Part shown: in pieces, positions 1 through 32,000 of the stretch | Numbering within the stretch: position 1 is the first letter of the stretch | Layout of the letters: each line of letters starts with the position of its first letter | NCBI GenBank assembly: GCA_963705375.1 | Contig: OY970071.1 | Span: 900,001 to 932,000 of the forward strand | Origin: Candidatus Saccharimonadota bacterium | Lineage (GTDB): Archaea; Micrarchaeota; Micrarchaeia; Micrarchaeales; Micrarchaeaceae | Direction: 5' to 3' | DNA length: 32,000 nucleotides | Program-made: the position numbers and the translations under genes | The notes under the pieces: model-generated | Database searches by the model: none | What the model was told of the DNA's origin: nothing | Seen by the model: only the letters and a program-made list of their open reading frames with translations

Positions 1-468
1 TGGGCTACGGGCTGGGCCGAATTTCCTAACGTGCTAATGCTGTCAAAAGGTGGATTTACTCCTGAACAAAAGATGCTGATGGTGCACGAGGTGGCGCATC
101 TTTTCTTTCTTATGTGTGCCAAGATATCGTTAGACAACACCCAGGTATTTCCTATCTGGCTATGGGAAGGTGTGTCCATGTTCGTTTCAGGCCAAATACT
201 GAGGCGTTCAATGACACGCCCGATCAAATTTGGCGACTTTCTAAATTATTACGACAGGCACACTGTGCCTGGAAGAGTGCAGCCTACTGTTTACTGGGAG
301 TCTGGCTTCGTTGTTGAGTTTCTTGTGAAGAAGTATGGAAAGCAGAAGCTGCTCGAACTTATCAAGTCTATTAAGCAAGCGAACACAGAAGAGCTGTTCG
401 CCAAAAGGTTCAAGGGGCTATACGGGTTCGAGCTAAGCTACGACGAATTCAACAAGCGCATCGAATGA
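1..468 (+). CDS. Putative HEXXH zinc metallopeptidase, 5' end outside the window
   Basis: ORF 31..468 stays open in frame back to nt 1 with no upstream stop. It contains HEVAH (HEXXH). No finer family assignment is possible by eye. Confidence 0.5.
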   Translation, partial: WATGWAEFPNVLMLSKGGFTPEQKMLMVHEVAHLFFLMCAKISLDNTQVFPIWLWEGVSMFVSGQILRRSMTRPIKFGDFLNYYDRHTVPGRVQPTVYWESGFVVEFLVKKYGKQKLLELIKSIKQANTEELFAKRFKGLYGFELSYDEFNKRIE

Positions 469-476
469 TGCGCTAC

Positions 477-1418
477 TCATTTCTCCGGCATAGCTATTAT
501 CTCGCAGCTGTCCTTCTTGACCCTCATCTGCGCTTCTGTCTGGCTTACCAGTCCGTTTGTGATTTCCACAAGCACAGGGTACGGTTCAACGATTCCTGCC
601 GTCACCAGCGCATGCATCCCTGCATAGAGCCTGAATTTGGAATCGACTAGGCCAGAGAGCCATCGCAAAGCGAATGGATTTTTGCCATAGTTCTGCATTA
701 TCTCCCCTAGCAGTATCCTTGCGTCTTGGGACCTTGGCATCTGCATCCTTGCAAGCTCGTATATCTCGCACACGCTGCTGTCCGTGACGAAGCCTTTTCC
801 TGTCGTTGCGAACGGTTCTATCGATATGACCATGTCCTCTTCGAGCGTGGAGTCATCACCGTTGTCGTAGTTGGGTATGAAGAGCCCTGTGTGCAGGCCG
901 TTCTTGCCCACTCCGTGGCCTCCAAGATTAGTTATCGGCTTGAACTTGTGCTTCTCTATCGTCATGCTTATCTCCTTTCCTATGTCTCTCACACGCGCAC
1001 CAGCTTTCACCATGCTCATCGCATTCTCAAGCGCTTCCCTTGACGCATCGACCAGTTTCTGGTTGTTGTGGCTCAGGTCGACAGTCAGCGCGATATCGCC
1101 GAGCATGCCCTCTTTTTCTGCGCCGAGATCAAGCTTCACAACGTCGTGCTCAGTGAAAACTCCCACATCATCGAAGGATGGTGTGTAGTGTGCCGCCTTT
1201 TCATTTATCGATATGTTTATCGGGAATGCCAGGCCGTATCCTTTCTCTTTTATGAAAGATTCAACTGTCTCGGCAACATCGAGAATCCGTGCGCCCACTT
1301 TCACTACTTCTCTTGCCTTTTGCAACGCCTCGACTGAAACCTTTCCTACTTCTTTCATCATCGCGCTGTCGTCTTTGTTCTCTTCAGATTCTACCTTCAT
1401 CGTTTCACCTATAATCAT
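477..1418 (-). CDS. map: Methionine aminopeptidase, type 2 (archaeal, M24 family)
   Basis: 313-aa ORF with the pita-bread fold signatures AAHYTP, DLGA...GDIA, GGHGVG and ISIEPF. Its ATG overlaps the stop of the upstream polB as ATGA (1415-1418). An alternative start is M7 at 1400. Confidence 0.85.
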   Translation of the reverse strand: MIIGETMKVESEENKDDSAMMKEVGKVSVEALQKAREVVKVGARILDVAETVESFIKEKGYGLAFPINISINEKAAHYTPSFDDVGVFTEHDVVKLDLGAEKEGMLGDIALTVDLSHNNQKLVDASREALENAMSMVKAGARVRDIGKEISMTIEKHKFKPITNLGGHGVGKNGLHTGLFIPNYDNGDDSTLEEDMVISIEPFATTGKGFVTDSSVCEIYELARMQMPRSQDARILLGEIMQNYGKNPFALRWLSGLVDSKFRLYAGMHALVTAGIVEPYPVLVEITNGLVSQTEAQMRVKKDSCEIIAMPEK

Positions 1419-3862
1419 AATTTCCTTTGAGTGCCGCCTCCTGCAAACTCCTCTTCTTTGAAGTTGAGTTCCTTGAGTATGCGCATCGTGGCAGGCAGCA
1501 CTTGCTTGTTTATGTAGTATTCCGGGTCGTAGTCTTTCGCAAGCTCTTCAAGTTTTGCCTTTTCCGATGTGCTGTTTCCGTGTTTGGTTATTATGTAGCT
1601 GATAACGCTCCCTTCAAAGTCTTCCTTCTTCTTCACGCCGGCTTTTATGGCGCTTCTTGCTGCCGCAACTTCTGGAGACGTTACATCATAGCTGTCTATG
1701 CTCTTCCTTATCTGTGTGTTTATTGTAAGTTCACTGAGAGGCACGATGCCGCTTCTCAGTTTGGTTATCACGTCCCTTACTATCGCTGCGGCTTTCTCTG
1801 CGCTGCCTTCTTTTAATATCACTTCAAGCACTTGTCTCTGCGTGTCTCTTGCTATCCTGGACCAGTCCCTACGTACAAGCTCGAAGCCGCGTATCTTTAT
1901 TCTGCCGCTCTCTGATATCAGTGCATACTTTTTCTTTGCACCTCCTGCGCCTTTCTCCGATTTCTTGCCTACGAAAACTCCACGGGAATAGAAATCCTCT
2001 AGCTCCAGTTCCATAGATTCTGGAAGGCTGCTGTTGTAGTCTTTCATGAACGCGAGCGCGTCGTCTCTGCTGTTATCTCCTAACAAAAGGACCACGCTGT
2101 CCGTGTCTCCATAAAGGACCTTGAAACCTTTTGCTTCGGATCGGTCCATCAGTGTCTTTATGTATTGTCTGCCCCATGCAGTCACGCTTGCCGCGGATTC
2201 CCTCGAATACCAGCGCGACCTCGCGTAGCCGAGATAGCCGTAGAACGAGTTCGAGACTATTTTAAGCGCCTGAGACCTGCTTCCCAGGACCATGTTGTTC
2301 GGATCCTTCTTGTATGCCTTTTTCACCACGGCACGCTGCTCTACAAGATACTTGAGTATGCGCGGCATTATGCTCTTCCTGTCTTTGCTGAACTTATCGC
2401 CTGTCGGCGACTCGTAGTAGTCTCTGCACTCACTGCAGAGCGAGGACGGGTCTATATTATGGGATATTATTATCGATGGGTACAGTCCCCTGAAGTCGAA
2501 AAGTGCGAGCTTAGAGTATATGCCCGGTTCTGGGGTCTTTACATAAGCGCCTTCTATTGGGTTGCGCAGCCTCAACGCAGTCTCTTGCTCGGATGGCTTG
2601 TTAGGTATCACTTCGCCTGACATCGTCGAGTAGCGCATGAGCATGAACTCCACGAGCTGGCCTGTTGTGGATACGCACACATCGCCAAGCACGTCATCGG
2701 TGACTCTTGAGAGCTCGACCATTATCGGGATTAGCGGATCGTACACCTTCTGCAATGCAATGGCGTCGTTGAGGTTGTATTTCGCAAGCTCTTCTAGCTC
2801 ATCCTTTGTGCCATCCCACATCTTGAATATGTTCCTCTTGTCTACAACGAGCTTCTTGTCGTTGCTCATTGCCTCGTACACGTTCTTCAGAGTGTAGCTG
2901 TTGAGCCTTAGTATGTTCTCAGATGCTCCGACGACCGCAACGAATCTGACCACAAGATACATGTCCACGTGGGCCACGCCTCCTATCCTGACCTTGTTCA
3001 CAAGGCCATGGCTCTCTATCCTGGTGGTTCCCTCGAACCTGCTGAGATCGAATTCGATTCCAAGCGCGCTCGCCCTGTCAAGAAGGTACTTTATGTCAAA
3101 GTTCGCGCTGTTGTAGCCAACTATCACGTCTACGTCCAGTTCCTTGACCTTTTTGACGAATCTCTTGATCATGTCTCGTTCATCCTTTGCAACCTCCACA
3201 AAGGGCAGGTTTATGTTTTTGAAAGTGATGACGCCGCTGTTCTGCTTTCCGTCCTTCAAGCAGTTGTAGCTTATCATTATCACCGGGTCCTTGAGCGGCC
3301 TTGGGTTTCCAAGCGGGTTGTACACCTCTATGTCGAAACACATCACATTGAGGTTCAGGGCACTATCCTCTTTCTTCGTGAAAGAGAGTGCATCAAGCAT
3401 GCCATTGTTGTCTAGCGCTTTTATCTCGTAGTTGGCTAGCGGCTCTATACCACTGTCCACCGAGTAACGTTTGGCAAACGGTATGTCATACTCGTAGCAA
3501 TTTCCATACTGCTGCAGAACTGCGCTCAATTTCGGCACATGTGCTGGATTGCCTACGAACACTCTGAACGCATCGACTTCTTTTCCTATCAGGCTCTTCC
3601 TGACTTTCTCGACCTTTGTGGCGCCGGCAGACCTCTCGCCATCCTGGAATTTTATTGCAGTGATTGTTTTTTCATCAACGTCCCTTGATGGTACTATGTA
3701 GAAATAGGGTCTGAACTTGGTGTCAAACAGCTCCCGTGCCTTGCCGTCCTTGCACTTGACGGTGAGCCTTATGTATGCTGCGTCGCCCTTGTTAAGGTAG
3801 TCTACGTCTAGCACTGCGCCTTCAAGCACTATTTCTTTCGTTTCGCTAGAACTAGCTGGCAT
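1415..3862 (-). CDS. polB: Replicative family-B DNA polymerase (host PolB)
   Basis: 815 aa. Exo I is FDIEV, Exo II is YNSANFDIKYL and Exo III is YNLNDAIA. Motif A is DFRGLYPSII, motif B is KIVSNSFYGYLG and motif C is YGDTDSV. Confidence 0.93.
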   Translation of the reverse strand: MPASSSETKEIVLEGAVLDVDYLNKGDAAYIRLTVKCKDGKARELFDTKFRPYFYIVPSRDVDEKTITAIKFQDGERSAGATKVEKVRKSLIGKEVDAFRVFVGNPAHVPKLSAVLQQYGNCYEYDIPFAKRYSVDSGIEPLANYEIKALDNNGMLDALSFTKKEDSALNLNVMCFDIEVYNPLGNPRPLKDPVIMISYNCLKDGKQNSGVITFKNINLPFVEVAKDERDMIKRFVKKVKELDVDVIVGYNSANFDIKYLLDRASALGIEFDLSRFEGTTRIESHGLVNKVRIGGVAHVDMYLVVRFVAVVGASENILRLNSYTLKNVYEAMSNDKKLVVDKRNIFKMWDGTKDELEELAKYNLNDAIALQKVYDPLIPIMVELSRVTDDVLGDVCVSTTGQLVEFMLMRYSTMSGEVIPNKPSEQETALRLRNPIEGAYVKTPEPGIYSKLALFDFRGLYPSIIISHNIDPSSLCSECRDYYESPTGDKFSKDRKSIMPRILKYLVEQRAVVKKAYKKDPNNMVLGSRSQALKIVSNSFYGYLGYARSRWYSRESAASVTAWGRQYIKTLMDRSEAKGFKVLYGDTDSVVLLLGDNSRDDALAFMKDYNSSLPESMELELEDFYSRGVFVGKKSEKGAGGAKKKYALISESGRIKIRGFELVRRDWSRIARDTQRQVLEVILKEGSAEKAAAIVRDVITKLRSGIVPLSELTINTQIRKSIDSYDVTSPEVAAARSAIKAGVKKKEDFEGSVISYIITKHGNSTSEKAKLEELAKDYDPEYYINKQVLPATMRILKELNFKEEEFAGGGTQRKL

Positions 3863-3894
3863 GAGTAGGTTTGGCCTCTGCAGGCTTATAAACG

Positions 3895-4317
3895 CTACTT
3901 TTCTGGCGGCTCCTGGATCTTTATGCTGCTTATCACTATTGGCGGTATGAGGCCAAGCGAGTATGCGACAAGCGTTCCGGTTGCTCCGCAGCGGAAGTTC
4001 AGGCCGTTCAGTATCTCTTCCTCCATCTTTGCTGGCAACCTGCGCGTCTTTGTCCAGTTGTCCACGATGCTTGTTATCGCGTCCTTAGAATCAGAGACTT
4101 CGACTGCGCCCTTAAGCTTTATCGAGCCTACGCTCTTCGAATCCTTTGCATCGCCGTCAAGATAGTCTGCCGTGAATGAATATCCTATCTTCAGCTTTGC
4201 GCCATCAGCAGCGACCTTGTCTATGTCTATGTTGAACTTCGGGAAGCGCTGTTTTGCCAATGCCTCAGAGGACTCTATCTTTGCCTCGACCCCCAATATT
4301 GTAAATCCGGTTATCAT
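3895..4317 (-). CDS. Hypothetical protein (140 aa), first gene of an apparent 140aa-polB-map transcription unit
   Basis: Clean ORF with host-like composition, 32 nt upstream of polB on the same strand. No recognisable motif. Confidence 0.55.
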   Translation of the reverse strand: MITGFTILGVEAKIESSEALAKQRFPKFNIDIDKVAADGAKLKIGYSFTADYLDGDAKDSKSVGSIKLKGAVEVSDSKDAITSIVDNWTKTRRLPAKMEEEILNGLNFRCGATGTLVAYSLGLIPPIVISSIKIQEPPEK

Positions 4318-4486
4318 GTATTCACTGTTGTTTGTAGCATTACTGAGTTAAATAAGGTATTTAATACCTTAGGCTTGCCTGGCTTTGTGCATGGCAATCG
4401 CCATCATTCTCATAGGTGCACAAATGCACATATCTAAATATGCGCGATATTAATCTGCATAAGGCGCATTAGGCTGGCAAGGTGAG

Positions 4487-6094
4487 TTGCTGCAACAGTA
4501 TGATGATGGCGTTTCTGGGCAAGACGACGTGTTCGAGTTGGGCGCTAAGGCTGCAACCACTGCGAGCGCGGCGCTGTTCGGTAAGCTGTACACCATCATA
4601 GTCGCTGGAATTGCATTCATACTCGTTGCCAGACTCTTAGGTCCTACCTCATACGGTGTTTATGCAGTTGCGATTGCAATCGTGGGCTTCTTTACTTCTA
4701 TAGGCGACATGGGCATAGGTTCAACATTCAGCAAATTCCTTGCAGAGTACAAGAGCAAGCGCAGAAACGACGAGATGGCTGAACTGCTCCTTAACGGCTA
4801 CTTTATACTTGTAGTGATGTGCGCACTTTTCTCCATAATCGCATTTGGCCTTAGCGGGTTTTTTGCATCATACGTGCTCCACAACAGCGCATATGCTTAC
4901 GTTCTGGAATCCGCGTCTTTCATAATAATACTGTGTGTGCTCTTCGGAGACACGTACTCTGCGCTGGTCGGTCTAGGTGCTGGCAAAAGCATAGGCCTTG
5001 GAATTGCGATACAGGTGACCGTGCAGTCTGTGGTAAGCGTGTTCCTTGCATTTTATGGCTATGGTGCCATGGCGCCTGTGATCGGTTTGGTTCTTAGTTA
5101 TATTGCAGGCACGGCATTTGTGCTGCGGGAAATATTAACAAACGTAAGCTTTGCAGGTGCACGAATCTCGATAAAATCTATAAAGCGCATAATGAGATTC
5201 GCGACACCGCTGGCAGCGTCTAATTTGATGACAAGCATCATGGCCAACCTCACAATTATGGTGCTTGGTATATTCGTCGCCTCGTCTGTGCTTGGAGATT
5301 TCGGAATAGTACAAAGGACTGGCACCATGATCAGCATGATTTCCGACTCAATCGGAGTATCTCTTCTGCCGATGTTCTCTGTAAGGATGGCCCAAAAGCG
5401 TTTCGATTCAAAAAAATCAAACACGCTGTACAGTTATGCCGTCTATGTTGCATTCCTGTTTATCACGCCAATCATGCTCTATATGGTGCTGCTTGCGAAG
5501 CCCTTCACTGTCACAGTGTTCAAGAGCGTGTATGCAAACGCATCACTTTACATAGCGATAATGAGTGCTGGCATACTTACAGGAATCGCAGGAACGTACG
5601 CCGCAAGCCTGCTCACAAGCGCAAGCAAAGTGCGGCTTGTCGCCAAGTGCTATGCGCTAATCGCACTGGTGCAGCTTATTTCCATCGCAGCACTAGTGCC
5701 TACTTTCAAAGGCACAGGTGCGATAGTCCAGATGTTCATTGTGTCTCCTGTTGCAACCACTATTGTGTTCGTCTATGCCGCAAGGAAAGCGCTGAATGCG
5801 AAACTAAACGTAGGCAGGATATTTCGCGTGGTGTTTGCTGGTATTATGAGTGCAGCGTTCATAGTCCCGCTGATCTATCTTATAGGTGGCAACTACATTG
5901 CACTTCTCGCAGCAGCTTTCGTTGAGCAGGCGTTGTTGTATCCGCCTATGCTTGCGATAACCCGTGCGGCCAAATCAAAAGATCTTAGTGCGCTCAAACA
6001 AGTGTCAGGCAGAATACCTGTTGTAGGTGCCATAATCGGCACGATTGTTGGTTATTCCTCGATGTTCTGCGCTGTCAGTCAAAAAGAAACTTGA
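4487..6094 (+). CDS. Polysaccharide/oligosaccharide flippase, MOP/Wzx-like multi-pass membrane protein
   Basis: 535 aa, hydrophobic throughout with many predicted TM helices and the typical Wzx/polysaccharide biosynthesis protein layout. It starts with TTG at 4487, just after aaggtgag. The exact start is uncertain. Confidence 0.7.
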   Translation: MLQQYDDGVSGQDDVFELGAKAATTASAALFGKLYTIIVAGIAFILVARLLGPTSYGVYAVAIAIVGFFTSIGDMGIGSTFSKFLAEYKSKRRNDEMAELLLNGYFILVVMCALFSIIAFGLSGFFASYVLHNSAYAYVLESASFIIILCVLFGDTYSALVGLGAGKSIGLGIAIQVTVQSVVSVFLAFYGYGAMAPVIGLVLSYIAGTAFVLREILTNVSFAGARISIKSIKRIMRFATPLAASNLMTSIMANLTIMVLGIFVASSVLGDFGIVQRTGTMISMISDSIGVSLLPMFSVRMAQKRFDSKKSNTLYSYAVYVAFLFITPIMLYMVLLAKPFTVTVFKSVYANASLYIAIMSAGILTGIAGTYAASLLTSASKVRLVAKCYALIALVQLISIAALVPTFKGTGAIVQMFIVSPVATTIVFVYAARKALNAKLNVGRIFRVVFAGIMSAAFIVPLIYLIGGNYIALLAAAFVEQALLYPPMLAITRAAKSKDLSALKQVSGRIPVVGAIIGTIVGYSSMFCAVSQKET

Positions 6095-6740
6095 AATCGA
6101 GAAGGAACAGCTTCACCCCGTCAACGAGCTTCATCTGCTTGCTGTTGCCGACACGCTCGTAATAGTTTATCGGGACCTCCTCTACCTTGAAACCCCTTTT
6201 ACATGTTTTTATGGTCATTTCCGATTCTATTCCGAAATATTGCTCCTTTAGCATCAGTGCATTGAAAACGTGCGTTCTTATGGCTCTAAGGCCTGTCTGG
6301 GAATCCCTCACGTGCATATTGTACAGCAGATTCGCTGTGTTAGTTATTGTTCTGTTGCCGAATTCCACAAATGCGGGCATCGCCTTCCTATCTAAGTCTT
6401 TGAGCCTATTCCCTAGTGCAAGATCTGCGCCGTTTCTTATGCGCGCAACAACTTTTTTAAGGTCGTTGGAATCGTAAGTTGAATCGCCATCTATGAAGCA
6501 CATTATCTCTGTCTTTACAAGCTTTGCAACCTGGATGCACGCATTGCCCTTTCCTGTTCCGCGCTGCTTTACGAACACAGTGTTCTTTAACTCGCGTTCC
6601 GACCTCGACAGGCTCACATCTCCTTTGTAGACCACTATGATCCTGCAGTTGTGCAGCGCTTTGGATACCTCGCGTACAACATTGGCTGCTGCAGGCTCGT
6701 CTTTAATAGGAATTACGACAGTCGTATCCGAGTAATCCAT
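6075..6740 (-). CDS. Family 2 glycosyltransferase (dolichyl-phosphate sugar synthase-like)
   Basis: 221 aa. The N-terminal VVIPIKDE, the FIDGDSTYD (DxD) motif and the overall GT-A pattern support the call. It is convergent with the flippase and overlaps it by 20 nt. Confidence 0.8.
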   Translation of the reverse strand: MDYSDTTVVIPIKDEPAAANVVREVSKALHNCRIIVVYKGDVSLSRSERELKNTVFVKQRGTGKGNACIQVAKLVKTEIMCFIDGDSTYDSNDLKKVVARIRNGADLALGNRLKDLDRKAMPAFVEFGNRTITNTANLLYNMHVRDSQTGLRAIRTHVFNALMLKEQYFGIESEMTIKTCKRGFKVEEVPINYYERVGNSKQMKLVDGVKLFLLDFKFLFD

Positions 6741-6819
6741 TCGCTCGACCAGGTGTTCTCATTTATCAAGGAGTTAATATATATTTGTGTGCGCCACGTC
6801 TGACCTGAACGGTGCGCAC

Positions 6820-7386
6820 ATGCAAGAGTCCAAGACAAGGGCCTTCATAGCTATAGACATTCCTCAAGACATCAAATCCAAGATTCTGGAAGCGCTCAAA
6901 AAACTGGACAAGAGCCGCATAAAAGCCGTCGGCCCTGAGCAGCTGCACATCACTATGTTCTTTCTAGGCTACGTTGATCCGAGCCAACTGGATGGCGTGA
7001 AGCGAGTATTATCAAGTATGGACAAGCGCAGCTTTACTATTGGTCTAAACGGGATAGGCACTTTCGACCAGAGGAATCCGCACGTAGTTTTCGTAAACAT
7101 AACCACGGGTTCCAAAGAACTGAAAGGCGTGTATGCCTCACTCTCCGATGACCTATCTGCGCTGCGCATAGGGATTGAAGAGCGCGAGTTCACGCCTCAT
7201 GTCACTGTGATGCGGTTAAATAGCTACTCGAGAATGGAAATAAGTGCGGTTAGCGCGTTGATAAAAGAATACTCTGGCTACGATTTCGGCAGCTTCCTTT
7301 GCACGAAAATAAAGCTCAAGCAGAGCGTACTGACAGACAAAGGGCCTGTGTACACTGACCTCTTTGTAAAGGAGCTCACTTCTTGA
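6820..7386 (+). CDS. ligT: RNA 2',3'-cyclic phosphodiesterase / 2'-5' RNA ligase (2H phosphoesterase)
   Basis: Two HxT motifs (HITMFF and HVTVMR) at the spacing typical of LigT/ThpR. The ATG at 6820 is preferred over the GTG at 6787 given in the ORF track. Confidence 0.8.
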   Translation: MQESKTRAFIAIDIPQDIKSKILEALKKLDKSRIKAVGPEQLHITMFFLGYVDPSQLDGVKRVLSSMDKRSFTIGLNGIGTFDQRNPHVVFVNITTGSKELKGVYASLSDDLSALRIGIEEREFTPHVTVMRLNSYSRMEISAVSALIKEYSGYDFGSFLCTKIKLKQSVLTDKGPVYTDLFVKELTS

Positions 7387-7975
7387 GCGATCTCTCGAAC
7401 TGCTCGAGCGTGATGGTGTTGATGAGTTCTCCAGGCCTGTACAGTCTGTCCTCAAGCAGCACATCCTGGCTAACGCCGAGCTTCATGTCTATGGCTATGT
7501 GCCTGGTCTCCTTGCCGAAAAGGTCCACTTCCATAAGCTTTATTCCTGCAGCACTTATGAGGTCTGAAATCTGGCCAAGATAGTCTGCCTTCTGCTTGCT
7601 CTGGAGCCCTATCAGCCTCGTCTCAAGGTTAGGCTTGCGCTTTAGCTTCCCAAGCGACTCGATGTATGAACTGAGCTGCGCGCTCGTGTTTCCTTCAAAG
7701 CCGAAAAGCCTGCACACGAACACCGATCGTGCATTGACGTCATAGATGCTCATCAACATGTCGTACGTGATGTTATTTGCAACAACGTACCGTACTTCTG
7801 CGGGGCTCTGGAACCCGCCCTTGTAAAATTTACTGACTTCTAAATAGGTTCCTTTTGAGTAAGTGTCTATCGCTCCCTTTGAAATGTGCGTCCTCTCCTT
7901 GTAACAGTGCAGATACCTGTCCGCGCCAAAGCTGGTCCTAGAGAGTGCTCTACTGAAGATTCCCTCGAAGCTCAA
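7376..7975 (-). CDS. Hypothetical protein (199 aa, TTG start)
   Basis: Long ORF with host-like composition. Its convergent 3' end overlaps ligT by 11 nt. No motif recognised. Confidence 0.5.
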   Translation of the reverse strand: MSFEGIFSRALSRTSFGADRYLHCYKERTHISKGAIDTYSKGTYLEVSKFYKGGFQSPAEVRYVVANNITYDMLMSIYDVNARSVFVCRLFGFEGNTSAQLSSYIESLGKLKRKPNLETRLIGLQSKQKADYLGQISDLISAAGIKLMEVDLFGKETRHIAIDMKLGVSQDVLLEDRLYRPGELINTITLEQFERSLKK

Positions 7976-8013
7976 ACAAACACCACAAACGCTTTAAGCT
8001 TGTATGGATGAAA

Positions 8014-8021
8014 GTATTATA
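8014..8021 (+). promoter_or_regulatory. Candidate TATA box upstream of rpoD
   Basis: gtattata lies 36-43 nt upstream of the rpoD ATG (8057), compatible with an archaeal promoter and a short leader. Confidence 0.3.
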
Positions 8022-8056
8022 GTTTTACTTTTCAGTAGCCTATCCTGCTACATACC

Positions 8057-8644
8057 ATGAATGATGATCCTATGAAGTCAGAAGTTGTAGAGTCGAACGA
8101 TAACGTTTTCAGGTTTGTTCTAAAGGATGTCTCGAACGCGTACGCAAATGCACTCAGACGCATGGCCTTAAGCCACGTGAAGTGCTTTGCAATTGACAAG
8201 GTGACCTTCTACGAGAACACGAGTGCAATATTCGACGAATACATTGCACACAGAATAGGCCTCATCCCCATAGTCACGCCGAATACTGGCTATAGTGCCG
8301 ATGACGAGATACTATTCACTCTCGATGCAACGGGGCCTAAAACCGTTTACTCCCGAGAATTGGAGAGTGCCGACAAGGAAGTGGTTGTCAAGAACGGCAA
8401 CATACCGATAATAAAGCTCGCCCAGGACCAGCGCCTGCGAATCGAGGCAAAGGCGATTCTTGGAGAGGGTCTGAAGCACGCAAAGTTCCAGCCCGGAATA
8501 GTAACATACGAACAGTCCGACAGCAACTTCAATTTCTATGTTGAAACCTTCGGACAGATGCCTCCAAAGCAGATAATCACCAAGGCGCTTGATGCGTTAA
8601 AAAGCGAACTTAAGGAACTTGAAAAGGAAACAAAGAAACTCTGA
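8057..8644 (+). CDS. rpoD: DNA-directed RNA polymerase subunit D (Rpo3)
   Basis: 195 aa. The N-terminal ...FVLKDVSNAYANALRRMALSHV... and HRIGLIPI are typical of the archaeal D / eukaryotic RPB3-AC40 dimerisation domain. Confidence 0.85.
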   Translation: MNDDPMKSEVVESNDNVFRFVLKDVSNAYANALRRMALSHVKCFAIDKVTFYENTSAIFDEYIAHRIGLIPIVTPNTGYSADDEILFTLDATGPKTVYSRELESADKEVVVKNGNIPIIKLAQDQRLRIEAKAILGEGLKHAKFQPGIVTYEQSDSNFNFYVETFGQMPPKQIITKALDALKSELKELEKETKKL

Positions 8645-8648
8645 TCTT

Positions 8649-8735
8649 GCGGGGGTGGCAGAGCTAGGCCAAATGCGCAGGATTGAGGTTCCTGTGTCTT
8701 TAGAGACTACGTGAGTTCAAATCTCACCCCCCGCA
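8649..8735 (+). tRNA. tRNA-Leu(GAG), class II with long variable arm, CCA not encoded
   Basis: Hand-folded cloverleaf. The acceptor is GCGGGGG/CCCCCGC with discriminator A. The D stem is GCA/TGC with a 13-nt loop. The anticodon stem is CAGGA/TCCTG with loop TTGAGGT, anticodon GAG at 8685-8687. The variable arm has a GTCT/AGAC stem. The T arm is GTGAG-TTCAAAT-CTCAC. Confidence 0.92.
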
Positions 8736-8745
8736 TATGTTTGCT
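8728..8745. repeat. Left copy of 18-bp direct repeat (target-site duplication / attL), overlapping the last 8 nt of tRNA-Leu
   Basis: cccccgcatatgtttgct at 8728-8745 is identical to 23605-23622. The first five C could instead belong to the right TIR as the complement of the left-terminal GGGGG, which would leave a 13-bp TSD gcatatgtttgct. Confidence 0.9.
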
Positions 8746-8856
8746 GGGGGTTATATTAAACGCTCCATTTCACCCACTTTTGGGCGGTTATCCGTTCCAT
8801 TTCACCCACTTTTGCCGATTATCCTTTCCATTTCAATCAGCTAGACAGGACGAGGG
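8746..8856. repeat. Left terminal inverted repeat (~111 bp) with three subterminal TCCATTTCA units
   Basis: The left end gggggTTATATTAAAcgCTCCATTTCA ... TTTCAATCaGCTAGACAGGACGAGGG aligns with the reverse complement of 23529-23609. TCCATTTCA starts at 8764, 8796 and 8827, a period of 31-32 nt. Confidence 0.88.
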
Positions 8857-8905
8857 AAATATCTGGGTCAAGAGAGGTTTATATGCGGAGTTGAAAAGCC
8901 TGTGA

Positions 8906-9574
8906 CTATCTTCTCCTCTTTGCATTGTAACCTACAATTGCGTTATCAATAAGTTTGGCAACAGATGGTTGGAACTGTTCCGTCTCAAAATGGCTTTTAC
9001 CAAGTTTTAACCGCTGGCTGATTTCTACAAACATCTTAAACAGCTCAGCAAAAACCGTCTCTTCATTTTTAGGCGTCAAGTGCTTTTTAAAGAATGGTAA
9101 AGTATACTCTCTATCTATCGGGACAACTAGTTCAGGAAGGATAAAATGCAAAGTCTTGGAAGTGCCTACTATCTTTGAATCAGTTTTCATTATCTTTAAT
9201 TTGTGAAATATTGTTTGGAGAACTTTTTGAGTTTGATTCATCTGGTCCGGTTGCAATCTTTCTAAGGCTAGTCCATCCAAATTTAGTAGTTCACTTCTGC
9301 AACTATGGATACTCTCCTTGAAAGAGTCAAAATCTTGCATTTTTGCTCCGCGTTCACCCAGCCTGTGCATTCCCCACGAAGCCAGAGTCGCATAGGCGTA
9401 CTCATAGAAGTCTGGGTCATCTAGCACCTGCCTTAAAGATTTCCCATTATGACAACCAATTACTTTTGAATAGAAGTGCGTACTTGGCCCACTGAAATTT
9501 TTTATGCCTTGCTTTGCAAAATAATCAACGTTCTTGATAAGGTCAGCAATCCGTTCACCAACAACATCCCTCAT
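8906..9574 (-). CDS. Hypothetical protein (222 aa), casposon left-arm cargo
   Basis: Clean ORF, divergently transcribed from the wHTH gene. No motif could be assigned. Confidence 0.6.
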   Translation of the reverse strand: MRDVVGERIADLIKNVDYFAKQGIKNFSGPSTHFYSKVIGCHNGKSLRQVLDDPDFYEYAYATLASWGMHRLGERGAKMQDFDSFKESIHSCRSELLNLDGLALERLQPDQMNQTQKVLQTIFHKLKIMKTDSKIVGTSKTLHFILPELVVPIDREYTLPFFKKHLTPKNEETVFAELFKMFVEISQRLKLGKSHFETEQFQPSVAKLIDNAIVGYNAKRRR

Positions 9575-9671
9575 AGAGTGAATTTCGTGCTAATCTATTT
9601 AAGTGTATCTGAGTAAACCTTGAGTTTACTTTTAGATAACTAGAATATACGATTTTTCACATAAGTTTACC

Positions 9672-9935
9672 ATGGAAGATAAGAGGCTCGAACTTGTCCA
9701 CTTGGTAATGGAGCCGTACGTTTTAGATATGCTTCACGCCCTGGATAAACCGAAGAGATTCAGCGATCTCATTGCATATGTCAAAAACCGGAAGACTCTT
9801 TCGATAAAGTTGTCTAGGTTGCTCAAACATGAGCTTATCGAACATTTTCCACTGAAGGTTGAGAAGGGATATGCGAATTCCTACATAATCTCGAAGAAAG
9901 GAAGGAAACTTCTCAAAGGGCTTGAGAAAATTTAG
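9672..9935 (+). CDS. Small winged-helix (ArsR/HxlR-like) DNA-binding protein
   Basis: 87 aa. The pattern VLDMLHAL...KRFSDLIAYV...TLSIKLSRLLKHELIE...Y.IS.KGRKLL matches a wHTH topology. Confidence 0.65.
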   Translation: MEDKRLELVHLVMEPYVLDMLHALDKPKRFSDLIAYVKNRKTLSIKLSRLLKHELIEHFPLKVEKGYANSYIISKKGRKLLKGLEKI

Positions 9936-9951
9936 CAGTAGTATTCAAAGC

Positions 9952-10125
9952 TTAATCCCAAGGCAGTCTACACTTGTACAATATGCCTCCACAGCGAATA
10001 CAGATATGCTTGTGATTCTTGGGACCCACCGTAGTGATACAGTAATGAAAGTCGGTCTCTTTGCAAGTGCACTTCTTATCTGGTATCAAATTTTTATTTT
10101 TTATATACTCACCTTTTATCATCAT
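9952..10125 (-). CDS. Small zinc-ribbon protein (57 aa), translationally coupled to casposon PolB
   Basis: CxC ... CxxC cysteine pairs (KKCTCKE, ICIRCGG). Its ATG at 10125-10123 overlaps the PolB TGA stop (ATGA). The longer 78-aa form in the ORF track would overlap polB by 67 nt. Confidence 0.5.
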   Translation of the reverse strand: MMIKGEYIKNKNLIPDKKCTCKETDFHYCITTVGPKNHKHICIRCGGILYKCRLPWD

Positions 10126-12776
10126 AGTAAACCCAGCAGCTTTAGCGTCTTCCTCTTGAATTTTGGCACCTTGCCATCCTTCAGGCATCTTTTTATGTAA
10201 CTATACTGCCATCTTTTCATTCCTAGCTGTTTTGCCTCTTCTTTTGTAAGTGTTTCTATCCTTTTCATTAACTTCTGTTCGAGATTTTTGTCATAGTAGA
10301 CATAATCATCACTTTTTACACCAACAACTTCCGCTTCTTCCAAATTATTAGACTCCTTACCACAGTAATTGATATTACTAATATTGATGTGCCTAGGACT
10401 GAGAATCCCAATTCCTCCCTGTTGTTTCTTCTCTTCGTGATTTACGTACTCAAAAAACAACTCATCGGTTGGTTTCCAATAAGCTTCCGTGTGTTTATTG
10501 TAGAGTTTACCATTTTTGTAGTCAATAAATGGCTGATATTTTACTGTACTATAATCTTTTGTAAAAGGCAACATTGGTATAATTGGTTCTCTTGTTATGC
10601 TGTCAAGACGATAACTTACCCCTAGGGTTATAAAATTTCGTGGTTTGATCTGGTGCTTAAGATCTTTGGCTTTATTGATTCTATTAAAACGTTTCATTAA
10701 AAATGGAGATGTAATAGCTAATTGTCCTGCTACAATGAAATTGTTATAATTAAACTCTATGTAATTGTCTTTTACAAGGCCACTATTGTATTTTATAATA
10801 TCCATCCAAAACTTCTCTTCCCATCCCTCCGGCATAGACTTTATCCCTCCCAATCCATGACTTGAATGTTTGAATATTGTAATCTTTCCATTTTCTTGCT
10901 TGTATAAACAATATCTCTTAGAACTTATTCCTAGAAATAGAACATTATCTAGTAGTTCTCCGTTGTTGCCTCTTTCTACTTTGAACATTTCAACATCTTT
11001 ATTGTAAGGATTAAGTGGTTTAAAAAATGCCTGAACAGGTTTCACTGCAGAAGGACTTATGAAGATCGCATCACAATCTTCATAAAAATACGACCAGCTG
11101 TTCCTCTCAACAAATACCTCCGTCATCGTTAAGACGAGCCTAGCGCCTGATGTTAGTAGAGTTGACACTAGGGGGTTAAACATCTTGCCATAATGCTCTG
11201 TTTTCTTTACCTTTGCTTTAAAACTTTCGAGCCCATAAACAGTCACCTCAGCGGATTCTAATTTTGTTGAGGTCTCTATTCCCACCCCGTACAATGAGTT
11301 AGCCATTATCTTACAGACATGCTGCTCGGTTCTCAGTTGCTCGTTATTGGGATCTAATTTCAGTTTTTCCTTTACTTCTAGTCTATGCTCTATTAGTAAT
11401 TTTATAAAATCAGTAGTTCTTGGATCTACACAAAGGCCAAAAAGTTTGGTTGGTTTTAGCGTTGGTTGTAATCCTACAGGTAAGAATCTATATGCCTTAA
11501 TTATCTTGGGTGCTTTTCCAGTTTTGATCTTAGATGCAATTATGTCTGCATAGGTGTACCATAGTTGTTTACCGCTTAAGTAAGCCATCCCTATGTTATG
11601 TGTGATCTTTCCTCCAAAACGGCTTCTTATTGGGAAATAATCTTCATTTAACTCTACTAATCCAATTCCTTGTAAATTAGACCAGACATTTTTGTTTGTT
11701 AAATCTTCAAGCTTTATATCATCTACAAAGTTCTGAAACTTGTCATCTTCTTTGACATCAATGTGATCGGCGATGATATATGACCACAATTGTTGTGAAA
11801 TTAGCTGGCTTGGATACATCGATAAATAGTCAATATAAGTGGCGTTTACGGTTTGCTTGCGCACATGAACAGCGACCTTAGCCCCATAAAAACTACTTAA
11901 TACGAAACCCAACATTGACCTTGAAAACTCTTTATTTTGATCCAAAAACGAATGTATGCCCATAGAGGTGCAGTATGCCTTTAGCAGACTCGCGGTTGAC
12001 GACAACTTATGCGGATAAAGTGGAATATCGTAATCATTTATTTTTCCCAGTAGTGCCTTGAATAACAGGTAGGAAATGTTTACGTCGTTAATATTGTACG
12101 ATATCAGCTTGGAATTCACCACACCATAAGTCTCAATCTTCGATTTAAGAGGAACTCCAAAATGTCGGCACGCCGATTCGAGCGAATGAGACGCATTTGT
12201 AAGCACCCATGTCAACGTACGTAAATCGCAAAAACTTCCCGAATAATTATTTCTTGTTTTTCTATTTTTGGAATAAGGAGATACAAAATTGATAAAACTT
12301 CGCTTAGAGTCCAAACTCTTCAAAAAAATTCTTGGTTTATATTTGTCATTTGAAATTTTCAGTGAGAAGGCCTCTCTATCATGTTTTTTTGAAGTGCCCC
12401 AACTTAAGCAGACCCTACAAAGATCGAATCCAATGTTAAATCCGCATATCAGGGCACGTCTATAAAAGCCCCAAGTTATCAGTTTATCAGAAAATTCGTC
12501 CCTGTTCATTAGCGGTATCTTATGTTCGATGGCATATGATTTCAATATGGCATATTCGTTTGGTTTTAAGTCACCGTGGAATAATCCTTTCTCAATAAGA
12601 ACATCATTATTCCAAACTCCATAATATCCTATCAACAAGTTTTGGTACTCGTCTACCGAACTCTCAACATCAAAGCAAAACACAGTATTGTTATCGTAAT
12701 AATCCTCTCTATTATACTGATTATGTGTCTTGCCGTCATCGACGTAACATCTCAGTATGGCATTCGCATTTTCCAT
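10122..12776 (-). CDS. polB: Casposon family-B DNA polymerase (protein-primed-type PolB by context)
   Basis: 884 aa. Exo I is FCFDVES and Exo II is YNINDV. Motif A is YIDYLSMYPS, motif B is KIMANSLYGV, motif C is the variant YEDCDAIF, and KxY is SKRYCLY. It is highly divergent from the host PolB at 1415-3862. Confidence 0.9.
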   Translation of the reverse strand: MENANAILRCYVDDGKTHNQYNREDYYDNNTVFCFDVESSVDEYQNLLIGYYGVWNNDVLIEKGLFHGDLKPNEYAILKSYAIEHKIPLMNRDEFSDKLITWGFYRRALICGFNIGFDLCRVCLSWGTSKKHDREAFSLKISNDKYKPRIFLKSLDSKRSFINFVSPYSKNRKTRNNYSGSFCDLRTLTWVLTNASHSLESACRHFGVPLKSKIETYGVVNSKLISYNINDVNISYLLFKALLGKINDYDIPLYPHKLSSTASLLKAYCTSMGIHSFLDQNKEFSRSMLGFVLSSFYGAKVAVHVRKQTVNATYIDYLSMYPSQLISQQLWSYIIADHIDVKEDDKFQNFVDDIKLEDLTNKNVWSNLQGIGLVELNEDYFPIRSRFGGKITHNIGMAYLSGKQLWYTYADIIASKIKTGKAPKIIKAYRFLPVGLQPTLKPTKLFGLCVDPRTTDFIKLLIEHRLEVKEKLKLDPNNEQLRTEQHVCKIMANSLYGVGIETSTKLESAEVTVYGLESFKAKVKKTEHYGKMFNPLVSTLLTSGARLVLTMTEVFVERNSWSYFYEDCDAIFISPSAVKPVQAFFKPLNPYNKDVEMFKVERGNNGELLDNVLFLGISSKRYCLYKQENGKITIFKHSSHGLGGIKSMPEGWEEKFWMDIIKYNSGLVKDNYIEFNYNNFIVAGQLAITSPFLMKRFNRINKAKDLKHQIKPRNFITLGVSYRLDSITREPIIPMLPFTKDYSTVKYQPFIDYKNGKLYNKHTEAYWKPTDELFFEYVNHEEKKQQGGIGILSPRHINISNINYCGKESNNLEEAEVVGVKSDDYVYYDKNLEQKLMKRIETLTKEEAKQLGMKRWQYSYIKRCLKDGKVPKFKRKTLKLLGLL

Positions 12777-13054
12777 TACATCTCCTGATAACGTTTAATT
12801 GGGTTTGAGAGGGAGTCTGCAAGCAGACGATAGTCCCTAATCCCTGTCTTGAAGTGTTTCTCAATGAAAATCTCCTGTATGCCTTGAAGGATGAAGGAAC
12901 TCTTCAGATTTTCAGGGTTGTTTTTCGAGTTCCAGGCATCATTCCAAAGCAGCTGGCGTATGCTAATGTGGATATGGCAATCAACACAGAGGGTGACTGT
13001 GATCTCGGAGTTGCACCTGCCCGCGATGTGGTGATTCTCTAGTCGATGAAGCAT
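12776..13054 (-). CDS. HNH endonuclease
   Basis: 92 aa with ENHHIAGR ... TLCVDCH (HNH core with a Cys/His zinc site). Its TAA stop overlaps the PolB ATG by 1 nt (TAATG). Confidence 0.8.
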   Translation of the reverse strand: MLHRLENHHIAGRCNSEITVTLCVDCHIHISIRQLLWNDAWNSKNNPENLKSSFILQGIQEIFIEKHFKTGIRDYRLLADSLSNPIKRYQEM

Positions 13055-13209
13055 CTCTTATCCCTCTTTTTTGGATTTTTAGCGAAAATTCGCTTTACGT
13101 CCGCTATTGCCTTATTCACAATGTCTCTATCCAGCTGTTCTTTCTCAGCAGCCAGGAAGAATCTCTGGGTTACTTCAGTGAGCAGTTCCTCGTTCTTCTT
13201 GGATAGCAT
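13039..13209 (-). CDS. Small hypothetical protein (56 aa)
   Basis: The internal Met of track ORF 13039..13347 begins 5 nt after the stop of the upstream 198-aa gene. The charged helical sequence MLSKKNEELLTEVTQRFF... looks coding, whereas the 5' part of the longer ORF overlaps the neighbouring gene out of frame. Confidence 0.45.
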   Translation of the reverse strand: MLSKKNEELLTEVTQRFFLAAEKEQLDRDIVNKAIADVKRIFAKNPKKRDKRCFID

Positions 13210-13213
13210 GCTC

Positions 13214-13810
13214 TCACGTAGTCTCGTAGACAGAGTAAAATTCTGGTTGCTCGATACGTTCATACATGGCGACCAGCACTTTTGGATTGGTTTCAAAAGC
13301 ATGGAAATCGCCACTGCTATCAACCACCCCCTGCCCATTGTAGCCATTAAGCGGCCCTAGCTCGCCATTTTGAAGGTAGGCCCTTACCGCGTCATGGTAC
13401 TGTGCGAGCCTTGTAGCCTCCCTAGAATCGCTTAATTCAACAAACACGTCCTTGCCTAGCTCGTTAGTACGCATGTTCCTAAGCAGGTGATCGTGCTTCT
13501 TGGGCTTAATTCTATTATTTTTCTTATATAATGCGATAGAAATATGCTTGCGAACCGTACGTGGATCAATTTTTGAATTTTTGCAACAAAGTGTGTAAGA
13601 GTCACCGGCCCTCATCATCGCCAATACCCGATATGACTTGTCTCTCTGAACTTTCTGGGCTATTGACAGCTCGTGCAAGTGTTTAACGTAGAGCCTGAGT
13701 TTGCGTCTCCTGTGCTTAGCCCTAACTTTGGGCTTAAATCTTCTCAAGCGGGATTGGGGGCCTGAGCCCCCTCTCCTGACCTTATATGTCAAGGTCGCCA
13801 TCATCTTCAC
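13214..13810 (-). CDS. Hypothetical protein (198 aa) with a highly basic N-terminus, possible HTH
   Basis: Long ORF inside the minus-strand operon. Its Arg/Lys-rich N-terminal 45 aa suggest nucleic-acid binding. No family recognised. Confidence 0.6.
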   Translation of the reverse strand: MKMMATLTYKVRRGGSGPQSRLRRFKPKVRAKHRRRKLRLYVKHLHELSIAQKVQRDKSYRVLAMMRAGDSYTLCCKNSKIDPRTVRKHISIALYKKNNRIKPKKHDHLLRNMRTNELGKDVFVELSDSREATRLAQYHDAVRAYLQNGELGPLNGYNGQGVVDSSGDFHAFETNPKVLVAMYERIEQPEFYSVYETT

Positions 13811-14207
13811 TTTCCTTCGCGTACTTCCCTATGTTTTGGGATAGTACGGTCAGCACCGCCTCATTCTCACTGCAGCCTAGCTTCTCGGCCATCTTGGAGA
13901 TTTGCCCCTTCAGAGCGTCAGGTACGCGAACATATCCTGCCGTTGCCGTGCTCTTGGTCGTGTTATCCTTCCAGTCCATCACTGAGACTAGAAGAGGCAC
14001 GGGGGACCACAGAACTAATTGATACTTTAAGAGCACCTTCAACCTTCTGTATGCCTGCTCCTTTTCTTGTTCTGAGGCGTCCCAGGAACCATCTAAAAGC
14101 TGCAGATAGCTCTGGATCATGTCTGTTACCTGCTGACTGCCTTGACGTTGGCCAGTTTGGTCTGGCTTTACCCCGGATTGCTCCGGTTCTGTCTTTATTG
14201 GTTGCAT
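13782..14207 (-). CDS. Hypothetical protein (141 aa) with a C-terminal ribbon-helix-helix-like segment
   Basis: The C-terminal GYVRVPDALKGQISKMAEKLGCSENEAVLTVLSQNI resembles an RHH (CopG/Arc) beta-alpha-alpha unit. GGTGA lies 6 nt upstream of the ATG. It is the first gene of the operon that ends with polB and the zinc ribbon. Confidence 0.55.
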   Translation of the reverse strand: MQPIKTEPEQSGVKPDQTGQRQGSQQVTDMIQSYLQLLDGSWDASEQEKEQAYRRLKVLLKYQLVLWSPVPLLVSVMDWKDNTTKSTATAGYVRVPDALKGQISKMAEKLGCSENEAVLTVLSQNIGKYAKESEDDGDLDI

Positions 14208-14300
14208 TTTTTCACCGATATACTTATTAGAACCTACTAATTACCGTCGAAGTCCTCTCAGCGAAGCGATTCGTCGATATCACTACGCTGAAAGAAGTGG

Positions 14301-14310
14301 GTATTTAAAA
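14301..14310 (+). promoter_or_regulatory. Candidate TATA box for the 373-aa/591-aa gene pair
   Basis: gtatttaaaa lies about 22-31 nt upstream of the ATG at 14332, which would give a leaderless or near-leaderless archaeal transcript. Confidence 0.3.
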
Positions 14311-14331
14311 CTCTGGAAACAATACATATTC

Positions 14332-15453
14332 ATGAAAAAATACCTGCCTGACTGGCGAAGGAAGCGAGTAGAAGAAAATAAAATGAGGATACTGACTTTG
14401 TTTTTCGAACAATCTGAAGAAATTGGCACAGACGGGACAATGAAACTTAAACCACTATCAATGAAATGGAGCGACATTAAAAAATTAGCGCTGAAAGAAG
14501 GCATAAAAAGCGATTCTGGTCTTAGCAAAATTCTGTTTGCTTTAAAGAATGAGGGTAAACTTTTACATGATGAGCACCTGCAATGGAAACCTACGATTAT
14601 GGCTATAGAAGAGGCACAAAAGACCATTTGGTATATAGTCAAAACACTACAAGAGTTAAAAGCCAACGAAGCCTATTATTTGCATGGTGGAGATCCTTTT
14701 GGATCATTTAAATTCGGTTTCAGTACCGATAATATAATCGATTTTAGGTTGGATAATGCCGTTGCCAAAAACGCTGAGCTAATGTCCCCGAAAATCAACG
14801 TCATAACCGCCATGACTAAAAGCTTGCAGGATTATGCTTTTGACTTACTGATAGACAATATTAAAAATAATACCCTAAATGTCAACGATTTTAAGAGTGG
14901 CAAGACTATACAAGCCATAGAGATAGATTGGGATAAATTCAGGGAGGAATTTAAACGAATCCAACGCTTTATTGAGGACATCAATTCCCCAGACAACACT
15001 CAAGATGATGTACTTTCTGATCCCCTACTGAACTTGGATAGCCAAAGACGGGACATATTAAACAACTTATGGTTTCTTGTCTACTTCTCATCTAAGATTG
15101 GAGATGCCAAATTTAAAAGAAAACTAACATTTTTCTTGAATATATTCACACAAAGTGAAGATTTCTATGAAATCACTAAAGTAAGTTCCAAATCACTCGA
15201 AACGCTTATACGCTATCTAGGAACGAACAAGGATCCTTTGAAAGACCAAGCGCTGGTAAAAGACCTAATAGTACTGGATTCCACTGGATTTGGATATACG
15301 GACATTTCGGGTAGATACAGCATAGCGATGATGTTATCCAAGTTTGGTGACTCTTCATTTATGGAAAAGGTTGAGGAATTCGATAACAGACTAAGAGAAT
15401 TAAAAATCAAAAGGTTAAATGAGAAAATAGTAGCCTCAAAAACAGAGTCATAG
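14332..15453 (+). CDS. Hypothetical protein (373 aa), N-terminal wHTH-like segment, no catalytic motif seen
   Basis: Clean AT-rich ORF. The N-terminal RILTLFFEQ...LSKILFALKNEGKLL resembles a winged helix. A co-oriented ORF follows 38 nt downstream. Confidence 0.65.
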   Translation: MKKYLPDWRRKRVEENKMRILTLFFEQSEEIGTDGTMKLKPLSMKWSDIKKLALKEGIKSDSGLSKILFALKNEGKLLHDEHLQWKPTIMAIEEAQKTIWYIVKTLQELKANEAYYLHGGDPFGSFKFGFSTDNIIDFRLDNAVAKNAELMSPKINVITAMTKSLQDYAFDLLIDNIKNNTLNVNDFKSGKTIQAIEIDWDKFREEFKRIQRFIEDINSPDNTQDDVLSDPLLNLDSQRRDILNNLWFLVYFSSKIGDAKFKRKLTFFLNIFTQSEDFYEITKVSSKSLETLIRYLGTNKDPLKDQALVKDLIVLDSTGFGYTDISGRYSIAMMLSKFGDSSFMEKVEEFDNRLRELKIKRLNEKIVASKTES

Positions 15454-15491
15454 TTGAGTAACTCAGGGAAAACATAAAAATTGGTGATAGC

Positions 15492-17267
15492 GTGGAAGAT
15501 AAAAAGGAAGCAGCTGGTTGGCCATCTTCATATGACTTTTTCTATTATGATTCGAAGGTATTTGAAAAGGCCCTTTCCATTAGGAAAAAGGTATTGGAAA
15601 ATGCGAATTCAAACTTGATTTACGGATATATTTACTTGTTAGAGCTGCTGATTAGCGCAATAGCCCAACACGTAGAAGACCTTCCAAACAATATGCAAAA
15701 ATTTGAGATTATTCATTGGGGTAGGTTCGATTTAGGCAGCCGAGAAATGCAAGAAATCGCAAAGAATGATGAATATTTCAGATTGGTTCTTGTCTTGAAT
15801 AGAAGACGTAGAAACTTGTCTAACTTGCTGCATGCTCTGCTGGGAGCCGACAATCCAGATATAAGGAAGGGATTGGAAGTCTCTCTAGAAGCACTTGATG
15901 TTTTAATTAAGGAAATAAATTCCAAAGTGATAGAATTTTATAATCCCAAGAGAATAGGAGAAGTAGACGAAGTTAACGAGAGACTGATGATACTTAACTG
16001 GTTTCTCAACACCGTTTTATACGAAGGTCCTAGACCTTTCTTTAGCACAATGACTGATTCTATTGCTTTTAGTTACAGACCGCTCCCTCAGTATCTTGAC
16101 GGCTTTAAGTTTTGTTTGGAAGATATCTTAATTTGGTTAACTAGTAGTAAGAGTAATGAAACAATAGAAAGTAATCTCAAAGAATTTCAAACTTGGAAAG
16201 ATTCACATAGTTTCTGGGTAACTATGGTCGATGCATTCACTCGTGGCATTGAACTTAAACGACTTTTTGAGATAACGATTCCAGAAGAGCAATCCAAGAA
16301 TCTGATTGATGTTAAAAAAATAACTGATAAACATCAGCTAAATGTGCTTTTCAGAGGCAGAGGAATAAAGGCAATAACTGTTTTTGAAAATATTTTGGAA
16401 AGCGATAATGATGTGTTAGAAAGATTATTCACAGATGCATTGCAAGGAAATCTGCTTTTGAATGAACCCAAAGCTGAAATAATCGAGTTTAAGGAGTTGA
16501 AAAACTACAAAGAAGGATGGGGATGGGAGTATCACTATACTTATGCTTTATATGTTCCAATGCACGGATTTATTGGTGACGCCTCGAGTTGGCTGATCTT
16601 CCCTAGCTTGACAGTTGAAACGGACCAAGAGGACGATTATTTCAGAACAAACTTGCAAGACATTGTAAAAGATCATGAGGATGAGATACAATTTAGTGAA
16701 TATGAGATCAAAACAGGACTAATTGAGAGTTACATAGCTGAAAAGGATCGTGCAACAATTCGAAAATTGTGGGTTGAAAGAAGATTAGATTCTAGCAGGG
16801 GGTTGCTCGCTGAATTTTTAGCTTATTTCTATCTCTGGGATGGGTATGGCGCCAAACTCATTGAATTTCATAAAGAAGTGGACAGAACTGAAATTGATGT
16901 TGTTGGAGAAGATGACACTTCTCGTTATATCATACAGGCTAAAAATTCGCTCACCCTCAGAAAGGAAAAATTAGTAAAAGAGATAGAACAAATCACAAAA
17001 CAATTTGCAATAGTTGAGAAAAAGTATACTGTTTCAGATAAGTCTACAAGAAAAATACTTTTTGTGGTGGATTGGGCTTGGGATGCGGAAGATCCTGGTG
17101 AGGATCGTGACGAAAATGTTATAGAGGCATATGGAGTTGCTCAGCAAATGCTAGGAAAAGACAATATTCAGCTTGTTATCTACGCTGATATAAAGAATAT
17201 CGTGAGCCGTAGGCATAAGGATTTCGTTGAAAAATCAAACAGTGTATTTGATTTAATCGATAAATAG
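15492..17267 (+). CDS. Hypothetical protein (591 aa) with a C-terminal PD-(D/E)XK-like nuclease core
   Basis: GTG start. Residues ~436-500 (nt ~16797-16992) read LLAEFLAYF...EIDVVGEDDTSRYIIQAKNS, giving E441 ... D469 ... Q482-x-K484, the pattern of restriction-endonuclease-fold nucleases. The ~430-aa N-terminal region is unassigned. Confidence 0.6.
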   Translation: MEDKKEAAGWPSSYDFFYYDSKVFEKALSIRKKVLENANSNLIYGYIYLLELLISAIAQHVEDLPNNMQKFEIIHWGRFDLGSREMQEIAKNDEYFRLVLVLNRRRRNLSNLLHALLGADNPDIRKGLEVSLEALDVLIKEINSKVIEFYNPKRIGEVDEVNERLMILNWFLNTVLYEGPRPFFSTMTDSIAFSYRPLPQYLDGFKFCLEDILIWLTSSKSNETIESNLKEFQTWKDSHSFWVTMVDAFTRGIELKRLFEITIPEEQSKNLIDVKKITDKHQLNVLFRGRGIKAITVFENILESDNDVLERLFTDALQGNLLLNEPKAEIIEFKELKNYKEGWGWEYHYTYALYVPMHGFIGDASSWLIFPSLTVETDQEDDYFRTNLQDIVKDHEDEIQFSEYEIKTGLIESYIAEKDRATIRKLWVERRLDSSRGLLAEFLAYFYLWDGYGAKLIEFHKEVDRTEIDVVGEDDTSRYIIQAKNSLTLRKEKLVKEIEQITKQFAIVEKKYTVSDKSTRKILFVVDWAWDAEDPGEDRDENVIEAYGVAQQMLGKDNIQLVIYADIKNIVSRRHKDFVEKSNSVFDLIDK

Positions 17268-17315
17268 TAGCTTAAGGCAAGTTAACATAAAACTCTGATA
17301 AACTTCTTTTGTGCT

Positions 17316-19589
17316 TCATAATTCCTTTACCTTACTAAGTACTTCATCGACATTATCATTAGTGACCAAGAAGAAGTGTAATTTTCCATTACCCAAGTGT
17401 TCCCATTCTTTTGCCACTTGCACTTTATAGGTAGTGTCTTCGTTAGTGACTAGATGCTCCCCTTTCCACTCTAATACCAAGATGTTACCCTTTTCTGTAA
17501 CCGCAACGAAATCCGGATAAAATTTATTTGGTTTCCAACCCTGCAAGTAAAATGGATCTTTCTTCTCTCTGTTTCTTATCCAAAATCGGATATTAGATAG
17601 TGTATCTAAATCAAGTCTATTTATAAAGGTGTTTTCTTCTTTATTTAATTTGTCAATCTTCTTGTAATAATTTTTATTAAATTCTTGTGGCAACTCCTCT
17701 TCCAGCATTATCTTATCAGAGAACTTTTCAAATGACTTTGTTTTGATTTTGCCTTCTTTCACATATTTATCGAAATTATTTTTGGCATGGTTTACTAGTA
17801 TCTTATTTATTGCACTGTCTAGTTTGTCAAGAAGTAGATAACGATTAACAGACAAATCCTGAAGAGTGTACCCTTTTATATTATTTAAGGCCTTCTCCAA
17901 GAATGCTACCCTATCCTCTTTGTCAAGCATCGTAAATCTTAACCGTTTATCTAGCCATTGTATCAACTCGCTCTTAGAACAATTTTTATCCCGGTAAGTT
18001 ATTTTTAGCACTTTTTGTGCTCCTCTTATCCATTTGTCTCCTTCTTTTATATCGATGATTGCTCTTCCATCGCTGTCATAATGTACTTTAAAATCAATTT
18101 TGGCATCTTGCTTCGCCAATTCAAAATTTTCGCCTATTAATTCCTCAAAAGATAGTTCTTCATCTTCGTAAGCCATCATTGGAGGAGCAAAGTCTTCACT
18201 AACTCTTCTTTCAACCTCAAATTGATATTGCTCTTGTCTATCTGCTGCATTAATTAGATCAAGTCTACTATAGCCGTTGCTTTCTAATCCTGATATAATC
18301 TCTGTAGCGGCCTCATTAAAATTCTTAGCTGAGGCGAATATATAGCTCCGATTTAGATCTTCATTTTCTTTTCTCGAAGCAGAAGGCAATCTCATAATTC
18401 GTCCTATAATTTGTTCAACAGCAATTCTAGAGCCGATATTCGCAACAGAGATTAGGATATAAGCATAGGAACAATCCCATCCTTCAGCCAAAGCATTAAC
18501 TGTAATAATATACCTTATTTTGCATTTATTACCAAACAAATCAATATTTTCTAGGTCATTCTGTTTTGAGGTTTTAATTGCTATTTCTTCCTCTTTGACC
18601 ATACCATTGCATTCTTTTAGAAGAAATTCCTTGATCTTACCTACTGTCACTTTCTTTTCGCTTTCCTTCTCTTGTTCTGCCTGTAATAATGTGATTGGCC
18701 TTATGCGTTCCCCCTTCTCTTTTTTTGTTAATTTCTCTAATTCCTCCCGTCTTAATACGCCTTGCTTAATTGCATTTTGCCATTGCGTATGACTTTCTAA
18801 TACTAAAGGCAGCTTTACCATGTTTTCTTCTTTCAATTCAGAAGAACATATTCTCATTAAAACATTACTCTCTGATCTAGGCGTAGCAGTATACTCTATT
18901 ACAAAACTTGGATTTAGGCCTTTCAAAAACTCAATTGATAACAAAGTTTTAGCTCTATGACCTTCATCTATAACGATCAAGGGGTTGCTAAATCTAATCA
19001 CATTAGCCAGAGATTTTATTACTCCGGACTCGTCTTTTTCTAATATATTAGAATCTTCTATATTCTCAAAATGACCTAATAATTCGCCATTTTCTTTATA
19101 AACTTTATATTTATTCTGTAAGGCCTTTTCTTTTCTAAATGCATCTAGACTGGAAACTATAAGGCAAAGATTATTTTCTACGTCATCTTTTTTTATCCTT
19201 AAAGCTTCCTCGTTTGAAAATATTTTTATATTATTATCAAAAGACTCATCGAGTACTTTTCTGTGCATGTCATTCCTATCTTTGAACTTTTTTAATGTTT
19301 GACTTTTAATTGCCTCAGAAGGAACAAACCACATCACTATTCCTTTCCCCATTTTTTCTTTTAGAAAGGAGTCCATAATCTGGCATATAGAATGGCAGCC
19401 GACTAAGGTTTTCCCACCACCTGTTGGTATTTTTATACAAATAGAAGGAACATCGTCGCCAAAGAAATCGCTTTTATACGGTTGATTTGTTATATACATA
19501 TAAGCATACGCTGGTTTTTGTTTTTCTAACTCTTTAAGGAACTCATTAATTTTATCTAAGGCCTTTTGTTGATAAATTTTGAGCTTCAT
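17316..19589 (-). CDS. res: Type III restriction enzyme, Res subunit (SF2 helicase plus C-terminal PD-ExK nuclease)
   Basis: 757 aa. Motif I is PTGGGKT, motif II is VIDEGHR and motif III is TATP. The C-terminal YPDFVAV...VLEWKG is a PD...ExK nuclease motif. Its ATG abuts the mod stop (TAAATG). Confidence 0.88.
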   Translation of the reverse strand: MKLKIYQQKALDKINEFLKELEKQKPAYAYMYITNQPYKSDFFGDDVPSICIKIPTGGGKTLVGCHSICQIMDSFLKEKMGKGIVMWFVPSEAIKSQTLKKFKDRNDMHRKVLDESFDNNIKIFSNEEALRIKKDDVENNLCLIVSSLDAFRKEKALQNKYKVYKENGELLGHFENIEDSNILEKDESGVIKSLANVIRFSNPLIVIDEGHRAKTLLSIEFLKGLNPSFVIEYTATPRSESNVLMRICSSELKEENMVKLPLVLESHTQWQNAIKQGVLRREELEKLTKKEKGERIRPITLLQAEQEKESEKKVTVGKIKEFLLKECNGMVKEEEIAIKTSKQNDLENIDLFGNKCKIRYIITVNALAEGWDCSYAYILISVANIGSRIAVEQIIGRIMRLPSASRKENEDLNRSYIFASAKNFNEAATEIISGLESNGYSRLDLINAADRQEQYQFEVERRVSEDFAPPMMAYEDEELSFEELIGENFELAKQDAKIDFKVHYDSDGRAIIDIKEGDKWIRGAQKVLKITYRDKNCSKSELIQWLDKRLRFTMLDKEDRVAFLEKALNNIKGYTLQDLSVNRYLLLDKLDSAINKILVNHAKNNFDKYVKEGKIKTKSFEKFSDKIMLEEELPQEFNKNYYKKIDKLNKEENTFINRLDLDTLSNIRFWIRNREKKDPFYLQGWKPNKFYPDFVAVTEKGNILVLEWKGEHLVTNEDTTYKVQVAKEWEHLGNGKLHFFLVTNDNVDEVLSKVKEL

Positions 19590-21146
19590 TTAATACACCT
19601 TTACCTCATAAGGAATCTGTTTGAATTGAATTTTATACTTCTCTAATGTCTTCTCGTCGATTAGACATTTATCAGCGTAAATTACCCTCTTTTTACTGTC
19701 TTTTTGAAGTTTCTTTAAGAATTCCTTATTCAGTACATTCTTACCTCTTTCTTTGAAGATAAGATAATATTCGGTTTCATTATATTCACCAATGAAATTT
19801 CCTGACATCGTTCCTTTATCAATATTAGTATTAGTCTCGGTAAAGTAAATGTATGTCGCCAACTGATCAAATGAGCATTCTTCATCAATTTGACCGTATT
19901 CATTGAATAGCGGTTTATCTAATTCACAATATTCAAAACCATCTTTATAATCGTATTTTTTAATAGCTCTTTTAATTCTCTCTGCAGTAATATCTTTTGC
20001 AATGCCATCTTCAAGCTCAACTAAAATAAATTTCCTATGCCCACCATCTGCTTTGTTTAAATCTAATACAGCATTTCCAGTTGTGCCTGAACCGGCAAAA
20101 GAATCCAAAACAAGGTCTTCTTTATTTGAAGTGAGTTTAATTATTCTTTTTAATAATTCAACGGGTTTGGGTGTTGGGAAAGGATTAGCTTCCTCTGGAA
20201 ATAATACTTTTATTTCTCTTTTTGCATCTTGTGTGTGCCCAACCTCTTTATATTCCCAAAGAGTTAAAGGTGTAATTCCAGGACTTACTTCACTCAAAAA
20301 GAGTTTTGGACCCCACATGCTTGCTCCTTCCTTTCCAAACCATATTCGGTTATCTTTCTTCAGTTCCTCAAAACGTTTTTCACTATACAACCAACTTCTT
20401 CCTTTTGGTGGAAGTAATTTTCTTCCACTAGGAGTAACTATCTCATAAATATTTTTTTCGATTGCCGGACCTACAGAAGGATTGCCTAACTTCCATAGAC
20501 CGCGAGGATCGTTATCAGGATTTTTATAGTCTTTTAGCTGTTTTTCTGTCCTCTCAAGTTTATTTATTGAAAATGAATCTAAGTTCTTCGTATATGCTAC
20601 AATATAATCGTGATTCTGGGAAAAATATTTATTCAAACTTACAGGTGCATAAGCTCTTTGCCAGATTATAGTCGCTAGGAAATTCTTTTCTCCAAATATT
20701 TCATCCATGATTAAACGTAAATTATGCACTTCATTATCATCTATTGACACTAGAATCGCTCCGTCTTCTTTTAAAAGTTGGTACAGCAGTTTCAATCGTG
20801 GATACATCATGCACAGCCATTTGTCATGCCTACATAAATCTTCAGATTCATTTCCTACCACTTTTCCTAGCCATTTTTTAATTTTAGGTGAATTTACTTT
20901 ATCATTATAAACCCACCCATCATTTCCAGTGTTATATGGAGGATCTATATAGATGCATTTTACTTTTCCTTGATAATACGGCATCAGTGCTTTTAGTCCC
21001 TCTAAATTATCTCCATGAATAATTAGGTTCTGAGAATTTTCATCAACAGAAAGCGATTTTACTTTTTTTAACAGTCTAAAAGGAACCTCTTTGTCATGAT
21101 TTACAACGGCGTCTTTACCAATCCAGTCTAAAATAGGCATAAACAT
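19590..21146 (-). CDS. mod: Type III restriction-modification DNA methyltransferase, Mod subunit (beta-class N6A/N4C MTase)
   Basis: Motif IV IDPPYN lies near the N-terminus and motif I DSFAGSGTT about 280 aa later, the beta-class order. The N-terminal PILDWIGKD is typical. The start is ambiguous among 21152 TTG, 21149 GTG, and 21146 or 21140 ATG. Confidence 0.88.
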   Translation of the reverse strand: MFMPILDWIGKDAVVNHDKEVPFRLLKKVKSLSVDENSQNLIIHGDNLEGLKALMPYYQGKVKCIYIDPPYNTGNDGWVYNDKVNSPKIKKWLGKVVGNESEDLCRHDKWLCMMYPRLKLLYQLLKEDGAILVSIDDNEVHNLRLIMDEIFGEKNFLATIIWQRAYAPVSLNKYFSQNHDYIVAYTKNLDSFSINKLERTEKQLKDYKNPDNDPRGLWKLGNPSVGPAIEKNIYEIVTPSGRKLLPPKGRSWLYSEKRFEELKKDNRIWFGKEGASMWGPKLFLSEVSPGITPLTLWEYKEVGHTQDAKREIKVLFPEEANPFPTPKPVELLKRIIKLTSNKEDLVLDSFAGSGTTGNAVLDLNKADGGHRKFILVELEDGIAKDITAERIKRAIKKYDYKDGFEYCELDKPLFNEYGQIDEECSFDQLATYIYFTETNTNIDKGTMSGNFIGEYNETEYYLIFKERGKNVLNKEFLKKLQKDSKKRVIYADKCLIDEKTLEKYKIQFKQIPYEVKVY

Positions 21147-21162
21147 CACCAATTATATATTC

Positions 21163-22128
21163 TTATTCAAGTTGCCTTATGTATTTCGTTAAAACTTTTG
21201 AGAATATGCTCATTTTTTCAATTCCCCACTTTATAAGTTCTTCTTTTTCCGTTTCGCTAAGTTTTGTTATAGGACCACTTGTTTGTTTAGAAATCTCAAT
21301 ACGTGAGGCGCGTGCATCCGGTAGTTCCTGAAAATCTAGTCCAAATCCAAGTTCTTTTTCAATCACGTCATGCATTTGTTCCAGTTCTTTAAGGATTCTT
21401 TTATTTTCTTCTCTATCATGTACATCAATATAGAGTTCAATTGCAAAATGCCACCCATTAGCCATCCTAAATAGCCAAGAATAAGAGAATCCAGATTTTC
21501 CTGCACCGAATGAAAGCCAGTGTTGAGGCGACGCCTTTACCTTATTCCAAGAAGGATTCTGCTGCTTGTATTTATCAGCTAACTGTGTGAAGAATTCTAA
21601 TCTGACTTTCTGGAGTCTTTGCTCAGCCTCACTTAGCACTTCTTTAGATACCTCTTTCTGATACTCATTCGGTTTTACAACAACTACTAATTCAGGGGCG
21701 GGCAACGAATCCCCGATCTTCTTGACTTCTATTTTTATTCCAAACAGACTCGGCCCATCTTGCTTTATATTGTTATTGAGGTAATCTAGCGTCGCGATAT
21801 GTTCTTCTCTAAAGGTTTCTGCAATCCATATCCCTATTTTTGCCCCCTTACCTGACAGATAAGTTAAGAGTTTTCCTAAATGATCATGGTTTGTCTCACC
21901 ATATTGATTTTCTATAACAACCATGTCGTCCGTGCCTGCAATCTTCCCTACAAGATCTGCCGAATAATTTCCGACGTTAACTTCATTGCTTACATCTTCT
22001 ATATCTTCCCCGATTAATGCAGATATTTTAGAGATATTCTCTTTTACCCACGGAGTAAAATCTCTTTCTTCATTTGGCCAAACAGACTTTATGTCAATAT
22101 GTTCAATTTTTCCTAACTCCTTTGCCAT
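21163..22128 (-). CDS. PD-(D/E)XK-like nuclease N-domain fused to a DUF4268-like C-domain (by recollection of the family)
   Basis: The N-terminal ...YSADLVGKIAGTDDMVVIENQYGETNHDHLGKLLTYLSG is the signature I associate with DUF4268-family proteins found in R-M loci. The ATG at 22128 is preferred over the TTG at 22161. It lies immediately upstream of mod-res on the same strand. Confidence 0.6.
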   Translation of the reverse strand: MAKELGKIEHIDIKSVWPNEERDFTPWVKENISKISALIGEDIEDVSNEVNVGNYSADLVGKIAGTDDMVVIENQYGETNHDHLGKLLTYLSGKGAKIGIWIAETFREEHIATLDYLNNNIKQDGPSLFGIKIEVKKIGDSLPAPELVVVVKPNEYQKEVSKEVLSEAEQRLQKVRLEFFTQLADKYKQQNPSWNKVKASPQHWLSFGAGKSGFSYSWLFRMANGWHFAIELYIDVHDREENKRILKELEQMHDVIEKELGFGLDFQELPDARASRIEISKQTSGPITKLSETEKEELIKWGIEKMSIFSKVLTKYIRQLE

Positions 22129-22278
22129 ATACTTCCCCTTTCCTACAGTATCCACTAACAATAATTGAACATTAACTCTTTATAACTTCACCCAGAAATA
22201 GTCGGCCATTTGTATAGCGTTGCCATAGCGCATTTTGTGTACTTCTTTTATGCAAGTATAACTTATTATACCTTTATA

Positions 22279-23457
22279 TCAGCCTAACTGACTAATTTTT
22301 GATTTTACCTTAGGATATATTCTAATCCTTTTACCTTCTCTTATATTTCGTTGTATGTACCAAACTGTGTTGCGTGCGAGGCCAAGTCTTTTCCTCTTTT
22401 CAGGGGTCATATTTAGTATCATATCTCGTAGTGATTCAGTATCCTGCCTCTTTAGCTTTACAAGCGGTATGTCGAACTCCACGTCAGCGCCAGTCAATAT
22501 GCTCTTCGCGAAACTGGCTATATTTTCATATAATATGTTGCGGTAGCTATAATTCTTGCCTCTGAAGTTTGCGGTTGAATTGAAGTTAGTTTTCACCTTC
22601 TCGATCAGCATTCTGACCCCGGACTCCCTTACTCTGATATTGTAGTTTTCAGTTACCAAAAAGTCTGTTTTATTGATCTTTCTTTCTTCTAGAAGCTGAA
22701 TGACACTTAGATCTATGAGCCATCTGAAGGTTTCCTGCAAATCGTAAACCAAACTAGACCGGCTTGCCTTTAGCTCATGCACGAAGCTGATAGAGTTGTC
22801 AAGGCCCAAGGCACCAATGTCCCTCCGAAGCTCGGACTCCAATAGAGAATAACCAAGGTTGAGAAGTGCATTGCACTCGGAACTTGCGTTCATATTCCAT
22901 GATTGGCGTCTGCTATTCCTTCCGGCAAAGTTGAATTCTGGATAGAGCTTATCAAAAATCAGCTTTAAGTTAGCCCAATAAGCTATGGCCTCGTTCCCTT
23001 CCGCCGTGAGTAGTGAACCATAGTTGTTCAAATGCCCTAAATCCAACTTGTCAGCCCTTATCTCAGGATAATAATTAGACAGTTCATTAAGCAGGTTTCT
23101 GGACTGCCTTACCTTTTCCTTAATGATGCTCATCCCTATAGTGGCTCGCCTTTTACTGTCAGTATAAGCCTCATACTGTTTAAGCCTCAGCTTGCCCGAA
23201 ACAGGCTCATTGGGCAATGTTACGCTTAGAAGGTTGCCATTCCAGTTCAGTAATGTTAAGGCAATATCGTGCTTCATAAGCCACCTCATCGCCTCAAAAG
23301 TTATGCTTCCGGTATAACTGTCCAATACTATACCGTCATAAAGGATCTGATGGGGATTGAACTCTAGCCTGGTATTTTCCAGCTTATTGACAATAACGAG
23401 CTTTCGCTTATCTACGCTTATGAAGTTACCGAATCCGCTAATCAATAATGGGTTCAT
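22279..23457 (-). CDS. cas1: Cas1 family integrase (casposase) with C-terminal HTH
   Basis: Cas1 signatures are present: AEGNEAIAYW (Glu), NALLNLGYSLLE, and FVHELKASRSSLVYDLQETFRW (His, with Asp at +12 and Glu at +15). The basic C-terminal HTH is RKRLGLARNTVWYIQRNI. The ATG at 23457 is preceded by aGGTGA; the track start at 23487 would lie inside the putative TATA box. Confidence 0.9.
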   Translation of the reverse strand: MNPLLISGFGNFISVDKRKLVIVNKLENTRLEFNPHQILYDGIVLDSYTGSITFEAMRWLMKHDIALTLLNWNGNLLSVTLPNEPVSGKLRLKQYEAYTDSKRRATIGMSIIKEKVRQSRNLLNELSNYYPEIRADKLDLGHLNNYGSLLTAEGNEAIAYWANLKLIFDKLYPEFNFAGRNSRRQSWNMNASSECNALLNLGYSLLESELRRDIGALGLDNSISFVHELKASRSSLVYDLQETFRWLIDLSVIQLLEERKINKTDFLVTENYNIRVRESGVRMLIEKVKTNFNSTANFRGKNYSYRNILYENIASFAKSILTGADVEFDIPLVKLKRQDTESLRDMILNMTPEKRKRLGLARNTVWYIQRNIREGKRIRIYPKVKSKISQLG

Positions 23458-23488
23458 GTTTTTCACCTGGTAGAATATCGACGTCAAA

Positions 23489-23500
23489 GTATATAAAAAG
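23489..23500 (-). promoter_or_regulatory. Candidate TATA box for cas1
   Basis: The minus strand reads ctttttatatac, 32-43 nt upstream of the cas1 ATG at 23457 and just inside the right TIR. Confidence 0.35.
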
Positions 23501-23528
23501 GTCCAAACAACGAGGATAGTCTAGTTTA

Positions 23529-23604
23529 CCCTCGTCCTGTCTAGCCGATTGAAATCGATCGGTTAATCAGGCAAAATCGATTGAAATGGAGGCTTTAATA
23601 TATA
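23529..23604. repeat. Right terminal inverted repeat (~76 bp, or 81 bp if CCCCC 23605-23609 is included) with two subterminal units
   Basis: The reverse complement reads TATATATTAAAgcCTCCATTTCAATCGATTTTGCC...GATTTCAATCgGCTAGACAGGACGAGGG, matching the left TIR. It is one ~32-bp unit shorter than the left TIR. Confidence 0.88.
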
Positions 23605-23622
23605 CCCCCGCATATGTTTGCT
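23605..23622. repeat. Right copy of the 18-bp direct repeat (TSD / attR)
   Basis: cccccgcatatgtttgct is identical to 8728-8745. Confidence 0.9.
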
Positions 23623-23641
23623 ACTGATAACAAGTGATCTC

Positions 23642-24427
23642 GTGGCTGTTGCTGGGAGCAACTATCTGCTGATATTCGACGTCGACGGTGTCCTCAGAGA
23701 CTCTTCCATCGCGTTGGACGAAAGCAATAGGCGGGTTTTTGCGGCGTTAAACAAAGAATACTGCTTTCGTGTAGAAGATACCTGGCACATGCGCGGTTTA
23801 GGTAGGTACAACAGATCGGTCCAATGCCTTAAGGCCCTTCTGGCTCTAACCAAATCAAAACAAGATCTAGGACAGATACTTGCTCACAGAGACGCAGAAA
23901 AACGTCTTGACGAAATCTGTGAAGAGCAGCTCACAGACCAGGATCTCAAGGACTTGGAAAGGACTCATTGGATATACCACAAATTTTTTGATTCCGTCGA
24001 AGCAAAACCTTTGATAAAGACATATCCTTATGTAAAGGACGTTCTTGATTTGCTCAAGAAAAACGGCTGTACTCTATCCATATTCTCCAACTCCAGCAAG
24101 GCTGCAATGGATAGGGATCTGCCTGGGATTGGATTGGAAAAGTTCTCCCTTATGCTCTCAGGTGAAGATGTAAAAAACCAAAAACCGTCAGGGGAAGGCA
24201 TAACGAAGATAATGGAACAGCTAAACTACAATCCCTCAAAAACTTACTACGTTGGCGATGCAGTGATCGATGTGCTTGCTGCAAGAGATGCCGGATGCAA
24301 AGCGATTTCAGTATTATCTGGGATGGGCTTGCGAATGCATCTTGAGGCCGCAAAACCCGATCTCATCTTCGATGACTTGAAGGCCGTAAGTGACTATTTC
24401 ACTATTGAGGATACAGCACGCGAATAG
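23642..24427 (+). CDS. HAD-superfamily hydrolase (phosphoglycolate phosphatase-like, subfamily IA)
   Basis: Motif I is LLIFDVDGVL, motif II is SIFSNSS, and a KPSGEG lysine region and motif IV YVGDAVIDVLAARDAG are present. The GTG at 23642, preceded by agtgat, is preferred over the track's TTG at 23618, which lies inside the TSD. Confidence 0.8.
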   Translation: MAVAGSNYLLIFDVDGVLRDSSIALDESNRRVFAALNKEYCFRVEDTWHMRGLGRYNRSVQCLKALLALTKSKQDLGQILAHRDAEKRLDEICEEQLTDQDLKDLERTHWIYHKFFDSVEAKPLIKTYPYVKDVLDLLKKNGCTLSIFSNSSKAAMDRDLPGIGLEKFSLMLSGEDVKNQKPSGEGITKIMEQLNYNPSKTYYVGDAVIDVLAARDAGCKAISVLSGMGLRMHLEAAKPDLIFDDLKAVSDYFTIEDTARE

Positions 24428-24504
24428 ATGCTCGTATTGTTAAAATCTCATCCCAGCATCATAGTATTGCCTTGCTCTGAGGGCTCTTTCTACACTTCGT
24501 TTTG

Positions 24505-25293
24505 ATGGTCAGAATACGCTACACACTTTTTATACTGTCCTGCTCATATCTAACCGACGTTATGATGAGACAAAAAACACCTCTGATGAATCGCGTCATG
24601 TTTGGCATTATCTCATTTCTTTTTATCTCCGGGTTCTTGGAGATGGTGTATCATTATACAAGCTTCCGCGGTGCCTTGCCCTATGCCATCTGGATAACCC
24701 TTTTCGGTTTGGCCATAGTGGGGTTCGCCTTGACAACAGCAAATGGCGATATAAAACTGAGGCTCCATAAGATCTGGACGCCTATAGGCTTTTTGCTAAT
24801 TGCCTGTGCCGTGCTCTCTGTCATTTTCGTAGACATGCCTCGTTCCAATGGGCTTGTTGATGCTGTCTTAAACAATAGCACCGAGGCGATACCCTATGTT
24901 ATAGGGTTCGGACTTTCCTTGGCGTTTGTAGACACAGAGGTCTTTTACAAATACGCCTATTATTTTGGAGTTCTTACTCTCCTCAACATCTTGCTTATTC
25001 CAGTTTATGCGGTAGCGTACATACCAAATCTCATCTCCGGCGCTCATGTAGATTTCGAAGTCTCGATCGATGTTCTCTGGTTCCTCAGCGGGCCGATTTT
25101 TGCTTATTATATAGCCAAGAAGCTCAAAGCAGACCGACCGACCCGTAGGGAGATCTACCTTGCGATCGGAAAATTCGTTGCAGCCACCATCCTCTTGATA
25201 ATTGTTGGCTTTATAGTGGGCAAGATGCTACCTGCAAATAGCTGGCCTTCTCACTGGCTTTCTACAATGAACCAGTTCCATCCGCAATCATAA
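24505..25293 (+). CDS. Integral membrane protein (multi-pass), function unknown
   Basis: ~262 aa with several long hydrophobic segments. The ATG at 24505 directly follows the track's TTG at 24502. Confidence 0.6.
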   Translation: MVRIRYTLFILSCSYLTDVMMRQKTPLMNRVMFGIISFLFISGFLEMVYHYTSFRGALPYAIWITLFGLAIVGFALTTANGDIKLRLHKIWTPIGFLLIACAVLSVIFVDMPRSNGLVDAVLNNSTEAIPYVIGFGLSLAFVDTEVFYKYAYYFGVLTLLNILLIPVYAVAYIPNLISGAHVDFEVSIDVLWFLSGPIFAYYIAKKLKADRPTRREIYLAIGKFVAATILLIIVGFIVGKMLPANSWPSHWLSTMNQFHPQS

Positions 25294-25354
25294 AGACTAC
25301 TACAAGCAATTCTCTATCTCTTCGATACTGCTTTTTGCATCATTATTTCTGACT

Positions 25355-25864
25355 TCAATGTCTGCGGAACAAGCTTTCACAATGATGCCTTGAGTCATTG
25401 TGCAATAATTTTTCTAGCCGCTCGTCCGTATCTCTATTGGTGGTTACTTTTTCACGGGCTGCATGCGCATTTCCTCCTAACCTAACGCCTTTAGCAATAC
25501 ATGCGCTGGTAACTTTTGCCTCTTCACATATGATGGCTCCCTCTTCAATGTCTCCGTCGATGATAAGTGCCTTATCACGAATTCGTGCATATGATTCTAC
25601 CATTGTGCTTCCCAGAATCTGTGCTTTGTCCGTTACAAGGGCGCTTACGTCTATGTATGCTATTGTAGATACGGCCGCAGTTGATTCTACGAATCCGCCT
25701 ATTGTTTCATCAGGGTTTATGTGCCTTACAAATTCCCTATCTCCTAGCTTTGCACGTAGAGTACTTCCATCAAGCCCTTGCAATTCCTCAACAGAATCTA
25801 CAAATATCGGGGTGTCTTTCTTCGATGAGTCCATGTCTTTTGCCTGGATTGATTTTTCTTTCAT
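25355..25864 (-). CDS. Hypothetical protein (169 aa), possibly beta-helix/hexapeptide-repeat-like
   Basis: The central region shows a loosely periodic pattern of aliphatic and small residues (ILGSTMVESYARIRDKALIIDGDIEEGAIICEEAKVTSACIAKGVRLGGNAHA). The overlapping plus-strand ORF is Ser-rich and of low complexity, so it is judged a shadow ORF. Confidence 0.5.
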   Translation of the reverse strand: MKEKSIQAKDMDSSKKDTPIFVDSVEELQGLDGSTLRAKLGDREFVRHINPDETIGGFVESTAAVSTIAYIDVSALVTDKAQILGSTMVESYARIRDKALIIDGDIEEGAIICEEAKVTSACIAKGVRLGGNAHAAREKVTTNRDTDERLEKLLHNDSRHHCESLFRRH

Positions 25865-25900
25865 GCTATCCCTTTAGGGTTTCTTAAAATTTCCAGATAT

Positions 25901-26953
25901 TTATTGCTGCTCTTTTGCACCTTCGAACGTGATGTGCGTGGTGTATGCTTCGAATCCTTGGGATTTCAGTGCCTTTATCACACGTGCAGCTTCATTTTCG
26001 CTGCCGACAAGCGCCACTGCCATGCCCCCCCCTCCGCCACCACAAAGTTTTGCACCATAGGCGCCGTTTAATGTTGCTATGGAAACTGCAGTGTCTATTC
26101 TTGAAGAAGACACTCCTAATTTTGCAAGAAGGTCCTGATTTCTTGACATCTGCCTTCCAAGTTCGTTCAGGTCCCCTCTTTTCAACGCCTCTGTGCCTTT
26201 TTCAACACAGTCATCTATGTTCTTCAGGATATCTGCCGTGCTTTTGGTGTCTCTGTTGTATAAATCCCTTACTTTCTTAACCATCTCTGCGGTCGATGGC
26301 TTAGGGCCCGTATCTATTATTACAAAGTTTGCAGGAGTCGTGATGTTTTCTTTTGTCACCCCTTCTGCCGATGTGAACTTCGCAAATCCACCAAAGTATA
26401 TGGGCCCAACATCTATTCTTCCTGCAGTCTCCGACCTGTGCACTATTCTGTCACCGTCTCTTATGATGTCTATTGCTGTTCTGTCATCAAGCTTCTTTCC
26501 CGAAGCTTTCACTAGCGCCATTGTGAATGCTGCAGAGCATACTGCGCTGCTTGCATAACCTTTCTGGAACGGAACATCAGACCTAACAACGACTTTTTTG
26601 CCAATGGCTGAAATTCCCTGCTCTGCAAACAATCTAGCTGCGATAGTTGCGTATGGCAGCATCTCCTTTCCAATACTTTTCTCATTATTCTCTATGTATG
26701 CCGCAATCGAATCCGGTTTGGTGATGTCTCTTGTCCCATACTCTTTGTAGAGCTCTTTCAATGTCTGCTCATCCAATGAGCTCGAGCGATTAAGGTCTTG
26801 CAGCACCACTTCTAGCTTATCAGAATCAGTGCTGCTTATCTTTGCAGTGGCAAAAAGCGCTATTGCGGCAGATAGGCTAGGCCCTCCATAAACAACAGAA
26901 TGTTCGCCTCCTATCTTGATGTTTGCCGGCGCTTTCACTTCCAGATCTTTCAT
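25901..26953 (-). CDS. mvk: Mevalonate kinase (GHMP kinase)
   Basis: The N-terminal APANIKIGGEHSVVYGGPSLSAAI, GHMP motif 2 PFQKGYASSAV and motif 3 KLCGGGGGG support the call. The ATG at 26953 follows the track's TTG at 26956. Confidence 0.8.
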   Translation of the reverse strand: MKDLEVKAPANIKIGGEHSVVYGGPSLSAAIALFATAKISSTDSDKLEVVLQDLNRSSSLDEQTLKELYKEYGTRDITKPDSIAAYIENNEKSIGKEMLPYATIAARLFAEQGISAIGKKVVVRSDVPFQKGYASSAVCSAAFTMALVKASGKKLDDRTAIDIIRDGDRIVHRSETAGRIDVGPIYFGGFAKFTSAEGVTKENITTPANFVIIDTGPKPSTAEMVKKVRDLYNRDTKSTADILKNIDDCVEKGTEALKRGDLNELGRQMSRNQDLLAKLGVSSSRIDTAVSIATLNGAYGAKLCGGGGGGMAVALVGSENEAARVIKALKSQGFEAYTTHITFEGAKEQQ

Positions 26954-27094
26954 CAAATCATCCCTACTCTATATCCCAAGCATTAATACCTTCATGCATA
27001 TTCGTCATTTAACAAACACATATCAACCCTTTTAATCCTAAAAAACCAAGCATCTTTATCATTAACTAAATCAACTGTTTGTGGCTGATGTTTA

Positions 27095-28168
27095 ATGGAG
27101 AATGTTGTTACCTACCGCGGCACGCCAAACATAGCGCTGGTGAAGTACTGGGGCAAAAGAGAAGAAAAGCTCATTCTGCCCTGCAATTCGTCGATAAGCC
27201 TTACACTTAAGGGCGAAACGACTGCAGTCAAAGGTGCTCCGTTCAATCTTTACACAAAGGCAAGCGTGTTGTTCTCGGAAAAGCTTGCTGAGGACATATT
27301 CTACATAAATGGCAAGAAGCAGGATCTGAACGACAAGGATGTGGCCGAAAGATTCTATGTTATGAACCAGCTGAGGTCACGCGCAGGCAACAAGTCGCAC
27401 GTTCTGGTTGTGTCTGAGAATTCGTTTCCGACTGCAAGCGGTCTGGCTTCGAGCGCTTCTGGAATAGCTACGCTGATATATGCCGTTTCCAAGGCACTTG
27501 GCCTGAGCCTTTCAGAAAAGGAGCTTTCAATAGTTGCGAGGCAGGGAAGCGGGAGCGCATGTAGAAGTGTAATGGGGGGCATTGTAAAATGGGAGAAAGG
27601 TGTCATGGCTGACGGTTCTGACTCATTTGCGCATCAGCTTTATCCTGCAAGTTACTGGTCTGATCTAAAAGACATAATTGTGATCGTTTCAAGCGCCAAG
27701 AAGAAAGTGTCATCGAGGGCCGGCATGGCTCAGACCGTAAAGACAAGTCCCTTGTATGTGGCGAGGCAAGAAGTCGTGGATAAGCACATAGCAAGCGTTG
27801 AAGATGCATTAAAGAAAAAAGATCTATCCGGGCTTGCAGAGGTCGTGATGAAGGAGAGCAACAACATGCATGCTACGCTGCTCGACACCACCCCTCCGAT
27901 ACTGTATCTGGACGACAATTCAAGAGCAGTAATCTATGCTGTAGAAGAGCTAAACAAGAACGAGGGCAAAGTGATTGCAGGCTATACCTTTGATGCTGGT
28001 GCCAACGCGCACATCATAACCGTCGAAGAGAACGTCACGAAAGTGATAGACTGGATAAAGGGCATCGAAGGAATCGAGGTGATTGTTGTTGCAGGTGTTG
28101 GCAATGGCCCTGAACTACTGGGCGATGACGAATCGCTGATAGATGTTCTGAAACTCTCTTCAAAATAA
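27095..28168 (+). CDS. mvaD: Diphosphomevalonate decarboxylase family protein (MDD/PMD family; substrate not determinable)
   Basis: NIALVKYWGKREEKLILPCNSSISLTL and FPTASGLASSASG are hallmark MDD-family motifs. Confidence 0.85.
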   Translation: MENVVTYRGTPNIALVKYWGKREEKLILPCNSSISLTLKGETTAVKGAPFNLYTKASVLFSEKLAEDIFYINGKKQDLNDKDVAERFYVMNQLRSRAGNKSHVLVVSENSFPTASGLASSASGIATLIYAVSKALGLSLSEKELSIVARQGSGSACRSVMGGIVKWEKGVMADGSDSFAHQLYPASYWSDLKDIIVIVSSAKKKVSSRAGMAQTVKTSPLYVARQEVVDKHIASVEDALKKKDLSGLAEVVMKESNNMHATLLDTTPPILYLDDNSRAVIYAVEELNKNEGKVIAGYTFDAGANAHIITVEENVTKVIDWIKGIEGIEVIVVAGVGNGPELLGDDESLIDVLKLSSK

Positions 28169-28184
28169 TGTTCTAGGTAGTAAC

Positions 28185-29318
28185 ATGGGATTCGATACAA
28201 ACGCACGTGCCCCTGGAAAGATACTCTGGATTGGCGGGTACTCTGTGCTTGACAAGCCCAAAATCTCTTACGTGACATCTGTCACCGCTTATGTCAATGC
28301 GCGTGCGCAAGAGATGATTGGCAACAGCGTCGAATTTGTTGCACCTCAACTCAATTGCTACGTGAAGGGCACAATCGACTTAGCTTCTGGAAAGATAACT
28401 TCAGAGGTTCCTAAAGAGCTTGTGTTGATGAAGACTGCGGTAGAGGTGGCATCTCGTTTCATTTCAGCGCTCGGAATTAGGCTAAACGGCTTTAGGGTTA
28501 TTACAAACAGCGACGGCCCTTTCTCTTACACAGTTACTGAGGGTAAAGTCGCAAAGAGCGGTCTAGGGAGCAGTGCAGCAGTCACTGTTGCTACGATAAA
28601 CGCATTGCTCAAGGCTTTTGAAGTGGATCCAAAAAAGGACGATGCTCTTCACAAGCTTGCACAGTCTGCGCACAGCATTGCCACTGGAAAGGTCGGCAGC
28701 GGATTCGACATAGCGGCGGCAACACACGGAAGCATACTATACAAGCGGCATTCTCCTGAGATCGTGCAATCCCTTCCTGCAGACTATGCGAATTCACAAC
28801 TTCTCGAGCTGATAAAAAGAGAATGGGATTATTCCATAGAGTCTTTCCAGATGCCCGGAGAATTCAGGCTCTCGTTCGCAAACTTTGTTGACGAGTCGAT
28901 GATAACAACAAAAGCTGTGGGCAGCGTGTCCGATTTCAAGAGGAAAGATCCAGAAACGTATGATAAGTTAGCTAAAGTCTTAAACGCTGAAAACGAAAAG
29001 GCTGTGAATGCCCTTAAGGAGATTAAGAATGGTGACCGGAGTGCTTACGAAGAATTCAAGGCTGCGTTCGACAGCGGAAGAGCCCTGACGAAGCTGCTTG
29101 GGGACCTTAGCAATACATGCGTGGAACCCGACGAATGCACATCTTTGATAGAAGAAAGCAAGAAGCATGGTGCTTTCGTGGCAAAGCTTCCGGGTGCAGG
29201 AGGCAAGGATGCGATATCCGCGTTGACGCTTGATTTCGATTCCAAGAGGCGCCTTGAGCGGTTCTGGAAGTCCCGACATGAGCTAAAATTGCAGGATGTA
29301 AGCATCGCTGCATTATGA
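28185..29318 (+). CDS. Phosphomevalonate kinase, ERG8/GHMP type
   Basis: APGKILWIGGYSVLDKP at the N-terminus, KSGLGSSAAVTVA (GHMP motif 2) and KLPGAGGKDA (motif 3) are present. It starts 17 nt after the MDD-family gene. Confidence 0.75.
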   Translation: MGFDTNARAPGKILWIGGYSVLDKPKISYVTSVTAYVNARAQEMIGNSVEFVAPQLNCYVKGTIDLASGKITSEVPKELVLMKTAVEVASRFISALGIRLNGFRVITNSDGPFSYTVTEGKVAKSGLGSSAAVTVATINALLKAFEVDPKKDDALHKLAQSAHSIATGKVGSGFDIAAATHGSILYKRHSPEIVQSLPADYANSQLLELIKREWDYSIESFQMPGEFRLSFANFVDESMITTKAVGSVSDFKRKDPETYDKLAKVLNAENEKAVNALKEIKNGDRSAYEEFKAAFDSGRALTKLLGDLSNTCVEPDECTSLIEESKKHGAFVAKLPGAGGKDAISALTLDFDSKRRLERFWKSRHELKLQDVSIAAL

Positions 29319-29442
29319 TGCTTTAGAGCCGAGCACAAGAAACCCTTAAATACTTTCTTTAGGTTAAAGTAGATGGCAGGCGCTTGCTTCAAGTGCTATC
29401 TAGCTGATTTGCGGATTGCCTGCTTTAACTTCGTGTGTTACT

Positions 29443-29793
29443 ATGAAGAAGCTCAACGTAGAGAGGAGAGACATAAAGGAGTGGCTCGAAGTCGTCGGCA
29501 AGGTGCCGAGGGACAAGCGGAAGCCATTCTACAACAGGGTGTACGCGCTTGTGGCAGTGCCTTCAAGGAAAAGGGCGAGCGTCGACCTCTACAAGATAAG
29601 CATGCACACAAAGGAGGGCGACAACGTCATAGTGCCAGGCAAAGTGCTCGGCATGGGTCAAATGAATCATAGCGTTAATATTGCAGCCATTTCATTCTCG
29701 GCATCTGCTCTCAAAAGCCTCAAGGCCGCGAACTGCAAAATAATGAGCATCAAGGACATGCTCGGCATGAGCAAGCCTCACATACTGGTGTGA
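29443..29793 (+). CDS. rpl18e: 50S ribosomal protein L18e
   Basis: 116 aa. KRKPFYNRVYALVAVPSRKRASVDLYKI...VIVPGKVLG fits L18e, as does the position ahead of L13-S9-RpoN. The ATG at 29443 is preferred over the TTG at 29416. Confidence 0.8.
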   Translation: MKKLNVERRDIKEWLEVVGKVPRDKRKPFYNRVYALVAVPSRKRASVDLYKISMHTKEGDNVIVPGKVLGMGQMNHSVNIAAISFSASALKSLKAANCKIMSIKDMLGMSKPHILV

Positions 29794-29797
29794 TCAA

Positions 29798-30244
29798 ATG
29801 CGAGAACTCAATCCATCATGTTTGGTTTATGACGCGAAGGGCAAGATCCTTGGCAGGCTTGCAAGCACTATCGCAAGGGATCTGCTTGCCGGCAAGGACG
29901 TCGCAGTGATAAACGCGGAGAACGCGATAATCATCGGAAGCAGAGACTCGATAGTCAAGAAGTATACTACAAGGATAAACCTTCAGGAGAAGCAGAATCC
30001 GGAATTCTCGCCATACTGGCCGAGAAGGCCTGACATGCTCTTGAAGCGCGCAGTACGCGGAATGCTGCCCTATGCAAAGACAAGAGGCAGGACTGCGTAC
30101 AGGAAGCTTACAGTCTTCATTGGAACGCCCGCGGGGCTTGCAAAGGTAAAGCCAATAGAGATAAAAACAAAGGATGCTAATGCTATATACATGCCCCACA
30201 TGACCATGAGGGAGCTTTCGCAATCGCTAGGATATGGTCGATGA
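29798..30244 (+). CDS. rpl13: 50S ribosomal protein L13 (uL13)
   Basis: YDAKGKILGRLASTIARDLLAGKDVAVINAENAIIIG is the conserved L13 N-terminal signature. Confidence 0.9.
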   Translation: MRELNPSCLVYDAKGKILGRLASTIARDLLAGKDVAVINAENAIIIGSRDSIVKKYTTRINLQEKQNPEFSPYWPRRPDMLLKRAVRGMLPYAKTRGRTAYRKLTVFIGTPAGLAKVKPIEIKTKDANAIYMPHMTMRELSQSLGYGR

Positions 30245-30803
30245 TTATATGGTAGACGCAGCAACAACAACGCCAATGCAAGTGCAAGAGGCCGCGCCTG
30301 CGGCAGCAGCACAGACCAAGACTCCGGCGAGACGGTCCCGGGCTGGTGCGGCTGTGTCAGGAGCTCCAAAAAGGAGGCCATCAAAAAAGGCGGCAGAGCG
30401 GATTGTCTTCGTGAAGAGCAGGCGAAAGAACGCTATAGCTCGGGCTTCTGTTAGGAAAGGCACAGGCGTTGTACGATTCAACAGATTTGACATATCGACG
30501 ATGGAGCCGGTGGAGCTCAGAAAGCTCATACTTGAATCTTTGCACATATCAAGCATAACAGAAGATTTTGCAAAGGGCGTTGACATATACTTGAACGTGC
30601 GCGGCGGAGGCCAGAGCGGTCAGGCTCAGGCTGCAAGAAGCGCCGTGGCAAAAGGAATTTCCGAGTTTGCAGACGGAGACACAATACGCTCCATCTGCGC
30701 GCAGTACGACAGGTTCCTTCTTGTCGACGATCCTAGAAGGGTCGAGCCGAAGAAGTTCAAGGGCCCGAAGGCAAGAGCGAGGTTCCAGAAATCTTATAGA
30801 TGA
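30234..30803 (+). CDS. rps9: 30S ribosomal protein S9 (uS9) with a ~55-aa Ala/Pro/basic N-terminal extension
   Basis: The core SRRKNAIARASVRKGTGVVRFN ... GGGQSGQAQAARSAVAKG ... DPRRVEPKKFKGPKARARFQKSYR is canonical S9. No in-frame ATG lies closer to the conserved core. Confidence 0.88.
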   Translation: MVDDYMVDAATTTPMQVQEAAPAAAAQTKTPARRSRAGAAVSGAPKRRPSKKAAERIVFVKSRRKNAIARASVRKGTGVVRFNRFDISTMEPVELRKLILESLHISSITEDFAKGVDIYLNVRGGGQSGQAQAARSAVAKGISEFADGDTIRSICAQYDRFLLVDDPRRVEPKKFKGPKARARFQKSYR

Positions 30804-30807
30804 TACT

Positions 30808-31008
30808 ATGATGATGCCAGTCAGGTGCTTCAGCTGCGGTGCTGTAATTGCGGACAAGTGGGACGAGTACGACAGGCGCGTGAGCAAGGAGCACGAGTCT
30901 GCAGAGAAGGTGCTCGACGAGCTTGGAGTGAAGCGGTATTGCTGTAGGCGCATGTTTATAAGCAACATAGAGCTTATAGACGAATTCATGCAGTTTGGTA
31001 GAGTATGA
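30808..31008 (+). CDS. rpoN: DNA-directed RNA polymerase subunit N (Rpo10)
   Basis: 66 aa: MMMPVRCFSCGAVIADKW..Y........LDELGVKRYCCRRMF. The zinc-binding CxxC...CC pattern of RpoN/RPB10 is present. It is the internal start of track ORF 30667..31008. Confidence 0.88.
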   Translation: MMMPVRCFSCGAVIADKWDEYDRRVSKEHESAEKVLDELGVKRYCCRRMFISNIELIDEFMQFGRV

Positions 31009-31012
31009 TGAC

Positions 31013-31121
31013 GGGGTCGTCTGCTAGTTTGGTAGGCTTTCAGCATGGGGTGCTGAAGACCCGAGCGATGAAATATTCCGGGAATTCAAAAACAAAAGGC
31101 CTGAAAATCTCGGCGGCCCCA
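31013..31121 (+). tRNA. Candidate tRNA-Pro(GGG) with an interrupted T-arm (non-canonical intron?); structure incomplete
   Basis: The acceptor GGGGTCG (31013-19) pairs with CGGCCCC (31114-20), followed by discriminator A. The anticodon stem is TCAGC/GCTGA with loop ATGGGGT (GGG at 31047-49). The D loop is AGTTTGGTA, but the D stem pairs poorly. CCGAG (31061-65) and CTCGG (31109-13) could form a T stem but enclose 43 nt instead of 7. Confidence 0.4.
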
Positions 31122-31156
31122 GATGCTTTATGAAGTGAAAAATGTAGGATGGTATT

Positions 31157-31786
31157 ATGGCAGAAGAGCAACTCTTGGCAAATCAGGAAGATTATCGCGA
31201 TGCTGGCGTGCATTTCGCTACTAAAGTGAAGAGCCCCGGCATGAAGAAGTTCATCTACCGCGTCAGGAATGACGGCTTATATCTGCTTGGAATCAAGACG
31301 ATAGATGCCAGGATTGCTGTTGCAGCGAAATTCATAGCCAGGTACGCGCCTGGCGACGTTGTCGCGACGGCTTCAAGGATCTACGCCATCGCGCCTGCGC
31401 AGAAATTCGCAGAGCTCATAGGCGCTAAGTTCGTAAAGGGGAGGGTCGTGCCGGGAGTGTTCACGAACCCGAACAGGTCCGACTTCATAGAGCCGAAGCT
31501 ATTGTTCATCAGCGACTCGAGGAACGAGAAGCAGGCCGTGAAGGAAGCCACCAAGGTCAACATACCGATAATAGCTCTCTGCGACACAGACAACTCCACG
31601 AAATTCATAGACCTGGTAATACCTGCGAACAACCACGGCCGGAGGTCCCTTGCTTTCGTGTACTACCTGTTAGCTAGGGAAATTCTGAAAGCCAGAGGTG
31701 CGATATCTTCAAATGAAGAATTCAAGTACTCTGTGGATGACTTCGAAACCAAGGTTGACGCTAGGCAGATGGCTCCACAGGAGTAA
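31157..31786 (+). CDS. rps2: 30S ribosomal protein S2 (uS2)
   Basis: 209 aa. AGVHFATKVKSPGMKKFIY..R.DGLYLL...KT, ...PIIALCDTDN...IDLVIPANN match archaeal S2. Confidence 0.9.
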   Translation: MAEEQLLANQEDYRDAGVHFATKVKSPGMKKFIYRVRNDGLYLLGIKTIDARIAVAAKFIARYAPGDVVATASRIYAIAPAQKFAELIGAKFVKGRVVPGVFTNPNRSDFIEPKLLFISDSRNEKQAVKEATKVNIPIIALCDTDNSTKFIDLVIPANNHGRRSLAFVYYLLAREILKARGAISSNEEFKYSVDDFETKVDARQMAPQE

Positions 31787-31819
31787 ACCGCACGCCTCTT
31801 TCTCTTTTCTGTTTCTCTT

Positions 31820-32000
31820 TCAGATGCCTATGTAGACGAACGTAGCGGTAATGAAAACAAGTATGGATGCTGCCATGGCAACAAGGCTTATGTTCCTCGC
31901 ACTATCGAAGAATTCCCTTGATGGCCTGCCCAGGTATCCGAGCGCGACGTAAAGCAAGGCCGCATCAACAAGAAGTATCGGTATCAGGTACACCGCGTTG
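31820..32000 (-). CDS. C-terminal part of a membrane protein; gene continues beyond the window
   Basis: My manual translation of the minus strand is open from 32000 to the TGA at 31822-31820. It reads ...NAVYLIPILLVDAALLYVALGYLGRPSREFFDSARNISLVAMAASILVFITATFVYIGI*, which is hydrophobic. It is absent from the ORF track because its start lies outside the window. Confidence 0.45.
   Translation of the reverse strand, partial: NAVYLIPILLVDAALLYVALGYLGRPSREFFDSARNISLVAMAASILVFITATFVYIGI

Follow-up and report, generated by a model that had tools for sequence, protein, structure and literature searches.

Casposons are self-replicating transposons that are inserted by a Cas1-type enzyme. Membership in the superfamily was judged by four features: a Cas1 integrase without a CRISPR array or other cas genes, a family-B DNA polymerase (PolB), terminal inverted repeats (TIRs) with a target site duplication (TSD), and an empty site elsewhere. 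Family 1 is characterized by a protein-primed PolB, a 347-aa casposase without an HTH, a 13-bp TSD and an ef-2 target (PMC8464041, PMC4046053). For family 2, the features utilized were a casposase with a C-terminal HTH, a non-protein-primed PolB with a C terminus resembling that of Cas1, a conserved HNH endonuclease, two HTH proteins (one with HEAT repeats) and a tRNA 3' end as the target, with a duplication that overlaps 4 to 7 nt of the tRNA. In Methanosarcina mazei, the casposon TSD consists of 14 bp, being the last 4 bp of tRNA-Leu plus 10 bp, and begins with CGCA (PMC4779613, PMC6977970). For integration in vitro, the Aciduliprofundum boonei casposase needs no more than the 5 terminal nucleotides, and one additional nucleotide is tolerated (PMC6614799). 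The A. boonei polymerase group, PolB_CDTDS, shows a relationship to the main PolB cluster as well as to the protein-primed one (PMC7544198).

The window analyzed here was a stretch of 32,000 bp. Positions 8746 to 23608 of this window, a stretch of 14,863 bp, represent with a probability of about 0.93 a complete family 2 casposon in a Micrarchaeota chromosome (Table 1). A first-pass annotation had read this locus as a casposon, and this reading was upheld by the presence of Cas1, PolB, TIRs and a TSD; it resides in a Micrarchaeota (DPANN) archaeon, not in a methanogen. All four superfamily features were found, and sequence comparisons place the element, as a predicted member, in family 2. The G+C content was ∼48% in the flanks and ∼35% within the element. 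This class is already well described and the element is a clear new case, not a new class; its interest lies in the DPANN host and the defense cargo.

Table 1. Features of the casposon and its target site (window coordinates)
Feature	Position	Strand	Evidence
Host tRNA-Leu(GAG) gene, integration target	8649..8735	+	ARAGORN; Rfam RF00005
TCAAATC in tRNA T-loop, predicted casposase "leader" motif	8717..8723	+	Read from sequence; -15 to -9 relative to 14-bp TSD
TSD, left copy	8732..8745	+	Perfect repeat; 14-bp length and register from 8 relatives and from the literature on M. mazei and A. boonei (PMC4779613, PMC6977970)
Left TIR, 114 bp, begins GGGGGTTATATTAAA	8746..8859	+	Local alignment vs shuffled controls
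222-aa ORF, element specific	8906..9574	-	ORF
87-aa winged-helix (HxlR-like) DNA-binding protein, predicted	9672..9935	+	PF01638 1.2e-3, below cut-off
Family-B DNA polymerase, 884 aa, predicted family 2 casposon type	10122..12776	-	AF2 model/Foldseek; MetArv-C1 homology
92-aa HNH-like protein	12776..13054	-	HH...CxxCH motif; conserved in 35 loci
102-aa conserved small ORF	13039..13347	-	tblastn, 9 loci, 43-64% identity
198-aa casposon core protein, conserved, with uncertain start codon and probable HTH	13214..13810	-	tblastn, 38 loci including MetArv-C1
141-aa ORF, element specific, possibly ribbon-helix-helix (Arc-like)	13782..14207	-	phrog_582 at 0.009 only
373-aa protein	14332..15453	+	26% identity to L011 homologue and to partial match in L042
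591-aa cargo protein, rare family, C-terminal PD-(D/E)xK-like nuclease domain	15492..17267	+	AF2 model; conserved residues
Type III restriction enzyme, Res subunit, cargo	17316..19589	-	PADLOC REase_III 3.3e-84; PF04851 4.7e-15
Type III DNA methyltransferase, Mod subunit, cargo	19590..21152	-	PADLOC MTase_III 1.8e-188; PF01555 2.5e-46
DUF4268/PDC-S11 candidate defense protein, cargo	21163..22161	-	PADLOC PDC-S11 1.5e-97; PF14088 2.3e-29
Casposase, Cas1 homologue, predicted C-terminal HTH-type extension	22279..23457	-	PF01867; 6OPM; invariant triad
Right TIR, 83 bp, reverse complement begins GGGGTATATATTAAAG	23526..23608	-	Local alignment vs controls
TSD, right copy	23609..23622	+	Perfect repeat; register from relatives

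The target tRNA gene was located at 8648 to 8736 by ARAGORN and at 8649 to 8735 by Rfam (52.8 bits, model positions 1 to 71 of 71). The Rfam coordinates were adopted, and therefore the initial 8 nt of an 18-bp perfect direct repeat, CCCCCGCATATGTTTGCT, are the tRNA's 3' end. Exactly two copies of this repeat were detected, at 8728 to 8745 and 23605 to 23622 (0 expected; 100 shuffles). The repeat and its tRNA overlap, both described in the first-pass annotation, were confirmed by sequence search, ARAGORN and Rfam, while the TSD of 18 or 13 bp proposed there was corrected to 14 bp using the register of eight related elements. In each of these eight relatives, for which both ends were mapped, a TSD of exactly 14 bp began 4 nt before the tRNA 3' end, the termini were GGGG...CCCC and TCAAATC occupied -15 to -9. 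Relatives had inserted likewise at tRNA-Glu, -Val, -Ser and -Pro genes. The true TSD is thus the 14-bp sequence CGCATATGTTTGCT, which begins at the last 4 nt of tRNA-Leu, an overlap within the family 2 range. The remaining 4 bases of the repeat are present because the element-terminal CCCC equals the CCCC of the tRNA acceptor stem. The insertion leaves the tRNA-Leu gene intact. This geometry matches the published biochemistry of the A. boonei casposase, which needs TCAAATC at the same distance (PMC6614799 and supplement).

Inverted arms were detected at 8733 to 8859 and 23526 to 23621. Local alignment of 8746 to 8870 against the reverse complement of 23484 to 23608 gave a score of 73, and the control maxima were 24 for 1,000 shuffles and 30 for 1,000 random internal pairs; the inverted termini noted previously hence withstood comparison with chance. 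The arms were 72 to 82% complementary and were unequal by one 31-bp unit, with three units in the left TIR (TCCATTTCA...) and two in the right. The element ends read GGGG(T/A)TATA...CCCC-3', and the left end has five G residues while relatives have four. A comparison of the right TIR with the Cas1-side terminus of a sister element (L001) detected identity over the first 16 nt and near identity over the remainder. The GGGG...CCCC termini of relatives agree with the A. boonei requirements and with the TIR of that element, GGGGATATATATA... (PMC6614799).

The casposase matched PF01867 at 1.6e-50. Its closest solved structure was the M. mazei casposase 6OPM (8.4e-66, 226 bits, residues 3 to 386 aligned), whereas the best CRISPR Cas1 match was at 4.9e-23; this comparison, which had been suggested as a check on the casposon reading, favored a casposase, and there was no CRISPR array. 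CRISPR-like arrays were absent from the window and from 77 loci (1.16 Mb in total) retrieved with relatives of Cas1 or PolB, and no match to Cas2 or another cas family was found in the element ORFs scanned; the flanking ORFs were scanned in part. A CRISPR-Cas adaptation module was rejected, as the window had no spaced-repeat array and the element ORFs scanned had no Cas2. Residues E153, H227 and E242 aligned with the catalytic E162, H232 and E247 of the M. mazei casposase and were invariant in relatives, indicating that the triad is intact as claimed previously but that its third residue is Glu and not Asp. The alignment to 6OPM ran through chain residue 409 and included the C-terminal extension, which was conserved in 22 relatives and is predicted to be of the HTH type, as in the M. 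mazei casposase. At 392 aa, the protein falls within the range of its relatives (386 to 400 aa). The gene sits at the right end of the element and reads inward, and its ATG at 23457 is preceded by a TATA-like box and AGGTGA. Its orientation relative to the PolB module is opposite to that in most relatives, and therefore a rearrangement has occurred.

The AlphaFold (AF2) model of the PolB protein had a pLDDT of 85.9, and its top Foldseek matches were all family-B polymerases (E, ∼1e-12); the match to PF00136 was below the cut-off (2.6e-4). The fold confirmed the earlier description of this protein as a divergent family-B polymerase. Exo I, II and III and motifs A, B and C were identified by eye in the translation. 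The motif C aspartates, D567 and D569, were invariant (alignment A2), with motif C reading EDCDA in the window protein and YCDTDA in the family consensus. Relatives were mostly 877 to 890 aa in length, compared to 884 aa here. The tail of PolB resembled that of Cas1 (38% over 45 aa; E, 5e-6). Given this tail and the homology to the MetArv-C1 polymerase described below, the PolB is probably of the family 2 type and not protein primed.

Core genes were detected across related loci in varying numbers (Cas1, 75; PolB, 42; 198-aa protein, 38; HNH-like, 35). The HNH-like ORF was always directly upstream of PolB in these 35 loci, and H8, H9, H27, Q34 and W37 were invariant in the family, with C26 nearly so. 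Of the HNH nuclease described in the first-pass annotation, the ORF and the conserved HH...CxxCH motif stood, but the HNH assignment is weak: there was no significant Pfam or PDB match, and PF01844 was touched by 3 of 15 family members with E values of at least 0.018. The 102-aa ORF is a core gene among Micrarchaeota relatives. Candidates for the two HTH proteins of family 2 are the HxlR-like ORF (1.2e-3), homologues of which (47 to 48% identical and annotated PF01638) are present in the closest relatives (L002 to L006), and the 198-aa protein, some members of which have weak HTH_28 and GerE matches. The position expected for the HTH-HEAT gene is occupied by the 373-aa protein, for which no family match was found. 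A homologue in L011 (26% over 382 aligned columns, query 6 to 354) adjoins Cas1 upstream, and a partial match in L042 (26%, query 43 to 205 only) is in the same position. No significant family match and no tblastn match in related loci was obtained for the 222-aa ORF, and the 141-aa ORF had no match in related loci.

The element was compared with named casposons. The comparison with AciBoo-C1 of A. boonei covered published descriptions and TIR and target motifs. The two share a duplication that begins with the final 4 nt of the tRNA, TCAAATC upstream of it at -15 to -9, termini of GGGG(A/T)TATATA...CCCC-3', a Cas1 with a C-terminal HTH and methyltransferase cargo, and the YCDTDA consensus of the PolB family resembles the CDTDS of the A. 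boonei polymerase group (PMC6614799, PMC7544198, PMC4046053). However, the target is tRNA-Pro there and tRNA-Leu here, TSD positions +1/+2 are CC there and CG here, and the present element has a DPANN host, longer TIRs (83 to 114 bp) composed of 31-bp units, and Cas1 at the element end reading inward. Protein identity was found with MetArv-C1 of Methanocella arvoryzae MRE50 (family 2): 51% over 404 aa for Cas1, 37% over 902 aa for PolB (E, 3e-155) and 30% for the 198-aa core protein. Cargo adjoins the core in both, although that of MetArv-C1 differs (Sir2 and an IS element), and Cas1 and PolB are divergent and close in MetArv-C1 but on the same strand and 9.5 kb apart here; a tRNA-Arg gene lies ∼5 kb beyond Cas1 in the MetArv-C1 locus fetched. 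The family 2 casposons of M. mazei share the tRNA-Leu 3' end target, the 14-bp TSD starting with CGCA and a casposase with an E/H/E triad and a C-terminal HTH, but are more distant (226 bits to 6OPM), with TIRs of another sequence and length (31 to 59 bp) and a host of another phylum. NitAR1-C1 (Nitrosopumilus family 1) likewise combines Cas1, PolB, TIRs and a TSD with site-specific insertion beside a conserved gene, but none of the family 1 traits (protein-primed PolB, compact casposase, 13-bp TSD, ef-2) applies here.

Comparison with related genomes shows the element to be an insertion. In four related Micrarchaeota loci (L078 to L081), the 15-kb element was absent and RpoD, tRNA-Leu and HAD were adjacent, with a 124-bp gap; this agreed with the check on related genomes that the first-pass annotation had set out. 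The source of this empty site is a related genome of another strain, with an RpoD that is 92% identical, and the 10 nt after the tRNA differ. A conspecific empty site was looked for and not found. The sister element L001 has a Cas1 that is 88% identical, nearly the same TIR and the same layout with Cas1 at the end, and its flank differs on the sole end present in its contig. Many relatives were present in Nitrosopumilus genomes. We tentatively suggest, while considering it somewhat doubtful, that this is the first described DPANN casposon and belongs to a large uncatalogued branch of family 2 that moves among tRNA genes via the T-loop TCAAATC and shuttles exchangeable defense systems next to Cas1. 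If true, this branch of family 2 spans Micrarchaeota, Nanoarchaeota, Thermoplasmatota, Methanocellaceae and many Nitrosopumilaceae.

It is plausible that the casposon may still be active. An unlikely alternative is that the locus is derived from a casposon but is immobile, being a fixed defense island with decaying transposition machinery. The imperfect, unequal TIR arms (114 versus 83 bp), the extra G at the left end, the inverted Cas1 with 9.5 kb of cargo between it and PolB, and the failure to find a conspecific empty site would be consistent with immobility. However, the core ORFs are full length compared to relatives, the catalytic triad and motif C aspartates are intact, the TSD copies are identical and the G+C content has not drifted towards the host value. 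The A. boonei reaction, with its need for only 5 terminal nucleotides and tolerance of one extra (PMC6614799), counts against immobility, and the Cas1-at-the-end layout is shared with L001, whose flank differs at the single end contained in its contig.

Assignment to family 1, or to a new casposon family founded by this element, is very improbable. The PolB does lack an N-terminal domain, with Exo I at residues 36 to 38; PF03175 is matched by two distant members of the PolB family but not by the window protein; phi29, GA-1 and His1 polymerases ranked among the top Foldseek matches, although a fold search alone cannot tell PolB types apart; and there are the many Nitrosopumilus relatives. Against this, both proteins are clearly homologous to their counterparts in family 2 MetArv-C1, a family 2 polymerase is the closest published relative of the PolB, the 392-aa Cas1 has a C-terminal extension that the 347-aa family 1 enzyme lacks (PMC8464041), insertion was at a tRNA and not at ef-2, the leader motif and TIR agree with those of family 2 AciBoo-C1, and a relationship of the PolB_CDTDS group to the main cluster and also to the protein-primed one was already known (PMC7544198). 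Even less credible is a provirus or plasmid integrated by a tyrosine or serine recombinase, with the 18-bp repeat as attL/attR. The 3' ends of tRNA genes are classic att sites for integrative elements, and an 18-bp repeat overlapping 8 nt of a tRNA looks typical of these. However, no recombinase family match was detected in the 16 element ORFs scanned, the direct repeats are immediately adjoined by inverted repeats, a fixed 14-bp duplication and not a tRNA-length att is seen in relatives at other tRNAs, and the TIR-terminal CCCC accounts for the extra 4 bp.

For the favored reading, a family 2 casposon, a mechanism can be proposed from what has been published on the biochemistry of A. boonei and M. 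mazei. The T-loop TCAAATC, 8 bp upstream of the cut, would be read by a casposase oligomer, which would use the two CCCC-3'-OH ends for attacks on the two strands at a spacing of 14 bp. The 14 bp would then be duplicated by gap repair, with the tRNA gene left intact. The element may be copied by its own PolB, and the 31-bp TIR units are probably protein-binding sites for excision or replication.

Exchangeable defense cargo, with anti-virus genes, occupies the stretch from the core module to Cas1: the type III restriction-modification pair, PDC-S11 and the nuclease-like protein. Among the cargo of four related elements were restriction-modification systems of types I, II and III, Vsr, a toxin, PDC-S11 and a rare nuclease. 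The family of the 591-aa protein had 51 representatives among 1.84 billion proteins, in which T466, D469 and K484 were invariant and E441, D467 and Q482 nearly so. The AF2 model of this nuclease-like protein had a pLDDT of 88.5, and Foldseek matches to EndoMS and Card1 were weak. The cargo might protect the host, the element, or both.

The 18-bp perfect direct repeat noted in the first-pass annotation (CCCCCGCATATGTTTGCT) was present in exactly two copies in the window (8728-8745 and 23605-23622); the number expected by chance was zero. The tRNA-Leu(GAG) gene proposed at the left copy was confirmed by an Rfam match across the full model; ARAGORN placed its boundaries one base wider on each side (8648-8736), and the Rfam register yields the standard U8 and discriminator A73. 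In order to set the length of the target-site duplication (TSD), the register of eight relatives in which both ends could be mapped was applied to the window. The duplication was exactly 14 bp in 8/8 of these relatives, starting 4 nt before the tRNA 3' end, and all eight had a TCAAATC motif at -15 to -9 and termini that started GGGG(T/A)TATA... and finished ...CCCC. Application of this register produced a 14-bp TSD and an element with five G at its left terminus. The coordinates of these and other features are listed in the table.

Three other readings of the repeat were considered. Duplications of 18 bp or 13 bp, as first put forward, were both replaced by the 14-bp register of the relatives. 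The 18-mer has 4 surplus bases because the terminal CCCC of the right terminal inverted repeat (TIR) is the same as the CCCC before CGCA in the tRNA acceptor stem, and this coincidence therefore accounts for the excessive length of the duplication and rules out the 13-bp alternative. An att site of a tyrosine integrase was rejected, as family searches detected no recombinase family in any of the 16 element ORFs scanned.

Features of the casposon and its surroundings (window coordinates)
Feature	Position	Strand	Evidence or description
Host family-B polymerase	1415-3862	-	815 aa; PF00136, 5.8e-58, and exonuclease domain
RpoD (RNA polymerase subunit D) gene	8057-8644
tRNA-Leu(GAG) gene	8649-8735		Rfam, full-length model match
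TCAAATC	8717-8723		exactly -15 to -9 relative to TSD
TSD CGCATATGTTTGCT	8732-8745 and 23609-23622		register of eight relatives
Element	8746-23608		14,863 bp; register of eight relatives
Left TIR arm	8746-8859		three copies of 31-bp unit
Family-B polymerase, 884 aa	10122-12776	-	AF2 plus Foldseek
HNH-like ORF, 92 aa	12776-13054	-	motif only (HH...CxxCH)
Rare protein, 591 aa	15492-17267	+	family size, residue signature, AF2 fold
Type III Res	17316-19589	-	3.3e-84
Type III Mod	19590-21152	-	1.8e-188
PDC-S11/DUF4268	21163-22161	-	1.5e-97
Cas1	22279-23457	-	PF01867, 1.6e-50
Right TIR arm	23526-23608		two copies of 31-bp unit

Inverted repeats were located directly inside the direct repeats. When 8746-8870 was aligned locally, with gaps, to the reverse complement of 23484-23608, the score was 73; 1000 shuffles reached at most 24, and 1000 random internal pairs at most 30. 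The inverted termini claimed earlier thus withstood formal alignment. The 31-bp units consist of TCCATTTCA / TCGATTTCA followed by about 22 nt and look like repeated, putative protein-binding sites. Their number varies between the two window arms and was three at the Cas1-side end (2472-2600) of L001, a related locus. The window TIRs are less alike than those of relatives such as locus L017, in which 60 nt are identical.

The window belongs to a metagenome-assembled genome, in which its contig is 1.21 Mb long, and the named relatives of the flanking RpoD gene are from Candidatus Micrarchaeota and Micrarchaeaceae. Exact matches to RpoD, Cas1 and PolB were absent from the contig index, but PolB and four more window proteins (Res and three of the host) occur in the protein collection, on that contig. 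The flanks have a G+C content of about 48%, and the element one of about 35%. Within 13000-14300, which holds ORFs of 102, 198 and 141 aa, the G+C content was 45-48%, compared to 31-39% in the remainder of the element, and this composition suggests that the core module may be of mosaic origin.

Occupancy of the site was examined in related loci L078-L081, whose RpoD is 92% identical to that of the window. These contain RpoD, tRNA-Leu and a HAD hydrolase gene, in that order and with 124 bp between the two protein genes, and aligned with both window flanks, showing that the 15 kb is an insertion directly 3' of the tRNA. As the 10 bases after the tRNA differ from those of the window, these loci are relatives and not the same strain. 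An empty tRNA-Leu/HAD site was thus found in related genomes, but the exact conspecific junction TCACCCCCCGCATATGTTTGCTAC was not found in a metagenome scan. A second small variable spot lies beside the casposon site: about 1.45 kb (24428-25900) between the HAD and mevalonate-pathway kinase genes encodes ORFs of 263 aa (24502-25293) and 169 aa with no family match. These two genes are adjacent in L080, and an IS200-type Y1 transposase lies between them in L078 and L079.

The Cas1 assignment was upheld by the PF01867 match. The best solved relative was the Methanosarcina mazei casposase (6OPM; 8.4e-66 over residues 3-386, including the C-terminal extension), whereas the best match to a CRISPR Cas1 was 4.9e-23, indicating a casposase rather than a CRISPR-associated protein. 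Residues E153, H227 and E242 were invariant in 23 homologues and aligned with the catalytic residues E162/H232/E247 of the M. mazei enzyme (PMC6977970).

The 884-aa polymerase was more divergent. Its PF00136 match was marginal, phmmer detected no match in the PDB, and a profile search reached Thermococcus PolB and Pol alpha at only about 5e-5. Exo I-III and motifs A, B and C were recognized by eye in the translation; the two motif-C aspartates were invariant in the family alignment, for which the motif-C consensus is YCDTDA. An AlphaFold model (pLDDT of 85.9) matched family-B polymerases only, with E values of about 1e-12, in agreement with the divergent PolB originally described. RNA-primed and protein-primed enzymes were intermixed among these Foldseek matches; the protein has no N-terminal domain and is weakly similar to both types. 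Its tail resembles the C-terminal extension of Cas1 (38% over 45 aa). The host replicative polymerase, encoded 5 kb from the casposon, contrasts with this divergent enzyme.

For the proposed HNH nuclease, the motif was present but family matches lacked significance: profile searches of the PDB and Pfam detected nothing significant for the 92-aa ORF, nor for the 198-aa core protein. All core ORFs were full length. A scan for sigma-70 promoters and terminators, using a model not applicable to archaea, detected no enrichment.

With Cas1, PolB, TIRs, a TSD and insertion relative to related genomes all found, the 15-kb element is a casposon, as initially interpreted. The Aciduliprofundum boonei casposase requires TCAAATC 8 bp upstream of the TSD and a terminal TCCCC-3' on the element, and tolerates one or two extra nucleotides (PMC6614799). 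Oligonucleotides in the supplement of that study give the TIR as GGGGATATATATACATCCCC... and the target as ...TCAAATCCGGGCGGC|CCCA..., and therefore the A. boonei TSD starts 4 nt before the 3' end of tRNA-Pro. Integration geometry is the same in the window, and the five G at its left end fall within the tolerated variation. At tRNA-Leu in M. mazei, the duplication spans 14 bp, comprising the last 4 bp of the tRNA and 10 bp more and beginning with CGCA (PMC4779613, PMC6977970); the window TSD likewise starts CGCA.

The published definition of family 2 combines a casposase bearing an HTH at its C terminus and a PolB whose C-terminal domain is similar with three further traits, namely an HNH gene, two HTH proteins and tRNA targets (PMC4046053, PMC6614799), and both the Cas1 extension and the similar PolB tail are present in the window. 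The Methanocella arvoryzae casposon MetArv-C1, whose locus was recognized by its Sir2 gene and IS element (PMC4046053), had identities to the window of 51% for Cas1, 37% over 902 aa for PolB (E of 3e-155) and 30% for the 198-aa protein. The PolB_CDTDS group, which includes the A. boonei casposon polymerase, is described as "related to both" main clusters (PMC7544198), and the mixed polymerase signal fits this description. Sequence and fold could not separate the polymerase types, and the type was assigned because of homology to MetArv-C1 and this published grouping. Family 1, with a protein-primed PolB, a 347-aa casposase without HTH, an ef-2 target and a 13-bp TSD (PMC8464041), was rejected, as these traits do not fit. 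The window element is a new member of casposon family 2 and appears closest to the A. boonei type in mechanism.

The element is complete: it has both of its ends, the site is empty in a related genome, and the one visible flank of a sister copy differs. It provides a natural test of the A. boonei in vitro rule (T-loop motif at -15 to -9, 14-bp stagger, CCCC-3' end), whose sequence features are present at the window tRNA-Leu and in eight relatives at tRNA-Glu, Val, Ser and Pro. The data also indicate that the family extends to DPANN archaea with small genomes, and that restriction-modification (R-M) and other defence genes recur as cargo in members of this branch. Tn7-like elements and pipolins carry defence genes in a comparable manner. 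No paper describing casposons in Micrarchaeota or other DPANN archaea was found in the literature collection searched, and because this collection was incomplete, the host range and recurrent defence cargo are modest novelties only. Current understanding is not overturned; the element is of use for comparative analyses and supplies a candidate mesophilic casposase for biochemical study.

The PDC-S11/DUF4268 gene lies directly upstream of Mod-Res on the same strand (17316-22161), with gaps of 10 bp and 0 bp, suggesting that the three genes form one operon and are perhaps functionally linked. The 591-aa protein comes from a very rare family, for which a set of 1.84 billion proteins contains 51 representatives. 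An E441...D467/D469...Q482xK484 signature marks its C-terminal domain, which has weak fold matches to the PD-(D/E)xK nucleases EndoMS, Card1 and XisH; its large helical N-terminal part had no fold match. The gene may encode a defence protein or nuclease of an undescribed kind.

Homologues of Cas1 (44-88% identity) were detected in Micrarchaeota, Nanoarchaeota, Thermoplasmatota, Marsarchaeota, Methanocellaceae and many Nitrosopumilaceae genomes, and none was found in viral contigs. In tblastn searches with the window proteins, core genes matched in 75 (Cas1), 42 (PolB), 38 (198-aa protein) and 35 (HNH-like ORF, always just upstream of PolB) loci, and the cargo genes were not common to these loci. 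Many related elements adjoin tRNA genes (Pro, Glu, Val, Ser and Met). Most relatives have PolB and Cas1 in divergent orientation, separated by 1-2 kb; in the window and L001, Cas1 is at the element end, reading inward, with cargo directly downstream.

The closest relative found was L001, with a Cas1 88% identical to that of the window. Its Cas1-side terminus is nearly the same (GGGGTATATATTAAAG, then the same 31-bp units and the same promoter-like region), and a degenerate sequence pattern with two N matched only these two loci, with no match in viral contigs. The one visible flank of L001 differs, and the duplication that it implies, CCCATTTGCATTTG, resembles the 3' terminus of a different tRNA. 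Its cargo is also unlike that of the window, comprising a type I R-M system, Vsr and Dcm, and an ATPase; L003 carries an NgoPII-type R-M system with Vsr, and L002 a type I R-M system and a PemK toxin. The recent mobility suggested at first reading gained support, in that the full-length core ORFs, identical TSD copies, composition without drift toward the host value and differing flank and cargo of L001 argue for a recent insertion of the window casposon.

In two Micrarchaeota relatives, L034 (about 18807-18834, tRNA-forward orientation) and L059 (about 14614-14640), the right TSD is followed immediately by another GGGGTTATATATAA terminus, and these arrangements would be tandem casposons or solo TIRs, both of which have been described for Methanosarcina. 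In L010, tRNA-Pro occupies 13865-13937 on the minus strand and its 3' end recurs about 12.4 kb away, apparently as an att-type repeat that belongs to another integrated element at the site of the casposon.

Follow-up and report, generated by a model that had tools for sequence, protein, structure and literature searches.

A candidate single-gene PD-(D/E)XK defence nuclease carried as cargo by a family 2 casposon

The window, the whole 32,000-nucleotide stretch of DNA that was analysed, contains an intact family 2 casposon at positions 8728..23622 (no strand assigned), identified by its TIRs, TSD and gene content in comparison with published elements (PMC4046053, PMC4779613). The two 18-bp copies of the TSD, CCCCCGCATATGTTTGCT, were found at 8728-8745 and 23605-23622; the TSD overlaps the 3' end of tRNA-Leu (8648-8736) and includes a CGCA motif. 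Imperfect TIRs were located at ~8746-8859 and 23526-23604. The gene order of the element was PolB (10122-12776, divergent), HNH (an HNH-like CxxC/CxxH ORF, 12776-13054), an ORF of 102 aa, an HTH-like gene of 198 aa (13214-13810), an RHH-like gene of 141 aa (13782-14207), genes A and B, an R-M cassette and Cas1 (22279-23487, with Cas_Cas1 at residues 14-298 of 402 aa). All the hallmarks of family 2 were present: a Cas1 extended at its C-terminus, genes for PolB and HNH, TIRs, and a TSD located at the 3' end of a tRNA. The order described for this family, in MetFor-C1, MetPsy-C1, MetArv-C1 and AciBoo-C1, is PolB-HNH-(wHTH)-HTH-(RHH), followed by a protein with an N-terminal wHTH and then Cas1 (PMC4046053, PMC4779613).

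The type III R-M cassette (17316..22161, minus strand, identified with Pfam and PADLOC) is adjacent defence cargo and consists of res (17316-19589), mod (19590-21152) and a DUF4268 gene (21163-22161), all on the minus strand. The cassette is exchangeable: in its place, a sister casposon (L001) carried a different, unrelated type III pair, and the homology between the two elements broke at 17310 and 22153. The homology to the sister casposon was continuous from PolB to the stop codon of B, was lost in the gap between B and res, and came back beside cas1. A first-pass annotation of this DNA had placed A and B between the replication operon of a casposon and a type III R-M system, and this setting was borne out by the located Cas1, PolB, res, mod, TIRs and TSD.

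Both genes lie on the plus strand. Gene A (14332..15453, 373 aa) starts with ATG and gene B (15492..17267, 591 aa) starts with GTG; the gap between them is 38 nt, and 48 nt separate B from the convergent res. These ORFs, gaps and orientation, as well as the AT-richness, had been recorded in the first-pass annotation and agreed with the exact coordinates and the GC content, which was 0.365 for A and 0.364 for B compared to 0.47-0.48 in the host flanks. Against the orthologues in the sister casposon L001, A had a dN/dS of 0.159 and B one of 0.12; therefore, judged by this comparison, both ORFs are real genes. The dS of the A/B pair was 0.4-0.8 in comparison of the sister casposons, while that of PolB was 1.9.

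A predicted TATA-like box, TATTTAAAA, was read from the sequence at 14302..14310 (plus strand), 22-30 nt 5' of the ATG of A, a position that implies a leaderless or near-leaderless transcript. A Shine-Dalgarno-like sequence, GGTGA, was read at 15483..15487 (plus strand), 4 nt before the GTG of B, and the B start agreed with the 'ME..' N-termini of homologues. The TATA-like box before A and the GGTGA before B make co-transcription of the two genes plausible, and are consistent with translation of B from a shared A-B transcript.

The C-terminal part of protein B, residues 420-591 (16749..17264, plus strand), was delimited as a PD-(D/E)XK nuclease domain by model topology, profile comparison, Pfam, Foldseek and BFVD. 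Its motifs are AEFLAYF (residues 440-446), EIDVVGEDD (467-475) and IIQAKNS (480-486), with the predicted catalytic residues E441 (16812-16814), D469 (16896-16898), Q482 (16935-16937) and K484 (16941-16943), all on the plus strand. E441, D469 and K484 were invariant in 16 of 16 close relatives. Among 72 divergent relatives, at 14-46% identity, E441 was kept in 71, D469 in all 72 and Q or E at position 482 in 71; by this measure of conservation, the nuclease motif is far beyond chance. K484 was kept in 55 of the 72, with the canonical lysine missing in the other 17.

The AF2 model of B (pLDDT 82.7) and a further AF2 model (pLDDT 79.1) had an α-βββ-α-β-α-β core with E441 in α1, D469 in β2 and Q482-x-K484 in β3. 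In terms of residues, the core (AF2, pLDDT 80-92) was made of helix 420-452, strands 455-463, 466-473 and 477-487, helix 491-512 and strand 518-528; the model had further elements at 539-555 (helix) and 559-563 (strand). A profile of the C-terminal domain matched PDB entries 8bao (E=6.6e-4), 8z4i (1.9e-3), 1y88 (0.015) and 7bdv, which is Can2 (0.069), in hmmsearch, as well as UPF0102 3fov and 1xmx. In the profile alignment, E441, D469, Q482 and K484 fell on the D and ExK that are catalytic in nucleases of Card1/Can2 type.

The Pfam signals that recurred in the B family, all of them sub-threshold, were NERD, UPF0102, DUF4143, DUF234, Card1_endonuc, Mrr_cat and HSDR_N_2; all seven are PD-(D/E)XK families and no others recurred. 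Foldseek searches with the compact nuclease domain returned 3fov, XisH (2inb), CdiA-CT (4zqu), Card1 6xl1, N.BspD6I, BstEII and VRR_NUC. All of these matches are PD-(D/E)XK proteins, none of them significant singly (best E 0.01-0.07). In BFVD, viral models annotated 'Restriction endonuclease' matched B with probability 0.97-1.0. A PD-(D/E)XK fold for the C-terminus of B, as predicted from its sequence and models, is thus supported, and the same call in the first-pass annotation, with identical motif numbering, agrees with the conservation among 72 relatives, the AF2 core, the 8bao match and the Foldseek results. By profile, the closest relatives of the domain are the nuclease domains of Card1/Can2 type, at the level of the superfamily only.

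Two other domains precede the nuclease. The N-terminal domain (residues ~1-253, 15492..16250, plus strand) was all-helical in the AF2 secondary structure and was also delimited by conservation, with near-invariant P11-S-x-Y-D-x-x-Y-x-D20, G45-Y46 and W76-G77. No PDB relatives of this domain were found by sequence or by Foldseek; we presume it to be a regulatory or sensor domain. In at least five homologues a TetR_N HTH was fused to the N-terminus of B. The middle domain (residues ~290-410, 16359..16721, plus strand; AF2 model and conservation) is β-rich, an α-βββ-α-β arrangement with a β-meander, in which G319, Y351-A352, D/N363, S365, W367 and F370 were near-invariant. It was unrelated to the C-terminal domain by hhalign, and Foldseek gave no specific match to it.

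The B family comprises 16 close relatives and 106 clusters among 1.84 billion protein representatives. Since the Pfam, PADLOC, NCBIfam and PHROG models gave no match to B, the earlier observation that no known family was recognisable for it stands. By these sequence criteria, B founds a family of three-domain proteins that is rare and has no name.

The neighbourhoods of B homologues were examined in a sample of about ten loci, several of them from one habitat. In nine of ten independent loci, B was adjoined by an integrase, by R-M or other defence genes, or by both. The R-M systems beside B homologues varied in type (II, IIG and III), and the hosts included both archaea and bacteria. B moves horizontally between the two domains of life on integrative elements. 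A PADLOC scan of 57 neighbours bore out the defence context, so the R-M and mobile-element setting noted earlier for this one locus extends to the relatives of B. In two loci B was followed by a membrane HerA/AAA_22 ATPase, and therefore some members of the family may need a partner. The genes cas10, csm and cmr were absent from the ten neighbourhoods, where the sole nearby cas gene was the casposase.

Gene A showed a different picture. Its sole homologue among 5.8 billion proteins was P0017, with 78% identity. Residues 44-86 had a weak winged-helix signal (MCM_C wHTH, E=0.035 with the whole protein and 0.0086 with the N-terminal fragment, below the Pfam cut-off); beyond this segment, 250 aa carried no recognised domain, and no match to A was found in the PDB. 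The HEAT signal was not seen in Pfam at E<=5, and hhalign self-comparison detected no internal repeat. The position of A matches the family 2 order PolB-HNH-HTH-(RHH)-A-Cas1, as in MetFor-C1, MetPsy-C1 and MetArv-C1, and A sits in the arm that is colinear with PolB between the sister casposons.

The proteins described for this slot, Metfor_2018 and Mpsy_0185 ('wHTH (N-term), HEAT repeat (C-term)'), were compared with A by description (PMC4046053); A occupies their slot and has a weak N-terminal wHTH signal below the Pfam cut-off, but the HEAT signal was not detected in A. The original wHTH-HEAT assignments in family 2 casposons had relied on HHpred (PMC4046053), and the slot holds lineage-specific variants or C-termini, for example RCIX11 of MetArv-C1 (PMC4046053, PMC4779613). 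Published casposons have the wHTH gene directly next to cas1; in this element, A and cas1 are four cargo genes apart. It was proposed in the casposon literature that the N-terminal winged-helix protein aids Cas1 in end or target recognition. By position, A is most likely the lineage-specific 'N-terminal wHTH' DNA-binding protein of the family 2 casposon core, and not a partner of B.

From the neighbourhoods in about ten contexts, we infer that B is probably a single-gene defence nuclease. Our overall reading has in our estimate an even chance of being correct: the casposon carries B as cargo, a candidate defence nuclease that stands alone, while A belongs to the machinery of the element, and the two do not form one module. 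B would then be a nuclease for defence or exclusion that works as a single protein, in the manner of Upx, Shedu or the type IV restriction enzymes. Its N-terminal and middle domains would keep the nuclease inactive or target it until they sense a cue derived from the invader; proteins, DNA structures and modified bases are conceivable cues. After sensing, E441, D469, Q482 and K484 would cleave DNA in a reaction predicted to be metal-dependent. The TetR-HTH fusions at the N-terminus of some members argue for DNA as the bound substrate. The sensing and regulatory steps are conjectural, since neither the N-terminal nor the middle domain has an assignable fold. More tentatively, and with rather less than an even chance, B may represent a new single-gene immune family, shared by archaea and bacteria and spread by casposons in archaea, in which a novel sensor made of the helical domain (PSxYDxxYxD) and the β-domain (Y-A...D-x-S-x-W-x-x-F) gates a Card1-like nuclease.

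The first-pass annotation had seen in A and B a two-gene module, with A, as one may suppose, a DNA-binding sensor or regulator that controls or targets the nuclease of B. The two genes are co-oriented across the 38-nt gap, no separate promoter is obvious for B, which has a Shine-Dalgarno-like sequence, and the pair was kept, probably co-transcribed, in both known casposons with a dS below that of PolB; moreover, an HTH function recurs beside B in the form of the TetR_N fusions. Still, A was not found by phmmer at eight other independent B loci and was present only in the sister casposon (L001/L002), so that the co-occurrence proposed as a check was confined to this element and its sister. A conserved two-gene defence system was rejected on account of this absence, and by the refuting condition set in the first-pass annotation, a lack of co-occurrence elsewhere, the pair fails as a module. 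A also has one homologue anywhere and occupies a casposon core slot; no gene fusion connects it with B, and the N-terminal extensions found in variants of B are not related to it; the TetR HTH and the putative wHTH of A are not homologous. We therefore regard a true two-gene system as unlikely.

It is improbable as well that B is a modification-dependent restriction enzyme of type IV, or another restriction endonuclease that acts alone, with the aromatic residues of the middle domain reading a modified or flipped base and a Mrr/NERD-like domain cutting. Type IV enzymes typically adjoin R-M systems in immigration-control regions, and R-M systems of changing type regularly adjoin B. The near-invariance of Y351, W367 and F370, the sub-threshold Mrr_cat, NERD and HSDR_N_2 signals and the annotation of the top viral structural matches as restriction endonucleases point the same way. 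Against it, known modified-DNA reader folds (SRA, EVE, YTH, PUA, Mrr_N) were not found in B by Foldseek or Pfam, and Mrr_cat, seen in 3 of 72 relatives, never reached the threshold. Distinctly less probable still is that B serves the mobile elements rather than host defence, as a nuclease of recombination, processing, addiction or competition between elements. B was in every case part of an integrative element or next to one (casposons, integrase islands), it lies in the PolB-colinear arm outside the swapped R-M cassette, and its pairing with a membrane HerA/TraG-like ATPase in two loci recalls DNA-transfer machinery; assorted nucleases thought to process the ends are known to be carried by casposons (PMC4046053). 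However, Cas1 casposons and tyrosine-integrase islands differ, which leaves no one mechanism of transposition that could require B; the gene is missing from most casposons, and its neighbours are overwhelmingly defence genes.

Among characterised nucleases, those of Card1/Can2/DUF1887 type (6xl1, 7bdv, 8bao, 8z4i, 1xmx) matched the C-terminal domain with profile E=6.6e-4 to 0.8. Card1 6xl1 also had a Foldseek probability of 0.92 to B, the Card1_endonuc Pfam match was sub-threshold, and the D...(E/Q)xK arrangement is common to both. Card1 and Can2, however, have a CARF domain, while the N-terminus of B is all-helical with no CARF Pfam match; they are cA4-activated ancillary nucleases of type III CRISPR, while the ten B neighbourhoods are without type III CRISPR genes. 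B was therefore rejected as a CARF nuclease, for want of both a CARF domain and an association with type III CRISPR-Cas. The Mrr, NERD, UPF0102 (YraN) and AF1548-type proteins are similar to B in the sub-threshold Pfam signals, in the 1y88 and 3fov matches, seen by profile and by Foldseek, and as solitary genes beside R-M systems. Unlike the Mrr/NERD-type proteins, type IV enzymes included, B never exceeded the family thresholds, and no Mrr_N or known modification-reader domain was detected in it.

In architecture, B resembles two single-gene systems. In Shedu (SduA, DUF4263/PF14082), a single defence-island gene likewise encodes a sensing region, variable and N-terminal, and a PD-(D/E)XK nuclease at the C-terminus. 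DUF4263/Shedu gave no match in B (Pfam and PADLOC, E<=1) or in the 72 relatives. The analogy to Shedu/DUF4263 drawn in the first-pass annotation thus holds for the architecture and not for homology, the nearest domains being of Card1/Can2 type. Upx, a defence-island gene, codes for a single 1272-aa protein that ends in a PD-(D/E)XK core, with the D on strand β2 and the ExK on strand β3, and whose nuclease is regulated by N-terminal and middle domains without recognisable relatives (PMC13099982). It is like B in being one polypeptide with the nuclease behind large relative-less domains, which is a functional analogy and not homology: the sequences did not match, B having no match to any PADLOC model at E<=1. 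Besides, the NTD of Upx contains another, cryptic nuclease and the protein has 1272 aa, whereas B has 591 aa and a middle domain that is not detectably nuclease-related.

The immediate impact of these results is modest, because the B family is rare and its defence role is a candidate one, drawn from context. If B is a defence nuclease, it would add a new family, with two regulatory domains of unassigned structure, to the single-protein PD-(D/E)XK immune effectors (Shedu, Upx, type IV enzymes), and would be among the few such candidates first found in archaea. The defence cargo block, made of B and the exchangeable type III R-M cassette, sits between the casposon core genes and cas1, and recombination breakpoints can be recognised. 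An intact family 2 casposon with this cargo supports the notion that casposons, from which the adaptation modules of CRISPR presumably descend, double as defence-island vehicles. Pipolins are comparable carriers of defence islands in bacteria. Should the reading of B as a new immune family be true, self-synthesising Cas1 transposons would be carriers of exchangeable defence islands.

For annotation, the locus suggests caution, as adjacent co-oriented genes on mobile elements need not form modules; to see the upstream ORFan A as part of the transposon machinery, evolving fast, explains it better than to see it as one component of a system.

The 591-aa protein B (15492-17267, plus strand, GTG start), encoded next to the 373-aa protein A (14332-15453, plus strand, ATG start), belongs to the PD-(D/E)XK superfamily and represents a new family in a known functional class, two of its domains being novel. 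The coordinates of both ORFs were as proposed in the first-pass annotation, which had also recognised no known family for either; the Pfam, PADLOC, PHROG and NCBIfam models produced no match to either A or B. Homologue searches among 5.8 billion proteins found 16 homologues of B, and a third search, with a 72-member family alignment as the query, returned the same 16 proteins and nothing further. An exhaustive profile search among 1.84 billion proteins extended the family to 106 cluster representatives, nearly all of them ~600 aa long and matching B from end to end.

We found the motif residues E441, D469, Q482 and K484 at nt 16812-16943, with the numbering assigned previously. E441, D469 and K484 were invariant across the 16 close relatives. 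In the alignment of 72 divergent members (14-46% identity), D469 was present in every sequence (72/72), E441 and Q/E482 in 71 each, and K484 in 55. The other 17 members, all of a distant branch, had E-x-S/T/Q replacing E-x-K while retaining E441 and D469; these members may be inactive or may have the lysine relocated. As judged from this conservation, the predicted active site of B is an intact, conserved PD-(D/E)XK one. We also observed that at least five members (P0009, P0011, P0012, P0014 and P0018) carried a TetR_N fusion, with the HTH preceding the conserved PSxYDYFY motif, and that the 993-aa member P0026 had a 363-aa N-terminal extension. We considered an A-B fusion as the origin of this extension and rejected it, as the extension crosses the membrane several times and shows no relationship to A.

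The AlphaFold2 model of B, built on the family alignment, was confident (pLDDT 82.7, pTM 0.67) and consisted of three parts: an all-helical N-terminal part (~1-250), a β-rich middle part, and a C-terminal part with the order α-βββ-α-β-α-β. The candidate catalytic residues occupied the canonical PD-(D/E)XK positions in the model: the first helix holds E441, β2 holds D469 and β3 holds Q482-x-K484. Comparison with the PDB sequences needed a profile of the isolated C-terminal domain, as the profile of full-length B gave nothing useful. The C-terminal profile matched DUF1887/Card1-like 8bao (E=6.6e-4), the CARF dual-activated nuclease 8z4i (1.9e-3), AF1548 1y88 (0.015) and Can2 7bdv (0.069), as well as UPF0102 3fov and VC1899 1xmx; the D and (Q/E)xK of the B family aligned with the catalytic D and ExK of the matched nucleases. 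In the Pfam scan of the 72 members, the sole recurring signals were PD-(D/E)XK families, every one of them below threshold (NERD, UPF0102, DUF4143, DUF234, Card1_endonuc, Mrr_cat and HSDR_N_2).

The Foldseek search of the PDB with full-length B was dominated by helical-bundle and GPCR matches, which we judged spurious. A second structure model, of residues 255-591, matched UPF0102, XisH, a CdiA-CT nuclease toxin and cA4-activated Card1, and further the nickase N.BspD6I, BstEII and VRR_NUC, with probabilities of 0.4-0.92 and no single significant E-value. Matches of B in a viral structure library were to 'restriction endonucleases', with probability up to 1.0. Since conservation, the AlphaFold2 model, the PDB profile, Pfam and Foldseek all agree, we take the nuclease fold as established despite the lack of a significant single Foldseek E-value; the C-terminus of B, as had been supposed from its motif, very probably has the PD-(D/E)XK fold.

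The N-terminal and middle domains had no relatives among the PDB sequences and no specific structural matches in Foldseek. Near-invariant residues of the middle domain (Y351-A352, D/N363, S365, W367 and F370) argue that this domain is functionally important. It shares the α-βββ-α-β topology with the C-terminal domain, which is a topological remark only; for a duplicated, degenerate nuclease domain, the profile comparison with the C-terminal domain offered no support (hhalign probability below 1%). The defining features of Shedu, Card1/Can2, NERD and Upx were tested for and not found in B, so it is a member of none of these families. It is probably not an Mrr-like enzyme either: Mrr_cat stayed below threshold, in 3 of the 72 members, and no known reader fold was detected. 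The earlier analogy with Shedu holds for the architecture only. The best experimentally characterised analogue of the arrangement proposed for B is Upx, by analogy and not by membership. In Upx, N-terminal and middle domains of no recognisable kind support a C-terminal PD-(D/E)XK core, and a phage protein lifts the autoinhibition (PMC13099982).

Ten genomic contexts of B, all from outside the distant branch, were read; the genome scan contributed one locus and the metagenome scan three, and no B homologue was found in scans of viral contigs, phages and plasmids. Type III R-M systems lie next to B in the casposon of the window and in a sister casposon of metagenomic origin (L001), and the two systems differ. 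Loci L003/L004 have a tyrosine integrase upstream and an ankyrin protein downstream, and L006 has an Nhi/AbiO/PDC-S41-like helicase, MazG and a HATPase_c_3 gene. The TetR-fused homologue in an Acidoferrum bacterium (L008) is accompanied by a membrane HerA/AAA_22 ATPase, then a ThaI-type R-M system and then an integrase. An integrase, an ATPase like that of L008, and Vsr, Dcm and a HaeII R-M system are present at L010-12. We also observed a HEPN-nucleotidyltransferase pair at L017, a TPR protein, an MmeI-like type IIG R-M system and an integrase at L018, a DpnI-like gene, a PDDEXK_1 gene and a type IIG R-M system at L019, and nothing informative at L009.

In a pooled PADLOC scan, the 57 neighbours matched 248 defence models, chiefly R-M components; R-M or other defence genes adjoin most loci, in line with the placement of B among defence genes in the first-pass annotation. 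Read together, these neighbourhoods establish B as a horizontally mobile, defence-island-associated gene of integrative elements, though carriers come repeatedly from the same few metagenomes and the ten contexts are therefore not fully independent samples. The recurring sources are L001, L009 and L012 (JGI sample 3300035696), and a number of ENA assemblies (ERZ2723/ERZ2725); the presence of archaeal and bacterial carriers in the same metagenomes is consistent with a recent horizontal spread inside a single habitat.

We rejected the idea that B has a universal partner. An ATPase of the HerA/AAA_22 type ('mad8-like') follows B in two lineages only and is missing from the window, and other loci have the ankyrin protein, the TPR protein or nothing. 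This ~600-aa ATPase is encoded directly after the B homologue (L008 10025-11926; L010/L012 9942-11756), and the bacterial and the archaeal-looking versions are 40% identical, both with N-terminal transmembrane helices, a HerA/AAA_22 core and a PADLOC mad8 match (~1e-11); it may act as a partner of B in particular lineages. The 603-aa TPR protein of L018 (3943-5754), directly downstream of the B homologue, ends in a PD-(D/E)XK-like motif of its own, EVDVLS...ILWEAKY. We rejected it as a B paralogue, since the B-family HMM missed it in spite of the D...EAK motif.

It is the association with defence genes that suggests a role of B in defence. B would act as a single-protein nuclease effector, whose N-terminal and middle domains would sense a cue or hold the nuclease back until activation; on activation, E441, D469, Q482 and K484 would coordinate a divalent metal and DNA would be cleaved. 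The TetR-type HTH fused N-terminally in at least five members argues that DNA is the substrate bound. The R-M type varies between loci, so none of these systems has B as a subunit. As a sub-case of the defence role, B could be a type IV-like modification-dependent enzyme, with the aromatic middle domain as the reader, which we consider unlikely. Quite improbable is a nuclease serving the mobile elements that carry it.

The reading of A and B as a genuine pair, which was the basis of the two-gene defence module proposed initially, is doubtful. A has exactly one homologue, with 78% identity, in the sister casposon, and a phmmer search with A over the other B loci found nothing A-like; outside the window, A thus stands beside B in the sister casposon only, and the module was not upheld. 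We favour, with moderate confidence, the assignment of A as the N-terminal-wHTH core protein of family 2 casposons, made from gene order and a weak wHTH match. The core set common to most of these casposons comprises five genes, for Cas1, PolB, HNH and two HTH proteins; in one HTH protein a wHTH lies at the N-terminus and a HEAT domain at the C-terminus (PMC4046053; PMC4779613). A HEAT signal was looked for in A and none was found. The published orders (supplementary gene tables; PMC4046053/PMC4779613) are PolB, HNH, wHTH, HTH, RHH, [wHTH-HEAT], Cas1 in MetFor-C1; PolB, HNH, HTH, x, [wHTH-HEAT], Cas1 in MetPsy-C1; PolB, HNH, HTH, [N-terminal wHTH, lineage-specific], Cas1 in MetArv-C1; and PolB, HNH, HTH, [wHTH], Cas1 in AciBoo-C1. 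In the window, PolB and HNH (92 aa) are followed by ORFs of 102, 198 and 141 aa, by A and B, by the R-M cassette and finally by Cas1; A therefore occupies the place that the core N-terminal-wHTH gene has in the published orders. The pair framing behind the original appeal of the locus is not borne out. The B family is rare; what is new and open to testing is the architecture of B and its carriage by a casposon.

Both genes are under purifying selection with respect to their L001 orthologues, with dN/dS values of 0.159 (A) and 0.12 (B). DNA homology between the two casposons is unbroken over 10109-17310, from PolB through 43 nt beyond the B stop codon, is absent over res-mod-DUF4268, and resumes at 22153 beside cas1 (breakpoints 17310 and 22153 in the window, 11819 and 16445 in L001). 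Protein identity is 97% for an RHH-like ORF, 89% for B, 78% for A, 70% for PolB and 52% for Cas1, and the res and mod proteins are essentially unrelated. This layout and these identities indicate that the R-M cassette is swapped cargo and that A and B belong to the PolB-sharing arm. The whole type III res-mod(-DUF4268) cassette has given way to a type III pair unrelated to it, with conserved sequence on either side, and the site looks like a cargo-exchange hotspot within the casposon. The dS values were 0.4-0.8 for A and B and 1.9 for PolB. Conservation between the casposons is a mosaic (RHH-like ORF at 13782-14207, minus strand, in the window and 8283-8621 in L001), which suggests that the RHH-A-B block recombined recently between diverged casposons.

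The casposon itself (~14.9 kb) is intact and precisely delimited. Its Cas1 gene (22279-23487), divergent PolB gene (10122-12776) with an HNH-like ORF beside it, long imperfect TIRs (~8746-8859 and 23526-23604) and TSD, an 18-bp direct repeat CCCCCGCATATGTTTGCT (8728-8745 and 23605-23622), confirm the casposon context. The TSD takes in the final bases of tRNA-Leu(GAG) (8648-8736) and a CGCA motif; insertion at the tRNA-Leu 3' end with a CGCA-bearing TSD has been described for family 2 casposons (PMC4779613). Archaeal genes flank the element, for RNA polymerase Rpb3, enzymes of the mevalonate pathway and a replicative PolB. The 38-nt gap separating A from B and the 48-nt gap from B to the convergent res were also confirmed, as was the AT-richness (GC 0.365 for A and B, 0.375 for the island, 0.47-0.48 for the host background).

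A TATA-like box ahead of A (14302-14310) and a GGTGA sequence ahead of the GTG of B (15483-15487) indicate that the two genes are probably co-transcribed. The sigma-70 promoter scan is uninformative here, as the host is archaeal, and a search of 13000-18000 for Rfam RNAs gave none. Attached to the type III R-M operon is a gene for a 332-aa DUF4268 protein (21163-22161, minus strand; PHROG 27742, E=6e-35), which is missing from the R-M cassette of L001. Overlapping small ORFs between HNH and A (13039-13347 and 13214-13810, both minus strand) have uncertain starts, and the 198-aa ORF has a counterpart of just 86 aa in L001. These overlapping ORFs, which no profile library recognises, probably encode the small wHTH and HTH core proteins of the casposon. 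An HTH-like segment is present in the 198-aa ORF, and the 141-aa ORF (minus strand) has an RHH-like C-terminus with weak Arc-repressor matches.

Follow-up and report, generated by a model that had tools for sequence, protein, structure and literature searches.

The occurrence of R-M genes between cas1 and a family B DNA polymerase gene raised the questions of whether a casposon carries a complete Type III R-M system as its cargo, and whether the nuclease-like gene preceding mod (gene 1) belongs to that system. Based on the analysis of a 32,000-nt stretch of DNA (the window) and its relatives, we consider it likely that the locus is an intact family-2-type casposon carrying a small island of independent defence modules, that is, a Type III R-M system and a PDC-S11 nuclease.

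Boundaries, target site, and core genes of the element

The element was delimited to window positions 8746-23608 (14.9 kb) as a complete, family-2-type casposon with the following target site, termini, and core genes.

8648..8736 (+), tRNA-Leu (GAG), the integration target (ARAGORN; Rfam tRNA, 52.8 bits)
8732..8745, left TSD copy, 14 bp, CGCATATGTTTGCT (exact repeat)
8746..8859, left terminal inverted repeat (TIR), beginning with GGGGGTTATATTAAA (inverted repeats I1 and I2; TRF; end-to-end alignment)
8906..9574 (-), 222-aa ORF within the casposon (ORF list), with no match in Pfam, NCBIfam, or PADLOC
9672..9935 (+), conserved HTH gene of casposons, encoding a winged-helix protein of 87 aa (HxlR, E = 0.0012, a weak match)
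10122..12776 (-), PolB, casposon family B DNA polymerase, 884 aa (homology to casposon PolB genes)
12776..13054 (-), conserved gene of family 2 casposons for a small nuclease of the HNH type, 92 aa (positional homologues)
13214..13810 (-), 198-aa conserved casposon gene (tblastn matches)
14332..15453 (+), conserved casposon gene, 373 aa (homologous to genes of L011-13 and L018)
22279..23457 (-), cas1, casposase, 392 aa from the homologue-supported ATG (Pfam Cas_Cas1 1.6e-50; TIGR00287 1.5e-48)
23526..23608, right TIR with two subterminal units (inverted repeats; end alignment)
23609..23622, right TSD copy, 14 bp, CGCATATGTTTGCT (exact repeat)

The TSD was a perfect 14-bp repeat with exact copies at these two positions only, and its left copy was overlapped by the 3' end of tRNA-Leu. 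These properties were in good agreement with those of the Methanosarcina (M.) mazei family 2 casposons, which likewise insert at the 3' end of tRNA-Leu and whose 14-bp TSD also begins with CGCA (PMC4779613). Since the TSD is perfect, a recent insertion could be argued for. The TIRs were imperfect (arms of 50-72 nt, 72-82% complementary), and the left one comprised three ~31-nt subterminal units containing TCCATTTCA (TRF period 31 x 2.3). The GC content of the casposon was 37%, versus 48% in the flanks. A related Micrarchaeota contig (L106) was syntenic up to the 3' end of tRNA-Leu and lacked the element; as it derives from a different species (68-77% nucleotide identity), this empty site does not represent a within-population polymorphism. 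Compared with the related genome, the window also contained ~2.4 kb of extra non-syntenic DNA just beyond the right TSD copy. Going by the named homologues of the host PolB, the host is a member of the Micrarchaeota (DPANN), and the element thus appears to reside in the chromosome of a tiny symbiotic archaeon.

In Cas1, the conserved residues E153, H227, D239, and E242 were invariant in alignment A1. The casposon PolB showed 31-50% full-length identity to those of related casposon loci (42-46% in the nearest elements), and its match to Pfam DNA_pol_B was weak, under the curated cut-off (E = 2.6e-4). The HNH gene gave no Pfam match; it was 31-54% identical to the gene at the same position in most related casposons, and an HH...N...CxxCH pattern was read off its sequence. 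Matches to the 198-aa gene were found between HNH and cas1 in nearly all related casposon loci, and homologues of the 373-aa gene (29-33% identical in L011-13 and L018) lie directly upstream of cas1 in relatives. A 36% identical homologue of the 87-aa protein adjoins cas1 in casposon L011. No repeat array was present in 8600-23700, and no cas2-like family was found among the ORFs scanned. The preliminary description of this DNA had proposed a casposon with R-M genes between cas1 and polB; the TIR arms, the 14-bp TSD, the tRNA-Leu target, and the Cas1, PolB, and HNH genes supported the former point, and the enclosure of the R-M genes by the TIR/TSD pair supported the latter.

Integrity of the Type III mod-res pair

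17316..19589 (-), res, restriction subunit of the Type III system, 757 aa (Pfam ResIII 4.7e-15; PADLOC REase_III 3e-84, the PADLOC Res models spanning only the N-terminal ~440 residues of Res)
19590..21140 (-), mod, Type III methyltransferase, 516 aa (full-length match to PADLOC MTase_III, 1.8e-188)

The longest ORF call for mod was 19590-21152 (-), and homologues together with a GGTGAT Shine-Dalgarno sequence supported the ATG at 21140 (MPILDWIGK...) as its start. Mod matched Pfam N6_N4_Mtase (2.5e-46) and the Type III Mods in the PDB (6k0w, 1e-60; EcoP15I 4zcf_A, 1e-49). With DPPY (aa 70 in ORF numbering) placed N-terminal to FxGxG (FAGSGTT, aa 352) and a variable central TRD between them, Mod was assigned to the beta-class N6-adenine methyltransferases. 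Among the casposon-borne copies compared, the TRD was only 18-35% identical, versus 80-90% for the ends.

Res contained PTGGGKT (55-61), DEGH (208), TATP (234), PD (692-693), and EWK (707-709, all in ORF numbering), and the SF2 helicase motifs I, II, III, and VI (PTGGGKT, DEGH, TATP, and QIIGRIMR) as well as the C-terminal PD...EWK were invariant in 21 homologues. More than 100 homologues of equal length (63-87% identity) were found, and this very conserved subfamily of ~755 aa occurs mainly in DPANN archaea and CPR bacteria. While a sequence search against solved structures gave no significant match to Res, EcoP15I Res being undetected by phmmer and hmmsearch, the moderately confident AF2 model (pLDDT 68.7) had EcoP15I Res (4zcf_C, E = 5.5e-10) as its best PDB match in Foldseek.

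The order mod to res was kept in all homologous loci, and no hsdS-like ORF was present among the window ORFs (ORF list, PADLOC). The pair accordingly resembles EcoP15I and EcoP1I in having mod before res, a beta-class N6-adenine Mod with a central TRD, and a Res that joins an SF2 ATPase to a C-terminal PD-ExK nuclease and whose model best fits EcoP15I Res; the present Res is, however, the shorter protein (757 aa, against 898 positions in the closest REase_III model of PADLOC). The three minus-strand ORFs described earlier (21163-22161, 19590-21152, and 17316-19589), every motif quoted for Mod, Res, and gene 1, and the contiguous stop and start of mod and res (TAAATG, 0 nt) were all recovered, and on alignment neither subunit was degenerate, both being full length with every catalytic motif kept. 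These observations supported Mod and Res as a complete and apparently intact Type III pair inside a bona fide casposon, for which enzymatic activity is predicted from the intact motifs.

Casposons differ widely in their cargo, and many of them are inactive (PMC4779613); one relative (L096) is a remnant without most of cas1. The R-M genes might, in the same manner, be decaying or silent passengers, or a methyltransferase-only epigenetic switch that does not restrict. We regard this explanation as unlikely, considering that both genes are full length with all catalytic motifs intact, that Res shares 87% identity with the nearest homologue, that mod has neither a frameshift nor a phase-variable simple repeat, and that the perfect TSD speaks for a recent insertion.

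Gene 1 and the leader of the operon

21163..22128 (-), gene 1, PD-(D/E)xK-fold N-domain and C-terminal DUF4268, 321 aa (Pfam DUF4268; PADLOC PDC-S11)
22129..22278 (-), leader between cas1 and the defence genes, with an AT-rich TATA-like box (nucleotide conservation)

The longest ORF of gene 1 was 21163-22161 (-), and its start was corrected to the ATG at 22128. The product matched Pfam DUF4268 (PF14088, 2.3e-29) and, end to end over ORF aa 12-330, PADLOC PDC-S11 (PDLC04911, 1.5e-97), a family that is a computational defence candidate only. ADLVG, ENQ, and HLGKLLTY were located at 68, 84, and 94 in ORF numbering, and E49, D58, E73-N-Q75, and K86 were invariant among homologues. In the confident AF2 model (pLDDT 89.7), the N-domain matched SfsA, EndoMS/NucS, Bax1, and CdiA-CT, all of the PD-(D/E)xK fold, with a probability of about 1.0, the matches being weak in E-value (6e-4 to 1e-2) and TM (about 0.25-0.35). 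The DUF4268 match, the PD-(D/E)xK-like fold, and the invariant residues supported the earlier assignment of a nuclease-like N-domain followed by DUF4268.

DUF4268 has been linked to Type IV enzymes (PMC4619093), and it is also present in the modification-dependent nucleases MdgA and MdgB, of which MdgA loses its activity upon E77A substitution (PMC12366544). Like these, gene 1 encodes a single polypeptide in which a nuclease domain at the N-terminus is joined to DUF4268 at the C-terminus, and its conserved E73 occupies a position near that of E77, the catalytic glutamate of MdgA, the likeness being one of domain description and glutamate placement only. By this analogy, gene 1 most likely encodes a Type IV-like nuclease acting on modified phage DNA that escapes R-M, and its activity would be modification-dependent. 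In a sister Mod-Res operon, a GmrSD Type IV enzyme comes next. As for other PDC-S11 members, the setting of gene 1 is that of a defence island.

The leader (~150 nt) was conserved with its counterpart between cas1 and mod in L008/L009, L094/L096, and L097 (~80%, a by-eye estimate from alignments A4 and A5), and the Cas1 proteins of the leader-sharing elements were only ~57% identical. No conserved RNA structure was found in it, and a promoter scan, of bacterial type for this archaeal host, gave chance-level output. From its conservation, the leader is probably the promoter/5' UTR of the operon. Alignment of the leaders of related casposons revealed the coding sequence of gene 1 as an insertion into the conserved mod-res leader, with the Shine-Dalgarno sequence and ATG of mod kept downstream of it. 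As gene 1 sits within this leader, a single transcription unit, composed of two independent defence modules, is likely, and gene 1, mod, and res are probably co-transcribed from one promoter just downstream of cas1; the single transcription unit proposed earlier was thus strengthened, at the grade of probable. The gap of 10-16 nt given there for gene 1 and mod held as 10 nt for the longest ORF, and was 22 nt with the homologue-supported start.

The tight spacing (22 nt and 0 nt) and the common leader might instead reflect one integrated system, in which the DUF4268 nuclease would serve the Type III enzyme as an accessory subunit or alternative effector. Additional ORFs also occur in other members of the Mod-Res family, where they separate mod from res (145 aa and REase_II-like in L098-102, 262 aa in L103-105). 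However, the closest homologue of gene 1 (78% identity) is a solitary gene of a different genome, with neither Mod nor Res in its vicinity; its homologues, numbering in the thousands, form a single-gene PADLOC candidate family; and gene 1 is missing from the nearest Mod-Res pairs, whose Res proteins are 87%, 77%, and 75% identical to the present one. Such an integrated system is therefore improbable. Gene 1 was rejected as a Type III component on the grounds of its end-to-end PDC-S11 match, the solitary homologue, and its absence from the R-M of other casposons, and is best described by these comparisons as an independent single-gene defence candidate (PDC-S11). Hence, the earlier view of an R-M operon plus a nuclease gene was retained for the complete mod-res pair, with gene 1 placed outside the R-M system.

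15492..17267 (+), 591-aa cargo protein with a C-terminal PD-(D/E)xK-like motif (E441, D469, Q482-x-K484)

The 591-aa protein belongs to a rare family (51 clusters among 1.84 billion representatives), in which the residues of the E...D...QxK motif were invariant; its Hjc match was non-significant (E = 0.54), and a 46% identical homologue adjoins an OLD-family nuclease. The protein is possibly defence-related. The count of four nuclease-type domains in the element was accordingly sustained only in part, the domain of the 591-aa protein being based on this motif and the Hjc match.

Proposed role of the cargo

In the arrangement we favor, the Cas1 casposase would have inserted the element at the 3' end of tRNA-Leu(GAG), with the defence island placed between the conserved core (the PolB, HNH, 198-aa, and 373-aa genes) and cas1. 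As the coding sequence of gene 1 was inserted into the 5' leader of mod-res, all three genes would probably share one promoter. Mod is predicted to methylate one strand of an asymmetric site selected by its TRD, and the Mod2Res complex would undergo ATP-triggered sliding and cut DNA with unmethylated sites by its PD-ExK nuclease. Modified phage DNA that evades R-M would be targeted by the gene 1 nuclease, and the 591-aa nuclease-motif protein may constitute a third defence component. The benefit would be defence of the host, and hence retention of the element.

Type III enzymes require two unmethylated head-to-head sites, and owing to this need post-segregational killing is less plausible for them than for Type II systems. 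An addiction role of casposon R-M is a conjecture.

Recurrence of R-M cargo among casposons

A survey of other casposons for R-M cargo revealed that related elements carry the same or another R-M beside cas1. The layout cas1-mod-res-TIR was found in L008-10, L011-13/19, L094, L095, and L097; L096 holds a remnant of it, in which most of cas1 is gone. The homologues nearest to Res were likewise flanked by cas1 and a casposon terminus, and in a second casposon perfect 48-nt TIRs surround its own mod-res. In the sister element L018, the cas1-adjoining slot is filled by a Type II R-M. In the Cas1 tree, all R-M-bearing elements fell into one clade, within which L001 and L015 have membrane proteins in the slot and no Type III cargo. 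Since the Type III pair was absent from these two and from all 33 informative casposon loci outside the clade, it represents optional cargo.

Casposon nucleases and helicases may help in integration, excision, or replication (Krupovic et al. 2014; PMC4046053), and R-M is found repeatedly beside cas1 and a terminus, so that Res and the other nucleases could be imagined to serve excision, replication, or end processing of the casposon rather than defence. This idea is very unlikely, given that non-casposon settings of the Mod-Res family were seen for three of the seven examined Res clusters, that the same slot is occupied by membrane proteins or a Type II R-M in the clade members above, and that the TRD varies as expected for a sequence-specific R-M. 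The notion that the R-M genes are a host genomic island merely neighbouring casposon genes, to which adjacency and the non-syntenic DNA beyond the right TSD might point, is hardly tenable and already contradicted by the TIRs and perfect TSD surrounding them, by the related genome lacking the whole block, and by the TIRs around mod-res in the second casposon.

The present casposon shares Cas1, PolB, HNH, and HTH genes, TIRs, variable cargo, and, in its relatives L008-10, tandem insertions with the family 2 casposons AciBoo-C1, M. mazei, and NitNCS1-C1, and differs from known members in its Micrarchaeota (DPANN) host and in its cargo of a complete Type III R-M and a PDC-S11 nuclease. In the casposon literature examined, the described cargo comprises solitary methyltransferases only (AciBoo-C1 and HenMar-C1) and one putative REase (MetLum-C1), with nucleases of the OLD, HEPN, NERD, and Cas4 types. 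The element type is known, and the Type III R-M and PDC-S11 cargo is new. Pipolins are likewise PolB-encoding integrative elements at a tRNA gene with defence systems as exchangeable cargo, but they use tyrosine recombinases and a primer-independent PolB. As the defence-gene density of casposons is far below that of pipolins (PMC11551731), the R-M-bearing casposon clade is atypical. The cas1-R-M block of the present element is inverted relative to its closest relatives, indicating some rearrangement.

Boundaries and Gene Content of the Casposon

The casposon (window 8746-23608) forms a low-GC island (37% versus 48% in the flanks), and its ends are defined by inverted repeats and by a perfect direct repeat representing the target-site duplication (TSD).

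Repeats bounding the element
~8746-8859 and 23526-23608: inverted repeats
8732-8745 and 23609-23622: perfect 14-bp direct repeat (TSD), CGCATATGTTTGCT

The left TSD copy overlaps the 3' end of tRNA-Leu(GAG). The element thus resembles the family 2 casposons of Methanosarcina mazei, which likewise have a 14-bp TSD beginning with CGCA at tRNA-Leu (PMC4779613). In a syntenic contig from a related Micrarchaeota (L106), the match to the window stops at the 3' end of this tRNA gene and starts again only at 26007, so that the site there is empty. The named homologues of the flanking host PolB also belong to Micrarchaeota. The Cas1 of the element gave a family match of 1.6e-50, and the other element genes, encoding an 884-aa PolB, an HNH-like protein, and proteins of 198, 373, and 87 aa (the last a wHTH protein), were all recurrent in related casposon loci. 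The restriction-modification (R-M) genes are true cargo of this casposon, situated in the cas1-polB interval with further genes, including that of a 591-aa cargo protein, between them and polB.

Integrity of Mod and Res

The preliminary description had placed three minus-strand ORFs (gene 1, mod, and res) in this interval; all of them were present at those positions, together with every motif quoted for their products. Their true starts were set from homologue alignments and ribosome-binding sites as follows.

Start codons of the three ORFs
22128, minus strand: ATG of gene 1 (321 aa)
21140, minus strand: ATG of mod (516 aa), preceded by GGTGAT
19589, minus strand: ATG of res, directly after the mod TAA

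The gap of 0 nt described between mod and res was thus borne out, whereas that between gene 1 and mod, formerly put at 10-16 nt, becomes 22 nt with the supported starts.

Mod matched Pfam N6_N4_Mtase (2.5e-46) and, over its full length, PADLOC MTase_III (1.8e-188); it aligned with the solved Type III Mods 6k0w (1e-60) and EcoP15I (1e-49), and its motif order, DPPY, target-recognition domain (TRD), FxGxG, is that of the beta class. Res matched Pfam ResIII (4.7e-15) and PADLOC REase_III (3e-84), the match spanning the N-terminal ~440 residues. It belongs to a very conserved family of ~755 aa, with 63-87% identity among DPANN archaea and CPR bacteria, and its motifs I, II, III, and VI and the C-terminal PD(692-693)...EWK(707-709) showed no variation in 21 homologues. 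Searches of PDB sequences with Res, by phmmer or with the 21-sequence profile, returned no Type III match, and its link to EcoP15I Res came from the fold search only, in which an AF2 model (pLDDT 68.7) found EcoP15I Res (4zcf_C) as the best match (E = 5.5e-10). No match to Res was found among IMG/VR viral contigs.

Neither a frameshift, a truncation, nor a phase-variable repeat was found in mod-res. As judged from their sequences, Mod and Res are undegenerated, being of full length with their motifs kept, and the Type III R-M system is complete, as had been claimed, and intact. Phase variation of mod was ruled out, there being no simple-sequence repeat.

Gene 1 as a Probable Separate Defence Module

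Gene 1, previously described as nuclease/DUF4268-like, fits that description: it matched Pfam DUF4268 (2e-29) and, over its full length, PADLOC PDC-S11 (1.5e-97). Its confident structural model (pLDDT 89.7) comprises two domains, the C-domain being DUF4268 and the predicted N-domain resembling the PD-(D/E)xK nucleases SfsA, EndoMS/NucS, Bax1, and CdiA-CT. Invariant residues in this N-domain are E49, D58, E73-N-Q75, and K86.

DUF4268 has been tied to the GmrSD Type IV enzymes (PMC4619093), and is also present in MdgA and MdgB, modification-dependent antiphage nucleases shown experimentally, of which MdgA loses its activity upon the E77A substitution. Gene 1 shares DUF4268 with these two, the likeness being one of domain description. 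The closest homologue of gene 1 (78% identical), from a different archaeal genome, has Fic and AbiEii genes as neighbours and stands alone, Mod and Res being absent from its vicinity. The family of gene 1 has thousands of members. On account of this solitary homologue, the large family, and the occurrence of DUF4268 in Type IV and modification-dependent enzymes, we read gene 1 as an independent defence nuclease, probably Type IV-like, and not as an R-M subunit. In a sister Mod-Res operon (L103-105), a GmrSD enzyme follows directly, consistent with a pairing of R-M and Type IV-like functions.

The leader, i.e., the intergenic stretch between cas1 and the defence genes, locates this module further. 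In nucleotide sequence, the ~100 nt that follow the cas1 stop are clearly conserved between the window and the cas1-mod intergenic regions of other casposon loci (L008/L009, L094/L096, and L097), at ~80% as estimated by eye from alignments, and the Cas1 proteins of these leader-sharing casposons are only ~57% identical. The homology extends to ~15 nt before the gene 1 ATG, and after the gene 1 stop it returns with the Shine-Dalgarno sequence and start of mod (ATTGGTGATnTTTATGCC). The coding sequence of gene 1 is therefore inserted into the mod-res leader, and we reinterpret this gene as a defence module of its own within the R-M operon. The position of gene 1 inside this conserved leader also supports the earlier suggestion that the three genes probably form one transcription unit, which would be read from a promoter downstream of cas1.

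On the minus strand, the leader (22150-22278) includes, at ~22255-22270, the TATA-like box AAGGTATAATAAG, as well as the short GCG...CGC hairpin GCGCTATGGCAACGC, both common to the other casposon-borne mod-res copies examined (the same five loci). RNAalifold found no more than two 3-bp helices in the conserved leader, with no covariation to support a structured RNA, and the tRNA was the sole match in the Rfam scan. A sigma-70 promoter and terminator scan, using a bacterial model not applicable to an archaeon, gave chance-level counts.

Recurrence of R-M Cargo in Related Casposons

The R-M cargo turned out to be recurrent among the other casposons surveyed, in the same position and within one Cas1 clade: all R-M-bearing elements and the window fell into one clade of a neighbour-joining Cas1 tree, with an R-M system equivalently placed in at least four further distinct elements of this clade. 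Because BLAST-based detection of terminal inverted repeats (TIRs) failed at most metagenome loci, termini were located instead via the conserved motif GGGGTTATATA, which is valid only within the clade.

The nearest Res homologues are likewise casposon-borne. In L008-10 (Res 87% identical) the order is cas1, mod, res, and casposon terminus; a complete 12.2-kb casposon at tRNA-Glu (L011-13/L019; Res 77%) encloses mod-res within perfect 48-nt TIRs; and in L094 (whose sequence starts within cas1), L095, and L097 (Res 75%), the terminus TATATAACCCC directly follows res and is followed by a tRNA gene. That the last group, with L096 (together the P0134 loci), is chromosomal and not part of casposons was ruled out by the flanking Cas1 C-terminus or its remnant and the casposon terminus. 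L096 (4918-9730) is decayed, having only a ~84-aa Cas1 C-terminal remnant along with intact mod-res and a right terminus with one mismatch, and adjoins ThrRS; here the R-M system seems to outlive the casposon core. In L009 (5440-5475), as in L008 and L010, two termini face each other ~14 bp apart (TATATAACCCC...GGGGTTATATA), which points to casposons inserted in tandem at a shared target site.

Type III Mod/Res occurred in none of the 33 loci outside the clade having at least 4.3 kb downstream of cas1. The same Mod-Res family is not confined to casposons: three of the seven Res clusters examined showed no casposon features. Among such copies, L098-L102 have a 145-aa REase_II-like ORF between mod and res, and L103-L105 have a 262-aa ORF there, the enzyme after res being a GmrSD + DUF5655 Type IV enzyme.

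The TRDs of three casposon-borne Mods are 18-35% identical and their ends 80-90%, so that these Mods probably recognise different sequences. L008 and L009 carry an identical Res protein attached to divergent cas1 genes, which suggests module exchange. In L018 (11207-15067), a sister casposon of the same clade, the stretch from cas1 to the terminus at 15067 holds an AIG2-like gene, two Type II methyltransferases (one D12-class, one MT-A70), and a Type II REase, so that an R-M system of another type occupies the corresponding slot. L001 and L015, also of this clade, have membrane proteins in the slot instead.

Relation to Known Casposon Cargo

Casposons have been studied mainly as ancestors of the CRISPR adaptation machinery, and their cargo has so far been described as DNA-manipulation genes possibly serving the element itself. 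Published examples include solitary methyltransferases, one putative REase, and OLD, HEPN, NERD, and Cas4 nucleases; a complete R-M system is not described in the casposon literature examined, and our literature search found no paper reporting casposons in Micrarchaeota. A PADLOC survey of 48 casposons reported a defence-gene density several times below that of pipolins (PMC11551731), whereas at least three, perhaps four, of the ~14 genes of the intact casposon described here are for defence. The R-M cargo is real and recurrent in its clade; it is a new cargo variant on a known type of element. Its interest is moderate, since each component is ordinary or of a known family and R-M systems on mobile elements are commonplace. 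It would nevertheless mean that casposons can carry defence and a methylation specificity among genome-reduced DPANN archaea, that R-M cargo may stabilise the casposon or outlive it, and that Cas1 and an innate-immunity effector naturally coexist on one mobile unit.

A bolder reading, which we consider improbable, is that the interval from cas1 to the TIR serves this clade of casposons in DPANN archaea as a dedicated slot for cargo, R-M and other innate-immunity modules being swapped in and out via the conserved cas1-leader junction. The casposase and an innate defence operon would then be encoded on one mobile unit in physical, and perhaps also regulatory, linkage. If true, this would offer a living analogue of a proposed step in CRISPR-Cas origin, a casposon joining an innate-immunity locus, and a route spreading methylation specificities among reduced-genome symbionts.

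Other Features of the Element

A comparison of window 14332-23487 with L011 5715-12268 showed the cas1-(gene 1)-mod-res block in the opposite orientation to that of related casposons: in the window the TIR adjoins cas1 and res points inward, convergent with the 591-aa gene, whereas L009, L011, and L094 have the 373-aa homologue ahead of cas1 and the TIR next to res. The wHTH gene of the window has also moved, to the PolB end.

The 591-aa protein (15492-17267) is a member of a rare family, for which 1.84 billion representatives yielded 51 clusters. Its residues Y351, W367, T466, D469, and K484 are invariant, and it has an E...D...QxK motif in its C-terminal part; the genes next to a 46%-identical homologue (L108) encode an OLD-family nuclease and an Endonuclease_7.

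Segment 13055-14331 of the casposon (198-aa and 141-aa ORFs) has a GC content of 46.9%, near the host value, compared with 33-42% in the rest. Outside the right TSD, ~2.4 kb (23623-25900; GC ~44%) encoding a HAD hydrolase, a 263-aa membrane protein, and a 169-aa ORF is missing from L106, where a GHMP kinase gene directly follows tRNA-Leu; this DNA may either be lineage-specific or be what remains of a further insertion at that tRNA. The left TIR (8764-8835) contains three ~31-nt subterminal units with TCCATTTCA and the right TIR (23546-23590) two, the left end thus being one unit longer; these units are probably casposase-binding sites.
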